NCBI GenBank assembly: GCA_001938485.1
Contig: MQRK01217052.1
Coordinates: 1 to 64,000, forward strand
Origin: Girardia tigrina
Taxonomy: Eukaryota
Direction of reading: 5' to 3'
DNA: 64,000 bases
The notes below the pieces were generated by a model. The model did not search any database. It saw nothing but the letters and a program-made list of their open reading frames with translations, and was not told where the DNA came from. Both the position numbers and the translations under genes were made by a program. The stretch's first letter is position 1; every line of letters begins with the position of its first letter. Below are positions 1 through 64,000 of this stretch, in pieces.

Positions 1-52
<52 letters not shown>
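1..52. repeat. (TA)n microsatellite; similar tracts near 21833, 25002, 44868, 45560, 50967 and 57687, several containing N gaps
   Basis: Perfect AT dinucleotide run seen directly. Confidence 0.98.
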
Positions 53-57
<5 letters not shown>

Positions 58-470
58 TATTTGGTTGACAGATTTAGACACCCTATCTGTAAAAGGTTTA
101 CCAGTATTGAGAATTATATAATTTTTTTTTCATCAGAAAAACCCATTTACTAAAATTATAGCGATCATGCCTTCATTACGTTTTAGACAGAGACTCTTTC
201 AAACATATTTTGAAAGTTAAAATAATTTTGCATTCTGTTTCGTAATATTTTAATCTAAAATTTTTCAATGAACATTGTATTATTCTTAGTGATACTTCCA
301 ATTCTACTTATTATCTATTTTTGGTTACTAGTCTTACAACCATATTGCTTTATTTTCTCCTCTTGGTGGTTCATCTATAACAGATCAAGTTTACTCATAT
401 TTTTGTTATATGCATTGTTCCGGCCGATCCCCAGATTGCCCAGAAGTCCAGTCGCTGACAGCAGCGGTCC

Positions 471-1133
471 GTAATGAATTTTCAAAGAGGAGCTCGGTCT
501 CATCGTGCTTGGCCTGCTTTGATAAATGTTTGTTAGGGGAATTCGTCATTGTCTCTTTTAAAGTCAAAATCTAAATTTCAAAATTTGCCTCACAATATTC
601 ATCAATCGAGAAAAAAAAGATGTTATTCATAAATCAAGAAACAGTTCATTAACTCAAATATTCGTCTTTCAAAAAAAATTTTAATTGTTCAACACGATAC
701 AAAAGTACTCCAGATATCAAATAAATTTTAAATAAGACCCAAAAAGAGTAAAAATAAAAACTCTGTTTTTAATTTGCAAAAAAAATAATTGACATTGAAT
801 CGTACAATTTAAATTCGCAACAAGTTTGGTAACAATATGATTAAAGCGAAATCCTTTTAACTCGATGAAGTGAGAAATTCATAAAAAATAAATATTGGAA
901 AACATTCAAAAAAAAATTTCACAAAAATTTCATAAATCGAATAAACAAATTCTTTCATTTCATTTGATTAAGTTAAGAGCATATTTCATTTTATTTTACA
1001 TTGCTAAAAAAGTGAGAAAATTTTAATCAATTTTACTCTCTCTGATCTGGTCCAATCAGAGCAAGTGTTTTTCTCTATCGGCCAATTAGAACATTTTCAC
1101 ACATACCGTTCGACACACACAACATTCCTCACA
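471..1133 (-). mobile_element. Possible divergent LTR related to the TGTGAGGAAT family
   Basis: Minus strand begins TGTGAGGAATG at 1133, followed by a GT-rich tract and two CCAAT-type boxes. Putative end ATTCATTAC at ~471; this boundary is uncertain. Confidence 0.3.
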
Positions 1134-1499
1134 GAAAACTCGGCACACAATGTTCGGTCAATCAAATGAAATTCAAATCAAACAAAAAGTCATATGACTC
1201 ATAATGAACATTAATAATAATTGAATAAAATTTAATCATTTCAAAGTTAAAATAATTTTTCATATTATATTTTATTTTTATTTTTTTGTTTAATCATTAT
1301 TTAATTCTTTTTAATTATTTATATCGCTTATTTAAAATATCTACTATATGTAACAATCAAACGATAAAAAATTTATTGATTGTCATTCTAAAAGATAGAC
1401 AATGTTCTAGATTTGAATTGACATGAGAAGAGTCTGGAAGAATGGTTTAAAAATAAATAATGATTATAGAGTTTAATAAAACTAATTTATATCCCGAAC

Positions 1500-4400
1500 A
1501 TACATTTTTTGGCTATTCTGCATTCCGCCGGCGCGCCACAGCCACAAAACCGCTGCGCCCGCTCTTGGATCACCACATGACCTGTTCCAATGTTTTACAG
1601 CCAATCTATCGTGATATAAATGGCAGATGGATCCGATTTCTAGAGAAAACAGAAGCAGCAGAACCACGGAAGTTCACATTGATGGAACTAGCCAAAAAAT
1701 GAGATTTAAAGCGATAGAGGTCGAGGCAGGAGGCATATACTCATGAGAAGACATACAGAATGCCAGAGAGCACATACTATTTCCAAAAAAACAAGAGTTC
1801 AAATATTATCCGATATGGTGAATGTCGCAATGCAACATTCAGAAGATGGAGAAAGCAAGAAGATGAGTTGAGACAAGTTAAAAAATCTCGTAAGAGCTTT
1901 CGTAGAAACACTCCAAGATGGGCACATCTTGAAAATGATCTTAAGAATTGGGTCTATGAAATGAGATCGGTTGGTAGAAGCATTTCAACGGTCTCTATAC
2001 GGCTGAAAGCCACGACACTAGCTAAAGAATTGGGAATTATGAATTTCTCAGGAGGACAATCTTGGTGCACCGGATTCATGAAACGAAATAATCTTTCGAT
2101 TCAGTGCAAAAGGACATTAGCCCAACGTTTTCCTGCAGATTTTGAAGAGAAGGCCAGGATACTCAGTGAGTTTTGTTAAACAAAAATTACAGAGAAGAAT
2201 ATATATCATGATAACATTTTCAATATGGATGAAGTATATATCCCTTGTGATATGCCAGTTAATCACACCATTGATCAGGTTGGTGCTAAATCAGTTCCAA
2301 TTATGACAACGGGAAACGAAAAAACATCATGTACTGTTGTTTTAGCTTGTTCTTCGAGTGGATTAAAATTACCACCAATGGTAATTTTTAAAAGGAAAAC
2401 GTTGCCTAAAGGTAAATTTCCTGATGGAGTTGTAGTAAAGGCAAATGAAAAAGGATGGATGGACGAAAAATTATTGCAAGCATGGGTTGGTGAAGTTTTT
2501 ATTAAGACACCAGGTGGGTTCTTCCACACATCATCCTCAATGCTTATCTGTGACTCAATGCGTGCACATCTTACCGAAGCTGTAAAGTCATTACTGAGAC
2601 TTATCAATACTGTCTTATCGGTTATCCCTGGCGGATTGACTAAGATTGTTCAACCTCTAGATATCTCAGTCAATAAATCATTTAAAGCCAAATTAATAAA
2701 CACTTGGAAAGAGTGGATGATGTCCGGAGATCATACTTTTACTAAAATAGGTACAGTGCGTTCCCAAAGTCTGTTCGCACCCATAAAAATCAGCACTTAT
2801 ACAAATTTCCTAAGTAAAAAGACGATGAAGTGGAAGTAAATATTATATTTACAAATAAAAATGTTATTTTTAATATTTTGTGTGGTATCCTTTCATCTTG
2901 ATGATTGAAGACACCCTTCGCGGCATCGAATCGACAAGTCGACGACATAAAGAACTTGGTATGTTATACCATAACTTTTGTATTTCTATCCACATTTTCT
3001 GTGAATTCAAAGTATCCATATTATTTATTTTTCTCTTTATAATACCCCAAAAATTCTCAATTGGGTTTACATCTGGTGAGTTGGCAGGCCAATCAAGAAT
3101 ATTTATCTTCTTTGTTTTCAAAAAAGACACTNNNNNNNNNNNNNNNNNNNNNNNNNNNNNNNNNNNNNNNNNNNNNNNNNNNGGAAGAGGGAATACCAAG
3201 CATTGCCCTGTAATGTCTATGTTATTGACAATTAGGTCTTGATAGTTCTTCGAATTTAAATTTCCGTTTATCCGTTTTAAGATACCAACACCAAATCTGG
3301 AAAAGATCCCCATACATAAACTTTGGCACCGTGTTGGAGGACCTTCTTAGTACAAATGTGACTAAGCCTTTCATTGTCAAACCTTCTAACGATTTTGCTA
3401 CGAGTGTGGCTATATGTACGGAACATAGATTCATCGCTAAAAACTACATTCGACCACTTATCGATGTCCCAATTTTGTTTATCCCGAGCTCATTCAACTC
3501 TTCTTTTTCGTTGCTTTCCATTCAATAAAGGCTTGCAAACAGCATAATGACTTTTTAAGCCGTACTTTATCAAAATTCTATTCACTGCACTTCGTTATAC
3601 ATGTGTCATTCCAGCTGCATTGAAAGCTCCTGTTATTTTACTTATCGACATGCGCCTATTTTTCAAGCATATACGGCGAATAATTCTTTCAGAACGTTTT
3701 GGTAATTTTGAAGGTCGTCCACTACGTTTTTTATCATCATATGTACCTAATGTCTTGAACTTATGTACAATTTTTTGAATGCCCCGCTTTGAAACAATAA
3801 TACCATGTCTAACCTTCATAATTTCTTGTATCCGACCCGTTGAATGACCCTCGTTCATTAATTCTACAATAATAATCCTAAGCCTTATATCTATATTTTG
3901 AGTTGTCATTGAATCTAAAAGATAGACATTTAATTAATTCATCTTAAAAAAGATGGTCTTGATATTTCAATTTTAAATTTACTAAAATTATTTAAATTAA
4001 AGCATTTAAACAAATTAAAAAATTTAATAAATAGCATAAATCAAAATTTCAATGGGTACGAACAGATCTTTGGAAAGCACTGTAGACAGCGAAGAGTTGA
4101 CTTTGTTACTATAACTAAATGGATTCTTGGAAGTTGGAACACTATTCCAACATCAACAATCATTAACGGTTTCATTAAGGCAGGCATTATTAATAGTTCT
4201 GGCGTACAAGGTGTAATTAAGACTAAAAATCAAGCTGTGGATTCAGATGCAGTAACTGATAGAAATTCTGAGAATCATGAAAATTTAAATGATTTCTTAG
4301 AAAACTAATAAAATATTTTGGTGAATATATTATTTAGTGTTATTAGTTTATTTCCTTTGAACTGATTTATTTAAAATGGGCTTAAAATCCTTACATTTAG

Positions 4401-4516
4401 TGTGCGGCTTATAATACGGAGTATTGTACATGCGGCTTATACGTTAAAGTTTTTTTTTGAAAAGCAGGCAATGTGCGGCTTATAATACAGGTCCTTATAT
4501 TGCGGAAATTACGGTA
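1500..4516 (+). mobile_element. Pogo/Tigger-type DNA transposon (CENP-B-like HTH + DDE_1 transposase pseudogene) interrupted by a Tc1 insertion
   Basis: ORFs 1760-2179 (LENDLKNW...GWCTGFMKR-like HTH) and 2225-2750 (MDE, GNEK, KLPPMVIFK, KGWMD, CDSMRAH, IPGGLT..QPLD). The frame resumes after the Tc1 at 4085 (TKIG|RQRRVDFVTITKWI...INGFIKAGI). Right end CTTATATTGCGGAAATTACGG-TA at 4514-4516 with GCGGCTTATA subterminal repeats. Left end degraded. Confidence 0.9.
2754..4082 (-). mobile_element. Tc1-family (DD34E-type) transposon with disrupted transposase
   Basis: Imperfect TIRs CAGTGCGTTCCCAAAGTCTGTTCGCACCCA / TGGGTACGAACAGATCTTTGGAAAGCACTG, with TA at 2752-2753 and 4083-4084. ORF 3595-3909 has the HTH with RSGRP; ORF 2870-3313 has WPANSPDVNPIENFW...SMPRR...GYHTKY. 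Confidence 0.95.
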
Positions 4517-6106
4517 AGTTAAACATTGAACTCAATATATCTTTAGGTAGGATAAGAACCAGTTTAAAGTATTTTAATTTATGAACTATAAACTTCTTAT
4601 TTTGTTAATTTCCATTCTTATTCATTTTTCGACGCCCACAGCTCAATAAGATTTGTCGTCGAAAATGATCCGAAAATATTTATTGGATCATCTCGCTTTG
4701 ATTTAATAAATTATTTATTTAATGATTCTTGAAAATAGACAGAGTAATTTTCTAATGATTTATTAACAATTCAATTTGTCAATAATCAAAGATTTATTAA
4801 CATCCTTCTTTTCTTTGAATTATGAAGTAAAACAGAAAATATTTAATTAAATATTATTTAAATTATTAATTTTAAATTAAATTAAGTGATCTTATATTTA
4901 AATAAAAATTAAAACGTATTGACAAATGCGTTTTGAATTATAATACATTTTTTCCGATGTTTTATTGGATTTATTTACGGGGTATTTTTTATTTAAAATA
5001 AAAATGTTTGCAGTTTGACCGACCTGCATCAAAAGAAAATTTTGTTTCGAAATTATTTTTTTTTAAACAAGTTTTTAGATCATTTTACGAAAATTTTTTT
5101 TTTAATTTTTCCTACAACTATTAATTACAAAGTTCACTTTCTTTGATCATGTTCTGATCGGATTTGAGTCTTCTCATTTAACGTATTTCTAGAATTCCGA
5201 ATGATAGGAAATACAATCGTGATTTAAATGACCCTCATTTTTTCATCTTTGTTTATTTATTTTTAGGAATTTATATATAATTTATTGGGAATATATGATA
5301 TAAAATTATTGATAACAATGGTCTATGAATTCTAATTTGAGTTAAACATCCAATATCAGAACGAATTTACATTCAAGTTTCACATCCAACTGTACAAATG
5401 TATAAATAATATTTTACAGATAATAATATTTTGATACTTCCCAAAAATATTTATCGAAGCTGTTGCTTTAATACTGTTAAAATAATAAACTATTTTTGAT
5501 TATTATAAACAAAAAAACTAAATTTTACTCTACACAATTTTTTCTGTCATTTTCGTTTTGGGAAATTGTTTTAATCGAAAAGATAAGGAATAAAATAATT
5601 AAAACCATTTGCAATTAGTTCTAATAATGGGAAAATTTTAACTTTAAGGTAATAAAAATCACAATTTAAATGCCATCATTTGATTTTGATAAACGAAAAA
5701 AATGTTAATTTTGTAAGTATAATAAATATAATTTAAAATCTTAAATGAAAACATTTTTTTAATTTGTCATTAAACAACAGAAAAAATATTTTGAATAAAA
5801 GTCAACATATTCATATTTATTATTCGATTATATTTACTTCTTTTACGAAAATCAAATATTATAAAAATATTTATCAAAAAAGTATGACAAATATGAATGA
5901 AGAGCAATGATATTTTATTTTCATTTACTAATTTTAATTATTAATAACTTAAAATAAATTATTATATGTATATAAATATAGAGAATCAAACAATCGTATC
6001 ATATTAATTGTATAAAAAAAGTTAGATCAGATATTGGAGTAAGTTTGCTTCAGTCTCTGAGATCATTTAGCTTACCTGTAAGAAACAACCACACATAGAT
6101 TGTATA

Positions 6107-6674
6107 TACGAGGGGCGTTCCGAACGTAAGTGGAAAAAAGGGAGACGACACTACAAGAAAGCATTTGTTGGAGGAATACAATGTCATTCATCATCCTCAT
6201 CACTGTCAAACTTTTCAAGATACTTACCAGAAATTGATGGTCTCCGATACTTTATTCACATTTTCTACCGTGCTCGTCGTTGCTGGACGTCCACTCCTGT
6301 CCTCGTCGTCCAAGGATTCACGTCCATTTTCGAATTGATGCACCCAATTGTAGACGGCAGACTTTTGCAGGGCTCTTCCTTGAAACACATTTGATAAGCG
6401 GCGCACAATGTCAGACACTGGAGTATCCTCTTTCCAAAGAAAAAGATGATGGCACGCTGAGAACGTACTGCGTCTTCCATGTGTTAAACAAAAATGAAAA
6501 CACTGCCTAAGACAGTTTCCTCTATGCTGCTCACATGTTGCATGGACCAAAGCCACTTTTTCTAATGGGCTGGTAAGTAAATCACGCCACCACGCCATCT
6601 TTCCCCCTGTAAGATGCACACACGCGCACACTCGAATATAAGTATTTCCACTTACTTTCGGAACGCCCCTCGTA
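6107..6674 (-). mobile_element. Internally deleted mariner (irritans-type TACGAGGGG ends)
   Basis: TIRs TA-CGAGGGGCGTTCCGAACGTAAGTGGAAA / TTTCCACTTACTTTCGGAACGCCCCTCG-TA. N-terminal HTH (VYNWVHQFENGRESLDDEDRSGRP) is joined directly to the C-terminal GKYLEK; the catalytic domain is absent. Confidence 0.93.
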
Positions 6675-9487
6675 TAAGGTTTTGCATGTCATTGGCTGTA
6701 TCTGTGGACTTAATACAAAAGAGACATCTGAACTCACTCCTCGATGATCCTTAAAGATCGATGTGTTTCTTCAGCACTGATCATTTCTTCCTTCTCCGTC
6801 GAGATTCAGAGTCTCCGCTGCTAAATGACTTTTAGTTTTTTGAATATCTTTGAAATTTTAGGTGACTTCTTCAATTGTGTTGCTCATTTGGTTGATTTGC
6901 ACTGATTGATGCGGTGATTCTCACAATTTTAGCTCCGTATAGTTTGTAATATTTATTGAAATGACTTAATAACCACCCCTTTGTTTTATAATTTTTTACA
7001 GCAGGTGCATTTGAAAAGTTGTGTGCCTTCTTTGGTATTCATCGTCGTTCTTGTTTCTAACAGGTTGGAAGGGGCCACAGCTTTATGATCTTTCTTAACA
7101 CGTCTTTTAAGCTTCTTTTGCTCGGCGAACTCCTTATCGAATTCCTCTTTTATGGATTTTAGAAACTTTTTTCTCTCTTTCATTAGTTTGGCTACACCTG
7201 TTTTTGACAAATAACCCATATCTTTTTGATTAAGGAGTTCACATACGTCTAACGAGCTCCACTGGGCTTTCTATATATGATGTAATTCACAAAGCCATTA
7301 CAGACAGTCTTGGGTCGAAAAAATTCACGGTATATCTACTAACAGACATTCAGAAATGGGATAATTTCTTCATTCACTGATTTGTTTGATGTAAATAAAA
7401 TCTTCTTTTGCTCCAATCTTATAATACAATGTAAGACATCTGTTGGCACTAATGTCAAGTGGTAGCAGAAGTCCAATATCCAATATCATTGAAACAATTT
7501 TGACAATACTTAAGTTTTTTCAAATATTCTTCTCCGAAAATGATGTTTTAATTAATAGTTTTTGCTCTCCAGTAATTTCATTTTTTTAATAATTTCCTAA
7601 ACTTTATTTGTGTATTTAAATAATCCAATGTGACCTTAATGTTATCATCAATATGTTTGTTTGTGTACATGTTATCTTTCAAGTATCTTCTAAAAATTTT
7701 TAAACATGAACAGCGGTGTAAAATTGGAAGACAAATTTCGAACTTTTCGAACTAAGCTTATTATCATACAATACCTATATTTTTATAGACAAAAGTCTGT
7801 TGGATTATGTAGAGACCTGTGTCTGTTGTCTTTTTGTATTCAGTTAGATATCTGCAAACAATATCATTATAATTAAATATTAGAATCTTAATGTTTATTT
7901 TTTTTAATGTTTTAGTAATAAATATAAGATTTTTGAAATAATAAAACTTTGAAATTTTAATCTTAGTAAAACTTTCACTAAAATATTTTATGTTTATTGA
8001 TAATGTTTTTCGTCTTTTAAATTCTCCTGGTTTTCATTTTTTCTTTTTGTATCTTTATTAGTAGCCTTCCTCCACAAGACATTGGTAGAAAGAATTGTTA
8101 GAGTTATAAGAGAAGTGATAATATAATGATGTTTATATGAAGAATTATTTTTCCATTCATCGTAACTTGACGATTAAATTAATAATTTAAACATTTAATC
8201 CATTTATAAAAATAAATAATATTATTTAAAATTTATAAAAAATAATTATCAATTATTAATATTATTGGTATTATTATTCATATTATTATTATTATTACAG
8301 AAATTAAAAAAATATTTTTTAACTAATAAAATACACTTAAATCAAAAAGTTTTTTTATGTTCAATTATTTTTTATTATAAGTCAAAATAAGGTTTTATTA
8401 TGAAAATATTTTTTTTGTTTGAATTATATCTGTTGAAAATTATGACAGACAAAAATCCATAATTAGCGATTCAAAGAAAATTTGGAAAACGTGTAACCAT
8501 TATTTATTTTCTATAAGTTAATGGAACAATTAATATAATTGTTAGTTTTTGCTTGACGAAGTTTGGGGAAATTCATCTTAATTCTGAAATGATAATTCTT
8601 TCATTAAGGTTTATTTAGAATAATTATTCCCAATCTCGTAGTTAAATTATAAATATTTTAGTTTATAAATAAACAAAGAAATTATTTTACATTTTACAAA
8701 GATAAACTATATTTTGTGAAAAAGACTTTCTCTTTTTTATGATTGTTTGAGGTAAATTTATTTTAATTGACGAATAGTAGACATTTAAGAAAGAAATATT
8801 TATTTATAAAAAGTTTTTTATATATAAACTTAAATAATTATTAATTTCCAAATGAAAGTTCATCAGAAAACATTATTTTTATAATATATACTAGTAAAAT
8901 ATTTTAATAAATTTGTTTATTTTCTTTTTTGTTTTATTTTACTTCCAATCTTCTCTAATTACTAAGTATTTTCACACTCTACGTAAATCCCGATTACTTA
9001 CAGTCACGGAGCTGAAACTTTAAACAAATTAATTTCATTGGCTGACGCGAACTATCAATTATTCAGAGCTATACGACAATTCTAAAAATTTTGTACTTAT
9101 GGTAAGTTTTTCACATCTTTTGTAAAATTGAATAGGATTTTTATTTTATAAATAATTTAAATTTAATTTATATATTTCAAAATGATAATTTAGATGTCTT
9201 AAAAATTGTAATAATAATGTTTTTAAATTAGCTGTTTAGTATTCAGATATGGTTTTTCAAGTTGCTATTATTAATGAACGTTATTGTAAAATAAGGTGCT
9301 AATTTCTTTGAAGTGACCAAATTTATTTCTCAAAAGTAATAACAACATTTACTAAAACGTTTTGATGAAAACCACGTCCTTAGTGTTATCAAATTCACTA
9401 AAATATCTTTGCTACAAATATTTGTACGTATTTAAACAATATATCAAATACAAATTTTAATCGAAGCAATAAGAAGAATCAATAACA

Positions 9488-9571
9488 TATCAATCCCATC
9501 TGAGTAGGAGAGTAAACAATCTAAACAGCGCACAAACAACAAACTTACAACATTCCAAATTTTCCTTCACA
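9488..9571 (-). mobile_element. 5' fragment of LTR (TGTGAGGAAT family)
   Basis: Near-identical to 35550-35632; TGTGAAGGAAA start and CTCCTACTCAGATGGGATTGA box. Confidence 0.75.
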
Positions 9572-10045
9572 GTAGCATTTGCAGAGATCACTCGGAAAAC
9601 AAAATAGGATATAGTTCCGGCTATTATTGCTTGATAAAATTTTCTTTGGAAAAATATTTGTTTAGAGATAATTTCTTCGAATAAATGTCTAGAGTTCATT
9701 TCGATGAATAAATGAACTGAATGGTTTTTAACTGTAAAAAAAAGAGAGTTGAGTTTTTTTTCTCTAACTTGATTTGACTTTGAAGTGGTCGATAGGTCCT
9801 TTAATTCTCTATTTTTTTGTTTCCAATATAATTATTAATTATCAATTTTTTCTGAATTTTAAATTTATTTATTGATTAACTCATTATACAATTTTAATTA
9901 TTTGTTTAAGGCTATTTATATTCATTTAAAGTGTTTGGTATCAACCGTCTGGCAGCAACAATTTTATGAATTGTTTCCTAAACGGCTTTGGTTCCAATCC
10001 GTTAAGTAGTACGAAAAATAAATAAAAAAATATTATAGATATATA

Positions 10046-11251
10046 TATTAGGTTGTTCGATATGAAACGGGTCAAACTTCACACCTTACATTTCAATCGC
10101 GTATAACTTAACTTTGAACTATCGTATGAAAATAAATAAGGTATTTCTTGACAGATNNNNNNNNNNNNNNNNNNNNNNNNNNNNNNNNNNNNNNNNNNNN
10201 NNNNNNNNNNNNNNNNNNNNNNNNNNNNNNNNNNNNNNNNNNNNNNNNNNNNNNNNNNNNNNNNNNNNNNNNNNNNNNNNNNNNNNNNNNNNNNNNNNNN
10301 NNNNNNNNNNNNNNNNNNNNNNNNNNNNNNNNNNNNNNNNNNNNNNNNNNNNNNNNNNNNNNNNNNNNNNNNNNNNNNNNNNNNNNNNNNNNNNNNNNNN
10401 NNNNNNNNNNNNNNNNNNNNNNNNNNNNNNNNNNNNNNNNNNNNNNNNNNNNNNNNNNNNNNNNNNNNNNNNNNNNNNNNNNNNNNNNNNNNNNNNNNNN
10501 NNNNNNNNNNNNNNNNNNNNNNNNNNNNNNNNNNNNNNNNNNNNNNNNNNNNNNNNNNNNNNNNNNNNNNNNNNNNNNNNNNNNNNNNNNNNNNNNNNNN
10601 NNNNNNNNNNNNNNNNNNNNNNNNNNNNNNNNNNNNNNNNNNNNNNNNNNNNNNNNNNNNNNNNNNNNNNNNNNNNNNNNNNNNNNNNNNNNNNNNNNNN
10701 NNNNNNNNNNNNNNNNNNNNNNNNNNNNNNNNNNNNNNNNNNNNNNNNNNNNNNNNNNNNNNNNNNNNNNNNNNNNNNNNNNNNNNNNNNNNNNNNNNNN
10801 NNNNNNNNNNNNNNNNNNNNNNNNNNNNNNNNNNNNNNNNNNNNNNNNNNNNNNNNNNNNNNNNNNNNNNNNNNNNNNNNNNNNNNNNNNNNNNNNNNNN
10901 NNNNNNNNNNNNNNNNNNNNNNNNNNNNNNNNNNNNNNNNNNNNNNNNNNNNNNNNNNNNNNNNNNNNNNNNNNNNNNNNNNNNNNNNNNNNNNNNNNNN
11001 NNNNNNNNNNNNNNNNNNNNNNNNNNNNNNNNNNNNNNNNNNNNNNNNNNNNNNNNNNNNNNNNNNNNNNNNNNNNNNNNNNNNNNNNNNNNNNNNNNNN
11101 NNNNNNNNNNNNNNNNNNNNNNNNNNNNNNNNNNNNNAGTGTGTTGACAACATGGGGGATATTTTGATTAAAAATAAAATGTTATTATTTAAAAAAAATC
11201 GATTTACATTTTACTTTAATTTTGACCCGTTTCATATCGAACAACCTAATA
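10046..11251 (+). mobile_element. Mariner element (cecropia-type ends), interior mostly N gap
   Basis: Perfect TIRs TTAGGTTGTTCGATATGAAACGGGTCAAA / TTTGACCCGTTTCATATCGAACAACCTAA flanked by TA. Transposase C-terminus CVDN.G.YFD-like just after the gap. Confidence 0.92.
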
Positions 11252-11416
11252 TCTGTGTTTTTTTTTATTTTGTCTTCGAAACTAGTGGTAGGCAATATTA
11301 CAATTGCAGTATGTAATTTGACTATAAAATCTGATTTTCAATCTGTGAAAGTAAAATTGCTCTCTGACAATGATTTAAATAATATAAAATTTAAGTGTGG
11401 ACGAATTAAAATTACC

Positions 11417-12315
11417 TTATTTATCTTAGTTAACTTCAAATATCTTGTTATATCTGGTCATGTATCATGTTTCTGAGAGTTATATTAGGCTTTATTTGCT
11501 GCTTGAGTGTCCATAAAAGTCTCATTTTTATAAAGGACCAAATAGCACTTGGTCTGATTTAATGAAACAGTTATGTTTTTCGAACATTTTGTATTATTCC
11601 TTTGTTATTTAATAAAATTCAGATTATAATGACAGAAATAACCACATTCGCATTCACAAGTTCTTTGTGCTTTAATTCCTGATAAAATAAAAACAAGTGA
11701 GTATGAGGCAATAAGAAAAAAATTGTCAGCTTCACAACATAACTTTTGGCAAATTAAAAACGAAAAAGGTACCGTTAATATTATTTAAAGCTATCTTTTC
11801 TAATGTAGATATTTTTGAATGTTTCTCCTCTAGTCAAAAATATGACAAAAAAGTATTTAATCGTAAAATTTATAAACTATCAATTATTCGGAATCAACAC
11901 TTCCATAAATTTGAACATATTAATAAATTAATCTGAAAAAACGTATTAAGGTTATTATAATTATAAAAAAATTCGACCATGAATTTTATCGGATGCTAGC
12001 AATGACAATGGTAATCATTGCATTCTTTAACGTATACGTTGAGCGCAAGAGGACTTTAATTAACCAAACATTATAAAATTTTGCCAAAAAAAGTTATAAT
12101 ATTTACTTTAACTTTATTTTTATGGCTCAAGTTTCAACATTACGACTTTTAAAATGATAATGTTAGCGTAAAAAGAAAAGCATCCACAATAAATCTTTTA
12201 AACGTAGTAAGCATTTTTTGTCTTTTATCTTCCGATCTTTGTAGCCAGTCTCAAACAAGAAGTTGTACTTATGTTGAGTTGACTGTAAAATGTAGTATAT
12301 TGAATTCTAAAGGAG
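11417..12315 (-). pseudogene. Probable decayed exons of a Cys-rich extracellular (C-type lectin/TSP1-like) gene
   Basis: Acceptor TTTTATCAG at 11679-11687, then GIKAQRTCECECGYFC...*...TKCSKNITVSLNQTKCYLVLYKNETF, ending at AAG|GTAATT near 11417. Upstream segment SCLRLATKIGR*KTK...KRFI resembles the C-terminal half of a C-type lectin domain. In-frame stops present. Confidence 0.35.
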
Positions 12316-14599
12316 AACATATATATTCTTAGGAAACACATATTTGTAACTCAATATATTTGTTCATTTCATTAACAAATCAACTGCGATGGGCGAACTC
12401 GAATATAATTCTTTTATCTTATCTTTTACCTGACAATATTTAAAACTAAAAAATCAATTATGGTTATCAATTTAAACATTTTTTAAAAAATTAGAAAAAC
12501 ATCTAAAAGAAGTATTTAAAAATTATTTTAAAAAATTAAGAAAGTGAAATTTCAAAAATTATTAAAAAAATAAATAGAAAGAAACCAAACTTATATAGTA
12601 AAATATTTGCATAATATACTTCAAGTACATGTACTCTAAAATAAAGTACACGGAGCGTGTCAGTAATATAAATGTAATGCAATCAATTGTAAAATAAAAT
12701 ATGTTAATTTTAAAAGTGATTTTTTAATTTAAATAATTATAAATTTAAATAATTTTAAATAATTATTTTAAATAAATAGCCTTATAATCTTAATTTCGTA
12801 AATCAATAAATCTTTTAACGTATTAAAAGGTATGTTTAGTTTGTAAGTTATTTTTGTATAATTTAAAATAATTAATGATTTAATTTTTTATAGTTATAAG
12901 GTACAATTTAATTTTATTTAATTTTTAATATACATGAATATAAAATCTATTTAGAAGGGAAAATGTTGTAAATTAATTAAATGATTACTGTAATAAAAAT
13001 ATATATTTCATAAAACTTTACTAATAATTATTTTATTTTTTTCTCAAAATATTTGATGAAGATTTAAAAGCGGCTAAATAGATATATATTTTGTATAATA
13101 AAAATAGATTTTATTTGTTAATTTAAAAACTTGAATTTAAATTATAATATTAACAAATTAATCTAAGGAGAAAAAATATTTTTAAAGGTGATTTATTTTA
13201 GCGAATCACCAGGGAAATAATACTTTCTCTTTCAAAATAAAATGAGAATTATTTTTTTGATAATAAATTTAATCATAAATGTAAAAAAACTTTATAAATA
13301 TTTTATTTTGACTTGAAAAATAAAATAATTATCCGAATTGAAAATAAAACTCAACAAACCCAAAAGATAAAAAACTGTTTCAGTTGACTGAATTGGAACT
13401 AAATGAAGATAAAATATAAATATTCAAATGAATTATTTGAAAAATATTCATTGTCTGCAAATAATTTTTTAAAAAAAATTAAGACAAAAAGGACAATTTT
13501 TTGTTAATGGAAAAAAAGTCTGTAAAAAACCTGTTGAAATTTATTTGTTTATTTTTTTCAAATTTAAAAGTCAACAAAAAATTTTTCTTTTGATGGGAGA
13601 AAAAAATCTTATTTGTTCTATATTTACTTCAGTTCATGTCGTTTTTTTATATAAAATAGTTTTTTTTAATTTCAGAAGATTTTAAAATGAGTTTTGTAAT
13701 TTACTTTCATCCACTGTTTAATATATACATTTTTATGATAATAACAAATAAAAAATTATTATTTCAAATATTGACGTGCCAACAAATAATTACACTATTT
13801 TTTATAATTGTTGAAAATTTATGTCTAACTTAAAAAAATGATTTTAATAATAATTTTAATATTCCGAGAAAAAAATTATTATTAGAATTTCTAAAATTAT
13901 TTTTCTATAATATATAATGTTATTTTTAGCAAAACACAATTATTTCTACAATTTTGTACTTTCTTTTTTATGTATTGTTATAATACATGGTAAATTATAA
14001 ATATAATATTAATTTATTAGTATTTTGTAATAATAAAAGGCAAAATAAAATAATTAATAATTATTATAAACTGATTTTCTATATTTAAATTTAAAATAAA
14101 AATTAAATATTATTATAAAATTTTACAAATAAATAAAACTACTCATAAACATTATTATTGATTATTTAATATAATTTTAAAAATTAAAATTGCATGGATT
14201 ACTAAAATTAAAACAGGATAAATATAAATCTGAAATATGTAGATTCAAAAAAATCATACTTAAAATATTTGACCCAAAAAAGACGTTAAAACAGTTATGG
14301 AAGTCCATTGTATATAAGCATTAACTTAATCAAAAAATTATGTTAACTTTCTTGTTTCTTAACTGTTAGATTATTTGTGGATATAATTTCTTTAGCTTTA
14401 AGCAAACAAATTTGAGATATACTTTTTCCATACCCTTGACCTTTTTGAACTAAGTTCCTTAAAGAAAAAATAGCCTTTGGTATTTTTGAAAGTTATTTTC
14501 GGCCATTTCATGCGGTAAAAGTTATTTATTCTGTTTTATCTAGACTAAGTAGTTCAATGAAAAGAGAAATTGAATGTATTTTCCTCTTCCATTAACTTC

Positions 14600-15260
14600 C
14601 TTAAATAATTAGATATAAAGAAATAAGAAATATTTATTAATTAGTACAATAGAAGCAAGGTTGTTAGAGCTATAGTTAATTGTTAAATCATTCGACGATA
14701 TATAAAAAATAGATTGAAATACGGAATTTGAAACCAATAAAATATATCTTTCTGGCCGATCCAAAATGAGTAAACCAAAATTGTCACATGAGATTTGTTG
14801 AAAAAAATCTGATTTCCTTGTTTAACCTGTTACTAAACATTAATCGGACGAACTTGCATTGCAAGTAGATTAGGTGCCGGTATTTCGATGGAAATACGTT
14901 GGCGAGAGTGCTCAGTTAAACAAATTTCCAGTTACGGTTAATCCAAGAAACTCGATCAAGGATTAGTGATCCGATTGAATGCGTCACAGATAACATTGTG
15001 AAAATCAGTATGCTAAGTTTCTCTATGTAGCATAAATCAACGGACACCGACTTGTCCAAAATAAGTATTTAAGTACAGATTTTTATCCGATAGAGATTTA
15101 AAAATTTGATCAACTTGGAACTTTAGAGTCGTCATTTTGTACACCGAATTTTCAAGGTTAAAAGGTTTCAAATTGCCAAGAAGTTTGGATTTAAAATTCT
15201 TGTATCGAGCTTCATAAGCTTGATTGACTATTTTCGTTAGCTATAAGAACCGGGTTTTCA
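14600..15260 (-). mobile_element. Degenerate dispersed repeat (copy 1 of 3), probably non-LTR ORF2-derived
   Basis: TTAGGTGCCGGTA...GGCGAGAGTGC...CAAATTTCCAGTT...TAGTGATCCG.TTG.ATGCGTCACAGA shared with 24310-24510 and, inverted, with 51900-52110. Confidence 0.55.
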
Positions 15261-15381
15261 TTGCAATGAAAGATAGATTGAAATGGAAATTAAATTATTC
15301 AATCAATTTAATTATAGTTTTTTTTATTTTCATATATATATATATATATATTACATATATACATATAATATATACATATAA

Positions 15382-16640
15382 TATTAGGTTGGTCGAAAAA
15401 TAATGGCGGTTTTCGAGCTTTATACTTTGTTAATCTACTTTGATATGTATATAATTTTAAATGCATTAGTGTTAGATATTATTTGAAATCTTATGCCTAG
15501 CTGTATATTCCTATAGCCATTATTAACATATTGCTGTTATTTTTTTAGAATATTTATGGTGTTAAATTAATAATGGAAAAAATTAAAATTCGAGTAATTT
15601 TCTTGTACGAATTTAAACTGGGTCGTAAAGCAGCAGAAACGGCTCGCAATATCAATAAAGTGTTTGACAGGGGAACAGCTTCTGAGCGCACAGTACAACG
15701 ATGGTTCCGAAAATTTTCTGATGGAGATGAAAACCTTGAAGATGAAGAAGGTGATGGTCGTCCGGTTGCTGTGAACAACGAAAATTTGAGGACAATGGTG
15801 GAAACAGATCACCATACAACAATCAGAGAACTTGCAGATGGGTTGGGCATTAGTCCTGGATCATTTAAAACAACTTGGAAAAATCAAGAAACTTTATAAA
15901 TGGGTTCCACATGATTTGAATGAAAATCAAAAGAACCGACGCGGTGAAATTTGTTCTGCCAATCATCTTCGCAATAAAAACGATCCATTTCTTGATCGTA
16001 TTGTTACCTGTGATGAGAAATGGATCCTGTATGATAGCCGACGTCGATCTGCACAGTAGTTGGACAAAGATGAAGTACCGAAACACTTTCCAAAACCGAA
16101 ACTAACACCCCGTAAGGTTATGGTGACAGTTTGGTAGTGTGATGCTGGAATCATCCACTATAGTTTCTTGAATCCAGGTGAAACAATCACAGCGGAGAGG
16201 TACTGTCATGAAATTGATGAAATGCATAAGAAATTGAAAACCCTTTGTCCGGGATTGGTCAATCGAAAAAGTTCCATCCTTCTTCATGATAACACTAGAC
16301 CTCATATTTCAAAAGTGACTCTTCTATGAAATCCTGCTTCATCCACCATATTCACCAGACCTCTAGCCAACGGACTTCTACTTTTTCAGGCATTTGTACA
16401 ACTTCCTACGTGAAAAAATTTTCAAAAACCAAAATGATGCTCAAAATGCCTTCCAAGAATTCGTCNCTTCGAGAACCGATGCATTTTATGCTGATGGAAT
16501 AAAACAACTTGTTTCTCGTTGGTAAAAATGTATTGATGCCAACGGTTCATACTTTGATTAATAAACTTTTGTTTCTGTGAATTTGCACGACTTTGAAGTT
16601 TGTGTCCCATAACCGCCATTATTTTTCGACCAACCTTATA
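15382..16640 (+). mobile_element. Mariner (Hsmar1-like DD34D) transposon with pseudogenised transposase
   Basis: TIRs TTAGGTTGGTCGAAAAATAATGGCGGTT / AACCGCCATTATTTTTCGACCAACC.. with TA. Motifs WVPHDL, TCDEKW, HDN, HPPYSPDL; frameshifts and stops present. Confidence 0.97.
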
Positions 16641-17689
16641 ATAGTATCACGCTACTACAAGTAGATAAATTGATCTGTAATAGTTGTGTAGTGTTCTACT
16701 ACATCACACAACAATTATATGCTTATTTTAATTTTAAATATTTATTATTTATTAATTACAAATATATTTTATTATTGTAATTTTTATGGTATGTATAACG
16801 TTCCTTTTTACATTATTTTGTTATTTTTTTGGTTTTTTTCTATTCTGACATTATTTTTATAATGCAGCAGATGACGATTTTTTTATTTGTTTTATTTGTG
16901 CTGTGTAAATGTTTATTGTGAAGTATTTTTTACCTTTTGATGTCTTTATTAATCGAACGAAAAGGGCGATGGAACGACAAAGGAAAGAGAAGGTTCTTTT
17001 TATCAGCAAAGAATAAAGAAAAGATTAGAAGGAGAGAAATTCAAATTAATCATTTTTCCCTTTTCGATGATTAACGACAATATACAATTAAAAATTAAAA
17101 TTTAAAAGTTTAAAAAACAATCAATTAAAAAATCATAATTATAATTAATAGTTAATATAATTATCTGGGAAAACTTACTTGTGAATTATATGTTATTATA
17201 CATTTACTAATTTCATCTTTCATCATTATTTGACTATATCTGAAATTATTTTATTGTTTACGTTTACAAATCATATACCCAATGATGCCTATAAATGACG
17301 GTGATTGTTTACGAAAAGTGTCATAATCCTACAAACTACAAATATTATTATTTATAGAAAAAAAGAGAATACTCGATTTTGAACGTGAGAAACTTCGAAG
17401 TTCCTCTAAGTATTTCATTTATATATTTACTGAAATATTCATGATCGTTTTTTCCGATTATATATAATTAACATTAGATAATTATTTGTTACCATTGTTT
17501 GTTCCCCTGACCCTAACTCACTCATTTTTCTAACGTAACGCTGATTGTTGTGTTAGTCTTCTTTTTACTCCTTCCGTAATTAGTTTTTATGTACATATTT
17601 GTACAAATATGTACTTATGTACATAATATTTCTTATATAGTTATGTACTTTCTTAAGTATATTTTATTTCTTATGTACTTATGTACAAA

Positions 17690-17909
17690 TAAGAAAACAA
17701 GCATTAAGAAAGGTTAAGATTGAGGAAAGAGTGGAAGGAGAAAGACCAAGAGGAAGACCAAAGAGGCAATGGATGGACGATTTAAAAGAATGGACTGGAC
17801 TGAGTATGGAATGTCTGAGAAAAAAGCTACAAATAGAGAGATGTGGCGAAGGCTTGTTTATAATTGGATGCGCACAAGGCCCAACGGCTAAGGTCAAAAG
17901 AAGAAGAAG
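17690..17909 (+). mobile_element. 3' end of RTE/BovB-type LINE
   Basis: EGERPRGRPKRQWMDDLKEWTG is the typical RTE C-terminus; ends in an (AAG)n tail. Confidence 0.85.
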
Positions 17910-19299
17910 TGATCAATCAAGAATTATTTATTAACATCCAACCATCAGAAATTAAATCGAATCTCTACAATATTTTGGACTGGTTTTCCTAGGAAATAAA
18001 TTGTTGTTAGTCCTATAAATTGTTCAATTCTCATCCTTGAATGTTTTCATTTGATTTGGAGATAGATTCATTTTTGACCTTCTTCCTCATCTGATAATGA
18101 TTTTTTTCTCAGTTGTTATTAACTAATTATATTGGTTTACGATGAAAACAGGGATAAAATTTAACTGAATGATCATTTTTACTATATAATTATTTATGTA
18201 AAGGAAGTTTGGCAAATAAAAAGTAGTTACTTTGTTCAGGTTCTTCAACAAGGTGTTTTAAATAGAAATAAGCACATATCATATGACCCTCTAGAATGAG
18301 TTCAAAGTGCATTAAAGTTACATCTGCTATGATAGCATTATTCTGAACTCCAAGTTAATAGAAATGTTGAATAGTTGTAAAATATTGAGGACCTAGTTCT
18401 TCTAACAATCTACGTGCAATATTGGCTGGTTGATTTTCCTCTTCAGCTAATAACGTTTCTTTTATTCAATTTGTAAGGGTGCCTCTTTTCGTTGATACGT
18501 TTTCTCCACAGCGACTGTCGTGAACTCAAATTGCTTTTTTTCAAAATTTATCTATTTTTATTTATTTTCCAAGTGTAATTTATGATTTAAAAAAGTACTG
18601 ACTTTATTATAATACCGTAGAATTTGTAAAATATAATTCTTAAATGAAAGAGCTTGGAATCATTCGCAGTATTGTAATGCTTTAATCACATTTTCAATAC
18701 AATGAATATGGATTATGAGACTGTATTTTAAAAGGGGTAATACAAAAGTTTAGATTGAAAATTAATGAAAATTGATTCGGATATCTTGTTTAATCCACCA
18801 ATATTCAAAGAATGAATGACTAGAAGGATCTTTTATATTATCGTCTGTTCAGGTATTTTATTCATCCTTCAGAATGGAAAATAAAAAATACGGATTTATT
18901 TTATTTTGATTGTTTTTCAATTCGATAAGAAAATTCATTTCTTTCAGTAAAATTAAAAATCAATATTTTAAAATTTATTTTTTTTCGTTAAATAATAATG
19001 TTTTGTTGTTTTATTAAGAATAAATGAAATTATTTTTGCTCTGATGTTTTAAATGAAAGAGATAAAATGGAACGAAATTCAAAGTATAAAAATTTTGTAA
19101 AAAAAATTTTAAAATAACACACATTATTTTCTGTTTTAAACTTTGAAATGAAATTGTTTTTATTTATAACTCAATATATAAATTCATTTATTAATATACA
19201 TTTATTAATATATTTTTAATAATATATATTTATTAGTATATAAAAAGTTTTATGCAGCAATTTTAACAACTATTGAGAAAGAGTATCGTCTGAGGCATT

Positions 19300-20074
19300 A
19301 ATAATTAAAGCGGTTGATCCAACAATATATTCAATCAAGTGACTTTATTTAAAGTTTTTGTGTGAAACAGCAATTACGCAATTGACTACAGCACTCTCTT
19401 CTAACATGTCCTTCTTCGTGACATGCACAATAGGTAATTTTTCGAACTTTAAAATTTCTTCTTATTTCTCGTTCTTTGAATTTCTCGTTCTTTGGTCTTG
19501 GTGTTCTTTTTTATTTTCCACTGTTCTCCATTCATTTTCTCTTTTTGTGTTATATACCGCTACAGGAGCGTTTCTTTTCTTTTTATCATATTCAAACATT
19601 CTCATTTGAATGTCTTCAATCTCTTCAGATTTCTTGACACCTCTAACAGCTATTTCTTTCTGTACGTTCTCATGATCTATCATATTAGCGTAGACCAAAT
19701 TTGATATTTCTTTTTTACCCAACTTTTTTCAATTAAATTTTCAATGGTTTCATCAGCCTTTCTAAATGTTACTGTTGGATCGCTGGATCCAATTCTCATT
19801 TCTTCCAGTTTCATCATTAGATCAAGGATAGATTTTTCCTTTGAAAACGCGGATCTTAGTTTCTCTTCACATGTTTCACCTGTTGCAGCTTCATATTTTA
19901 TTATGACATCCGGAGTCATATATGGTGTTGCTAATAAGATTTTTCTATTATCTGAAAATCCTGTTATCTTCGCATACCTGTTAAAGCTCGTTATGTATGC
20001 CTCAACTTTTGTTTCTGATCCATCAAAAATCTCCGGACCTCTAATGTTCGGAATCACGTGGTCGTGTGTCGCCA
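19300..20074 (-). mobile_element. Gypsy-type internal region: PBS plus frameshifted gag
   Basis: PBS TGGCGAC... at 20074 directly after the LTR. Gag PEIFDGSETKVEAYITSFNRYA, and zinc-knuckle relic YCACHEEGHVRREC near 19385-19430. Confidence 0.85.
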
Positions 20075-20587
20075 TATTAAGAACACCAACATGGCTTTTC
20101 AAACTTTTATTTTCAATAAAATTTGAATTGTCCTGTGGACAACTCTCAGCAAAACTTTCGTAATTCGACATCGTTCTAAATTGATAAATTTTTATTAATG
20201 TTTTTTAATAAACAATTATTAGAACAAATTTTTCGTTATTTTCAGATTTTATTTTTAAAGTTCAAATTTTGTAATTTTAGTAATAAGTTTATTTACATAT
20301 TAATTTTATTTTAAAAATTATTTTATTTAAAGAAAGAACATTTATTTAATTTAAAACTTAATTAAAAGCTATTTACTTTATTTAAATTTTTAATATTAAA
20401 ATTTTAAACGATTTGATATTTTTATGTTTTTTAAATATTTTAAATATTTTAAATATTTACTTTAAAATGTAAATTATACTCGAATAATTATTCAGTGAAC
20501 ATCTAAAATATCAATTTTCCATCTGGGTGGGAGAAACACATTTCCAAATACTAAACTCAACATACCAAATTTTAAATATTCCTCAGA
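20075..20587 (-). mobile_element. 5' LTR of the Gypsy element (defines the TGTGAGGAAT family)
   Basis: T(C)TGAGGAATATTT...CTCCCACCCAGATGG...AATAAA...GTTCTTAATA, immediately followed by PBS and gag. Confidence 0.85.
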
Positions 20588-21830
20588 CGTATAAGTAGGT
20601 GGGCGTAATCTCAGGGAACTCTAATGAAATAATATTAAAATGCAAAAATGATAATTGACAATCAAGTTAAATTTTAGGGAACCCTTTAATCCCAAAAAAA
20701 ATTTAACACAAAATTTTCAATTAAGGTAAACGTTTTTTTTAAATTATTTAATCTTGTTTTAACAAAAATACTAATTCTTCATTTATCAATCTAAATATTT
20801 TTAACACATATTCTAATTGTATTTTTTTATAAAAAATAAATATGAAATTTGTATGTTTTTATGCTTATAAAATTAGCAAAAAATGTAGAGAAAATTTTGA
20901 ATATTTTCTGAAATTCCGTAGCAAAACAACTGCGGGTGTCATATGATATATTGTATATATATTTTGATTTATAATGAAACAACTTAATATTACCAAAGAA
21001 ATAAGGAAAAATAAAAAGAGTATCTTTAATAACTTACAACAGTACGTCATGAATTTCCCAGTTTTACCGAGTAAATTATGCAAACTTTATGCTTTGTAAC
21101 TTTTAGGGTCTGTTTAATCAATTGAAAATGCAAAGTAATATATAATAATAACAATGTTTTTTTTTAAAAAAATAAAAGACTATTCATAGTTGTCTAAATT
21201 GTTTTTTTCAACAGGTAAACACAACATAATTCCAAAGACTCAAAAATATTTAGATGAAAGCACAAAAGTTATTTAATATCAGCTGGCCCTTTTATGCAAA
21301 GAATTCAATGTTAAGATTATTAGACGGGGATTTATAGGGGACTTAATGCTTAATTTTTTTCTTTGTTTAAATTTACATTTATTTTGTCTTAAATTATTCA
21401 AAGTTTACATAAAATAAAAGAAAGTTGTTAAGAGGGCCGACACAATTACTGTACAAACATTTATTAATATTACATTTAGAGTATTACAACTCTCAAAGTT
21501 TTTTCACCATTTGACATTGTTTTAAATAGTTTTATATCTGAATTTTTAATTTTGATTATTTGAACAAATTTAAAAATTTTTCAATAATATTTATTATTAT
21601 TTTCTCTTTAAAATATTTCATTAAATTATGAAAAATTATTAAATTCATTTTAAAATTATTTAAACATCTAAAATGTCTTATATTAAAACATTAAGCATGT
21701 TTATTTTATTTTTGAAAAAGATTACTTGTTCGGTTTCATTTTAAATAAATTTTTTCGTTTTAAATAATTTTCTTTTAAAAACAATTATTTTATCAGAGTA
21801 AAAAAATTAAATTTAAGTTTAATATAAAAA

Positions 21831-21870
<40 letters not shown>

Positions 21871-22355
21871 NNNNNNNNNNNNNNNNNNNNNNNNNNNNNN
21901 NNNNNNNNNNNNNNNNNNNNTATATATATATATATATATATATTTATGAGATGATATGTAAATATATGTATATATATTTTCTTCATAGTAACATTGGTTT
22001 TAATATTTTTTGATTGTTTAAATATTTACGGTAACTCCGTATTATTTGGAGTTTTTTAAACTAATAAAAATTATAAATCGAGTTTATCGATTTTTTTCTT
22101 TTGTCGAATAAAAAATAAAAATAAATGAAAACTGGATCTTTTCCGCCAATTAATTTCGCGCGCGAGTTTTCTGACTGATGACCGATTCGACGGCCGTATC
22201 GTGGGATATATCGAGAGTGTTGTGCGCGACTCGTCGGCGATTATCGACGAAGAAATCATTCCAATTTATTCGGAGATTTCTCAAATCTATCGAACATTAA
22301 CAAAAGATTTTACGAGAAATTCACCTACAATTTATATTTCACACTGTTCAATACA

Positions 22356-22545
22356 ATGTTGGATTTGGTGAAACGGATAATCGCTATTATTTTGTGTACG
22401 ACGGAAAAGAAAACTGATGAAAACGAAAGCAGTGAACGGGATCCCGCCCTCATTAGGGCGAAAATTATTAACTATATGCTGAGAGGCCTGATTGAAGGTG
22501 ATAAAATCGAATTGACCTTATTCGACCAAACAAGTATGAGATATA
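22356..22545 (+). mobile_element. Repeat fragment, ORF1-like (non-LTR retroelement?)
   Basis: CCCGCCCTCATTAGGGCGAAAATTA (ER.PALIRAKI) is shared, inverted, with 25467-25492. Confidence 0.4.
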
Positions 22546-22867
22546 TTTATTTACATTTAGAAAATAATAAATTAAATAATTACAATAATGATAAAAATAA
22601 TAATAAAAACAAAAATAATAATGAATTAAATGATAATAATAATAAAAATAATATTAAAAAACAAGATGATAACGAATTTCCTCTCTCCCTTTCAACGAGC
22701 AATAAAAAAGGCGCATTTACTGCGCTGCTGCCACAACATTACTTATATGAGAAATTATTCTATATTATTACAATTTAAATTTAAATTTTATTGGATTATT
22801 AAATTTTCATTAACATAAAAAAAGTAAATTCTATCCAAATGGTCAGTGATTGCAAATACAATAAAGC

Positions 22868-22952
22868 CCTAATTTTCAAATGTGTGGGAGAATCACAATT
22901 CCAATTTGAGCACACTCAAATAAACACACCACAATTTAAAATATTCTTCACA
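22868..22952 (-). mobile_element. LTR 5' fragment (TGTGAGGAAT family)
   Basis: TGTGAAGAATATTT start, GT-rich spacer, degenerate TTCTCCCACACA box. Confidence 0.65.
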
Positions 22953-23699
22953 AAAATAATCTCAAAAGTTCATATAAGAACAAATTTGTACGAAAATAAA
23001 TTAATTATTTCTTTTTTATTGCAAAACGTTTTTCAAATATATACCCGTAAGTCAATGATCATTTTTTATTTTATTCATTTATCAAAGAAAGAAATGAATT
23101 GCTTTTACTCATCAAATTATGATTTATTATTTTTGATGGCCATTCTCGATTAAAAGAAAACAGTTTCAATGGAGAAAATCAATTAAAGGTAAAATTTTGT
23201 TATTATGTTATTTAAAAATACTTTTTTTCTAAAATTCGATGAAGTCTTCGCTAAGATTTAATTGTTGTTCATTAAAAACATAACATCCCTATTTCATTAT
23301 ACAGAATTTATTGTATATTACATGTTTCACTATCATGACATCGTCGATTATGCGACGTTTTAAATATTCAAAGTCATTTGTGATACATTGAATATACGCA
23401 ATTTATCAATTTTAAAATAATCTCAAAATTACTCAGCTGAAGTCGGTTTTTGCATTTTTTGATGTGATCGAGAATTTATGTATATATACTCGAATAAGCG
23501 CGTTCAGCTAGTGATTGTCAATATTTTTTGATTGCGGACAGGAAAAATATATCAATTTCTTTGCGGACCGGTTAACGTATATTTAATACATTAACTGATG
23601 CAAGATATAATGTAAACATAAATTTAACAAATTTTACTTAAGTATTAAAATGAAACAAAAAATACAAATCAATGCAAATTAGAGATATGCTTTCATCCT

Positions 23700-24050
23700 T
23701 AAAAGTTTCTCAACCCGACCCGAATTTTCATGAGTCAAACCCGAACCCAACAAGACTCGGATTTATTATATTGCAACCCGACCCAACTTTATTATAGTGC
23801 GACCCGACCTGAATGTATTTTATAGCAATCTGAATTAACCCGAACCTAAATGAATCTTTATTGGAAAAAAATATCAGTCTTCTGCAAATGATTGGAGACA
23901 CATAAAAGACAACACAAAAGCATTTTATCTAGGGCAGTTAGTGAAAAGTGAACATGTAATTTATTTATTATAAAACCAGCTTCACTAAAGCCTCTCTTCG
24001 ATGTTGCAGAAGAAGAAGATACACTAAAAATAAGTCGAGAGGCTCTAGAC
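23700..24050 (-). mobile_element. hAT transposon 3' end
   Basis: RLIFSVSSSSATSKRGFSEAGFII...LDKMLL is a hAT dimerisation-domain relic; ACCCGACCCGA subterminal repeats at 23712-23845. Confidence 0.75.
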
Positions 24051-24510
24051 GAAAATGTAAAGAAACTGGAATGTAAATAAATCTTTATTGCACAACAAAT
24101 TATAAGTGAAAAAATAAGCGATGACACTTTCACTTACGTCAACACATGGCTGAACTAGTTTCAAAGTTTCTTTTATGTATTGAAGAGTTGATGACCGTTG
24201 CTCAGAAATCCGGTAATTGGAAGAATTTTTAGCCCAAGAATCAAGGAAAACAGCAGCGAAATGAATAAGAGAAAGCCGCACCAACAATTTATCACGAATG
24301 CAAGTGGATTAGGTGCCGGTAGTTTGGTGGAAATTCATCGGCGAGAGTGCCACGTAAGACAAATTTCCAGTTCCGGCTAAACTAGAAAACACGAACAAAA
24401 TGAATAGTGATCCGGTTGGATGCGTCACAGAAAACAACGAGGAAATTAGCTTGTAGATTTTTCCAATGTGACTAAAATCAGCGGACTTCGACTGAACCAG
24501 AATACTTAGA
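24050..24510 (-). mobile_element. Degenerate dispersed repeat (copy 2 of 3)
   Basis: Aligns by eye with 14850-15070 and 51900-52110. Confidence 0.55.
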
Positions 24511-24998
24511 CATTGAATATGAATAATAGAATTATATTATTTCCGTATATGTCACGTCATACATTCTTTTTGGCAATAATCGATTTATGTATGACTTCTT
24601 TTTCAAAGTTGCATGATAAAGAATTAGAGTTGAAGGTGTCTTCTAGAACGTACAATCGTACGTTCGAATCTTTTGAGTTAGAAATGTTAATAGAAATATT
24701 ATTTGGATTTTATAACTTCAAACATCGAAACGGCAAATATCACGACACCGTCCAAGAATCCGAATAATTGTTGTTGTCCCATGAGATCACAGTATTTGAT
24801 GCTGACTTTTATTCTTATTGTCCTGTGGTTCACGATGGACATTGTGAGTGTTGGGAAACATTAATTCAAGACATCCGAAACGAAAATTTTGAAGTAATTT
24901 ACATGTTCTGAATTATTTTCCATAGAAATTACGATTATATTCAACCTTCTATTATTTCATTCATTTTTCGATCGATTCATAAAATTGAATCAATTATC

Positions 24999-25051
<53 letters not shown>

Positions 25052-25379
25052 NNNNNNNNNNNNNNNNNNNNNNNNNNNNNNNNNNNNNNNNNNNNNNNNN
25101 NATATATATATATATATATGCAGTAGCAAGGGCTACTACAGTAGAATTTGCTTTTTTTGGTTGAACTTATTACTGAAGAATTTAAATAGAAAATAATTAA
25201 AAATTTAGACTTTCGAAAAAAACCCTAAAGTGATTAAATAGTAAAAGACTAAACATAGAAGGTAAATATATTAGCCATCTCGTTACCTAAAAAACAAAGA
25301 TATTATTTTGAATAGTTTTGGATCCGTGACGTAACAGTAAAAAACTCTAAATTTACTTTTATTATTGATGTTGTTTCTC

Positions 25380-25710
25380 AACACTTTGTATCTGATGGGG
25401 CAGGTAATAACATTTGGGTCCATTGGAACTCGGCCCCTACTTCGCCATAAATCTACAGACAATCGGTAATTTTCGCCCTAATGAGGGCGGGTTTCCGTTC
25501 AAATGGGAATATTCGAATTGGAATCGAATCAATACTGACGAATACGAAATCTTTTCGATGCGGATGACTACCATTGGGTGTGCTCATTAGAATATCAAGA
25601 AATCCGCAATGTCCGGTTAAATAAAACGGATAGATTTTCGAGCAGTCTTTAAACTCTTGATTTAAATTATCATTCAAATACGAATACGATTGTTGTTCGG
25701 TTTGCATTTT
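25380..25710 (-). mobile_element. ORF1-like retroelement fragment
   Basis: IRIFPFERKPALIRAKITDCL*IYGEV resembles L1/Tx1-type ORF1 (P.E...I...L..YGEV); shares a motif with 22430-22470. Confidence 0.4.
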
Positions 25711-25894
25711 ATCAAATAATAAATTTTGTATTCAAACTTGATGATAACTTTACATATGATCAGTTTACGTAAAAACTAACAAATTCACATATTTTAACAA
25801 TAAAAAAAGTTGTTGTTGTATTTTTTAAAGAATTTATATTAAACTCGCATTTCTTAGTATTTAAAAAATTTCATTTTTTCAAAAAAATTGTCGT

Positions 25895-26770
25895 TGAGAG
25901 AAATAATTGGTATTAAGAACATTTAAACAAGTCTCGTTTGAATGTTTATTACAATTACATTTAGAGTCATTAAGACTCTCAGAAGGTCTTTCATCGTTCG
26001 CCATAGTTTTAATTGGTTTTCTTATTTCTTTTTTTAATCATGATTATTCGAACAATTTTTCTAAGTTATTTTTAAAATATTTAGCCTCTAAAAATATTAA
26101 TTAAAAAAATAATAATTTTTACCATTTTTCGATAAATCTTAAAATAATAAAAATATCATCAAATTATTAAAAATGCATTTAATTTAAATTTTACTAAAAA
26201 ATATTAAACTTAATTTAAATTGTGTTCGAATAGTCAATCACTTTAAATTTAATAAAAAATACCAATTTCCATCTGGGTGGAGAATCACCATTCTAAATTC
26301 AACATACTTAAATCAACATACATTTACACATTCAAACAAATTAAAATATTCCTCATATTTGTAATGTTTGATGGTTTATGTTGATTTCAAATTGTGTCCC
26401 TCCTACCCAGATGGCTGATTAATAATTTAATTTATATTATCTGGAAAAAATGTAATGTTTTAATTTATTTCTAATTTTAAATAATTGTGAAATTTTAAAT
26501 AAATTGGTTAATTTCATTTACAACTTTTAAAATAATAAATTGAATTAATATTTTTAAATAATAAATATTGATTGTAATTTTACCAATCAAATTTGGAATT
26601 AGTATTTCAATAATTTATTTTATTTCTCAATTTACTCAGATAATAAGATTAAAGTCCATAATTAATTTATTAAACGGATGCAATCGTATGAAAGCTTTGA
26701 AGAAAGATTATCATGAGGACAATCAATTTTGTAATATTAATAAAAATGATAACAGTCAGTGTTCTTAACA
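25895..26770 (+). mobile_element. Solo LTR (TGTGAGGAAT family) interrupted by an inverted sister LTR
   Basis: Starts TGAGAGAAATA at 25895, resumes at 26358 with CTCCTACCCAGATGG box, ends GTTCTTAACA at 26770. Confidence 0.75.
25911..26357 (-). mobile_element. Solo LTR (TGTGAGGAAT family)
   Basis: Minus strand TATGAGGAATATTT...CCACCCAGATGG...GTTCTTAATA. Confidence 0.8.
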
Positions 26771-27116
26771 AAGATTAAAAAAATCTTAAACTAAACTTTT
26801 CATTTTAATTTTATATTCTTATAAAATTTGCGTTTCTATTATAATGTTCTAAATGATGAAATTCTCATTTGTTTGTTCAGCTTAAAGTATTTTCAACCCT
26901 AAAATTTACTAAACTTTTAATTTATGAAACATTTTTTTTACTCCTAAATTTCTTCCGCTATATTGTTATGTAGGAAATATTTTTAAATATTTTGAAAATT
27001 CTCTTGATTGAATAACTACTCTGTGACTACCTTAGTAAAGTTTTCACAAGAAGATTCTCAGATACAAGAAAATAAATATTTATCTCATCAACATTAGTCA
27101 TATATATAGTTATACA

Positions 27117-27328
27117 TAACGTGTCTCTCCAAATATAAGATATCCCCCTTATAAGACAAAATATAAAAAAATTTTGTATGTAAAAAAAATTTAAAGACTT
27201 TTTTTGGGAATATTAATATAAGACATCCCTTAACATAAGGTCGAAAATATGCTAGTATAAGACGTATTGGTAATTTTTCCATTACAATTAATATAAGACT
27301 ATGTCTTATATGTCGAGAAACTCGGTAT
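27117..27328. mobile_element. Pogo-type MITE
   Basis: Imperfect TIRs TAACGTGTCTCTCCAAATATAAGA / TCTTATATGTCGAGAAACTCGGTA; internal TATAAGAC repeats. Confidence 0.6.
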
Positions 27329-28509
27329 AAAATTATTTGTCTAAATAAACGAATAAAATATTATTCCCCAAGTCAAACCACAGTATTCAAGCTTTTCTTT
27401 TCAAGTTTATCAAAAAAAATTACAAATTTTTTTTAAAAAATCAGAACGTGTTTTCCTTAACTTTTTTACGTGGATAAATTTTATGTTTATTCGAAAGAAT
27501 AAAACTTGTGATTATTTTAAAATTTTTTCATAAAAAAAGAAAAAAATTAACACAAAATAATTCCAAAAATAATAATAAACTTCCAGTTGAAACGTAAAAC
27601 TCAAAGTTGTTTTTGTTGTCAAGTAAATATTTTGATGGAAATAATTGAGAGAAATGAGAAAAAAATATTTTTAAAACTAAAAATACTTAACTGACATTAA
27701 TTAAATGTGGAAAAAACCTTTTTTTTCTCCTAAAGTTTGTTTTCTATGAAAGTAGCAAAACAAAAAAGATAATCATATAATATTTCAAATAAAAAAGAAA
27801 CGGAAACAAAGTTCTCGTGTATGAAAGACTATTTTTTCGAAAAAAAATCATTTTCCATTTTTTTGAAAATAAAGTAAATATTAAATATTTAAAAAATGGA
27901 TTGGAAATTCTCTCTGTGCAATTAGAAAAAATATTTTAAAGGAAACTGGAAAACTTTTTGAAACAATAATCCAATTAAAAGTATATTATGTTTTATATAA
28001 TAATAATTAAATTTATTTGTTTCATTTAAATTCAATTTGAAAAAAAAATTATTTTGCTTTTTTTATTTTTTCATCGTTTTTTTCTTAATATTTACATTTT
28101 CGTCTACTGAAAATATTTTATTTTCGTATATAATAAAATATTTTAAAAAATTTCTTTCAAAAAATCAATAATAAAAATCAATAAAGTCACGACAATTTTG
28201 CTAAATTTATTTGTATTTTTAATTTTTTTAGTCAGCAAATAAATTTGATTAAATATAATTTGATTAAATATAATTTATTTTGTATTTCGTCATATTTGGT
28301 TTTTAACGACGTTAAATAAAACTAAGCGTTCAGTTTAGTTTAAAAACTTAAATTAATTGACTAAGAATATTTAACTGATAAAATAGATATTTTAAATAAA
28401 TTATGTGAAAAAAAAACTTCTCTGAAAACCGAACTTAATGCAATTATTTTAAACGAATAAACGCCATTTAAAAATATATTTTATGATAATTTATTTCGAC
28501 GTAAATGTA

Positions 28510-28820
28510 ATATGAGCATAAATGATTTTAAGATTTTGTGCAGCCATTTTAAAAATTATTGGTAGAGAGTGTCGTGTGAAGGATTGTTGATAAGATCATG
28601 TGATCCTAAAATCAATGTTCAAACAGCACTCTCAACTAATTTGTTAAGATTTTCTGATTAGACTTACGTAAGTGATTGCACAATCATTCATTTATTATAT
28701 AGAAGCAATAAAAAAGAACATAATCAGTGATCTGATGATGACGGTTAAACCGTCGAAATATATTATCATAAAATATATTTTTAAATGGAGTTTATTTGTT
28801 TATAATAAAAATTGCCATCT
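28510..28820 (+). mobile_element. Penelope-like element 3' end / pseudo-LTR
   Basis: FKILCSHFKNYW*RVSCEGLLIRSCDPKINVQ...* is a GIY-YIG C-terminal tail homologous to 56200-56330 and 46660-46780; a hammerhead follows. Confidence 0.8.
28727..28769 (+). ncRNA. Minimal type I hammerhead ribozyme (intact core)
   Basis: GTGAT-CTGATGA-T-GACGG-TTAAA-CCGTC-GAAA-TATA-TT-ATCAT: stem I, CUGANGA, perfect 5-bp stem II, GAAA, palindromic minimal stem III, NUH site. Confidence 0.88.
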
Positions 28821-28829
28821 TTTTACAAG

Positions 28830-29560
28830 TTAATTATTTTAAAATTATTTAGTTCAAAGGGCACTTTTTTGATTGGATGTCTCATTTTGCACATTTGAGC
28901 TTTATAAAATATATCTTCCACAATTAATGTCAAATACTACTATTGGTTTTACAAATAACTTGAGTAGATATTTTAATTTGCCTTTATTTGCAGTTTTGTT
29001 GATAAAAATCTTTTCTAAATTTAGTTATTTCGGGATTCTACCCGTTTGATTTGGATAAAAAATGTTATTCGATTGTCAGTAATCGGTATTATATTCTTTT
29101 TCTAAAAAAATCTCACGTGTTTTATTATTTTCTGTTTTATGTCTTCTTATTTCATTTCGTAATTTTGTTTTTTACATCAAAAATATTGAATTTTGTTTGT
29201 GAAAAAACCTCTCAATAACCAGAACAAAAAAATATGAGTGCATTTCATGAGCACATAAAATATAATTATGTTACTCTTTTTAAGAGATATAAAAGAAATA
29301 AAAATAAAAAAACACACCGTTTGTATAACATTTTTTTCATTTTTGTGACTATTAATTTCGACGGTATAACGGCTATCGTCAGGTCTCAAGAAAAAGTGAA
29401 TTTAAAATCTGCTCATATAGGCAAGCAGTGATTGCATAATCAATGTGTTGTTGAATCATCTAAACACGCTCAATAGGGTTTTCGAGAGACTCGTTTGCAT
29501 ACTAATCTTAGAATTCTCAGGTTTCGTCTCCTGACTTAAAATTATTTGTTTAAATTTTGA
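28830..29560 (-). mobile_element. Penelope-like remnant (pseudo-LTR plus downstream sequence)
   Basis: ORF tail ...KISMQTSLSKTLLSVFR* resembles the other PLE C-termini; 29340-29485 is an inverted homologue of 32113-32250. Confidence 0.65.
29345..29387 (-). ncRNA. Hammerhead ribozyme with damaged stem II
   Basis: GAGAC-CTGACGA-T-AGCCG-TTATA-CCGTC-GAAA-TTAA-TA-GTCAC; both core boxes intact. Confidence 0.7.
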
Positions 29561-29899
29561 AAACCCTTTTGAGTTAGGAGCGGCGATGTATCGTTTAATG
29601 ATGCATCGACAGACTGCATCGTTAACAATGCATCGAAAATCCTTCATCGTTAAATGATGCATCAAAAGCCTGCATCGTTAAACAATGCATCAGAAAAATA
29701 ACATTTAAATATAAAGCAGCTAAATTAAAATCTAAATTTTTATTTTGTGATTGATATTTGCTATTGTGCTACATTAATGGTAAAGAAAATTTACAAAAAA
29801 GAAAACAAGAAAATTTCAAATTTATTTTTGGAAAATTGAATCAAACTATAAAAGGCACATTATTCCTTTTCTTCATCTGTCTTAAGTTCTCTTTTATAT

Positions 29900-30370
29900 T
29901 ATTAAGAACACCAATTTGACTTTTTATATTTTTATTTAAACAACAACTTTGATTGTCCTTAAGACAATCTTTGTCAAAACTTTCGTACATTTGCATTCTA
30001 AGCGCAATTGATTAATGAATTAATTCTCATTATTTTTTTAGCAAATGGGGAAATAAATATTTTATTAAAATATTTATTCAAAAGTTATTGGATAATAATT
30101 AAAATGATTATTAATTATTTAAAAATATTAATTTGATTTATTTATTAAATAATATAAAAATTAATTAACTTATTTAAAATTTTAAAATTATTTTAATTTC
30201 AAATAATTTTAAAATTTTAAAATGATTTGAAATTAAAAATAAATTTAAACATTACATATTTTTAGATAATAAAAATTAAAATATTAATCATCCATCTGGG
30301 TAGGAGAGACATTTCCAAATCAACATACACATTCAAACGCAAAACATCAAACATTTAAATATTTCTCCCA
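29900..30370 (-). mobile_element. Solo LTR inserted in the hAT ORF
   Basis: TGGGAGAAATATTT...GTTCTTAATA with 5-bp TSD TATAT (29895-29899 / 30371-30375). Removing it restores the hAT frame KLVYI|KENLRQ. Confidence 0.9.
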
Positions 30371-31586
30371 TATATAAACCAGTTTTTAAACTTTGGATGC
30401 TGACAAATTTGTTCTTCTCTCACCACATATATTTCCAGCTGTGGAAAACACTCGTTCAGAGCTGGAGGAAGCTGTTGGAATCGCCAATAGTCTCTTTGCA
30501 AAGCGAACAAGTTTCGGATAATTAAGTGCTTGATTTTTCCAGTAACGAAGTATGTCACCATTATCGGCAATCGCTGTTGTTGTTAAATAGTTTTCTAATT
30601 CCGCCTTGATTTCCGCCATCAAGGAAGTCACTACTTCCAGGTTATCTACCACTTTTCCAAAAGTTTCAACCTTCAAACTGATGGAAGACCTTCTTATGTA
30701 TGCAGTTGTTGTGCTTTTTAGTGGCTGTGTGTGTTAGTGGCTTGTTGTATGTCATCAAGAGAGGATTGTGATGTGTGGGGTGAGGGGGTGTTCTTAAGTT
30801 CGGCCTTGCACATGTTGAGCACAGCTTCTTACAGGGATACTTTTGACATGTGGTACCTTTGCCCAATGTCATGTAATGTTGGTCCTTTGTAACGTGGATC
30901 CAACATGTTTGCATATGCGTATTCTAAAACTTGAGCTCCATTTTCAAGAAATCTGTCATTCATTTCTAACAAGTAATGATCAACGACTTCTTTCATCATG
31001 GGATTGGGTGAATTATGTGATATTGACTGCAATTCGTCTTCCAGATCAAAGAGCTTCAGAATGATATGGACTATAGAGACCTTGTTCTCTGCACTTGCAT
31101 GGTGGGAGAGTTCTTCAAATATTTCAACAGTTGTTCAATTGTTCAATCTCCTCTTCATCTGGTAGTTTGTTGACTAGATTTTGCGAAACATCTTTTCTGC
31201 AACAATATTGATGGCAGGCGGTAGCTCATTGATAGAATGTAATTGATAAAGGTCACTGTTCAATCTGGTTGATCAACTTTGAACTATTTTGGTAATTGTG
31301 ATATCTGGATTTTTTGATTCTTCGGCAATAAGTGAATCCTCAAACTCCTGAGAATGATTGAAGAAGCTAACCAGCCCTGTCATCTTATCACTTAAATCTC
31401 TAATTTTAAATTTTTGGCATCTGGAAGAAAAACAATTTAATTTAACTAGAAATAAAACTTCATTAAATATTATTTAAACAAATAATATTATGACTTGGAA
31501 ATTGTTTTATAATATAATTTTTTTAAGATCAAAATAAATTTTTTTCTAGTAAATTTCATCACTGAATATTGTAAAAACTAATATAT

Positions 31587-31840
31587 AAACTAGTAAATTA
31601 GTATGTAATGTTTATGTAAGTATTAAACAAATCTGAAATAATAATAATTTGTTAATATTAAAATAAAATTTCATTGCTTTAAATATAAAAAAAATAAATA
31701 TAAATATTTATCATAAATTAAATTTATTATGAGAAATTATAAACAAACTAGTAAATTAGTCTGTAATGTTTATAAAAGTATTAAACAAATCTGAAATAAT
31801 ATTAATGTATTAATTTTAAAATAAAATATCATTGCTTTAG
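31587..31840. repeat. Direct duplication of ~95 bp inside the hAT
   Basis: AAACTAGTAAATTAGT...CATTGCTTTA at 31587 and 31745. Confidence 0.85.
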
Positions 31841-32202
31841 GAACAAATGAAAATATAACTTTCCTTAAAAAAGGAATAAATGAAAACTACTGAAAATAGA
31901 ATTGTACTCTAAAGTTCCTCGAAAATATTTGTTTAAAAAACTAAAATTGTAGTAATTATATTGTTGAGTTATTGTTTATGTGAACAAAAGTGTGATTTCA
32001 TTATATGTTAGATAACAAAGATATGCAGTCTTTCGATGCATCGTTTAACGATGAAGGTTTTTCGATGCATCGACCATATTTAACGAAGTACGATACGATG
32101 TGTCGCTCCCTACTTTTGAAGGCTTTTAGATGACATAACAAAACATTGATGATATAATCTCTCCTTGCCTATATAAGTCAATTTAAAATACATTTTTTTC
32201 TT

Positions 32203-32245
32203 GGGACTAGACGATGACGGTTATACTGTTGAACTAAATTGTCCT
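32203..32245 (+). ncRNA. Decayed hammerhead ribozyme in a Penelope pseudo-LTR
   Basis: GGGAC-TAGACGA-T-GACGG-TTATA-CTGTT-GAAC-TAAA-TT-GTCCT; both core boxes mutated. Confidence 0.55.
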
Positions 32246-32795
32246 TAAAATAATTCTGTTTTACAAGTGGCGTGTTTTGACATATAAGCATAATTTTCCA
32301 TTATTCTTTAATTTTATAAATAGAAAAATAGTGTTCCATTATCGAAATTCTCTCAAAAAATACATGAAATGAGTACATACATAATAATTGATAAATTATT
32401 TAGTCTGATTCTTTGTCATTGACTTCAACCATTGAAAAGCTTGCCTCAAAATTAGATCTCTTCTTCATATGATCTTCTGTTATATCAAGTTTGAGTTCAG
32501 TTATTACTTATGTTAATTACATCGAAAAGTGCTTTGAAAGAAGCTGAATTTAATTAGGACCCTTTCTTTTGACGGTATGAACAATTAATAATTTGTTCTC
32601 AAGTGTCATTCTTCTAATCTTTCTGTTATAATATATTTGGTTTTTTGTTAAGTTCTTATTGTGATCTAATTTCTTCTTCTAAAATTTTCATATTTAGTTA
32701 TTTACAAATCTGTGACCATACATTTATTACAAAAATTTAATACAATAGATGGAATCATTAACTCAAAGGAATGGAATTTGAATTTTATAAAATTT

Positions 32796-33154
32796 ACCGT
32801 AATTTTACGCATATAAGTCGCTCATTTTTCCAGTTTTTCTATGCCCTGAAAAAAGCCTGCGACTTATACACATGTAATATCTTGAACATATACTAAATAA
32901 ATAAATAAAAATTAGAAATACTTTACAAGTAAAATGACTCAATTTAGCATATTAATAATTCGTATAAATTTATATACAATTGTATTTTAGAAGATAAATT
33001 TAATAAATATTATGAATAAATAATTTTATTGAAATTAATTTAATTTTATGATATGTTTTTTTGAGCAATAACCTTTTTTAAAAAAAATAGATGCTAAAAA
33101 AAATAGATTTTAAAAAAAAATTTTAACTGTGACGTAATTGCGTAAAAAACGGTA
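32796..33154. mobile_element. Pogo-type MITE
   Basis: TACCGTAATTTTACGCATATAAGTC ... TGCGTAAAAAACGGTA inverted ends; TGCGACTTATAC subterminal motif. Confidence 0.7.
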
Positions 33155-34049
33155 AATTTGATTATTAAATTCAAAGTTTTGTAATCAATTTTTATTAATA
33201 CTTTCGGAAATGAATGTAATTTCAATTTATAAAACTGAAAAATTATAAATAAATATTTTTGTGTATTTTACAACTACATTTTTGTTTAATTCAAAAGATC
33301 TTTATTTTATATTTTTACAAAGTTTTTGTTTGCAGTTTTGTGAATAAAATGAAATTTTAAAACTTTTTTTAACATAAATGTTTTTAGCTAAAATCAATTC
33401 TTTTATTTTCTATAAATAAAATATACAATGTTTTAAAAATTTTAATAAATAATTTTATTTAACGCTTAAACATTTTTTTTAAATTCAGAAAATATAATTT
33501 ATTCGGTGAAAATTTAAAAAGAGAAATTGTTTCAATCAAATGATTGAAGTCAGTTTTCAATTAAAATATTAATTGAATATTTATTAACAGAAAATAAATT
33601 GGAAAAAATGTTAACTATTTAAAAAATATAAATAATTATGATCAAAATATTTTTTATTTTACAAACGAAATGTGTATATTTTTATTATTATAATAAATAT
33701 TGATCTTGGTTTAAAAATTTTGTACGATTTATGATAGATTTTTTATATAGAGTGATCTAAAAGACCCTAAATATTTTAAATGTATATTTTACCTTTATTA
33801 ATTACTTTTGGGAACAAATAATTTGTCTCAAATTGAATGGCATAATTCCAAATGAAATGATTAACAAATTGAAGAAGGATTAATTATTGAATAGCATAAA
33901 TCCAAAAGAATGGGTTAACCAATTTATTTAATAACAAATCCAAACCTTTTATTGACTTATAATTGTTTAATCAATTTAATTATTGTCATTTATACATTGC
34001 CATATTATAACAAATCACAATAAACCAAACTTAATTTTACGCAAGAACA

Positions 34050-34560
34050 CTTATTTTATAATTCTCTAGTGTACCTTTAAATATCTAAAAGCATCTTCAA
34101 GCTTTGTTGCTATTTTTTGAGAATAAGTTTCTTCAATAAGAATTTAAATATTTTGTTGTCTTTTTTCTACAAAAACATGATATTTTAAGCATCCTTAGAT
34201 AAAAAGTCTACATGTGACATCTAGTATTATAGCTGAAAAAAGGGATCACTCTTTCATATCTATTATTTTGGAAAGCTAATGTCTAAGAAATGCTGCATTT
34301 CCTTGGCATAATGTACTGAAGCTTTATAAGAATTTTTATAGTTAGCAGCATTAATTGTGTTGTCATCAAAAAAGAATGGTCCATACAATTTACTACTTGA
34401 AATTACTATTCAAACGTTCATCTTTAAATTTGTAAGACCTTGTGTCACATTTTTATATGTGTATGAGATAGATCCAACATGTACGAAAATTTATATATCC
34501 CGGTAATGGAATAGCTATCTTATCAGGGAACGTAATTTTGATCAAGATTTGTATCCTTAT
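34050..34560 (-). pseudogene. Decayed Tc1/mariner-superfamily (maT/rosa-like) transposase
   Basis: Minus-strand relics LYGPFFFDDNTINAANY, HYA...FLDISFP and DFL-like motifs, with many stops. Confidence 0.6.
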
Positions 34561-34581
34561 TAATAAGAGAACTCACACATT

Positions 34582-35017
34582 TGTTAGAATATTTATTACA
34601 TTCACTTTTTGAATCATCTCTATGACAAAACGTAACAATGCCTTCGTTTAAATTCATGAATCAATATTCAATACTTCTCATCCAACATCTGAACTAACTT
34701 GACCAGATATATTTTATTTAAAATATTTACTTTAAATGTTAGTGGTTAAAATAAAATTACTTTTTATTATCATTTAAAAATATTAATTCGATTTATTATT
34801 TACAAAAGTAAAATTAATAAAATCATTTAAAATTTATAATCATAATCAAATTAAAAATTTGAAAATTAAATCTAAATTTAAATAAATTAGTTTCTTATTA
34901 TAAGAATCAAAATATTAATCATCCATCTGATTAGGAGAGGCACAATCCCAAATCAACACACAACATTGAAACATTCAAATAACACACAAAACATCAAAAT
35001 TCCAAATATTCCTCACA
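34582..35017 (-). mobile_element. Solo LTR (TGTGAGGAAT family)
   Basis: TGTGAGGAATATTTGG start, CTCCTAATCAGATGG box, ends ~TTCTAACA. Confidence 0.75.
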
Positions 35018-35103
35018 TAAATAAAATGTATTAAGCACCGTTTCAGATGAAACCACTCTTTTTGCTAAATTGTTTCTTCATATTTCCTACAAGATTTTGT
35101 ATT

Positions 35104-35632
35104 TGTAAGGAAATTTTATTTTATTTGACAATCTTCTAATGCTGATCTGAACAATATCATCACTCGGTAATACCTTTTCAATTTCTACGTTGCTTTCTTA
35201 CTTTTTACTCAATCGTTCATATTAACAACATCACAATTTGAATGTAAACATTTATTTCAAACACAAACAGATTCTTCACAAAAAAATTGAGTGTATTCAA
35301 ATGTAAAAATCAATTAATGAAGAAATTATATAATAACTTTTAATTTCTCAAAATTTTATTGGATAAAAAGGCATTAAGTAATTTTTAAAATAAACATTAA
35401 TTTTTAAAATATATTAAATTTAATAAGATACAATCGTTTACTAAAAATATTATTAAAATTTATAATTATAAAACTTTAATTAATTAGTATTTAAAAATTA
35501 ATATCATTAAATTAATTTCATTAGATTCAAATAATCAATCAAATAACATATCAATCCCATCTGAGTAGGAGAGTCACAAATCTAAACAGCATACAAACAA
35601 CAAACTTACAACATTCCGAATTTTCCTTCACA
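35104..35632 (-). mobile_element. Solo LTR (TGTGAAGGAAA subfamily)
   Basis: Terminal inverted TGTGAAGGAAA / TTTCCTTACA; first 80 bp near-identical to 9490-9571. Confidence 0.7.
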
Positions 35633-37110
35633 GTTCCTATTTTAATTAATCATTTATAGTTATTATTTCTTTAAATTTTTGAAAGGTATTTAGCAAAGTA
35701 TTATTGATGATTTGTTTCCAATCATTGTTTTCAGTAAATCTCATTTTACTAATCCGGAGAATTCTTTTTTCCTATACATAATAATTCCTTCAACACATTT
35801 TGCTGTTGGATACATTTTTAAAATAGTACAAACAAAAAAACAGTAAATAAACAAAAAAATTAACACTTAAAAAATGATATATTAACTATTAATGTGTGTA
35901 TTTTGTGTATTTTTGATAATAAAAGATGCAAAATACATTTAAAATACTTAAGGGACTTTTGGATCGTCTGATATAATTTCATGAGTTTGTAGAAAAATAA
36001 TCTTTGAAGAATAATCATAGAAAGACCTATAATAACAAAATAGAAAGAACACCATAGACAATTGAAGAAGAACTGCGGATTAACGTTTAGACTTGATAAT
36101 ATTATATAAATAAATAATTAAATAAATAACATTTTGTAATTTACGAAAATTTTATTTTTGTTTTTTTTAAACTTATTTTCTATTTTTCTTTATTATTTTA
36201 CAAAATTAAGTTTTACATTTCAATGTAAATAATTTCAAAAGAAAATCTGCATTTATTATTATAAAAGAATTTTTCTACTCCTTCTTCAATAATTTTTTTT
36301 TAATTTTATATTTGTTAATTTAATGCATAATTATGTAAATAAATAATAACACAAATATCTGAATATATTTGAAGTTTTTTTAGCAATTAGAAGGAAAAGA
36401 GAAGGAAGGACTTCTAATCAGGACTGGAAAGGGGATAAAGGTTATTCATGCAGAAATTATATAAATTAATCTAACCGTAATTGGATGGTTTGTACAAAAT
36501 ACCTCCAAGATTGAGGTTGATTCTTACTTATGGAATTAAGTTAATAATTAGATTTTTAACTTGGGAGAATATTCAATTGATAATTTGCTCGAAATTATAA
36601 TTATGAATCCTGTTGCCTTGAATTTGTCAAATATTTTCTTGACGTTTTTCGTCTAAGAAATATCAAAATGTCCAATTATTATGACAAAATATTCTTTTTT
36701 TGTGATTTCTGTTTCACTTCTCTAAAGCTTCAGTTTTAGTTTTTTTTATTTCTTTTACAACTTTTATCAATATATTTATCAAACATTTTTTTATGTTACA
36801 AAATTAATAATATAATGTATCATAAATTTCTATAGAAACATAGAAAGTTCAAGGAGATAATAACTGTGATTCTAATTATTATTTACTGTAATACCTCTCA
36901 ACTCATCACATGTTATTTGTTTCAAATTTTCTGTGATCGATACTGTTATCCATTTAATATCAAATAACAAATTCCGATTATATGATTTATTTACTATAAC
37001 ACAATATCAATAATCTCGACTATTTAATGGAGAAAATAGTGATGTTATAATGACTCAAATTTTCAAAGCCTTTTCATTGGTTTACACTCTCAAACAAACA
37101 TATACTATCA

Positions 37111-37163
37111 ACATACATTCAGCATACATTCAGCGTACATTCAGCATACATTCAACATACATT
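37111..37163. repeat. 11-bp minisatellite (CATACATTCAG) x~5, possibly within an LTR-like TGTTAC...GTAACA segment at 36794-37273
   Basis: Tandem units visible directly; no TSD found for the surrounding segment. Confidence 0.8.
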
Positions 37164-40100
37164 CAAGTAACCAATATTATTGTGTCATCACAACTGACTT
37201 TAAACAATCAATTTAATCAGCAATCACTCAATAATTATTACGCAATTAACCTTAGTTACTTCTGTTAGTAACAAACAATATTGATTACATAACTATTCCT
37301 ACTCTCAGATACTTTCACATACGTGTTGTCAGTCCTCATTAGTTTTTTTGGATGGGTTTGTTTGCTTTTATTTGTTTTGTTTAGTATGTGTCACGACTTT
37401 TGCGGTTGCCCTCTGCATGGGTTGATTTACTAATCACGGCGGATTTTTTTACAGATATGTAGTAGATTGTTTGTATTGTGTTAGTCTGTGCTTTTATTTT
37501 TTATATGATTTTATTTTTGTGCATACTGAAGAAAAATAATTAAAGATAAAAAGTATATTGTCAAAAGAAATAAAGAAGGTTAAAGGAAAGAAAAAGCTAA
37601 TTATATTATCATAAGAAAAAATTTCGAATTTAAATTAAAATTAGAAATCAATAAACAATTAATCAGAAATTTTAAAAATTACTTACCGACGAATTTATAA
37701 TTCTGTATTGCAATTTCCGAACAAGATATCTATTTACGAATACAACGAACTCTATTGTGGAATCTATTCGCTCAAAACATCTCATCTAATTATCAGACTA
37801 TATTTGTAATTATACCGTGACTTTTTTCTTGCTACCATAAAGGTTATATTAATTAAAGTTATTTAATTGCAATATACGATTGTGGATTTTGTTGTTAACT
37901 CATTTTTTTTAATCATTTGGATCGAAATAATTCGGACTAAATTCATCAAACGTTGAATAGATATACTAAGTTTGGTTAATTTAGTCATCCATCCATAATA
38001 ATTATATTTTCTTTTGGTCTAATCGAGGTAGAAATAGTGATTTCAGTTACTACAGACCAGAGCCGAGGTATAATTACTTTTGTATTGTTCTAGTGATTCT
38101 AATTATTATTTACCAATAATTAAAAGATCAATTCAATTAATAATAAGATAAATTAAAAAGAAATTAAAATAAAATAAAATATCAATGAAAATGTGATTAT
38201 ATTTAATTTTCAGTTGTTTTTTTTGCGAAAATTAGCCCCTAGATATGAGGTCACCGTTTACATAACTTGTTCATTGTCTGCAATCCTTTTCCTATATAAA
38301 TGAACTTTCAGGTTGCAAAATAGTAAAAAATTTCATTCATGATGGATATAGTGCAGATAAGAAAGCTCTACGGAGTCACTTTGTTGAACAGCTGTCTAGG
38401 CCACATTGAATTTGTGCATGGATGCTTTGTCGGGGAGTAAGAACAATATCTAATTATAAGGTTTTCGAATTTTCCTACGGGATTTCTCATCGTAGCTTTG
38501 TCATCGAAATGAGGAAACAACACTAGACGAATCCCAAACATGGTCATTTCTCAATTCTCAGTTATCATTCTCTGTCTTCTGGAATGTAGTAAAAGAGTGG
38601 TGTATTTTTCTCTTTGACGATATATTCAAGTAATCAGGAACGAATTTCAGCGTAAATATTGAAGTTCTCTTAGAATGATTTTAAATCTGGAACGATTTTT
38701 AACTCTAGAACAATAAATTGTTACGAAGGCTTTCACAACTCACAAAATTCTCTGTTTGTTTCTCAACATGCTAACATTTGATCCCTTCTTAATGGATTAA
38801 TTACATTAACTCATTAAAATTTCATAACATAATCATTAACAATGCAAGAACTGAAAATCCAGAACCTCAAAAGAAAAAAAATGTCGCCTTATCTCAAAAA
38901 ATATTAAGAAAAGTAACAGAACTCAAGATATAGTCCCATTTTTAGATCCAAATTTCTGGTTTAAAGTTTGATTTGTAAAGGTTATACATGTTTGTCTTTG
39001 GTTCAAGGTTCGAGTGTCACTTCTGTATTTTATACATGAGACTAGTTATTCGAACAAATTCTTTTCTTTAATTTTAAACAAGTTCACATTCAGAAAACAA
39101 AATAACAAAAACAGAATGGTCTTTAACAATGGGAGGTAATTATATTAGAATGTACTTGGAGACTCAATTCTTTTTAATTATCAATTTTTTATTTCTGCCT
39201 TTTAAGATTAAAGAAAATTTACAAATGTTAAACAATGTAAAATTTTATCTGAGCACAATGTTATTTTCCTTCATTTTAGGAAGAAAGTTGTAGTAATTAT
39301 TTTTCAAAAACGATTATTTCATTAGGCTAATTATGATATTTATTAATTATTATAGATTTTAATTATTTTTTGTTTGTAATTAACTTTAAATTAATAAAAA
39401 ACTTTTTAATTATTTCTTTTAATGAATTTTAATTAGTTGTAATTAAGAACGTATTCTTCTAAATCATTTAAAAGTCATTTTTAGTTGGAACGAGAATAAA
39501 TTAAGTGTTTTCGGAAATATTATTTACGGATTTGTTAAAGTAAACATAAAAATAATTATTATAATGCGACAAATAATTTTAGGCATTTATGCAATAGAAG
39601 AATTAGTACTTCCACAATTTTAAATATATTTTAGGAAAAGAATTTTATTTTAATTAATATTAATATATAATTAATTAATTAATTAATTATATACATTCAA
39701 AAATATCTTTATAAAATATTTAGGAATAAAATTTTTATTTTTTAAATATTATTTTTGAGGAAAATTTTATTTGCTAGTTATACTTTTATTCATACTATGT
39801 TATCTAATTCATATTATTTTATTCATATTATTTTATCTTAGTCGAATTCAACGCTTGTCTAAAAATGCTTCCCTTGATATTTTTTTAATATTAGAATAAA
39901 TAAGACAATAGAATGTAAACTATTACAATATGTATAAACAAATTGTAAAATAAACAGCTTGAGTTACTATAAAAAAGATATTTTTGAATCACAAATAAGT
40001 TACCTAGTTGGATTTTTTAAACAATCGAATGATAAACAAAGTTATTATTTCGAGAGTAAATTATCGTAAATAAACTTCTTTAGTCAATGTATTTGGATAA

Positions 40101-41710
40101 TATCGCTTATAAAAGAAAGAATAGCTATTAGATTGTACTGATAGTCATATAATAATTTATTTTATTTTTACCTTGCATGGTAATATTATATTGTATATCG
40201 AATTTTTAAATTTTGAATTTTGAAATGTTTTAATTAATTTTTCATTATGAGGTGGGGGGAATTATTCAGTCTAGTTTCTTCTACTCTTTCTACAACTTTT
40301 ATTTTTTCTTCTACTTTGGTTAAGTTAAATTCTTTCTTTTGATAGGTGGGAATAACAAAAACAAATTAAAATAATTTAAAATACAATGAATAAATATATA
40401 ATAAATATACACAAATATATATGAATATAACATAATTAATATAACAAGTATTTATGATTTATAAATTAAAGATAATTTAGTATTAATTATAAATAATGAA
40501 AATAATTTTTAGTTAATAATATATAATTAACATAAATAAACATAAATAAATGAATGAATTATATGCAGTCAAAATAATGGGTGAGGAAAAGTCAAGCTAC
40601 ACTAATATTTAATATAATGATTTTTTAAAAATTGCATACTTTATAATAATCACAAATATAATTAAAAGTATAACTGAATTTATTTTATTTTTTTATTTAA
40701 ATATATATATATATGTGTGTAAAATTAAATTGTTAATTGATTTTTTGATCTTTTTAATTTTTAATAGAAATCAAAACAATAAAATTCTAATTTAAATCCC
40801 AAAATGTGCTCTAATTATTTTAATAGCAATATTTTGAGCATAAAAAATTGAATAACAATGATTCGAATTAAATATATGCAATTAATTATAACCCCGAATC
40901 TTAATTTCTCACGTTTCAAAACAAAATATATAATATATAATTATGAAATTTCTTTCTGATTCCATGAAAAAGAGAGTAGGATTTTCGTTACAAGAAAATT
41001 TTACTATCTTCGGAAAATCGAATGAAAACAAAATGAATTTACAAATGATTTATATAGAAGAAATCAAATAGTGAAAATGTTTATCTCTTTAGATTAAACA
41101 TTTTTTAATATATTTGAATTTATAGAACGACTATACATTAAGTATATATTTGGATATATTAGATGATAAAAAATAATTTTAAATATTTAGTATTCATGGT
41201 TATTTCATTTCCCATTTTGAATACTATATTGTATGTAAGCGTCTTGCTTCACGACATTTCCTATATTGTTGCTTTCTAACCCGCGTAGTCTAAATTACAA
41301 GGCATCAATTTAGGCAAAGCTCGTCAATGTTTAAAGTTTTCCCCATTCTCCTTTCAGTTATAAAAATGTAATACAATGGTGTAATTTAACAGAGAACCTA
41401 ATTTTATGTGATATGCGAACAAAAAGTTTAAATCAGATAGTATATATTATAGTATAGATAGTATCAGATTATCAATATTTACAATACAGCCTACTATAAT
41501 TGGAAAAGAATTTTGAAGAACAGAAAACTTATCCTTTGAAAAAGAAAATGTTCTATTCTTTCATTGCATCTAATGGCCCTACTTAATGCACTTGGCTTTG
41601 AGTGTTCAATCTTTCGGGTTTTGTAATGATGATTTGATATCCATGACAATTATTTGTATAAATTTATAAGTGTTTATGTCACAATTATATGACACAATTA
41701 CAAATATATA

Positions 41711-42145
41711 TATTAATAACATCAATATGATTTTTCGAAAATTTATTAATATCACAAGCAGAATTGTCATTACAACAATTATTTCAACTACTTTTGATAA
41801 TCGTCATTTTTCTTGATTAATATATTTTCAGAGTTTCGTCATAATTTATGAAAGCAATTTATAATATTTATTAATTATCAAATTTCTAATTGGCTTAAAT
41901 TAAATCTTCACATTTAAAAAAATACCAATTAAATTAATACATTAAAATTTTAAATTACAATAAAAAATAAATGTTACATTCGAAAATTATTTTAGATAAT
42001 TATACTTTAAAATTAAATGAAATTATTTTAAATAAGTAGAAATCAAAGAAAATGCCAATCATTCTTCTGCATAGGAGAAACACAATCCGAATCAACATAC
42101 AACATGAAAAATATAAAACAACAATAATTCAAAACATTCCTCACA
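41711..42145 (-). mobile_element. Solo LTR (TGTGAGGAAT family)
   Basis: TGTGAGGAATG start, TTTCTCCTATGCAGAAG box, ends GTTATTAATA. Confidence 0.75.
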
Positions 42146-42699
42146 ATAATCAAACATCTAAACATGTTCTATGATCATGTATATAAGAACATGTATATAA
42201 AAGAAAAAAAGAAAAAAATTGATACCGATTAATATAAAGCACTTGATATGGTTTTTAACTGAAATATATAACTTTTTGTCTTTGTCTTTTACTTTTCTTA
42301 ATTTTGTAGAAAGTGTTAATAAACTAAGTTCGTTGTTAAATCAAAACGTTTAATCATAATCTTTTCGTAAAGGAAAAAAAGGATAAAATAGTTCTAAAAA
42401 TCAGAGTTTTGTTTCTACTGATGGTTCAAAGAAAGAAATTGAAGTACCATTAAATATTATTAGCATGCTAAAATATTATGTAATTGTACCTTATTTTGAA
42501 TGATATAAAACTTTAGAAAATGTTATTAAAAGCAACTATTGAATGAAATTTAAAATGATCTCAGAAAATATATTCAATAATAAATCAAATTTATTTGCAA
42601 CACTGTTTTGATATTGTTAATGAATATAAATGTAACTGTCACGATTTAACATTTATATGAGAGACTATGATTTTAAAAATTTGAAAATAAATAAAAAAT

Positions 42700-42999
42700 T
42701 TTGTAATTGAAAAATTAAGTGATACTTTAATGGAATAATTTTTTGATGAGGGAAGAGAAGAGGAGGAATTGAATGAATAAAATAACGAAGATGCAATACA
42801 AGGTTTAGAGAATCCTGTAAATATTTTAAGCAATAACGATGATGTTGACTGTTTGACAAAGTTGATTTTGTTTGTAAAAGAAAACTAACTCTTTGATGAT
42901 GATGAACTACATTTGTTGAAGATGAAATTTGTTGTTATGAATTTACAAAAAAAGAAGTTGAAACAAAAACCAATAACTGGATTTTTAAAGAAATTATAG
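42700..42999 (+). pseudogene. Tigger/pogo transposase C-terminal relic
   Basis: Acidic tract followed by ...DCLTKLILFVKE...KKKLKQKPITGFLKKL*, similar to KQ..IT.FF pogo ends. Confidence 0.55.
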
Positions 43000-43000
43000 T

Positions 43001-43426
43001 TGTGAGGAATACTTTGAATGGTGCTTATGTTATGTTGTTTGGTATGCGGTTTTATGATTGCGTTTCTCCAACTCAGATGGAAGATTGATATTTTAAATAT
43101 TTTAAAACGTCGAAGTATTAATTCAATTTTAAAGTTTAAATAACTAACTTTAAAATTAAATTAATATATCATAAATAGTATATTTAAAACTTTTTTAAAA
43201 TAATTAAAATTATTTTTGAAATTTATATTATAAATTATTTTGAAATAAAATTATAAATAAATTGTAATTTAAATTTGTTTAAATAATAAGACATTTGGAA
43301 ATAGAACTAAATTTATCAATCAAGAACGATAACTAACTATGAAAGTTTTATGGAGAATTGTCCTAGTAGCGATTCAAGTTTAAATACAAATAAAAGTATT
43401 AAAAATTCCAATTATTGTTCTTAATA
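43001..43426 (+). mobile_element. Solo LTR (TGTGAGGAAT family)
   Basis: TGTGAGGAATA...CTCCAACTCAGATGG...AATAAA...GTTCTTAATA with perfect 5-bp TSD ATAGT. Confidence 0.92.
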
Positions 43427-43619
43427 ATAGTGCTAAAAACGTAAGAGTTTACGCTTTTATACTTTAAACATATATATATATATAAAACTCTCTCTCTACA
43501 CATCCATATAAAGTACAAATTGAAAACTTTTTGATTACAAATTGTGTGTAACTTATATTGAGAGTTTACTATATTTATAGTAAACAAAATATATGGTAAC
43601 AAAAACATCCTCCTTTCAT

Positions 43620-43666
43620 TGGTGCCTCGTGAGGGGATTGAATTACTGCGTTTTCACTGCGCTACC
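43620..43666 (+). other. tRNA-complementary primer-binding site (elongator Met-like), apparently bipartite
   Basis: TGGTGCCTCGTGAGGGGATTGAA one base after an LTR-like ...TTTCA end, then CACTGCGCTACC, the reverse complement of GGTAGCGCAGTG (D-arm-like). Confidence 0.6.
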
Positions 43667-44530
43667 ACAACAACTATTATAATTTAATATTTGAAAGTAT
43701 TATAAAAAATTATTTTTTTAAATTTGTTAGTGTTATAAAAAAGTTATTTTTAAGGGAATAATTTTGTGATTTATTTTAATTATTTAAGATAATATTGGAT
43801 AATAATAGAAAAAGGTTTTTTAAATTGAAGTTAAAGATTTTAAAATTTGAAACGTGTGACATTTTGAATTTTTAAAAATAAATTTCTAAAATAGAATGTC
43901 AAATAAATATATATATATATATATTAAAAAGCAAGTTTTGAAAGATTAAGTATTAAAAAAAATTTTTTGCATTATTTCTAAGTCAAAATAATACATAATT
44001 TATGTATCGAATGTCGACGGTTCTATATTTTAATCAAAGCAAAGTCTAAGTATTATATATCCTTTAATACTTTATAAATTTTTAGAAATTATTATTATCA
44101 GAATAATAAAGTGTACTCGAATAACAAATTCTCAAACGTGAAAGCCAAAAAGCGCTATATTATTTTTTCTGTTTTACAAATCGAAACGTTTAATTCCCAA
44201 GATAATTCTCCTCTTTCGTCTCAAATCATTTCAAAATAATTTTATATATTTTTTCTTTGGTGATTCGTCTTTTATATTTCTTTCTATTTATTTGTATTTG
44301 ATTATTTGGATTCAATTATTAAATATTTTAAAATTTTGTTTTAAAAATCTAATAACAATATAGAATAAATAAATTAAGTTTCTTTAAATCAAATGGCAAT
44401 TTCGTCATTAAACAAAAAATAACACCATTTTAATTTTAAATTTTTATTCGAAAACATGTTTCGCCACTTTTGTGGCATCTTCATTTCTGTATTTAATTAG
44501 AAAGTTATTGTTTATATAGAAAGATGACCA

Positions 44531-44572
44531 TTACGTCACTGTGTTACGTCAAAATACTCTAATATGATTGGA
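44531..44572. promoter_or_regulatory. Putative promoter: two TTACGTCA (CRE/ATF-like) sites and an inverted CCAAT box
   Basis: TTACGTCA at 44532 and 44544; GATTGG at ~44566; minus-strand ATG nearby at ~44484. Confidence 0.3.
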
Positions 44573-44865
44573 CAAAATATAAAATATTTTAAAAATTAAA
44601 AAAAACCTTAGCGACAATATTTAGTCAACCGTGAAATTTAGTGTTATTAAAGCTTATACAAGGGAAGTTGATATTTAGACCTTTATAAATGCATTTTTTC
44701 AATGTTATGCGATTAATAAACAATTGTGTAAATGCACTTCTTTCATTTTAGAATAACGGTTATACAAAAAAATTAAAAAAACGTTTTTTGTGAGTATTTA
44801 AAATTTTTTTCTGTTAACTTTATATGATTTCCTTTAATTTACGTCATAAATTCTAGACAATAATT

Positions 44866-44911
<46 letters not shown>

Positions 44912-45555
44912 AAAATAATATAATTAATTGAAATAAAAATATTATTGACAAAATTTATTGTTCTAGGTTGGACTCTGAAATCTTGATTAATCTTAAGAGA
45001 TCAAAAAATAATTTAAATAATTATAATTTTATTTAATTTATTTCCTATTCAAAAATTCACTATTTTTTTCAATTTATAAATCAATGAAACGATTAACTAA
45101 CAAAAACATTAACAAATTTGCAAAGAAGGTTTTTTACTTTCAGTTTAATTAAAGCAAGCGCTCGTTATTTCAATTACAGCTGCAACAATGTCACTTTTAA
45201 AATTTTTTCCTTGAATATTAAAAAAAAAGAATGATAGAGGATAATGACAAGAGATTTTTTAGAAATGTTATTTTGAAAAAGAGAGAACCAGAATCTTAAT
45301 TAATTCTTGATTCTTGTACTTGTTAATTACTTTTAATTTCAAATTTTTTTTTTCTCAGTAAAATAACATATAATTTGTTGGGAAAAAAATAACTTTGAAA
45401 ATAATTGCAATTTTCTGATTTTCTTTTTTAACAATTTGATGTGAAAATTATATTTGTATTTTTTTACAAATTATTAGTCGTAAATGTTGTCTGTATGAAA
45501 AACAAAACTCTCAATCTTTATCAGACAAATTTGGAAATCTTTAAAAATATTTTCT

Positions 45556-45593
<38 letters not shown>

Positions 45594-46499
45594 TTATTGA
45601 AAAATATTTAAAAATTAGAGGATTTTTTTAATTCTTTAAATTAACATTTTAGTGAAGGTTAAAAAATCTTTCGGGTACCCTTCTATAATGATTTTTTCTA
45701 TTTTTAGAAAATAGATGTTTAAGTTTGACTTTAGAATTTTTTTTATTTTGATAATTTATTATTTAATAATTTTATATTATTTTTTTTAATTATCATTTAT
45801 CATTTTAGATCTGCTTGGAGTTTAGATCAAAGGAAAATGTTTTACTATATCAATGTAAAAATATATTATGGCAATAGAAATCATGTTATAATATAAAAAA
45901 TTTAATTGTTCAGTTTTCAACAACGAAAAATAATATTGTACTAAATAAAGCTACCACTATATAAAACGCTTCACGTTTATTTGATTCGATTTTTCAGATT
46001 TATTACTAGAATTGTCTGGAGCATGCGTTTGATCAGTAATATTCAGTACTGTCTCTAAGTTTCTCTCCTCAGTCTTCCGACACACTAACGTTTGACAAAT
46101 CTCCATGAAAAGGATCCATATTCTTTTCGCTTCTTACAACGATTTCTGTACCATTTATAAAGCATTTGTTCATTTCATTTGTGTCACTTAACAATGTTCG
46201 TTTCGTTCAAAATTAATTTGTTTGTTTGTAGTTATTTAAAACAGATTTATTTTTCCATTCATAAAAAATAATTTAAATATTAAAAATTTATACATTTTTT
46301 AATATTTATATTATTTTTTTAAAATATTTTTAGTAATAACGAATTAATAATAAAAAATCAACAGATTTTCAAAAACATTTAAATTTATTTTAGCACATCT
46401 GTCGTTGCGTGCATTTTTCGTGCACGCATTTGTCGGGTCCCATTTGCTCGTATCTAAACTGCGTACGAATATTATGTTTGTTCAAACAATATCAATTTT

Positions 46500-46930
46500 C
46501 ATAAATAATAACATCATTGAAAAAACTGAATTTTATTCCTTCAAAAAAAATATTTTGGTAGTTTTTTCACCATCATCAGGCTTAATTAATAATCTTGTAA
46601 CAATTAAAATGATGATTATATAATCAAGTGATACAATAACTAATAAAATAATTTTAACAAAGTTAAGAGGCACTTGTTTGGGCATTAATTGATGAATTAT
46701 GTAATTTAATCAATAATGCTTCTCAAGAAACTCTTTCCCAATAATTTTTAAAATTACTGCACAATATTTTAAAATCAGTAATTTTCATATCCGATCTAAA
46801 AACTTCCATAAGCCTAGCAATCTTACTGCCATTTTCTAATCATTTGTGCTCCTGAATCTACAGATATGATGAGACATCTCTCCAATGTATGGAGCATTCA
46901 TTACAAGAAAACTGATTGCAAGAATAAAAT
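46500..46930 (-). mobile_element. Penelope-like GIY-YIG remnant plus pseudo-LTR
   Basis: QFSCNEC..YIGE motif and DFKILCSNFKNYWERVS*EALLIK...IN; homologous to 56195-56440. Confidence 0.8.
46546..46582 (-). ncRNA. Decayed hammerhead ribozyme
   Basis: AGC-CTGATGA-T-GGTGA-AAAAA-CTACC-AAAA-TATT; positional homologue of 56400 with GAAA changed to AAAA. Confidence 0.6.
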
Positions 46931-47479
46931 TTAGTTTTGTCAATAATGTTATTATTTGTGAAAATAAACATTTGATATTGTTTTTTACCTTTTTAATATC
47001 AATTTTATTTGTCATTCAAAATTTACTGTTTTTTTTTGTTCAAATTTATTTTTGGGCCAACACTTTCGAGGGTTGACAAAATTGGGGACATAAAAATATA
47101 TATAATTTTTTTAAAAAATACAAAAGAAAAATTGGATATCAAATTCCTCTGGGCGACATTAAATAAATCAATTTAAAATTTAAAGCTTAGTATATATTCA
47201 GGGCATTTAATTTTCGTATTGTATAGTCTGCTAGACGGAAAAAATGTCTAGTAAAAATATAGATAAAGTATAACAGCAGTTCTTCAAAAAGAAAAAATAG
47301 CGAATTTACTGTATTATTTACATGGATCGCTGATTTATTATCTGATAAATAATTAATTATTTTTGATTTTTATTTTTCTCGGCTTTTTTACAACTTCATT
47401 AAATTTTTCGTAATTGAAACCGAATGTTTAATTGATTTTTTTGATCAAATATTTTGTTTTTTTTATTTTTAAAAAATAT

Positions 47480-47955
47480 ACGTTTACCTCAATCTTTTTA
47501 ATCCTCAATATAATGGCAAAATAGAAATTTTTAACCGCTATCTAAAACAGACTCTGAGAACAAAATGCCAGAATCATAACTGGTTGGAAAAACTACCGGA
47601 GACAGCGCTAGCTCTCAGACTTAAACCAAATTCCACAGATAAAATTTTTCCATACGAAAAGTTAACAGAAAGTAAATATAAATTCAAATTATTTAGTAAA
47701 AGATCAGATAAGAAGTCATCAAAATTAGAACATAGTCACACAAATAAAACCGCTTTTATCAAAATACGGAACACAAACAATTTTAACGAAAGATATGAGG
47801 GACCATACGAAGTAACAAATTCAAACACAAATACCATCACCATTTTGAAAAACGGAAAATCAAAAACATATAACATTCGTAACGTGAAACTGATCGAGTA
47901 AAATTACATTATCTTAAAATCAAAGAATTTTATCACTCCGTGTACTTAGGGGGGG
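47480..47955 (+). mobile_element. Gypsy integrase 3' region and polypurine tract
   Basis: NPQYNGKIEIFNRYLKQTLR...WLEKLPETALALR...YEGPYEV; PPT AGGGGGGG just upstream of the LTR. Confidence 0.88.
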
Positions 47956-47958
47956 CTA

Positions 47959-48480
47959 TGTAGTGTGAATTTCTCTCACCAGTTTTTTTTCTGAACTATC
48001 GACTATTTGGATTTTTTTTAGCCTATATTTGTTTTTATTTATTTTGTATATGTCTTGGTGATGTTGTATTTAGTTTTGTGTGAGTATAGTTGTTCTGGTT
48101 CATGGTGTGTGATTTGTTTGTCGTTGTGTTCTTTGTTTTCGAGCTCTCTATCTCTCAAGAAAGAAACTGTGATTTTGAAACGTGAACGATGACAAATGCA
48201 ACATGAAAAATCTGAAATTATTGAAACTGTCATTAGTAATTTGCAGCTGAAAAAAGAGGGTATTTGGCTATATTTTGTGGAATTTGTCTTGTTTATTTTA
48301 TCAAATCGCGCTTTTGTGAATGCAACATCAATGATTACTGTTATTACTACAATAATGTCAATGAAAAGAAAAGAGGCGTTAACAGAGCGACACAGACAGC
48401 GGCAAAAACAACGATATTTTTACTATTTTTACTTGATCAATAATCTGAATGTATATGTGTATGTGTAGTCTCTTGCCACA
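47959..48480 (+). mobile_element. 3' LTR of a Gypsy element
   Basis: TGTAGTG start three bases after the PPT; putative ...GCCACA end. Confidence 0.65.
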
Positions 48481-50962
48481 TCGTTCGCGTTTTCCATTTA
48501 GGGTATGAAACACAAATATTATCTGGAGATATGTTTTTATTTTTCTCATAAAATTATTGAATGTATTTTTATCATAAGATCAAACAATAATTGCTCAGCG
48601 AATCGAAAGGAAATTTTGAACCTTTTGGCAACGATTAATCAGAGATTATTCAGAAAACAATTATTCTTATTCTCTTTTACCGGAACAGTTCGATTGTGGA
48701 AAGAACTCACTGAGCAATTTTACTCATGATAATTTTAATTTTTTTTATCCCGATTTTCGATGGTCCGCGTGCAGGATCAGAAAGAAGCATTATCTTAATC
48801 ACGCAAATTGTCTTTTAAAGCGTCATTCGAAAATCAAATTCAAATTGAATGAAGATTAGTTTCAATACCAAAATGGCACGATAGTTCTTTCAAAAATGTT
48901 TTTGAGATCTCACTCCAAATTTGGTTTAATATGTGCAAAAGAAAATTCATTGAATTTTCTCTATTCGAGGTTTATTGTTGATAGGAAAATTGGTATAAAA
49001 TTGGAATTTTAATAAAACTGAACTGGAAAATAATCAATAAACAAATTGATTAATAATTAACAATATCTAATACCGTTTATGGCTTTTGTACAGACTTTTC
49101 AAAAATGAATAAATTTTTGTTAGTTACCCCGGTTATTTTTATTTTGTTTTATTTACACCTATTTTTTATTTTTTTTATAGTTAAACGTTAATAACTTGTT
49201 AATTCTTTTTTATTTACTAGTAAAAGTAAATATTCGACAATACTCGAATATTTATTTTTACAGTTAGTAACGTTTATATCGTTTTAGATATTAGAATAGG
49301 AATTAATCAAAATTTTTATTAGCACAAATTAATAATTTTTATTACAAACAAATTCAAACAAATTTTCAATTTCTTTTGCCGACATTTATCTTAATTTTCA
49401 AATTCTGATTACAGCTTTAGAAACTTAATATTTAAATTAATATGTAATTTAATTTTAATTTAATTTATTTTTAATTAAAAAAAACTTTTTTACAAAACAT
49501 TAAAATTCTTTTATTTTAAATTAATTAAATATTTTTCAAAAATAATATTTATTTTAAAGATTTAAGAAAATATATTATTTCACAGCAAATAAACATTAAT
49601 TATAGCTCTTCTTTATTATTTTCAAAAATTATAAACTTAAAAATATAGTATATTTCAATTATATAATGAAACTTGATTTAAAATTCAATTTAATTTTTAA
49701 TAATAAGTTTTCTTGTAATTTTAATCATTTCTGAATAATTAAAATTTATCAGCCAAAAAAATAAACAAACTTATCATAATTTTTAAAATACGTAAGATAT
49801 TTGATAAATAAAATATGATATTAAAATAAAAATTTAAATATAAATAAATATTTTTATTTATTCAATACAAACTAAAGACAAATTATTCAAACGGAAACTT
49901 ATGATTATTAATTTCACTGAATTATCTATATTATTTTTTCTAAGGATTAAAGTAATATAAAAAGTCATTATAAATAATTACAAATAAATGTTAACACTCA
50001 ACCCAAATTATTTTATCCCAAAAGTCAAAATTCCGAATCAATAATTTTCACTGATGGAGAAAAAAATTATTCATGTTTATAAAAATCTTTTTCAAATCCA
50101 AAATATAATCTTTAATCTGATAAAAACGTATTTGCTTCAGTGAGAGACAATAAAGTTAAATCTCCTTAAAAGGAACTTTATTATTAATTACATCCTCCTA
50201 GTTTCTTTGATATTATACATTATCCTCTTTTTTATTATACTACCTTGTTATTGTCATAACAATTTTAAAAATGTTTTAATAAGAGTTATTTTTTATTATT
50301 TTTAACTAATACTTTATTAAGTAAATAATAATTACAAACATGTTATATATTAAAAAGCTATTCGAGTTAAAACTATTTTCATAGTTATAACAGAAGAAAT
50401 TTTACGGTTGTTTGATTTAAATAATTTTGTTTTTAAGTGATCGTTTTTACGTGAATTTGATATACCTTGATTTAAAAAGTTTTATAAAAAACAATTTTTA
50501 CCAAGAAAAAATATTTATTTGTTTTTTTGTTTAAGAAAGTGGTTCCCCCAAAAAAGGGAATCTCTTTAATTTTTTAGAATAATGTTTCACTTTTGATTGT
50601 GTTTTCGTTTTAAATAAACATATATTCTTTCATATTAGTAGAGATTCACAAAACTGCCCTTCGTAATGTGGATCAAATCCCATTCGTAGAACAAAAAACT
50701 CACGTTCGAAATTGATGAGATTCTATCCTTACAACATAGCCAATGGTCAAGAACCTTACTCGATCAACTCATTTGCGAGTGCCCACTAATCCAGGTTTTG
50801 AGATGACGATTTGTCTCTCCGATGTACGAGTTTTGATACCCGTGACAATTAAATTTATAAACCATATTAGCTTGCAATCCACAAACTGTTTTCGATTTAT
50901 TTGAGAGAACACTACAACCCATCAATTAGCATTCAAAATTGGCAAAGGAAGGCCATTTCAAT

Positions 50963-51024
<62 letters not shown>

Positions 51025-51779
51025 NNNNNNNNNNNNNNNNNNNNNNNNNNNNNNNNNNNNNNNNNNNNNNNNNNATATATATATATATATATAAAATTAT
51101 TAGATAATTAGAAAAAAAATCGATTCTCTACGATCATTGGGATTGATAAGGAATTAAAAGACATCCCAACGGAAAATATGGTGAATGATTTCAATGAAAT
51201 AGTCAAAGGAGTATGTGATGATAATATAATAGAACTTTTTGTAGATCACAATCTTGATCTTATGGATTATGTCAGTGGACGGTTCGGAAACAAAACAAAC
51301 TTCATTTGTCTGGCATATCACTTCAATGTGAATTCAAAAGATTTTTACACTCCTGAACTTAATCCATCCACAAGCAGTTAACAGTCCTCAAAACCATCAA
51401 AGTTAAGCAGCACTGCATGCTCGATGTGGACAACTTGCAAGAACAATCCATGCTTGTTCAATATTAACGACATCTAATTTATCTCGACCTTGTAATCGTG
51501 GAATTCCTGGTGATAACATGCAACTGTGCCATAACCATCAATGAAACACAATACATATTCTTATGTTTACTATATTTTTAGTACAAGTCTTCGTTTATTA
51601 TGATGATTTTTTTATCTGTCATAATTTGAATTCCTAAGCGTAACTTTTATCTAGAATCTAGAATTAGTTAATCAGTCGTTCATTTCGTGTAGCAATCGAG
51701 TATGTTTTGTTGAATGCATGAAAATATTATTTTTATGTATTTTGGAACGCCTATTTTATTGATTTATGCTATTCTAATA

Positions 51780-52270
51780 GAGCAGTTAAAAACGCTTTTC
51801 CCCGATCAAACTCTTAGTCCAAGACTACTTGGATTATATCACATTCCAAACACATAATGTGTCAATCATAGATCGAAATAATAGAGTTCTATCGTCAATC
51901 CAGTGTTTAAATATTCTGTATCAATCAAAGTCCACGGATTTTTGTCACATTGAGAAAATCAATAAATTGATTTCCACAACATTAGCTGTGACACATCCAA
52001 CCAGATCACTAATCATTTATCGGGTTTCCTGGATTAGCCGGAACTAGAGATTCGTTTTACGGTGCAACTTTCCAGACGAATTTTCATCAAACCACCGGCA
52101 CTGCAAGTTTCACCCGATGAATGTTTAGTAACAGTCTAAACATGTAATCAACATTTGTTCAACAAACTTCATGGTGACGATTTCAGTTGACGCATTTAAA
52201 TGGTACAGAAACATACTTATTGCTGGCTTGGAACTCAAGAAACTAATCTATTTATATCCATACCACCAAA
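51780..52270 (+). mobile_element. Degenerate dispersed repeat (copy 3 of 3)
   Basis: Reverse complement aligns with 14850-15050 and 24310-24500. Confidence 0.55.
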
Positions 52271-52892
52271 TGAATTGACATTTAGACTATCTAATTCTAC
52301 AACAACCTGATGTTTATTGTGCTAATAAATGTTCCTTATTACTTTGTATTTATTAATTTATTTTGTTTATGGAAAATATCCACTCGATTTCATTCTTCCT
52401 TACAATATATATGTGTGCGTTTTACGGCAAATATGTTTAAAGAGAAACATAAAATGTCTGCAAAGTTGATCAAAAATATTAAATACCGTACCCCTCTTTT
52501 GAAAAAAATGTTATAAAAGAATCTTAAAATAGTTATTTAACGGAATATAATTGGTTTCCCGATCTGTTTAATAATCTTTGCAAATCGAATTATTAATTCA
52601 GCAATTATTTAATAATTTTTACAATCAATTAATCTTTTTTTAATTTACTAATTATTTAAATTAATTTATGTAAAAAAAACTTAAAACCTTATTTCAAACA
52701 ATCATATTACATAAATAACAAAATAAAGATTTACAAAATCCCAAAGAAATAAAAGATTTTTTAAGAATATTTATTCAAGAGTTATTTCTCTATTGGAAAA
52801 AAATAGAAAACGCAGCATTTTTCGATAAAAGAATGAACAGTGTTCTTCATAACTCGAATTTACCCCTCATTTAGTTTCTAAGTTGTTGTTTA

Positions 52893-54215
52893 TATTAGGT
52901 TGGTCGAAAAATAATGGCGGTTTTTGAGCTTTATACTTTGTTTATCTACTTTGATATGTATATAAGTTTAAATGCATTAGTGTTAGATATTATTTGAAAT
53001 CTTANNNNNNNNNNNNNNNNNNNNNNNNNNNNNNNNNNNNNNNNNNNNNNNNNNGTATATTCCTATAGCCATTATTAACATATTGCTGTTATTTTTTAGA
53101 ATATTTACGGTGCTAAATTAATAATGGAAAAAAATTAAAATTCGAGCAATTTTCTTGTACGAATTTAAACTGGTTCGTAAAGCAGCAGAAACGGCTCTCA
53201 ATATCAATAAAGCGTTTGGCTAGGAAACAGCTTCTGAGCGCACAGTGCAACGATGGTTCCGAAAATTTTCTGATGGAGATGAAAACCTTGAAGATGAAGA
53301 AGGTCGTGGTCGTTCGGTTGCTGTGAACAACGACAATTTGAGGATAATGGTGGAAACAGATCCCCGTACAACAATCAGAGAACTTGCAGATGGGTTGGGC
53401 ATTAGTCATTCAACAGTCCTGGATCATTTAAAACAACTTATAAAAAACAAGAAACTTGATAAATGGGTTCCTCATGATTTGTATGAAAAAAAAGAACCGA
53501 CGCGATGAAATTTGTTCTGCCAATCATCTTCGCAATAAAAACGATCCATTTCATGATCGTATTATTACCTGTAATGAGAAATGGATCCTGTATGATAACC
53601 GACGTCGATCTGCACAGTGGTTGGACAAAGATGAACTACCGAAACACTTTCCAAAACCGAAACTAACACCCCGTAAGGTTATGGTGACAGTTTGGTGGTG
53701 TGATGCTAGAATCATCCACTATAGTTTCTTGAATTTAGGTGAAACAATCACAGTGGATAGGTACTGTCATAAAATTGATAAAATGCATAACAAATTGAAA
53801 ACCCTTTGTCCGGGATTGGTCAATCGAAAAAGTCCCATCCTTCTTCATGATAACACTCATATTTCAAAAGTGACTCTTCAAAAGCTTAATGAGTTGGGCT
53901 ATGAAACCCTGCTTCATCCACCATATTCACCAGATCTCTCGTCAACGGACTTCTACTTTTTCAAGCATTTGTATAACTTCCTACGTGAAAAAATTTTCAA
54001 AAACCAAAATGATGCTCAAAATGCCTTCCAAGAATTTGTCGCTTCGAGAACCGATGCATTTTATGCTGATGGAATAAAACAACTTGTTTCTCGTTGGCAA
54101 AAATGTATTGATGCCAACGGTTCATACTTTGATTAATAAACTTTTGTTTCTGTGAATTTGCACGTCTTTGAAGTTTGTGTCCCAAAACCGCGATTATTTT
54201 TCGACCAACCTAATA
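52893..54215 (+). mobile_element. Mariner (Hsmar1-like), second copy of the 15382 family, pseudogenised
   Basis: Same TIRs with TA; WVPHDL, HDN, HPPYSPDL, RWQKCIDANGSYFD. Frameshifts present, and the first catalytic D is changed to N (TCNEKW). Confidence 0.97.
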
Positions 54216-56194
54216 CAATGTTTGAATTAAGGAATTGGGAATTTGAGGATCAATATTTAATATTGTGTTCCATAATTTCCATATGTTCTATTAATCCCCT
54301 ATTATAATGATATTATAATATTGTAATTATAATATATATTGGATAACAAATACCTTCAATGCAAATCTTTAACACAAATCTTTAATGCATCTAAGCGATT
54401 CTTTAAATACTTCTCAGTTTTCTCAGTCCCAAATACATCATTTCATTATTTGATAATGTATATTTTATATTATAATGTATATTTTATATTATAATGTATC
54501 AGTGTTACCCAAACTGATCTCTCATACGTTTTAAATTTTAAAAAATCAAAAAATAATACATGAAAAATAGTAAATTTATTTTAGGACAATAATAACAACA
54601 ATTGAACGTGAAATTATATAATTATATTAAAATTATTCGACTGTGAAAGATTTTGTTTTGTTTTATTTTATTTTTTTTTAATTTAACAATAAAAGATACA
54701 TTATGATAAAGTTGAAACGTGATCAAAACTATATTAAAAATTACGTGTAAATATTCTAAAAAAGTAATAATAATTTTCTCGTAAAATAAATTATTGAAAA
54801 AATATTTCTAATTAAAAAATGTAAAAAGAAAATTTAAAAAATAAATTAAATTAAAATATGCAAAATATTTAATTAATTAGTAATATTTTTAATTTCTTTT
54901 ATGATGTATTTTTCATTTTTTTAATTTTTTTACTTTTATATTATTATTTTTTTATCATTTTATGATTATTTCTAACTTCTTACAAATATATATTTATTAA
55001 AAATCTTTAAAAATATTCTCGTTATCATATTTTTTTATTTTTGGAGAAAAATAATTATTTATTAACTTTCAAATAAAATAATTAATTTTTCAACATTATT
55101 TTATAAAAAATAATTTTACAGAAATGTCAAATTTTAGAATAACAATAATTTAAAATCAATTTATTAAAAAGGAAATTTAAATGGATTATATTTCTATTTT
55201 ATTAGACATATTCTTGATATTGTTCAGATTATTTCTACAATCTTTTGTTACACAAAATAAATCAAGAAAAGAAATTACTTTTATTTTTTTATAACTTTTT
55301 GTTTTCATGGCTTAACACTCTTTATAAAAAAAAGGAAGCAAATACGATTCAGTGATTAATTGTATCAAAGGTCAAAAAGTTTTTTATGTTTGTTTTCTCG
55401 AGCGGAAAGTCAATAATTTGAAACCGAACAGAAATTGTATATTTTTTCTGTTCTTGAGCTTACCAAACCGACTAAAACAGGAGCAAAACCCAAGGAAATT
55501 TAAAATACATCTTCAACTGGTGCAGTCTTTTTTCACAGTTTTAAAAAGTTTAATTTAAAAAAATTATTTGTGAGTAAAAATAGAATTTTGGATAAGTGCT
55601 CTCATACATCTTACTATTATTATTATTTTTTTTGCTAAGTCTTATTTTCTAGGAACGTAACTCAATATTGAAACATAATCTTAAATCTCTTAGACAAACA
55701 TTCCCTTCTAATTTTTACAAATCACAGATGCAGTCGTTCGTAAATCTTATCGTAGAAATTATATATTCAAAAGAAATAAGATTTGTGTTTTGTATACTTT
55801 TTGACTTTAACTAAAAATTAAATTTTGAAATTAAGAATTTTTCTGTGTTTACCATTAGTAGTTTTATTCTTTGGTTGTTTAATGATTTTACTGCAATGAA
55901 AAAACTCTTTTCTGCAATGAAAAAAACTCTTTTGGTGGGAATACCTTGTAGATGAACGTTAAATCATTTCTGTCATTTCACTTGTATAAAAAAATGTGTT
56001 TGAATGGTGATATTTTTGTGTATTATTATTATTGTTTATTTTTATTGATTTGCGTTATTTAATGTACGAGGGAAAGGAAAATGAAAATGAAAGAAAATAA
56101 AGTGAAAGAAAATTATATTTATTTCCCTACCACAATAATATATTTATTACATTAATAATAATTAAAAAAATTATAAAAACATCAATAATAACAT

Positions 56195-57200
56195 AAATAA
56201 AATATTGTGCAGTAATTTAAAAAATTATTGGGAAAGAGTTACTTGTGAGGCATTATTGATTAAATCACTTAATCCGTCCATTAATGTTCAAACAAGTCTC
56301 TCTTCCAATTTGTTGAAAATATTTAATTAGTTATTACGCAAGATGTTTGCATAATCATCAATTTGCTATAGATGAGACAGCGAAGTTGTTGTTAATTCAG
56401 CCTGAAGATGGTGGAAAATCCACCGAAATATATTGCAATAAAATTTGAGTTTAATGACGTTCTTAATAATAATAACATTGTTATAAAAATTATAAATTCT
56501 TGTGAGACGTCTGAAGTTTTTTTTATACATTGCATTATCGCCAAAATCCAATTCCAGCATCCTATATCATCATAGGATTTTTACACGAAAAATTTACTCA
56601 AATAACTAATTCTTCACAGACAATATATGGAAATTTCTTTATTGCATGTATTCAAACAAGAACTAAGTGAACTGTTTAATTTAATATTGTGATTTGAATC
56701 ATTAAAGTAATATTTATTTTGGTTATTTCTTCATTACGGACTATACTCTCATTCAATTGCAGTTCTTCTTTTACCTTCTTCTGTTCAGAGTTTTATTAAC
56801 TAAGATAATTGTAAAAGTACAATAAATCTATGTAATCGTTTGCACGGCAATCTGTTCAATTAAAAAATAAGCAAGAATATTGTGTGTTTAAAAGCATTTT
56901 ATCGTTTGCATTATTGAAAAAAATTTTAATTTTTAATAATTTATAACTTTTATACAGTCCTTGAATTACCATTTAATGTCACGGGGTTAAATCGAAGAAT
57001 TGACGTTTATCATGATAAAAAGTTATCTTCATGTATTCTTCGTGGCTTTATTAATTAGAAAAATGATTGAGCTCTTCAAAGGAACAAATGTTGAATTTAA
57101 ACGAATGGTAGATTTTGAATGAGTGAATTTAGAAGTAAAATTAATTTTTTAACTAAATGAAGCCGATATTTGATTACTTAAAATGATCAATTAATTACTG
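56195..57200 (+). mobile_element. Penelope-like remnant: GIY-YIG tail, pseudo-LTR, probable decayed ORF start
   Basis: KILCSNLKNYWERVTCEALLIKSLNPSINVQTSLSSNLLKIFN*, then a hammerhead; the 3' boundary is approximate. Confidence 0.75.
56400..56436 (+). ncRNA. Minimal type I hammerhead ribozyme (intact core, 2-bp stem I)
   Basis: GC-CTGAAGA-T-GGTGG-AAAAT-CCACC-GAAA-TATA-TT-GC. Confidence 0.82.
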
Positions 57201-57274
57201 GTGAAAAATTTAAGTCTTATTTTAATATATTATCGAAACCTGTTCTTTATATTTTTTCTGACTGCTCTTTAGAC

Positions 57275-57605
57275 CAGTGTTTCTCAACCGGTGTGTCGCG
57301 ATTAGATCGGCAGTGTGTCGCGATGAATTGGTGTGTCGCAGGTGTGTTGCGAAAATAAATCTAAACACGGTTAGGGTTATGGTTATTTTAAAAAAATACA
57401 TTTTTTATAAAAATTACATTGAGCATTTAGAATGTTAATTTTATTTGTTTCAAAAAATTCGCAACATGATATAAATAAATCAATTTCATAAGTATAAAAA
57501 TTTGTTATTATTTCGATAAAGAAATACCTTTTCATTTGTGGTGTGTCGCGAAAATTTAACGGTCATTTAAGTGTGTCACTAACTCAAAAACGTTGAGAAA
57601 CACTG
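57275..57605. mobile_element. hAT (Charlie/Buster-type) MITE
   Basis: TIR CAGTGTTTCTCAAC / GTTGAGAAACACTG; perfect 8-bp TSD CTTTAGAC; GTGTGTCGCG subterminal repeats. Confidence 0.96.
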
Positions 57606-57684
57606 CTTTAGACAATCGATATTCGTTGCTCTTACCAGTGCTCTTTGATGTTTTCGTTCATTATTTGTGGCCCTAATTGTCAAG

Positions 57685-57729
<45 letters not shown>

Positions 57730-57779
57730 NNNNNNNNNNNNNNNNNNNNNNNNNNNNNNNNNNNNNNNNNNNNNNNNNN

Positions 57780-57825
<46 letters not shown>

Positions 57826-57827
<2 letters not shown>

Positions 57828-58068
57828 AATAATTTTGTTAAACCTTTTTTAAAAAAATTACTTACATGTTTCGGAATTCATTTTCCATCATCAAAAATTA
57901 TGGTATAATGTGTAAGATAATTAATTTTAAAAATAATATTTACTGATAAAATCTCCCATTAATAAACATTTATTATCTTACATATTGAAATTGCAGACGA
58001 TTGAAAAAGAATTCCGAAACATGTGCAATAAACAATTTTTTAAAAAAGGCTTTAACAAAATTTCTTTT
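57826..58068. repeat. Inverted repeat with ~60-bp arms (foldback/MITE-like)
   Basis: ATTTTGTTAAACCTTTTTTAAAAAA..ACATGTTTCGGAATTC versus GAATTCCGAAACATGT..TTTTTTAAAAAAGGCTTTAACAAAAT. Confidence 0.8.
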
Positions 58069-60415
58069 TTAAAAATATGAAATTAGCGTTCACAAGAGTC
58101 AATAATATTATAAATTAAATTGAAGAAGTATTTTTGTGATCTTCTTAATGCCGATCTAAAAGAAACAAATTTTCTTGATTGACAATTGTCACGATTTATC
58201 TTTTTGATTGTAGAAAATTTGACAGAAACATATGCCTTAAAATATGAACTAAACAATAGGGATTGTCATGATCTTTGAAATAATGAAAGCATGGATCATG
58301 CACCACAAATATCTAAGTCATTATGGCTTTTCTATATAGTAACATAGGGGCTACCCAAACAAAATGAGATGAAATTTTGGGGTACACAATAATTTTATGA
58401 ATATTCTTGACTTAACAAAATGTTTTCATTGAGAATCAGTTTTAAATGAACAAGAATAATAATTATAATATTTAAAAAATGAATACAATAAAAATGTATT
58501 TGAAAAAATATGGTATAATAATATATAAAGAAACGATAAATAGAAATGGATTTTTTATTTTATTTTATTATTATTTATATTAAAAATCGTTTCAAATTAG
58601 TAAAATAATCATTCTGTCTTTTTAAAATTAAATAAACAAAATAAAACGTTCAAAGATTTTTATTTCAATTAAAAAATTAAATCAATTTTATTTAGTTTTC
58701 AATTAAATATTTTTCCGAAACTAAAATTATGTAAAAAATTAATTCATCAACTAAAATTAATAATATTATGATTTTATTAATTATCAATAAATGATTCATT
58801 TGCATCACTGATATTTTGATTTTACAATTATTACAGGCATTATTTTGTGAAATGAAAATATATAAATTTATCAATTTAAATGTCAAAAATATAATAAAAC
58901 ATGAATAATAAAATTTTTAATTTATCAAATAAAATGAATTATTTATTTTCGAAATTATATTTTCTTTCACAGTTTATTAGAAATTTCTAATTTTTTTCGA
59001 AAACATATTTTAAAACAATTAATAAGTAAAACGTTTTTCAAGTAATTATTTTTAATTAATCCTTTGTAATAAAAAATAAGATTTAATTAAACAAAATTCT
59101 GACTAGTTAAAATTCAGCCGAAATATATTTAATAATAACTTTTTTATAAAATTTTTGCCGCTTTAATATTTTATTTTGTATCATTACATTTTTAAAAATT
59201 CAAAAAATTAAATAAAATCTGAAAAAAATATTCAAAATTATTATAAATTATTAATAAAAAATTTATAAAAATAAAAATTATGCTTTTCTTATAAAAATTG
59301 TCTAACAAAAAAATGATACTTTTTCTTTTATACTTTTCTTTTGTAAAAGAAAAAGATCAATTAATTAATTATATCTCTCTTTCCAAAGAAATGTATTTAG
59401 AAATCGTATACGAATATAAACGTATTGGGTGTGGATAGACCTTTCTGAGTAACCATTGTACTTATGTCAAATAATATAAAAAGGTTAAAAACAGTGTTAG
59501 GATGAGAGTGTAAAACTATTGAGTAGATGGAGTGTAAACATTAAGATTGAATTGAAGTAGTTTCAAAAAAAGGAATGATAAGTATTAGTGAAACTAATAA
59601 CGGAAGGAATAATAAAAAGATATTTAGATCACAGAAAGAGAAGAAATCATTTAAAGAGAAGGTCTTGAATACAACTAACAGTGTCAAAAATTTACTTTAT
59701 ATCCGATGAAATGTATATGAATGTCTTGAATGTATCAGAGCACGAAGTATATTTAATTGAAGATTTGTAATTGTCTTGATAATGTAGAATCAAATGAAGC
59801 GTGAGTTCTGGCGATTTGAATTAATGGGATTAATCGAATTATAATGAGATTCTTTATTTTAAATGGAAGGCAATCGTTGCCGTAGTGTTTGATTGTCTTC
59901 ATAAAAATGATTCTGGAGAAATTATTAAAGTATATACTAATTAGATTGATATATACGATTTACAGTATAAATAATGTATTAGATGTCCATGTTGTCGAGT
60001 AAGTTGGGTTTTAATTTTTATATTAATTTTAATGATTTTGTTAAATTTTTATAATCGCTTAAAATATTTAAATTATTTATTATATTTTATTATATCGGTC
60101 ATCCTACAAGAAGTAACTGCTAAATGTATGGTTCTCTAGTTGGGACTCGTCAACATATGTATATACATATAATATAAATAAATGTAAATATAATTAAGAC
60201 TAATATAAATATGAATATGGATATAAATATGGTTGAAAAAATATTTATATGAAAATAACCAGGTAAACCATTGTCATTAAACAGGATAATGTATTGTAAT
60301 TTCTTTTACAAAGATTTAGCTAAACCTAAAAAATGTAAAGTATTTATTGGTAAGGTTATAAGTTTTATAACAGTCAGAGAGAGTGAGTTTCATTATTTAT
60401 ATGTTCAAGTAGTCC

Positions 60416-60837
60416 CAGCGGCGTAGCCAGGATTGCAGAGGGGGGTGGAAGAAAATTCCTGAAAGATCTAGCAATCTTAAATATAATTGGGGTGGCTAAT
60501 TATGTTTTATTTTTTTCAGGGGTGGGGGTGTCTCCCGATTTTAACCCTCTAAACTTAAACGGTCCTTAAGCTCCTTAAACGTTCCTCGGACCTCCTTTTT
60601 CTCCCCGATTAAAATCCAATCAAGAGTTTCTATATTAATCTTTGTTTTCAGCCTCGCCAGTAGGACCGAAAACGTGGATTAAAATGGGAACGTCCAATTG
60701 TATTTTAATTGGGGGAACAACGAGAGGTCCCGTTCCTCTAAGTTTTGTTTTTCGTAATAATTTTTTTAAACAATTTTTAGGGCATTTTATCAGGGGGGTG
60801 AAAATCCACCCAATCATCCCCCCTGGCTACGCGCCTG
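60416..60837. mobile_element. hAT (Tip100-like) non-autonomous element
   Basis: TIR CAGCGGCGTAGCCAGG / CCTGGCTACGCGCCTG; perfect 8-bp TSD AGTAGTCC. Confidence 0.93.
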
Positions 60838-61628
60838 AGTAGTCCTAATTGTACTATAATTTGACGTTTGTACTAACTAAACACAATCGACTATCCAATT
60901 ACTTTTTAAATTATTATTTTTCTTTAAAAAGTTTTAGATAAAAATGTATATGCTTAAAATTTAAAAAAAAATACTTATTTTATTAAAATTAGTTAATGCG
61001 AAAAAAATATTTATAAAAAACGAATAAAATAAAAAATCTAATTTTCATCAATAAATCTTTGAGAAACGAAAGATTTTCATATGATTCTACTTGTTAAAAC
61101 AAATTAATTTTTTTCTGAATGTAAAAAAAAGAACATATGTTTTTTTCTATCTTCACTTATTAGAAAATTTAATAATAAACTTAATTTTTTTAATATTTTA
61201 TATGTTGTTAAGCAGGATATCCTTTATCTATTGTTTTCTGAAGCTCCATTCAATCATTTTATTCACAGTTTTGTTGTATATCAGTAATAAAATTTTTCAT
61301 TTCGTTGGGGTCCTAATATCATGGCATAATTGACAATTAATAAACGCAGTAATTTTGGATTTTTTGTCCATATAATCTCTATTTCAATGTTGACTCGCAA
61401 TTTTTATGTGATTTTTTAGTTAAAATTTTATAACATCTTTCTTACAAATTTGGTTTTCTACTTTTTGAGGTTTTATAAAAATAAGTCTTCTCTATATATT
61501 TTATTCAGTCTTATCGAAGCTTATTTCATAAATATTATTTTTCAATAAATAAATATATAGAGAGTCTTGAAAGGTAATTTGATATTTTTGAAAAATAATT
61601 TCGTTGAAACCTTTATAGGAAATTGATT

Positions 61629-61670
61629 ATTGTACATATTTTGGAAATTTTTTTTTCTATCATCAAGAAT
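61629..61670 (-). ncRNA. Heavily decayed hammerhead relic in a pseudo-LTR of the 63270 Penelope family
   Basis: ATTC-TTGATGA-T-AGAAA-(A)n-TTTCC-AAAA-TATG-TA-CAAT; upstream 61730-61790 matches the sequence after the PLE stop at 63575-63625. Confidence 0.4.
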
Positions 61671-61849
61671 TATATTTGTTAGTCACTTTTTCATAAAGTT
61701 ATTTTAAAAGGAAAAAATTTTTTATTCAATTTAAGATATTATTGGATAATAATGTCAAAATGTAGTAAAAATTTTAGTTAAATATTTTTAAAGTATATTT
61801 TTTTGCCTTACAAAAGATGTGCTATGCAAAGCTATAAGTATACTCAGGC

Positions 61850-62800
61850 GGACACAGAAAGAAGGTCGATATAAGAATCAGATATTTGTATATGATAGTG
61901 TCCCACGTGAAGATTTGGCTTGACCGACAAGATTCATTGTCTGATCAAGGAATTCCATGAGATTTATTGCCTCTGTGGGTGATTGTGTCTTTCTCATGGA
62001 AAGATGTTTCAAGTAGGGATGTGTGATGGGACTTTGTCTTTTTAAATTGGTCTTCGATGAATTTATAAAACGCCGATACTGAAGGAATTCGAGGGAAGAA
62101 TTACCCTGATTGACAAGCATGGCGACAAAATTCAAGTCAATAGAAGTCAATAAAATCTATGCGGATGATTTATGTATCATAGACTCTGGTATTGATTGAG
62201 CCTGTAAAAACTTGGATAAACTTAGAAACACATTTTCAGAATTCTGTTTCACTATTAGTGCCTCTAAAACTAATGACTCGAGAACTAGAATGTGACTAGG
62301 ACAAGTGATGTGCGGTGGTTTCGTTGAGGAATAAGGAAGTTACGAGAACTGCAATCTGCGATTCAAAGTAACTGAGTTCTTAAAGCACTGAAAAGAAAAC
62401 TAATCGAATTAAATATTTTTCCGACAGTTTATGATGGAAGTTGGTGCTGGGCAACATCTGACAAAAGGTAGCCCGGCTTCAAGCTTTTCATAATAACTGC
62501 ACTCTTGGTTAAACTAAACGTGGCAGAATACGAAATACGGATATGTCAATTGGTTTGACAGAGGCAAGTGTAGTACTAATTAAACACCGAATTGTATTCT
62601 TTGAGTACAATAGTCGGAAAAGTGTGCGTGAGGTAAAAAGAGTATTGAACTCTAAAATTGCCTCAGAAAATAGATAAGTCAGCAACTGTAAAAAGCCGTT
62701 GATGAAAGAGAATATTGCCCGCAATATGCTGTGATTATATGGTGACGAAGAAAATCTCATCGAACACTAGGAATGCTTGAATGAGAGAGAAATTATCGAC
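61850..62800 (+). pseudogene. Non-LTR retrotransposon reverse transcriptase relic
   Basis: YDSVPR, (Q)GCVMG.CLF and KIYADDLCII motifs in the expected order, with stops and frameshifts. Confidence 0.85.
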
Positions 62801-63199
62801 ACTGATTTCGATTGTATTGAGTTTTGCGAATTTAAAAACGAACTATTATTATCAAACGTTTATGTACGTGTGATGAGTTGTGTCGAGCGAATTGCGATTT
62901 CTATTTAAAAATATTTTTTATTAAAACGGTTTCTAAATTCATTTGACTTGAATTGTTCGTGAACCGAATTTTAATTTATACTTAAAAAGAATAAAATACA
63001 TCTTGTATTCTGATTTTATATTGAGAAAATGAATTATATTTGGTTGTAAATTCTGAAAGATTATCTGTCTGAACAATATAATTAAACAATGGACTTTATA
63101 ACCGAACTTCTATCTCTCGAACCACTGCCTGCTCCTGCTATCACCGAAAGATCCTCTGGGTAACTCAGGAATCGGCTGGGACAGATATTATTGAATAAT

Positions 63200-63586
63200 T
63201 TTAATAAATTGTTTTTAAAATTTATTTTAAAAATTATAAATTTTAATCGAAAACAATCTGTGAATTGCAAGCTAATCTGGTTGATAAATTGAATTGTCAC
63301 GGATGTAATAACTATTACATTGGTGAAACAAATCGTCATCTCAAAATCCAGTTTATTGAGCATTCTTAATCGACTCGATCGAGTAAGAATTTTTATCATT
63401 GGTTACATTGTAAAAATAGAATCTCTTCTGTTTCCAGGGTTGTGTTTTTTTGTTTTACAGAAGGGCTTTGATTCATAATATGATGAGCAGGTTTGTTTAT
63501 CATTATTGATAAGACACTTCAACCCGTTCATAAACATTCAAGATGAACAAAGTAAAGTTGTATCAAATTTTAAAATCTTTAAATAA
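63200..63586 (+). mobile_element. Penelope-like GIY-YIG endonuclease relic
   Basis: NCHGCNNYYIGETNRHLKIQFIEH ... LLIRHFNPFINIQ...FKIFK*. Confidence 0.88.
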
Positions 63587-63720
63587 AATATTTTAAATAT
63601 TTTGTCATTATTATCCAATAATATATTATATAAATAATGATTATTTATTTAATATAAGATATTATTGGACAATAATGACAAAAGGTTTAAGACATTTTTA
63701 TTAAAGATTTTAAGATTATT
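63565..63720. repeat. Inverted duplication of the Penelope 3' end
   Basis: AAATCTTTAA...TTTTGTCATTATTATCCAATAAT versus ATTATTGGACAATAATGACAAAA...TTAAAGATTTT. Confidence 0.8.
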
Positions 63721-64000
63721 TAATAATCTTATTCTTTTTAGAGCAACTTTAAAAAAGTAACATTAAAAAAGTTACTAACAAAAATTATTATTTGAGTTTC
63801 TCTAGAATAACAGAGTGCGGTTCTTTTAATCAAAAATAAATGTTTGTTATGTTTTATGTATTTTCTCCGCAAACATATAAAGAAGTCCAAAAGACGATAA
63901 GCAAATTATTTAATTTAAAAGACATGAATTTTTTATCAAGAATAAAAATTTTTACTTCACAAGAAAAAAAAGGAAGACGATCTGTATAGTAATTATTTAC

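Follow-up and report, generated by a model that had tools for sequence, protein, structure and literature searches.

The hammerhead motif at positions 28727–28769 on the + strand of the window (the whole stretch of DNA that was analysed, 64,000 nucleotides) is very probably the pseudo-LTR hammerhead of a Penelope-like element (PLE), carried in a dead insertion of about 375 bp and most likely silent there. Every part that the original prediction had described is present between 28727 and 28769, with the cut after 28764. Hammerhead positions follow the general numbering for this ribozyme. The motif, which lies entirely on the + strand, opens with GTGAT, read from the sequence as the 5' strand of stem I (28727–28731), followed by the catalytic box CTGATGA, C3 to A9 (28732–28738, likewise read from the sequence), and by T 28739, an extra unpaired U that is typical of PLE hammerheads and is a U in all seven copies of the window. 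Stem-loop II (28740–28754) consists of GACGG (28740–28744), the loop TTAAA (28745–28749) and CCGTC (28750–28754), with G10.1-C11.1 as the basal pair and pair probabilities of 0.95–1.0; its 5 bp can be extended to 6, leaving a loop of 3 nt. Then come the GAAA box (28755–28758), the palindromic loop 3 TATA (UAUA in the RNA, 28759–28762), closed by the single pair A15.1-U16.1, and TT 28763–28764, which ends the AUU triplet with the predicted cut after 28764 (for the NUH rule of the cleavage triplet see PMC6908138). The 3' strand of stem I, ATCAT, occupies 28765–28769 and gives a stem of 5 bp, four Watson-Crick pairs and a terminal G-U. The core boxes CUGANGA, GAAA and UH are arranged round the three-way junction with no mismatch, and the order of the strands makes the motif a type I hammerhead with a 1-bp helix III and a palindromic UAUA loop, for which a dimer is predicted to form an intermolecular helix III of 6 bp from the palindrome AUAUAU.

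The features that define the PLE variant are found together at this position, namely the type I topology, the extra nucleotide between 9 and 10.1, the G10.1-C11.1 pair, a short stem I, a palindromic 15.2–loop 3–16.2 region (UAUA), and a location behind a PLE ORF in a pseudo-LTR. The stem sizes also match the PLE type and not the canonical type I, which has a tertiary contact between loops 1 and 2 on a 6-bp stem I and a 4-bp stem II. The strict min-HHR descriptor (GAAA-NN-UH with loop 3 absent; PMC4209133, Fig. S7) permits two nucleotides between GAAA and UH, unlike copy A, the motif at 28727–28769, which has four, and a 2-nt register would break stem I at its first pair. Because of this spacing, the motif reads as a PLE hammerhead variant with a 4-nt palindromic helix III and not as a min-HHR in the strict sense; the earlier description as a minimal type I hammerhead of Penelope therefore holds for the type I fold in a PLE pseudo-LTR, and falls outside the strict descriptor in the word minimal. 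PLE pseudo-LTR hammerheads with an extra nucleotide and a palindromic helix III were published by Cervera and De la Pena in 2014 (PMC4209133), where truncated solitary copies are described by the thousand per genome and opposite-strand pairs at 100–700 bp. The class has thus been known since 2014 and the locus is ordinary for such genomes, so that the motif loses the surprise with which it was first put forward. As a further solitary PLE hammerhead, with thousands per genome and at least seven in the window, copy A carries little weight, while the locus is a clear teaching example of a PLE end with its truncation, inverted arm, ribozyme and repeated ORF start.

A descriptor requiring at least 4 bp in each of stems I and II finds the motif as its single match on both strands of the whole window, and 300 dinucleotide-preserving block-wise shuffles of the window gave one match in total, and none when 5 bp were required in both stems. 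The Infernal-type check that had been proposed turned out negative, as Rfam gave no match at the gathering score in the whole window and three matches at E<=10 in 28400–29000, hammerhead families not being among them, which indicates that Rfam overlooks hammerhead variants with a palindromic helix III such as the one at 28727–28769. The absent Rfam match could also be expected if a hairpin and two short boxes had been arranged by chance in AT-rich DNA, as could a minimum-energy fold that differs from the hammerhead, but the likelihood of such an origin is negligible given the rate of one match per 300 shuffles and the agreement with the published PLE hammerhead consensus. A chance arrangement is already refuted by the like position of the motifs behind PLE endonuclease tails, seen both in the window copies and in unrelated contigs, and by the covariation among the copies.

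The 64-kb window contains at least seven hammerhead motifs, copy A and six diverged relatives (B–G), of which B, C, F and G were located by sequence similarity, and D and E only by a relaxed descriptor that rewards pairing. Copy B (56394–56442, +, core start 56402) has an intact core, a 6-bp stem II and a UAUA loop like that of A, with only two contiguous pairs in stem I, and lies downstream of an open endonuclease tail at 56196–56330. Copy C (46539–46587, -, core start 46579) is decayed and follows a longer GIY-YIG remnant at 46640–46914, and it has an inverted arm of its own (46916–46983 against 46484–46544, 81%). Copies D (44445–44492, -, core start 44484) and E (57855–57902, -, core start 57894) both carry the loop CAUG; in D the C3 is lost and no endonuclease tail was detected upstream, and in E position 3 is a U. 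Copy F (29342–29390, -, core start 29382) has an intact core, the loop UUAA and a stem II broken at two pairs; it belongs to a second PLE 3' end that faces copy A at a distance of about 570 nt, with its endonuclease tail at 29459–29515. The stems of copy G (32200–32248, +, core start 32208) pair, there are three core mismatches, and the copy is 74% identical to F. An endonuclease tail is thus located upstream of the hammerhead in four of the seven window copies (A, B, C and F). Among the matches listed for the window by the covariance model R1, 32 in number, the model recovers by construction the seven copies from which it was built, and gives one plausible extra copy at 57986–58033 (+, E 0.027), a decayed motif back to back with copy E, and one weak, decayed candidate at 61625–61674 (-, E 0.017).

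Pairwise identity among six of these copies (E omitted) is 58–76%. In the 7-row alignment 79.8% of the cells are paired, compared with 63.9 +/- 3.0 in shuffled alignments (0 of 500 reach the score) and 31.5–46.3% in slid controls, figures that are inflated by the choice of D and E with a pairing descriptor, and in the alignment A2 one gap is misplaced in D and one in E. Both-sided changes are present in 11 of the 13 pairs over the seven copies (stem I 5/5, stem II 4/5), and loop 3 is palindromic in five of them with three different sequences, UAUA, UUAA and CAUG. The covariation of stems I and II and of the palindrome among the seven window copies, which is the stem check that the original prediction had asked for, came out positive and indicates from the sequences that the PLE family was selected as a ribozyme. 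Copy A is the best preserved of the seven, with core changes found in four of the six siblings.

Upstream of the motif, 28503–28661 (+) encodes the C-terminus of a PLE GIY-YIG endonuclease, about 52 codons and truncated at the 5' side, with an in-frame stop at 28563–28565 and the terminal stop at 28659–28661. A search with this tail, with X at the internal stop, found P0003 (E 1.7e-14), one protein among three longer candidates, and the tail agrees with its extreme C-terminus at 35 of 46 positions (76% identity). In Pfam, P0003 exceeds the cut-off for GIY-YIG and gives a partial RVT_1 match that falls below its cut-off, and its look-alike clusters are eukaryotic throughout. Its relatives are proteins of 800–850 aa that start with the reverse transcriptase, and in P0003 and these relatives this is followed by a C-terminal GIY-YIG domain with invariant Cys, Cys, His and His in the endonuclease, a set of residues described as a mark of PLEs (PMC8557442); the tail at the locus retains only the segment past them. 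The short tails P0001 and P0002 gave no Pfam match, both being too short, and the PLE identity is therefore taken from the homologue P0003. No extra zinc finger was seen by eye in the linker of P0003–P0010, which points to the Penelope/Poseidon type, a clade assigned from motif content next to a quick tree that was built from 47 proteins, chosen out of 373, and included no named reference element. Between the terminal stop and the hammerhead lies a non-coding pseudo-LTR spacer (28662–28726, +) that puts the stop 65 nt from stem I and 70 nt from the core, which confirms both the endonuclease tail and the distance of about 70 nt after the PLE ORF stop claimed earlier; the corresponding distance from stop to core in copy B is 71 nt.

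The endonuclease tail is directly preceded by an inverted copy, truncated at its 5' side, of the 3' end of the element itself (28444–28501, -), with 54 of its 58 bases matching 28751–28808 (93% identity) and the junction at 28501/28502. This arm begins within the 3' strand of stem II and contains GAAA, a non-palindromic loop, the UH and the 3' strand of stem I, with the CUGANGA box absent, and it is thus half a motif; judged by eye, and allowing for one 3-nt indel, it may reach about 28436. The original prediction had overlooked this arm, as well as the stop inside the endonuclease frame and the six relatives of the motif. An inverted 5'-truncated copy beside the 5' end is given as the usual PLE arrangement (PMC8557442), and 5' truncation together with an inverted pseudo-LTR, a character of EN+ PLEs, is seen here in the 58-bp arm that abuts the truncation. 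Such arms recur in the window at copy C, at copy E and at 50901–50960. Downstream of the hammerhead the remaining pseudo-LTR (28770–28817, +) ends between 28808, where the ungapped inverted match stops, and about 28817, where similarity with copy D stops, so that the whole insertion measures about 375 bp, with four differences between its 58-bp arms. A search for a target-site duplication gave only 9-mers of AT-rich sequence away from the ends of the insertion. The insertion is a dead, decayed, 5'-truncated PLE remnant.

The 58-bp arms, with their 93% identity and a pairing probability of about 1.0 in read-through RNA, could also be taken as the ends of a 365-bp inverted-repeat-flanked unit that moves non-autonomously in the manner of a MITE or a retrozyme, or that folds back and gives rise to small RNA directed against PLE ends, and in which the hammerhead is retained as a component; for animal retrozymes an origin from PLE pseudo-LTRs has been reported (bioRxiv 10.64898/2026.07.22.740005). 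This is very improbable, however, as a second copy of the unit is absent from the window, every sibling has its own junction, the inverted arm holds half a hammerhead, and the insertion has no detectable target-site duplication. Retrozymes are moreover tandem direct repeats, and no array is present at the locus, nor were tandem hammerhead repeats of 150–450 bp found in 27500–33000 or in a self-comparison of the window.

The surroundings are AT-rich (13–35% GC per 2 kb) with many transposon remnants, and the published distribution of such elements (PMC8557442) suggests that the host is an animal. Among 13 long window ORFs scanned with Pfam for a host gene near the motif the only strong matches were transposase domains, and among 86 shorter ORFs, picked from 198 of at least 55 aa, a single one matched, a helix-turn-helix beside a mariner ORF; short exons could escape these scans. 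The description of the surroundings as otherwise dead DNA is borne out to the extent that no host gene was found nearby among the window ORFs scanned. A promoter scan gave 14 sites against 6.1 +/- 2.8 in shuffled sequence and was not used, the bacterial consensus on which it is based being meaningless for a eukaryote.

Hammerhead-like motifs are also found on PLE contigs outside the window. When bacterial and archaeal genomes were scanned, 10 loci were obtained, six of which are short contigs with PLE-like ORFs, and these are probably eukaryotic carry-over in bacterial bins; the bins holding L001, L003 and L005 have titles naming Poribacteria and Cyanobacteria. All three contigs with enough 3' sequence (L001, L003 and L005) have a hammerhead-like motif past the endonuclease stop, at L001:1637, L003:1541 and L005:1266, in a U3-A8 variant with a 2-nt helix III. 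When R1 was run on the six contigs it scored L001 with E 0.093 and L003 with E 0.52 and missed L005, and since these scores are weak or absent, the three motifs rest on a pattern scan and on reading by eye.

The closest published counterparts of copy A are the hammerheads of Drosophila Penelope (D. virilis, D. rhopaloa, D. elegans and D. ficusphila; PMC4209133, Fig. S3), which are described as type I with an extra nucleotide, the G10.1-C11.1 pair and UAUA, and which are likewise located in the pseudo-LTR of an element with a reverse transcriptase plus a GIY-YIG domain at the C-terminus (PMC4209133). The string UAUA-UU, with U at the cleavage position, is common to copy A and to D. rhopaloa, D. 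elegans and D. ficusphila (PMC4209133). Copy A differs from them by a stem I of 5 bp instead of 2–3 bp, by U instead of C as the extra nucleotide and by a stem II without a bulge, and the stem sequences are unrelated (PMC4209133). With the min-HHR of metazoan PLEs it shares the core boxes, the stem sizes, the extra nucleotide and the palindromic 15.2–16.2 region, and also the genomic setting, these being described as mostly solitary at truncated PLEs with opposite-strand pairs, here A and F at about 570 nt (PMC4209133). The relatives of P0003, with a reverse transcriptase followed by a GIY-YIG domain with CCHH, the 5' truncation and the inverted copy agree with EN+ Penelope/Poseidon PLEs, but unlike the full elements in PMC8557442 the locus keeps the last ~52 codons, with its clade taken from motif content only. 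Non-LTR retrozymes and amphibian satellites have, according to PMC7229834, the same type I fold with a 1-bp helix III and a palindromic tetraloop, and the axolotl HHR_Amex1 is efficient only as dimers; in contrast to copy A, which is single and attached to an endonuclease tail, retrozymes form tandem arrays of 150–450 bp with contacts between loop 1 and loop 2 (PMC7229834).

The folding predictions bear on whether copy A would cleave in place. The bare 43-mer gives a predicted probability of 0.24–0.33 for stem I, and every context of at least 66 nt gives 0.00, because two competing hairpins form, one masking the CUGAU box together with stem I's 5' strand (28723–28736, +, pair probabilities 0.7–0.99) and one of 9 bp masking the cleavage triplet and the palindrome of loop 3 (28756–28780, +, 0.84–1.0 without the inverted arm). 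Stem-loop II is the sole helix that forms in all contexts without the arm, and in read-through RNA the folding model pairs the arm across the cleavage site with a probability of about 1.0. Imposing the hammerhead shape has a predicted cost of 8.0–8.3 kcal/mol, or 21.9 with the inverted arm in the transcript, the siblings likewise pay 3.4–6.8 kcal/mol, and the palindrome duplex is predicted to be worth only -0.8 kcal/mol. As the model leaves out Mg2+, tertiary contacts and dimers, and as the siblings also pay, this misfolding penalty lowers the odds of activity and is no proof; free cofolding produced duplexes other than the intermolecular hammerhead dimer. A tandem partner on the same strand for a cis dimer was not found, the inverted arm being half a motif, F antisense and G core-defective, with G (3.5 kb) and B (27.7 kb) as the nearest same-strand copies; this concerns activity and not origin, most published copies being solitary (PMC4209133).

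The published systems point in the same direction. For a single S. mansoni motif cleavage was reported as not found, with dimers cleaving at a low level (PMC4209133), and a review states a dimer requirement and low rates for PLE hammerheads (PMC6765202). PAc, the Poseidon element of Anolis carolinensis, is unlike copy A in being full-length and in having been studied biochemically, and its hammerhead is described as cleaving only with the element's protein, as dispensable for insertion in vitro, and as having no reads that end at the cut site (PMC11167929). Copy A, a single copy, predicted to be misfolded and without a known transcript, is most likely silent at its locus, and the term potentially active would apply only to the excised RNA, as a dimer or together with the PLE protein. 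What can be kept of the earlier claim of a potentially active catalytic RNA is thus the complete core and the palindromic loop suited to a dimer, activity at the locus being unlikely for a motif that is solitary and predicted to misfold. The accompanying statement that the palindromic loop allows cleavage as a dimer agrees with the complete core and with a loop built for dimers, as in the published class.

There is a slight possibility that copy A is nevertheless active in vivo, in which case cleavage of read-through RNA at 28764 would be assisted in trans, by a different PLE RNA with a UAUA palindrome or by the PLE protein, and the transcript would be trimmed or destabilised. The core without mismatches, the two perfect stems and the retained palindrome would fit, when four of six siblings have core changes, as would the UAUA loop shared with copy B, the frequent occurrence of U at the cleavage position in published PLE hammerheads (PMC4209133) and the protein-assisted cleavage demonstrated for PAc (PMC11167929). 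Against this stand the solitary position, with G core-defective 3.5 kb away, B at 27.7 kb and F on the opposite strand, the competing hairpins and the inverted arm, the failure to find a host gene among the 13 long and 86 shorter ORFs scanned, and the lack of reads at the cut site reported even for PAc (PMC11167929). Nor does preservation speak for activity, as 33 constrained sites at about 3.4% divergence per arm would survive by chance with a probability of 0.31, and the intact core of copy A therefore requires no selection. A silent copy remains the preferred reading.

A9, the extra U and G10.1 together form an AUG (28738–28740, +) located 26 nt before the cut, a candidate start codon of the parent ORF. 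Its frame is open to 28833, past the end of the element, and in four of the six copies it is open for 27 codons, with four stops in total vs 16 and 18 in the other frames. In the background, 1452 of 8948 window samples are open for 27 codons, and at least four open copies out of six would be expected by arithmetic at about 0.008, for copies that are not fully independent. A start of the form M-x4-(S/V-type)-K-Y is found in three of 95 full-length relatives, two of them among the four closest, and the peptide at 28738 is similar, the pattern having been picked after the sequences were seen. In PAc the ORF also starts at the beginning of stem II, with the same spacing of 26 nt from the start codon to the cut, and the insertion likewise stops shortly into the repeated ORF start; reverse transcription of PAc is described as starting 111–118 nt into the ORF, and here the end is about 70–80 nt past the AUG (PMC11167929). 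We lean towards the core AUG being the start codon in this PLE family. BLASTP and Smith-Waterman comparisons of the AUG peptides with the N-termini of the relatives gave nothing significant and preferred no frame, and when 95 N-termini were compared with the window by tblastn, 28738–28830 was not matched among the best 25 rows. A second ATG at 28785, 21 nt past the cut, was rejected as a start, since in copies A, D and G a stop ends its frame at codon 7, within sequence that is still homologous. Whether or not the AUG initiates, the motif lies in the part of the pseudo-LTR in which the ORF start is repeated, and not in a plain 3' UTR.

A U is present between 9 and 10.1 in all seven window motifs and all three outside motifs, and nine of the ten read AUG. 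In L001, L003 and L005, however, the core AUG is closed by a stop within six codons, and in L005 the actual N-terminus (E 4e-8) begins 24 nt past the cut. The idea that the extra U provides the start codon in all PLEs was rejected on account of these early stops and of the A or C published for that position. The core AUG is the only lead of wider reach here, with a start codon that the cut would remove or unmask, and it is conceivable, though unlikely, that it makes PLE hammerheads a translation switch beyond a processing site. If so, the AUG would initiate here and in PAc and the cut would remove the first nine codons and turn mRNA into template, whereas in L001, L003 and L005 the AUG would be an upstream decoy that is lost on cleavage, the new 5' end then lying about 20 nt from the true start. 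A link between ribozyme cleavage and translation start has been described in RNA viruses (PMC13725137), but A or C occupies that position in many published PLE hammerheads (PMC4209133) and insertion of PAc did not require cleavage (PMC11167929). In the Creative Commons texts of PubMed Central and bioRxiv the PAc observation was found and a general proposal of a translation switch was not.

As to the origin of the locus, reverse transcription kept only the last ~52 endonuclease codons, the spacer, the hammerhead and about 50 nt beyond it, with the inverted copy of the last 58 bp placed in front of them, and decay has followed, seen in the four differences in 58 arm positions and the stop in the endonuclease. 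In an intact parent, as judged from the family, two motifs of a partial tandem transcript may have paired through AUAUAU into a double hammerhead, or alternatively the element's protein may have folded a single motif, and the parent RNA would then have been cut after AUU. Since the next ORF begins within the pseudo-LTR and the core AUG is probably the initiator, a cut 26 nt past this AUG would separate the start codon from the remaining RNA.

The window holds at least 10 PLE fragments. A second PLE family is represented by two remnants, one at 50630–50913 (-) with 50901–50960 (+) and one at 63247–63583 (+), which are 85% and 62% identical to P0009 and still include the endonuclease segment with CCHH; in the first, a piece of the C-terminus lies inverted at the junction, beside a (TA)n run and a gap. 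More scraps of PLE ORFs are located at 19244–19337 (+), 42264–42587 (+), 7554–7850 (-) and 41504–41637 (-), with no hammerhead detected. A repeat with a 28-bp period, rich in ATGCAT palindromes, precedes both F (29590–29697) and G (32023–32094) with about 90% identity over 48 bp, and suggests a non-autonomous PLE derivative; F and G point apart with a hAT remnant between them. A near-palindrome of 152 bp (63566–63717, 84%) adjoins the PLE remnant at 63247–63583 and partly recurs at 61717–61796. DNA transposon remnants of the pogo/Tc5 type, the Tc1 type, three mariner elements with terminal inverted repeats (two of them 89% identical) and hAT are present in the window, the positions being 1718–2839 (+), 2870–3933 (-), 6105–6676, 15381–16640, 52892–54215 and 30386–31473 (-). 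The ORFs at 19680–20204 (+) and 47473–47901 (+) look by eye like a gag-like piece and an integrase C-terminus, respectively. Among the long ORFs only that at 22182–22778 (+), which encodes 198 aa with an Asn-rich stretch and has no Pfam match, might be a host exon. A dispersed family of AT-rich repeats, 67–76% identical, is located at 20075–20549, 26366–26789, 29882–30378, 34709–35025 and 43059–43310.

Follow-up and report, generated by a model that had tools for sequence, protein, structure and literature searches.

Hammerhead motifs in Girardia tigrina: probable 3' ends of 5'-truncated Penelope-like elements, with a predicted start codon in the ribozyme core

The window analysed here is a 64,000-nt stretch of the Girardia tigrina genome (contig MQRK01217052.1, forward strand), and its hammerhead motifs lie in short insertions related to Penelope-like elements (PLEs). 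Insertion A (28442..28843, plus strand; GACGG/TTAAA family) consists of a short inverted arm (28444-28501, minus strand), an endonuclease tail (28503-28649), a pseudo-LTR, a hammerhead with an intact core at 28732, an AUG at 28738 and a 3' end of the long type near +94. A direct repeat of 12 nt, read by eye, lies at 28442-28453 and 28832-28843, and the ORF start of this family is evident in genomic loci L185-L189 and L194. The next insertion, of the GACGG/TTATA family, comprises a left arm B (29303..29515, minus strand; degenerate hammerhead at 29382, short 3' end) and a right arm C (32113..32325, plus strand; degenerate hammerhead at 32207, long 3' end). Between them lies the remnant of a hAT DNA transposon (29574..32112, no strand assigned; PF05699 at 30389-30733, E 5e-16) bounded by terminal inverted repeats and by a target duplication of 8 nt, 7 of which are alike. 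About 20 nt of the right arm sit to the left of this remnant, and PLE sequence resumes beyond it.

Further along, the pseudo-LTR of a young PLE family, G (44374..44576, minus strand), has a motif at 44484 with stem II GCCAC, C3 changed to A and a long 3' end. Insertion D (46484..46983, minus strand) retains an endonuclease remnant (46914-46666), a pseudo-LTR, a degenerate GGTGG-type hammerhead at 46579, matching insertion E at 75%, and a short inverted arm (46916-46983, plus strand). Insertion E itself (56198..56472, plus strand), with 95-97% identity to its best genomic copies, holds an endonuclease tail, a pseudo-LTR, an intact core at 56402, an AUG at 56408 and a short 3' end near +65. The GGAA family is represented by the head-to-head pseudo-LTR ends of H (57823..58100, no strand assigned), where degenerate hammerheads at 57894 (minus) and 57994 (plus) occupy one arm each of a palindrome at 57816-58078; its short left end abuts (AT)n and its right end is long. 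The same lineage provides the pseudo-LTR F (61589..61800, minus strand; degenerate hammerhead at 61666) and an endonuclease remnant with the start of a pseudo-LTR at 63247..63717 (plus strand), in which the hammerhead is missing and a local fold-back (63566-63717) takes its place.

The first-pass annotation had listed six hammerhead loci from about three or more lineages. Motifs are present at most about 40 nt from all six coordinates, with core position 3 at 28732+, 29382-, 32207+, 46579-, 56402+ and 61666-, so the listed motifs are real but three more had been missed (44484-, 57894- and 57994+). They are probably not six separate loci, as a single insertion interrupted by the hAT transposon appears to have supplied both 29382- and 32207+, one in each arm. 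The lineage estimate stands as a minimum; the GACGG type, taken as one, is in fact two families (28732 versus 29382/32207), and the window therefore holds at least five lineages. The additional U 3' of CUGANGA was found in all six listed motifs, as had been claimed. The full core and stem II are kept only at 28732 and 56402, the other four showing changes in one or the other. Chance matches in very AT-rich DNA could be suspected from these four broken cores, from a Rfam scan of the window that gave no hammerhead family at E<=1, and from monomer folding, in which only two of four copies beat their own shuffles, although a monomer fold says little about a dimer ribozyme. However, profiles made from other genomic copies match all six motifs, and the same profiles gave no match at E<=0.1 in 10 shuffled windows and none in the reversed sequence. 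Moreover, a first look at the genome returned hundreds to thousands of candidates for each motif type searched, and the probability that chance explains most motifs is practically negligible.

The density of these motifs in the window is high yet not unusual. Ten profile matches were obtained where 4.0 would be expected (Poisson p 0.008), which puts the window at about 2.5 times the mean of the sample. The expectation comes from 24 matches in 374,361 bases sampled elsewhere in the genome, a non-random sample searched with profiles made for the window's own families. The sample was patchy as well, with 11 matches in 7 of 40 stretches and zero in 13 consecutive ones. Regarding coding content, the earlier observation that 28510-63720 lacks a PLE reverse transcriptase (RT) was borne out, since a profile of 61 PLE proteins gave only endonuclease pieces there; a weak thumb-like match (iE 0.02) lies outside this interval at 7602-7943.

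Elsewhere in the 1.43-Gb genome, the motif types searched are found at the 3' terminus of elements that encode RT and GIY-YIG domains. The RT linkage search took in families E, B/C, G and the GGAA lineage, and in genomic copies of all four the two domains are joined to the same 3' end in a single ORF, RT first and GIY-YIG after it, an arrangement without example in the window; family A was tied to the ORF start only. For family E the Pfam matches were RVT_1 (E 3e-12) and GIY-YIG (E 4e-4, under the Pfam cut-off), and its translations, inspected by eye, display a DKG motif and a CCHH in the endonuclease with no extra zinc-finger linker, which are marks of the Penelope/Poseidon clade (PMC8557442). 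None of the loci translated has an intact full-length ORF. The ORF start recurs in the pseudo-LTR, genomic loci include partial tandem as well as inverted copies, and unit-length copies carry two hammerheads 2.4-2.8 kb apart (L200, L181). A minimal type I hammerhead sits in the pseudo-LTR; its core, its helix II and a palindromic helix III were recognized in 13 representative copies from nine groups, with some copy-specific defects. In genomic copies the 5' ends vary, and each 3' end occupies one of two fixed positions.

Two origins had been proposed for these loci: frequent insertion of 5'-truncated PLEs, or non-autonomous retrozyme-like units of about 300 nt spreading in trans, possibly via circular RNA. 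The second is very improbable, even though no RT lies within 28510-63720, most copies extend only a short way 5' of the AUG (median 187 nt), RT-less internally deleted copies exist, some repeating one deletion (L130, L136), and animal retrozymes are described as derived from PLE pseudo-LTRs (bioRxiv 10.64898/2026.07.22.740005). Non-LTR retrozymes indeed resemble the copies in the window in their type I hammerhead, short length and likely common ancestry with PLE pseudo-LTRs (PMC7229834; bioRxiv 10.64898/2026.07.22.740005). They are nevertheless described as tandem units with a fixed monomer and a canonical ribozyme, whereas the hammerheads here are minimal (compare PMC7229834) and the copies hold coding endonuclease remnants and continue beyond the cleavage site. 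No fixed non-coding monomer was seen, as the copies share no 5' end: in the 19 loci usable out of 29, their breakpoints are staggered between 25 and 1166 nt upstream of the AUG. No tandem array bearing hammerheads was found in the window or in 240 loci, where 15 same-strand hammerhead pairs are spaced 385-2764 nt apart, two of them under 450 nt, without any triple; a fragmented assembly may under-represent arrays. The uniform size of about 300 nt can be explained by the fixed 3' end combined with short truncation and does not define a unit. Staggered 5' ends and the lack of short tandem arrays therefore speak for 5'-truncated PLEs and against retrozymes; both are among the outcomes that the first-pass annotation had named in advance as pointing to ordinary truncated PLEs. 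Mobilisation in trans keeps some ground only in a weaker form, for other, RT-less and internally deleted copies.

Almost certainly, then, the motifs in the window are the 3' ends of PLE copies that lack their 5' parts and come from at least five protein-coding families with minimal type I hammerheads of a known kind, in which the extra U belongs to a predicted AUG start codon. Minimal hammerheads of Penelope/Poseidon elements have been reported with an extra nucleotide, in opposite-strand pairs and as truncated singles (PMC4209133), in genomes other than the one that holds the present families. Dense truncated PLEs with such ribozymes have been known since 2014, and the finding as first posed is an ordinary one.

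The extra U is accounted for by the position of the ORF. In eight families the PLE ORF has its first in-frame AUG at A9-U-G10.1 of the hammerhead, and where the pseudo-LTR continues into the ORF this triplet encodes the first residue of the long frame. All 20 loci fetched from 150 N-terminal protein matches have an in-frame ATG where one was expected (18 exactly there, two one codon off), and a strict core is found 6 nt upstream of it in 15. The link is also seen in L130 and in family G (L322, L328), whose stem II is one base shorter. Two other family G candidates for an ORF run-on (L212 and L219) were rejected because their common downstream sequence is not ORF, and neither the link nor the run-on was found for the GGAA (F/H) lineage. 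A peptide mark of the overlap was looked for in the N-termini of 120 distant PLE proteins and occurred at residues 5-8 in 9 of them, no more than in control windows, and a search with the N-terminal 150 aa gave no match among longer proteins; the overlap may not be general, or the starts of the 120 proteins may be called differently. The results and discussion of PMC4209133 list the extra nucleotide without giving a reason for it and do not identify it as part of a start codon. Read in this way, the conserved nucleotide would have a simple reason and ribozyme activity would be tied to translation control. The helix III hexamer is palindromic in 11 of the 13 representative copies, and the predicted cleavage, after +26/+27, would need a dimer formed through this palindrome and would sever the start codon from the ORF. 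Since copies run beyond the cut, their templates would have been uncleaved at that site.

The 3' ends form two classes, long (tailed) and short, and head-to-head copies of one family have exactly one tailed end in 25 of 25 cases. Most of them lie between 11-14-nt target duplications, and duplications of at least 10 nt flank 20 of 24 distinct pairs of family E, compared with 30 among 600 mismatched controls. One pair of the B family (L034) has two long ends. The two arms have variants in common. This similarity could come from gene conversion after insertion, or from self-priming or fold-back of the second arm on the first cDNA or on an antisense template, the tail difference then arising from endonuclease resolution of the intermediate, as put forward in PMC3846280 and PMC8557442. 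A few near-symmetric inner junctions (L154, L029 and H in the window) and local fold-backs such as 63566-63717 agree with fold-back. Nevertheless, most inner junctions are strongly asymmetric and show overlaps of 0-15 nt or short inserts (26 rows), and in 11 of 22 resolved pairs it is the tail-less arm that extends further 5'. As a tailed arm is not copyable from a tail-less one, nor a longer arm from a shorter, neither arm can be a fold-back copy of the other in these 11, an argument that holds against fold-back on new cDNA and is compatible with a long antisense template trimmed at one end. For head-to-head copies, a second arm made by self-priming or fold-back copying is possible but doubtful.

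The favoured and likely explanation is that both target strands are primed, at two sites of one PLE RNA. The endonuclease would make staggered cuts in the two strands of AT-rich DNA, offset by about 13 nt, and reverse transcription would start 3' of the hammerhead, in the first part of the ORF, at one of two sites: the loop of a conserved hairpin, at about +66, or a position some 35 nt further on (about +100). Synthesis would usually halt after a few hundred bases, which would leave most copies as an endonuclease tail and pseudo-LTR without RT. If both target ends were extended, one per site, and the two cDNAs joined at short homologies, head-to-head copies would result. We lean, with some reserve, towards the complete scheme, in which the ends of the staggered cut of about 13 nt use two fixed sites on one RNA, separated by about 35 nt and one of them in the hairpin loop, every head-to-head insertion receives one tailed and one tail-less end, and the start codon lies in the hammerhead core within the same 110 nt, so that cleavage would exclude translation. 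If this is true, translation and cleavage of one PLE RNA are mutually exclusive.

Similar features are known from PAc, a Poseidon element of Anolis carolinensis in which the ORF starts at stem II, the cut falls 26 bp past the start codon, RT begins at either of two sites and both strands are extended (PMC11167929). The families described here agree with it in the stem II ORF start, a predicted cut at a similar distance (about 26 nt), a 30-40-nt tail delimited by two putative RT start sites, a stem-loop where RT would begin, and AT-rich targets of which both strands would be cut and extended. They differ in that their start sites would lie at about +66 and +100, in AU-rich sequence, and those of PAc are reported at 111-118. 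The main text of PMC11167929 does not address the pairing of two sites per insertion or the origin of inverted copies, and two-site priming makes a sharp prediction for this published in vitro system. Neither a twin-priming rule for PLEs nor the start-codon overlap is stated in the titles and abstract openings of the literature searched; older papers on Penelope structure, or supplements, may have them.

The formation of tandem and inverted PLE structures has been named as an open question (PMC8557442), on which the one-long-one-short rule, the common source of the arms and the arm lengths, which oppose simple fold-back, have a bearing. Penelope of Adineta vaga shares with the present copies an inverted pseudo-LTR, a tail on one inverted repeat, a pseudo-LTR that includes the first codons, target duplications and microhomology deletions (PMC3846280). 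Its duplications are 8-10 nt, whereas those found here are mostly 11-14 nt, and copy number is far higher here. Antisense self-priming, favoured for A. vaga (PMC3846280), fits the present arm lengths poorly.

Internally deleted, RT-less copies were also observed elsewhere in the genome, and at two loci (L130, L136) the same deletion is repeated in several segments. Splicing was considered as the origin of deletions joining the N-terminal region to the endonuclease and was rejected, since the junctions, inspected by eye, show short homologies only and no GT-AG. In a DNA sequencing run the pseudo-LTR was covered to a far greater depth than the ORF start, but such depth is not equivalent to copy number.

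An Rfam scan of the window returned no hammerhead. A hammerhead-like motif nevertheless lies within about 40 nt of each of the six positions proposed in the first-pass annotation, which we label A (28732, +), B (29382, -), C (32207, +), D (46579, -), E (56402, +) and F (61666, -). Three further motifs had been overlooked, namely G (44484, -) and H (57894, -) with its partner (57994, +). Within A to F, CUGANGA, GAAA and a full stem II are all kept only in A and E, this set not being intact in B, C, D and F. The extra U reported after the seventh core position is present in all nine motifs. Profiles built from other genomic copies recovered the nine motifs and a partial inverted arm of A, with zero matches in shuffled and reversed control sequence. 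The annotation was also right in reporting no reverse transcriptase (RT) of Penelope-like elements (PLEs), since a profile of 61 PLE proteins matches endonuclease pieces and no RT core in 28510-63720. PLE remnants lacking a hammerhead include endonuclease pieces at 19244-19381 (+) and 50633-50913 (-), and 7602-7943 (-) bears a weak resemblance to an RT thumb (iE 0.02).

B and C belong to one family and face away from each other, with a hAT remnant between them (PF05699 domain, terminal repeats at 29574 and 32112, 8-nt duplication) across which the PLE sequence runs on. We infer, rather than observe, a single PLE insertion split by hAT, because the outer target duplication has decayed too far to be recognised. 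With B and C counted as one, the nine motifs represent about seven insertions and at least five lineages, where three or more had been estimated. The window holds 10 profile matches versus 4.0 expected from forty 10-kb stretches of 18 long contigs (374,361 bases, 24 matches), picked among contigs with a PLE match and not at random. Its PLE density is high, yet unexceptional, because the sample is patchy, seven stretches holding 11 matches.

Searching the genome (1.43 Gb in 255,254 contigs, 40 candidates scored per query) gave first-look lower bounds of at least 1377 candidates for family E, 1320 for B, 1673 for H and 641 for G. The remnant at 63380-63720, of the GGAA lineage to which F and H belong, gave at least 4277 and an RT piece at least 31,215; A, C, D and F were assigned by similarity and were not queries themselves. 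In the fetched loci the same 3' ends continue into GIY-YIG and RT sequence (with Pfam matches in family E, that to GIY-YIG lying under the cut-off), and the window motifs belong to an already known kind of element, the PLEs. Translations of family E, read by eye, have DKG and a CCHH pattern and lack a zinc finger in the linker, as do members of the Penelope/Poseidon clade in the passages cited from PMC8557442, and family E appears to fit this clade.

Read from A9 (hammerhead numbering) onward, the extra-U motif is AUG. At locus L130 it begins an open frame that exceeds 210 codons and runs into the PLE ORF. Twenty of 150 matches to the L130 N-terminal protein were fetched (alignments starting within 5 residues, mostly 47-60% identity), and all 20 loci have an in-frame ATG at the predicted place (18 exact, 2 off by one codon), with the strict core 6 nt upstream in 15. 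They form seven groups, and families A, B/C and E of the window are represented among these. The arrangement is the same in family G (L322, 181 codons open; L328), whose stem II is shorter and whose frame through GAAA differs; for the F/H lineage no copy running on into the ORF was found. In 11 of 13 representative copies the hexamer of helix III is a palindrome; cleavage is predicted after +26 or +27, within the ORF. The AUG probably serves as start codon and the ribozyme would cleave as a dimer. The same layout is described for one lizard element in the cited part of PMC11167929, whereas that of PMC4209133 lists the extra nucleotide for its families and gives no start-codon reading. The peptide mark predicted by the overlap occurs in only 9 of 120 distant PLE proteins, so the overlap is perhaps not general. 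Most families also have a TATATAA-like box, a likely candidate for a promoter element, which precedes the core by some 30-40 nt (L181-L200).

The suggestion that the motifs are retrozyme-like non-autonomous units of ~300 nt is not supported. A short 3' query was chosen so that copy length would not drive locus selection; of 29 loci, 7 at contig or locus edges and 3 at gaps were dropped. In the 19 usable loci the 5' reach above the AUG varies from 25 to 1166 nt (median 187), and RT-selected copies likewise have staggered 5' ends. Same-strand hammerhead pairs number 15 in 240 loci (spacing 385-2764 nt) and no triple occurs there, although arrays can be hidden in this fragmented assembly; within the window no tandem array overlaps any hammerhead. 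Because of the staggered ends and the lack of triples or arrays, these copies appear to fall outside the non-LTR retrozymes as delimited in the portions cited of PMC7229834 and bioRxiv 10.64898/2026.07.22.740005. Internally deleted copies exist, with junctions that mostly differ and lack splice signals; in L130 and L136 several segments share a junction, suggesting occasional copying of deleted templates in trans. Family E deletions with differing 5' breakpoints (L019/L122, L125, L128, L142, L145, L146, L160, L166) rejoin narrowly at element positions about 2079-2096, just before the endonuclease domain, leaving RT-less copies of about 1.1 kb without splice signals; this spot looks like a template-jump hotspot.

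The 3' ends of family E (134 arms scored) form two clusters, a short, tail-less one at about +59 to +71 from the AUG and a long, tailed one at about +82 to +105. The short end falls in the loop of a hairpin 3' of the hammerhead, and some 20 nt beyond this hairpin comes the long end. Most families have the hairpin, both sides of its stem varying from family to family; it is weak in groups O and H. Leaving out duplicates (L014, L011, second L113 row), all 24 distinct head-to-head E pairs have exactly one long-ended arm; the opposite arm ends between +53 and +71 in 22 of them, and at +27 or +29 in the remaining 2. L004, not caught by the pattern, is also one-long-one-short, giving 25/25 versus about one half expected under independent ends (p about 2e-8 at 55% long). 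Of the 9 distinct B pairs, 4 are cleanly long/short, 2 are long/truncated, one is long/long, one is complex and one, at a contig end, is ambiguous; the rule holds in 4/4 G pairs (by eye) and in A, B/C and H of the window. Direct repeats of at least 10 nt surround 20 of the 24 E pairs (median 13) versus 30/600 mismatched controls, and 5/8 B pairs versus 3/56, so that both arms are one insertion. Minority variants common to E arms are threefold more frequent within than between insertions (0.70 versus 0.23 per 100 sites; 19 rows, one duplicate; 0/2000 permutations), the corresponding test on 4 B pairs giving 76/2000.

In these insertions the double 3' end is fixed and the 5' end varies, the arms pair one long with one short end, the target is duplicated and both arms have a common source. 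According to the sections cited from PMC11167929, the two target strands are each cut and extended by a PLE protein, predicted to be a dimer, which starts RT at two internal sites that bound the tail; hammerhead cleavage is dispensable in vitro. In a form of twin priming, one staggered cut could have its two ends primed one per start site, both sites probably on the same RNA; synthesis would end early, and the two cDNAs would be joined at short homologies, or one lost. It seems rather unlikely that the inverted arm instead arises by self-priming on an antisense template (cited part of PMC3846280) and the tail difference by endonuclease resolution (that of PMC8557442): in the 22 of 24 E pairs with resolved arm lengths the tail-less arm exceeds the tailed one in 11, falls short of it in 10 and equals it in 1, and simple fold-back cannot yield those 11. 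Such pairs may still arise from a longer antisense template if one end is trimmed, and later gene conversion may account for the variants shared between arms. With priming of both ends of one cut as the preferred reading, the start-codon overlap and the arm-pairing rule yield a testable prediction on the formation of PLE inverted copies; either may already be stated in supplements or older papers.

A second inversion type, whose inverted piece is taken from sequence directly upstream of the 5' breakpoint, occurs in L021, L024, L100, L115, L156 and L010; LINE-1 5' inversions have the same origin of the inverted piece. In L287 a G-family short arm passes straight into B-family endonuclease-tail sequence, either by nested insertion or by a switch between families. 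GGAA-family and many G-family copies end straight in (AT)n, often at contig ends or gaps (window 57780-57823; L062-L090, L294, L295, L305, L306, L310), suggesting that they insert into microsatellites or seed them. The window (GC 25%) is also rich in DNA transposon remnants. Two mariner-type copies (15381-16640 and 52892-54215; PF01359 at 53444-54133) are 89% alike over 1.3 kb, and a pogo-like DDE_1 transposase remnant (1457-2839, +; PF03184 at 2180-2836) adjoins a Tc1-like one identified by eye (2870-3933, -). A short palindrome lies at 49214-49270.

Follow-up and report, generated by a model that had tools for sequence, protein, structure and literature searches.

Penelope-like elements (PLEs) are laid out with pLTR direct repeats, inverted truncated copies and an optional tail of 30-40 nt, and the role of their hammerheads has been called unclear (both in the accessible part of PMC8557442). 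In the sections available of Cervera and De la Pena 2014 (PMC4209133), minimal PLE hammerheads are described as forming many covarying families per genome, with a palindromic helix III, low activity as dimers and, in D. virilis Penelope, a helix I of 2 bp. Cleavage in the dimeric form is credited to Lunse et al. in the excerpt available of a review (PMC6765202). Schostak et al. 2008 (PMC2377424, accessible portion) describe the promoter of D. virilis Penelope as internal and TATA-less and place a 75-bp intron 46 bp downstream of the start. Another described system is the Anolis carolinensis Poseidon element PAc, for which the available part of Frangieh et al. 2024 (PMC11167929) reports an ORF that begins at stem II and a cut 26 nt after the start codon. 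Cleavage of PAc requires protein and the main template is uncut RNA, with no reads ending at the cut site and normal insertion in vitro by a ribozyme-dead version.

Here we describe a hammerhead of this type in a 64,000-nt stretch of the Girardia tigrina genome (contig MQRK01217052.1), referred to below as the window. The motif is a real, conserved hammerhead of an already-known kind and, as a ribozyme, ordinary for PLEs. Tens of thousands of genomic matches in at least eleven families make it a natural-variant test set for the role of PLE hammerheads and, if the predicted start site is right, cleavage removes the start codon from the element's own message.

Results

Hammerhead anatomy and genomic copies

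The minimal hammerhead of the window (Table 1) combines a stem I of two pairs (GC at 56400-01 with GC at 56435-36) with the full catalytic core of CUGANGA, GAAA and UH, here CUGAAGA at 56402-08 and GAAA at 56425-28. An extra U (56409) lies between A9 and G10.1, the G10.1-C11.1 pair is present, and stem II pairs GGUGG (56410-14) with CCACC (56420-24) across a 5-nt loop. A palindromic stem III spans 56428-33 (UAUA; U16.1 is 56433), and H17 is U 56434, after which the cut is predicted to fall. The first-pass annotation had read the core, extra U, stems and loop in the same way, and the letters bear it out, as do stop-to-core distances of 71 nt here and 70 nt in the copy at 28732 for its remark that both hold the same position relative to a PLE stop. 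The canonical type-I feature, a 6-bp helix I with loop 1-loop 2 contacts, is absent from the 11 families defined below, which have a stem I of 2-5 bp and no distal helix, and the window itself gave no Rfam match. Self-cutting by the window-type hammerhead is likely.

Table 1. Positions of the family B copy, its parts and the comparison copy within the window.
Feature	Positions	Strand	Basis or remark
PLE copy of family B, truncated at its 5' end, 275 bp; comprises ORF end and spacer, then hammerhead and tail	56198..56472	+	93.8% identity over 276 nt to the 3' end of L098
Final PLE ORF codons, end of GIY-YIG endonuclease region; TAG stop at 56328-56330	56198..56330	+	95% identity over 41 aa to the ORF end of L020
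Two near-palindromic TT(A/G)C(A/G)(T/C)AA sites, predicted bZIP-type	56334..56355	+	site 54-58 nt before the core in 9/9 family consensuses
TATA box position	56369..56376	+	family B TATATAAG starts 33 nt before the core in 65/76 copies
Initiator-like TCAGC, predicted +1 at A56399	56397..56401	+	30 nt after TATA start; inferred
Minimal type-I hammerhead	56400..56436	+	sequence read, fold, family alignment, pairing test
AUG (A9, extra U, G10.1) and first PLE ORF codons, forming the tail of the window copy	56408..56472	+	same AUG opens the L098 ORF
Comparison copy, family A; hammerhead core 28732-28764	28503..28838	+	

The 37-mer 56400-56436 folds with z = -2.89, and a scan of the whole window returned no Rfam family at gathering score. 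Since a loose hammerhead pattern gives 7 matches in the window against 2.9 expected, a count reached by 4 of 100 shuffles, it is the genome-wide count rather than the window that carries the case. Three core patterns, divided by the first bases of the stem III loop, were run with reversed controls over the AT-rich assembly of 1.43 Gb and gave 11,123, 12,955 and 11,452 matches against 0, 10 and 0 in the controls. These patterns fix the outer pairs of stems II and III (G10.1-C11.1 and A15.1-U16.1), and in other families fix or allow the extra base 9/10.1 and G10.1-C11.1. The exact stretch of family B from stem II to the cut site occurs 1,937 times in the genome, and 1,368 times with GC and the core in front. 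From sampled loci, 212 distinct motif copies were grouped into 11 multi-copy families and 29 single copies.

Further hammerheads lie in the window. A third one at 29350-29382 (minus strand), of family H type, follows a PLE ORF end and has a TTAA loop and a GAC/GUC stem I, with mutations in the 5' side of stem II and in the AUG. An older PLE fragment at 46494-46914 (minus strand), 74% identical to family B, contains a decayed hammerhead from 46579. A hammerhead-like motif at 57864-57894 (minus strand) has its C3 replaced by U and a loop that reads CATG, and resembles the single copy L182.

Covariation among families

Stem II of the window copy had been called completely different from that of the copy at 28732, which overstates the case. 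GGTGG/CCACC and GACGG/CCGTC have 6/10 bases in common and differ only at pairs 2 and 3 (2/5). From the 28732 copy to the window copy, pair 2 goes from A-U to G-C and pair 3 from C-G to U-A, all four changes being transitions, and both single-step intermediates, GGCGG/CCGCC and GATGG/CCATC, occur as families of their own.

The same annotation took the compensatory changes as a sign of selection on structure. Two window copies are insufficient for that claim; the comparison of families suffices. In an alignment of one natural copy per family (n=11, the 29 single copies omitted), imposing the hammerhead structure leaves 88.8% of 143 cells paired against 65.7% after shuffling; none of 500 shuffles reaches this value, and controls in which the structure was slid along the sequence give 24.5-52.9%. 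Stem II is paired in 55/55 cells, with double changes at 4/5 pairs, and a paired stem II, set as the test beforehand, is present in all 11 families. The inner pairs of stem III are complementary in 22/22 cells, and its loop is always palindromic while covarying between TATA, TTAA, CATG and CGCG. Pairs 1 and 2 of stem I are paired in 22/22 cells with six double changes each, against a mere 51.5% for pairs 3-5. A family tree built from about 185 nt of the ORF end supports 0/6 branches. Because the families are kin and the tree is without supported branches, the covariation counts are not independent events, and the compensatory steps are therefore neither ordered nor counted. The alignment supports the view that stem II has been kept by compensatory change between PLE families.

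Length of stem I

The first-pass annotation had also recorded a stem I of 2 bp and regarded the motif as an ultra-minimal variant in need of dimerisation, distal pairing or protein help, unless stem I had simply decayed. The length itself holds. Exactly two contiguous pairs are present in 75/80 family B copies, fewer in 5 and more in none, and stem I in the 11 family consensuses measures 2, 2, 2, 2, 3, 3, 3, 4, 4, 5 and 5 bp, so that the trait is shared by 4/11 families. As 75/80 copies have it and pairs 1 and 2 are always paired between families, the short stem is not decay, and in these alignments two stem I pairs are the conserved minimum. Nor is the motif unusual in this respect, given the 2-bp helix I of D. 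virilis Penelope (PMC4209133, sections available).

That stem I is lengthened by pairing with distal flanks, or has merely decayed in the window copy, is accordingly highly improbable. One unconstrained fold of 56380-56460 does form a wobble-rich outer helix, and family B has the second-best class of cognate flank duplex at -10.7 kcal/mol. Across families, however, flanks swapped between families pair as well as cognate ones (mean -7.1 against -6.7 kcal/mol, permutation P = 0.72), the family B duplex does not stand out from shuffles (P = 0.12), and P < 0.05 is reached in 1/11 families. Length variation next to stem I might also seem to favour a longer helix: among the first 100 copies listed, 59 have the window form and 41 carry 3 extra nt after GC. 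These nucleotides, however, make up one whole codon and add no contiguous stem I pair.

In a nearest-neighbour model, the monomer with stems I and III closed lies at -2.0 kcal/mol against -8.2 for the lone stem II hairpin, a cost of about 6 kcal/mol, and the first pair of stem I is predicted to form with a probability of 0.003. The predicted duplex through the palindrome is weak (-2.6 kcal/mol). The idea that read-through RNA forms a better stem I than RNA from the start site found no support, as predicted pair probabilities fall below 0.1 in both for 7/7 families.

The carrier element

The window copy is 95-97% identical to genomic copies of family B. The full-length copy L098 carries the hammerhead in each of its flanking repeats; the two motifs are separated by 2,408 nt and enclose an ORF with RT and GIY-YIG regions that is broken yet readable. 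In sister copies, Pfam RVT_1 and GIY-YIG both score above cut-off, and overlapping open frames in natural copies support a single ORF of RT with a C-terminal GIY-YIG. A same-strand GIY-YIG or RT match lies upstream of the hammerhead in 9/11 families; families D and K gave no such match in the 2 copies tested per family, and the single copy L179, with D-like flanks, has a PLE-like ORF end. Among 70 loci with a family B copy, 55 hold a single copy, 14 an inverted pair and one a same-strand pair, the latter 2.4 kb apart around an ORF. Family B thus fits the PLE layout with its pLTR repeats, inverted pairs and two classes of tail.

Inspection by eye of the linker between RT and endonuclease found no extra zinc-finger-like motif, the criterion being that of PMC8557442 (accessible part), and the family B element probably belongs to the Penelope/Poseidon clade on this basis. 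The window copy itself is most likely an inert, truncated insertion with a damaged TATA box, and selection would have acted in active master copies rather than here.

PLE-type GIY-YIG remnants with no recognisable hammerhead after them are found at 19244-19327 (plus strand), 50713-50913 (minus strand) and 63214-63553 (plus strand). Elsewhere in the window a segment of about 1.2 kb occurs twice at 94-97% identity (15381-16623 and 52892-54198), its second copy containing a 230-codon open frame (53444-54136). The very AT-rich interval 10066-11316, with >330 codons open in all six frames, is probably a simple repeat or a masked run.

An AUG within the ribozyme

In family B, the PLE ORF starts with the AUG that lies at the foot of stem II, a feature overlooked, like the promoter-like block below, in the first-pass annotation. 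In L098 it opens about 240 codons (25 masked), and the open frames of L103 and L088 overlap this stretch and run into the RT; this link from AUG to RT is seen in family B only. Codons 1-10 run from stem II through GAAA and stem III to the 3' strand of stem I, and the cut would follow codon 9. The amino acids encoded at the motif vary between families, and the pairing is therefore not a by-product of protein conservation. In family J the AUG frame closes after 13 codons.

Genomic copies retain sequence past the cut site. The family's next 8 nt beyond it are present in 1,595 of the 1,937 exact copies, and tails end mostly 34-44 or 65-78 nt past that site, with 1/82 ending at the cut site itself in a set of loci mostly chosen for having downstream sequence. 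For these reasons the copies were not made from RNA ending at the cut.

A promoter-like block upstream

The 70-nt spacer between stop and core contains a promoter-like block, in the same order, in nine families (all but J and K). Its first part is formed by the near-palindromic sites, which we take to be bZIP-type DNA sites; a second exact site lies further up in 5/9 consensuses, and the motif was defined after the fact on the same sequences, with a background of 86/1,782 windows. TATAWAWR starts 32-38 nt before the core in 8/9 families (the family G consensus being shortened by a deletion), against a background of 99/5,634 eleven-base windows; its counterpart in family C is TATTTATA, 37 nt upstream of the core. 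The window box differs from its family by two substitutions (56371 and 56374). The 18 bases after the TATA box are just 30% alike across eight families.

TATA-to-initiator spacing serves as a promoter criterion. Families B, A, C, E, F and G have an initiator-like TYA(G/T) 28-31 nt downstream of the TATA box; family I fits this spacing less well, and D and H do not fit it. Together these signals predict that transcription starts 3-7 nt before the hammerhead core, and such a start would leave room for a short stem I only.

The CAG within 56397..56401 could alternatively be a splice acceptor. In a layout like that of D. virilis, it would mark the end of a spliceosomal intron, and splicing would provide stem I with a different 5' strand, which might be longer. 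Such an arrangement would agree with D. virilis Penelope, whose intron end falls at the 5' boundary of helix I (PMC4209133, sections available), and 7/9 families have a YAG whose last base is 1-6 nt upstream of the core. It is nonetheless unlikely. Families E and H are without YAG, a donor-like site occurs within 130 nt in 3/9 consensuses at unrelated positions, and splicing at the CAG would cost the conserved G-C pair of family B its G. As a weak test, none of the 15 joints listed, with 28 more beyond these, has intron ends on the element strand. In RNA contigs from 4 of 18 runs (contigs only), an element start, an element end or a clear splice joint was not seen. We prefer the reading of the block as a promoter.

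Outside this genome, 120 metagenome loci (L215-L334) with a similar motif form 22 clusters, none of which has a TATA box within 75 nt upstream; PLE identity is established for none of these loci, and several of them resemble chance hits within protein genes. The main cluster, one repeat family with 98 of the 120 loci, combines a 4-bp stem I with a closed AUG frame and no TATA box. As all 22 outside clusters are without a TATA box, the promoter layout is so far seen in this genome only. Our literature search turned up no description of a TATA box directly adjoining a PLE hammerhead, and the accessible parts of PMC13725137 and bioRxiv 10.64898/2026.07.22.740005 contain nothing on one; earlier publications and their supplements may already show this layout or 2-bp stems.

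Families J and K (for example L117, L118, L136 and L138) are abundant, with CATG and CGCG loops and stem II loops of 6 or 7 nt. As both are without the TATA block and the J frame closes early, they may belong to other PLE groups.

Discussion

Our analysis points, with good probability, to a minimal type-I hammerhead in the pLTR of a high-copy PLE whose family-wide 2-bp stem I and palindromic stem III likely prevent it from cutting alone, so that a dimer or a bound element protein would be needed. By analogy with the described systems, both dimer cleavage and help from a protein are plausible for the window-type hammerhead. In the mechanism we envisage, transcription from a promoter in the pLTR would begin a few bases upstream of the core, and the RNA would remain uncut long enough for translation and copying. 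A cut made later, behind codon 9, would separate the cap and AUG from the remaining ORF and thereby switch translation off or process tandem transcripts.

A more specific version is put forward only tentatively. In at least nine PLE families, an LTR-like promoter of paired bZIP-type sites, TATA box and initiator may start the RNA 3-7 bases before the core, so that the length of stem I would be determined by the start site. The first 40 bases of the mRNA, together with their cap, would then serve as 5' UTR, start codon and ribozyme in one, and the element protein might trigger loss of the cap and first nine codons of such a self-decapitating message as a feedback switch from translation to copying.

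The structure might instead be kept for a job other than cutting. It could, for example, bind the PLE protein or help to start its translation, in which case catalysis would be a vestige. Three observations would suit such a job: minimal hammerheads of metazoans have very low activity in vitro (PMC4209133, sections available), PAc catalytic mutants show unaffected insertion in vitro (PMC11167929, available part), and genomic copies retain sequence past the cut site. The catalytic bases, however, are intact (the core itself being part of the search pattern), the covarying pairs of stems I and III lie precisely on either side of the cut site, and PAc cuts in the presence of protein, with rescue of C3G by G8C (PMC11167929, available part). 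We consider a purely non-catalytic role quite improbable and favour a hammerhead that cuts with assistance.

Comparison with described systems places family B among the minimal type-I hammerheads of PLEs, above all that of D. virilis Penelope. Shared features are the pLTR site, the extra base between A9 and G10.1, the G10.1-C11.1 pair, a small palindromic helix III, a 2-bp helix I and many families with compensatory changes. In both elements the promoter, here predicted, lies in the pLTR upstream of the hammerhead. Unlike the D. virilis Penelope variant, family B has a stem II of 5 bp without a bulge and a palindromic loop of 4 nt, and it has no clear intron end at helix I. It is also set apart by a TATA-type block directly upstream and by a start predicted at 3-7 nt from the core. 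Non-LTR retrozymes likewise have a type-I hammerhead and a link to PLEs (PMC7229834 and bioRxiv 10.64898/2026.07.22.740005, accessible parts); they are short non-coding tandem repeats, whereas family B encodes its own RT and is dispersed.

An AUG within the hammerhead is already published for Anolis PAc, as is the 2-bp helix I for D. virilis. Like PAc, family B begins its ORF at stem II, is predicted to be cut after about 26-27 nt of ORF, has tail ends that fall into two classes separated by some 30-40 nt, and is copied from uncut RNA. Counted from the ORF start, its tails end at about 64 and 99 nt, in contrast to 111-118 nt for the PAc start site, and cleavage, assayed in PAc, is predicted in family B.
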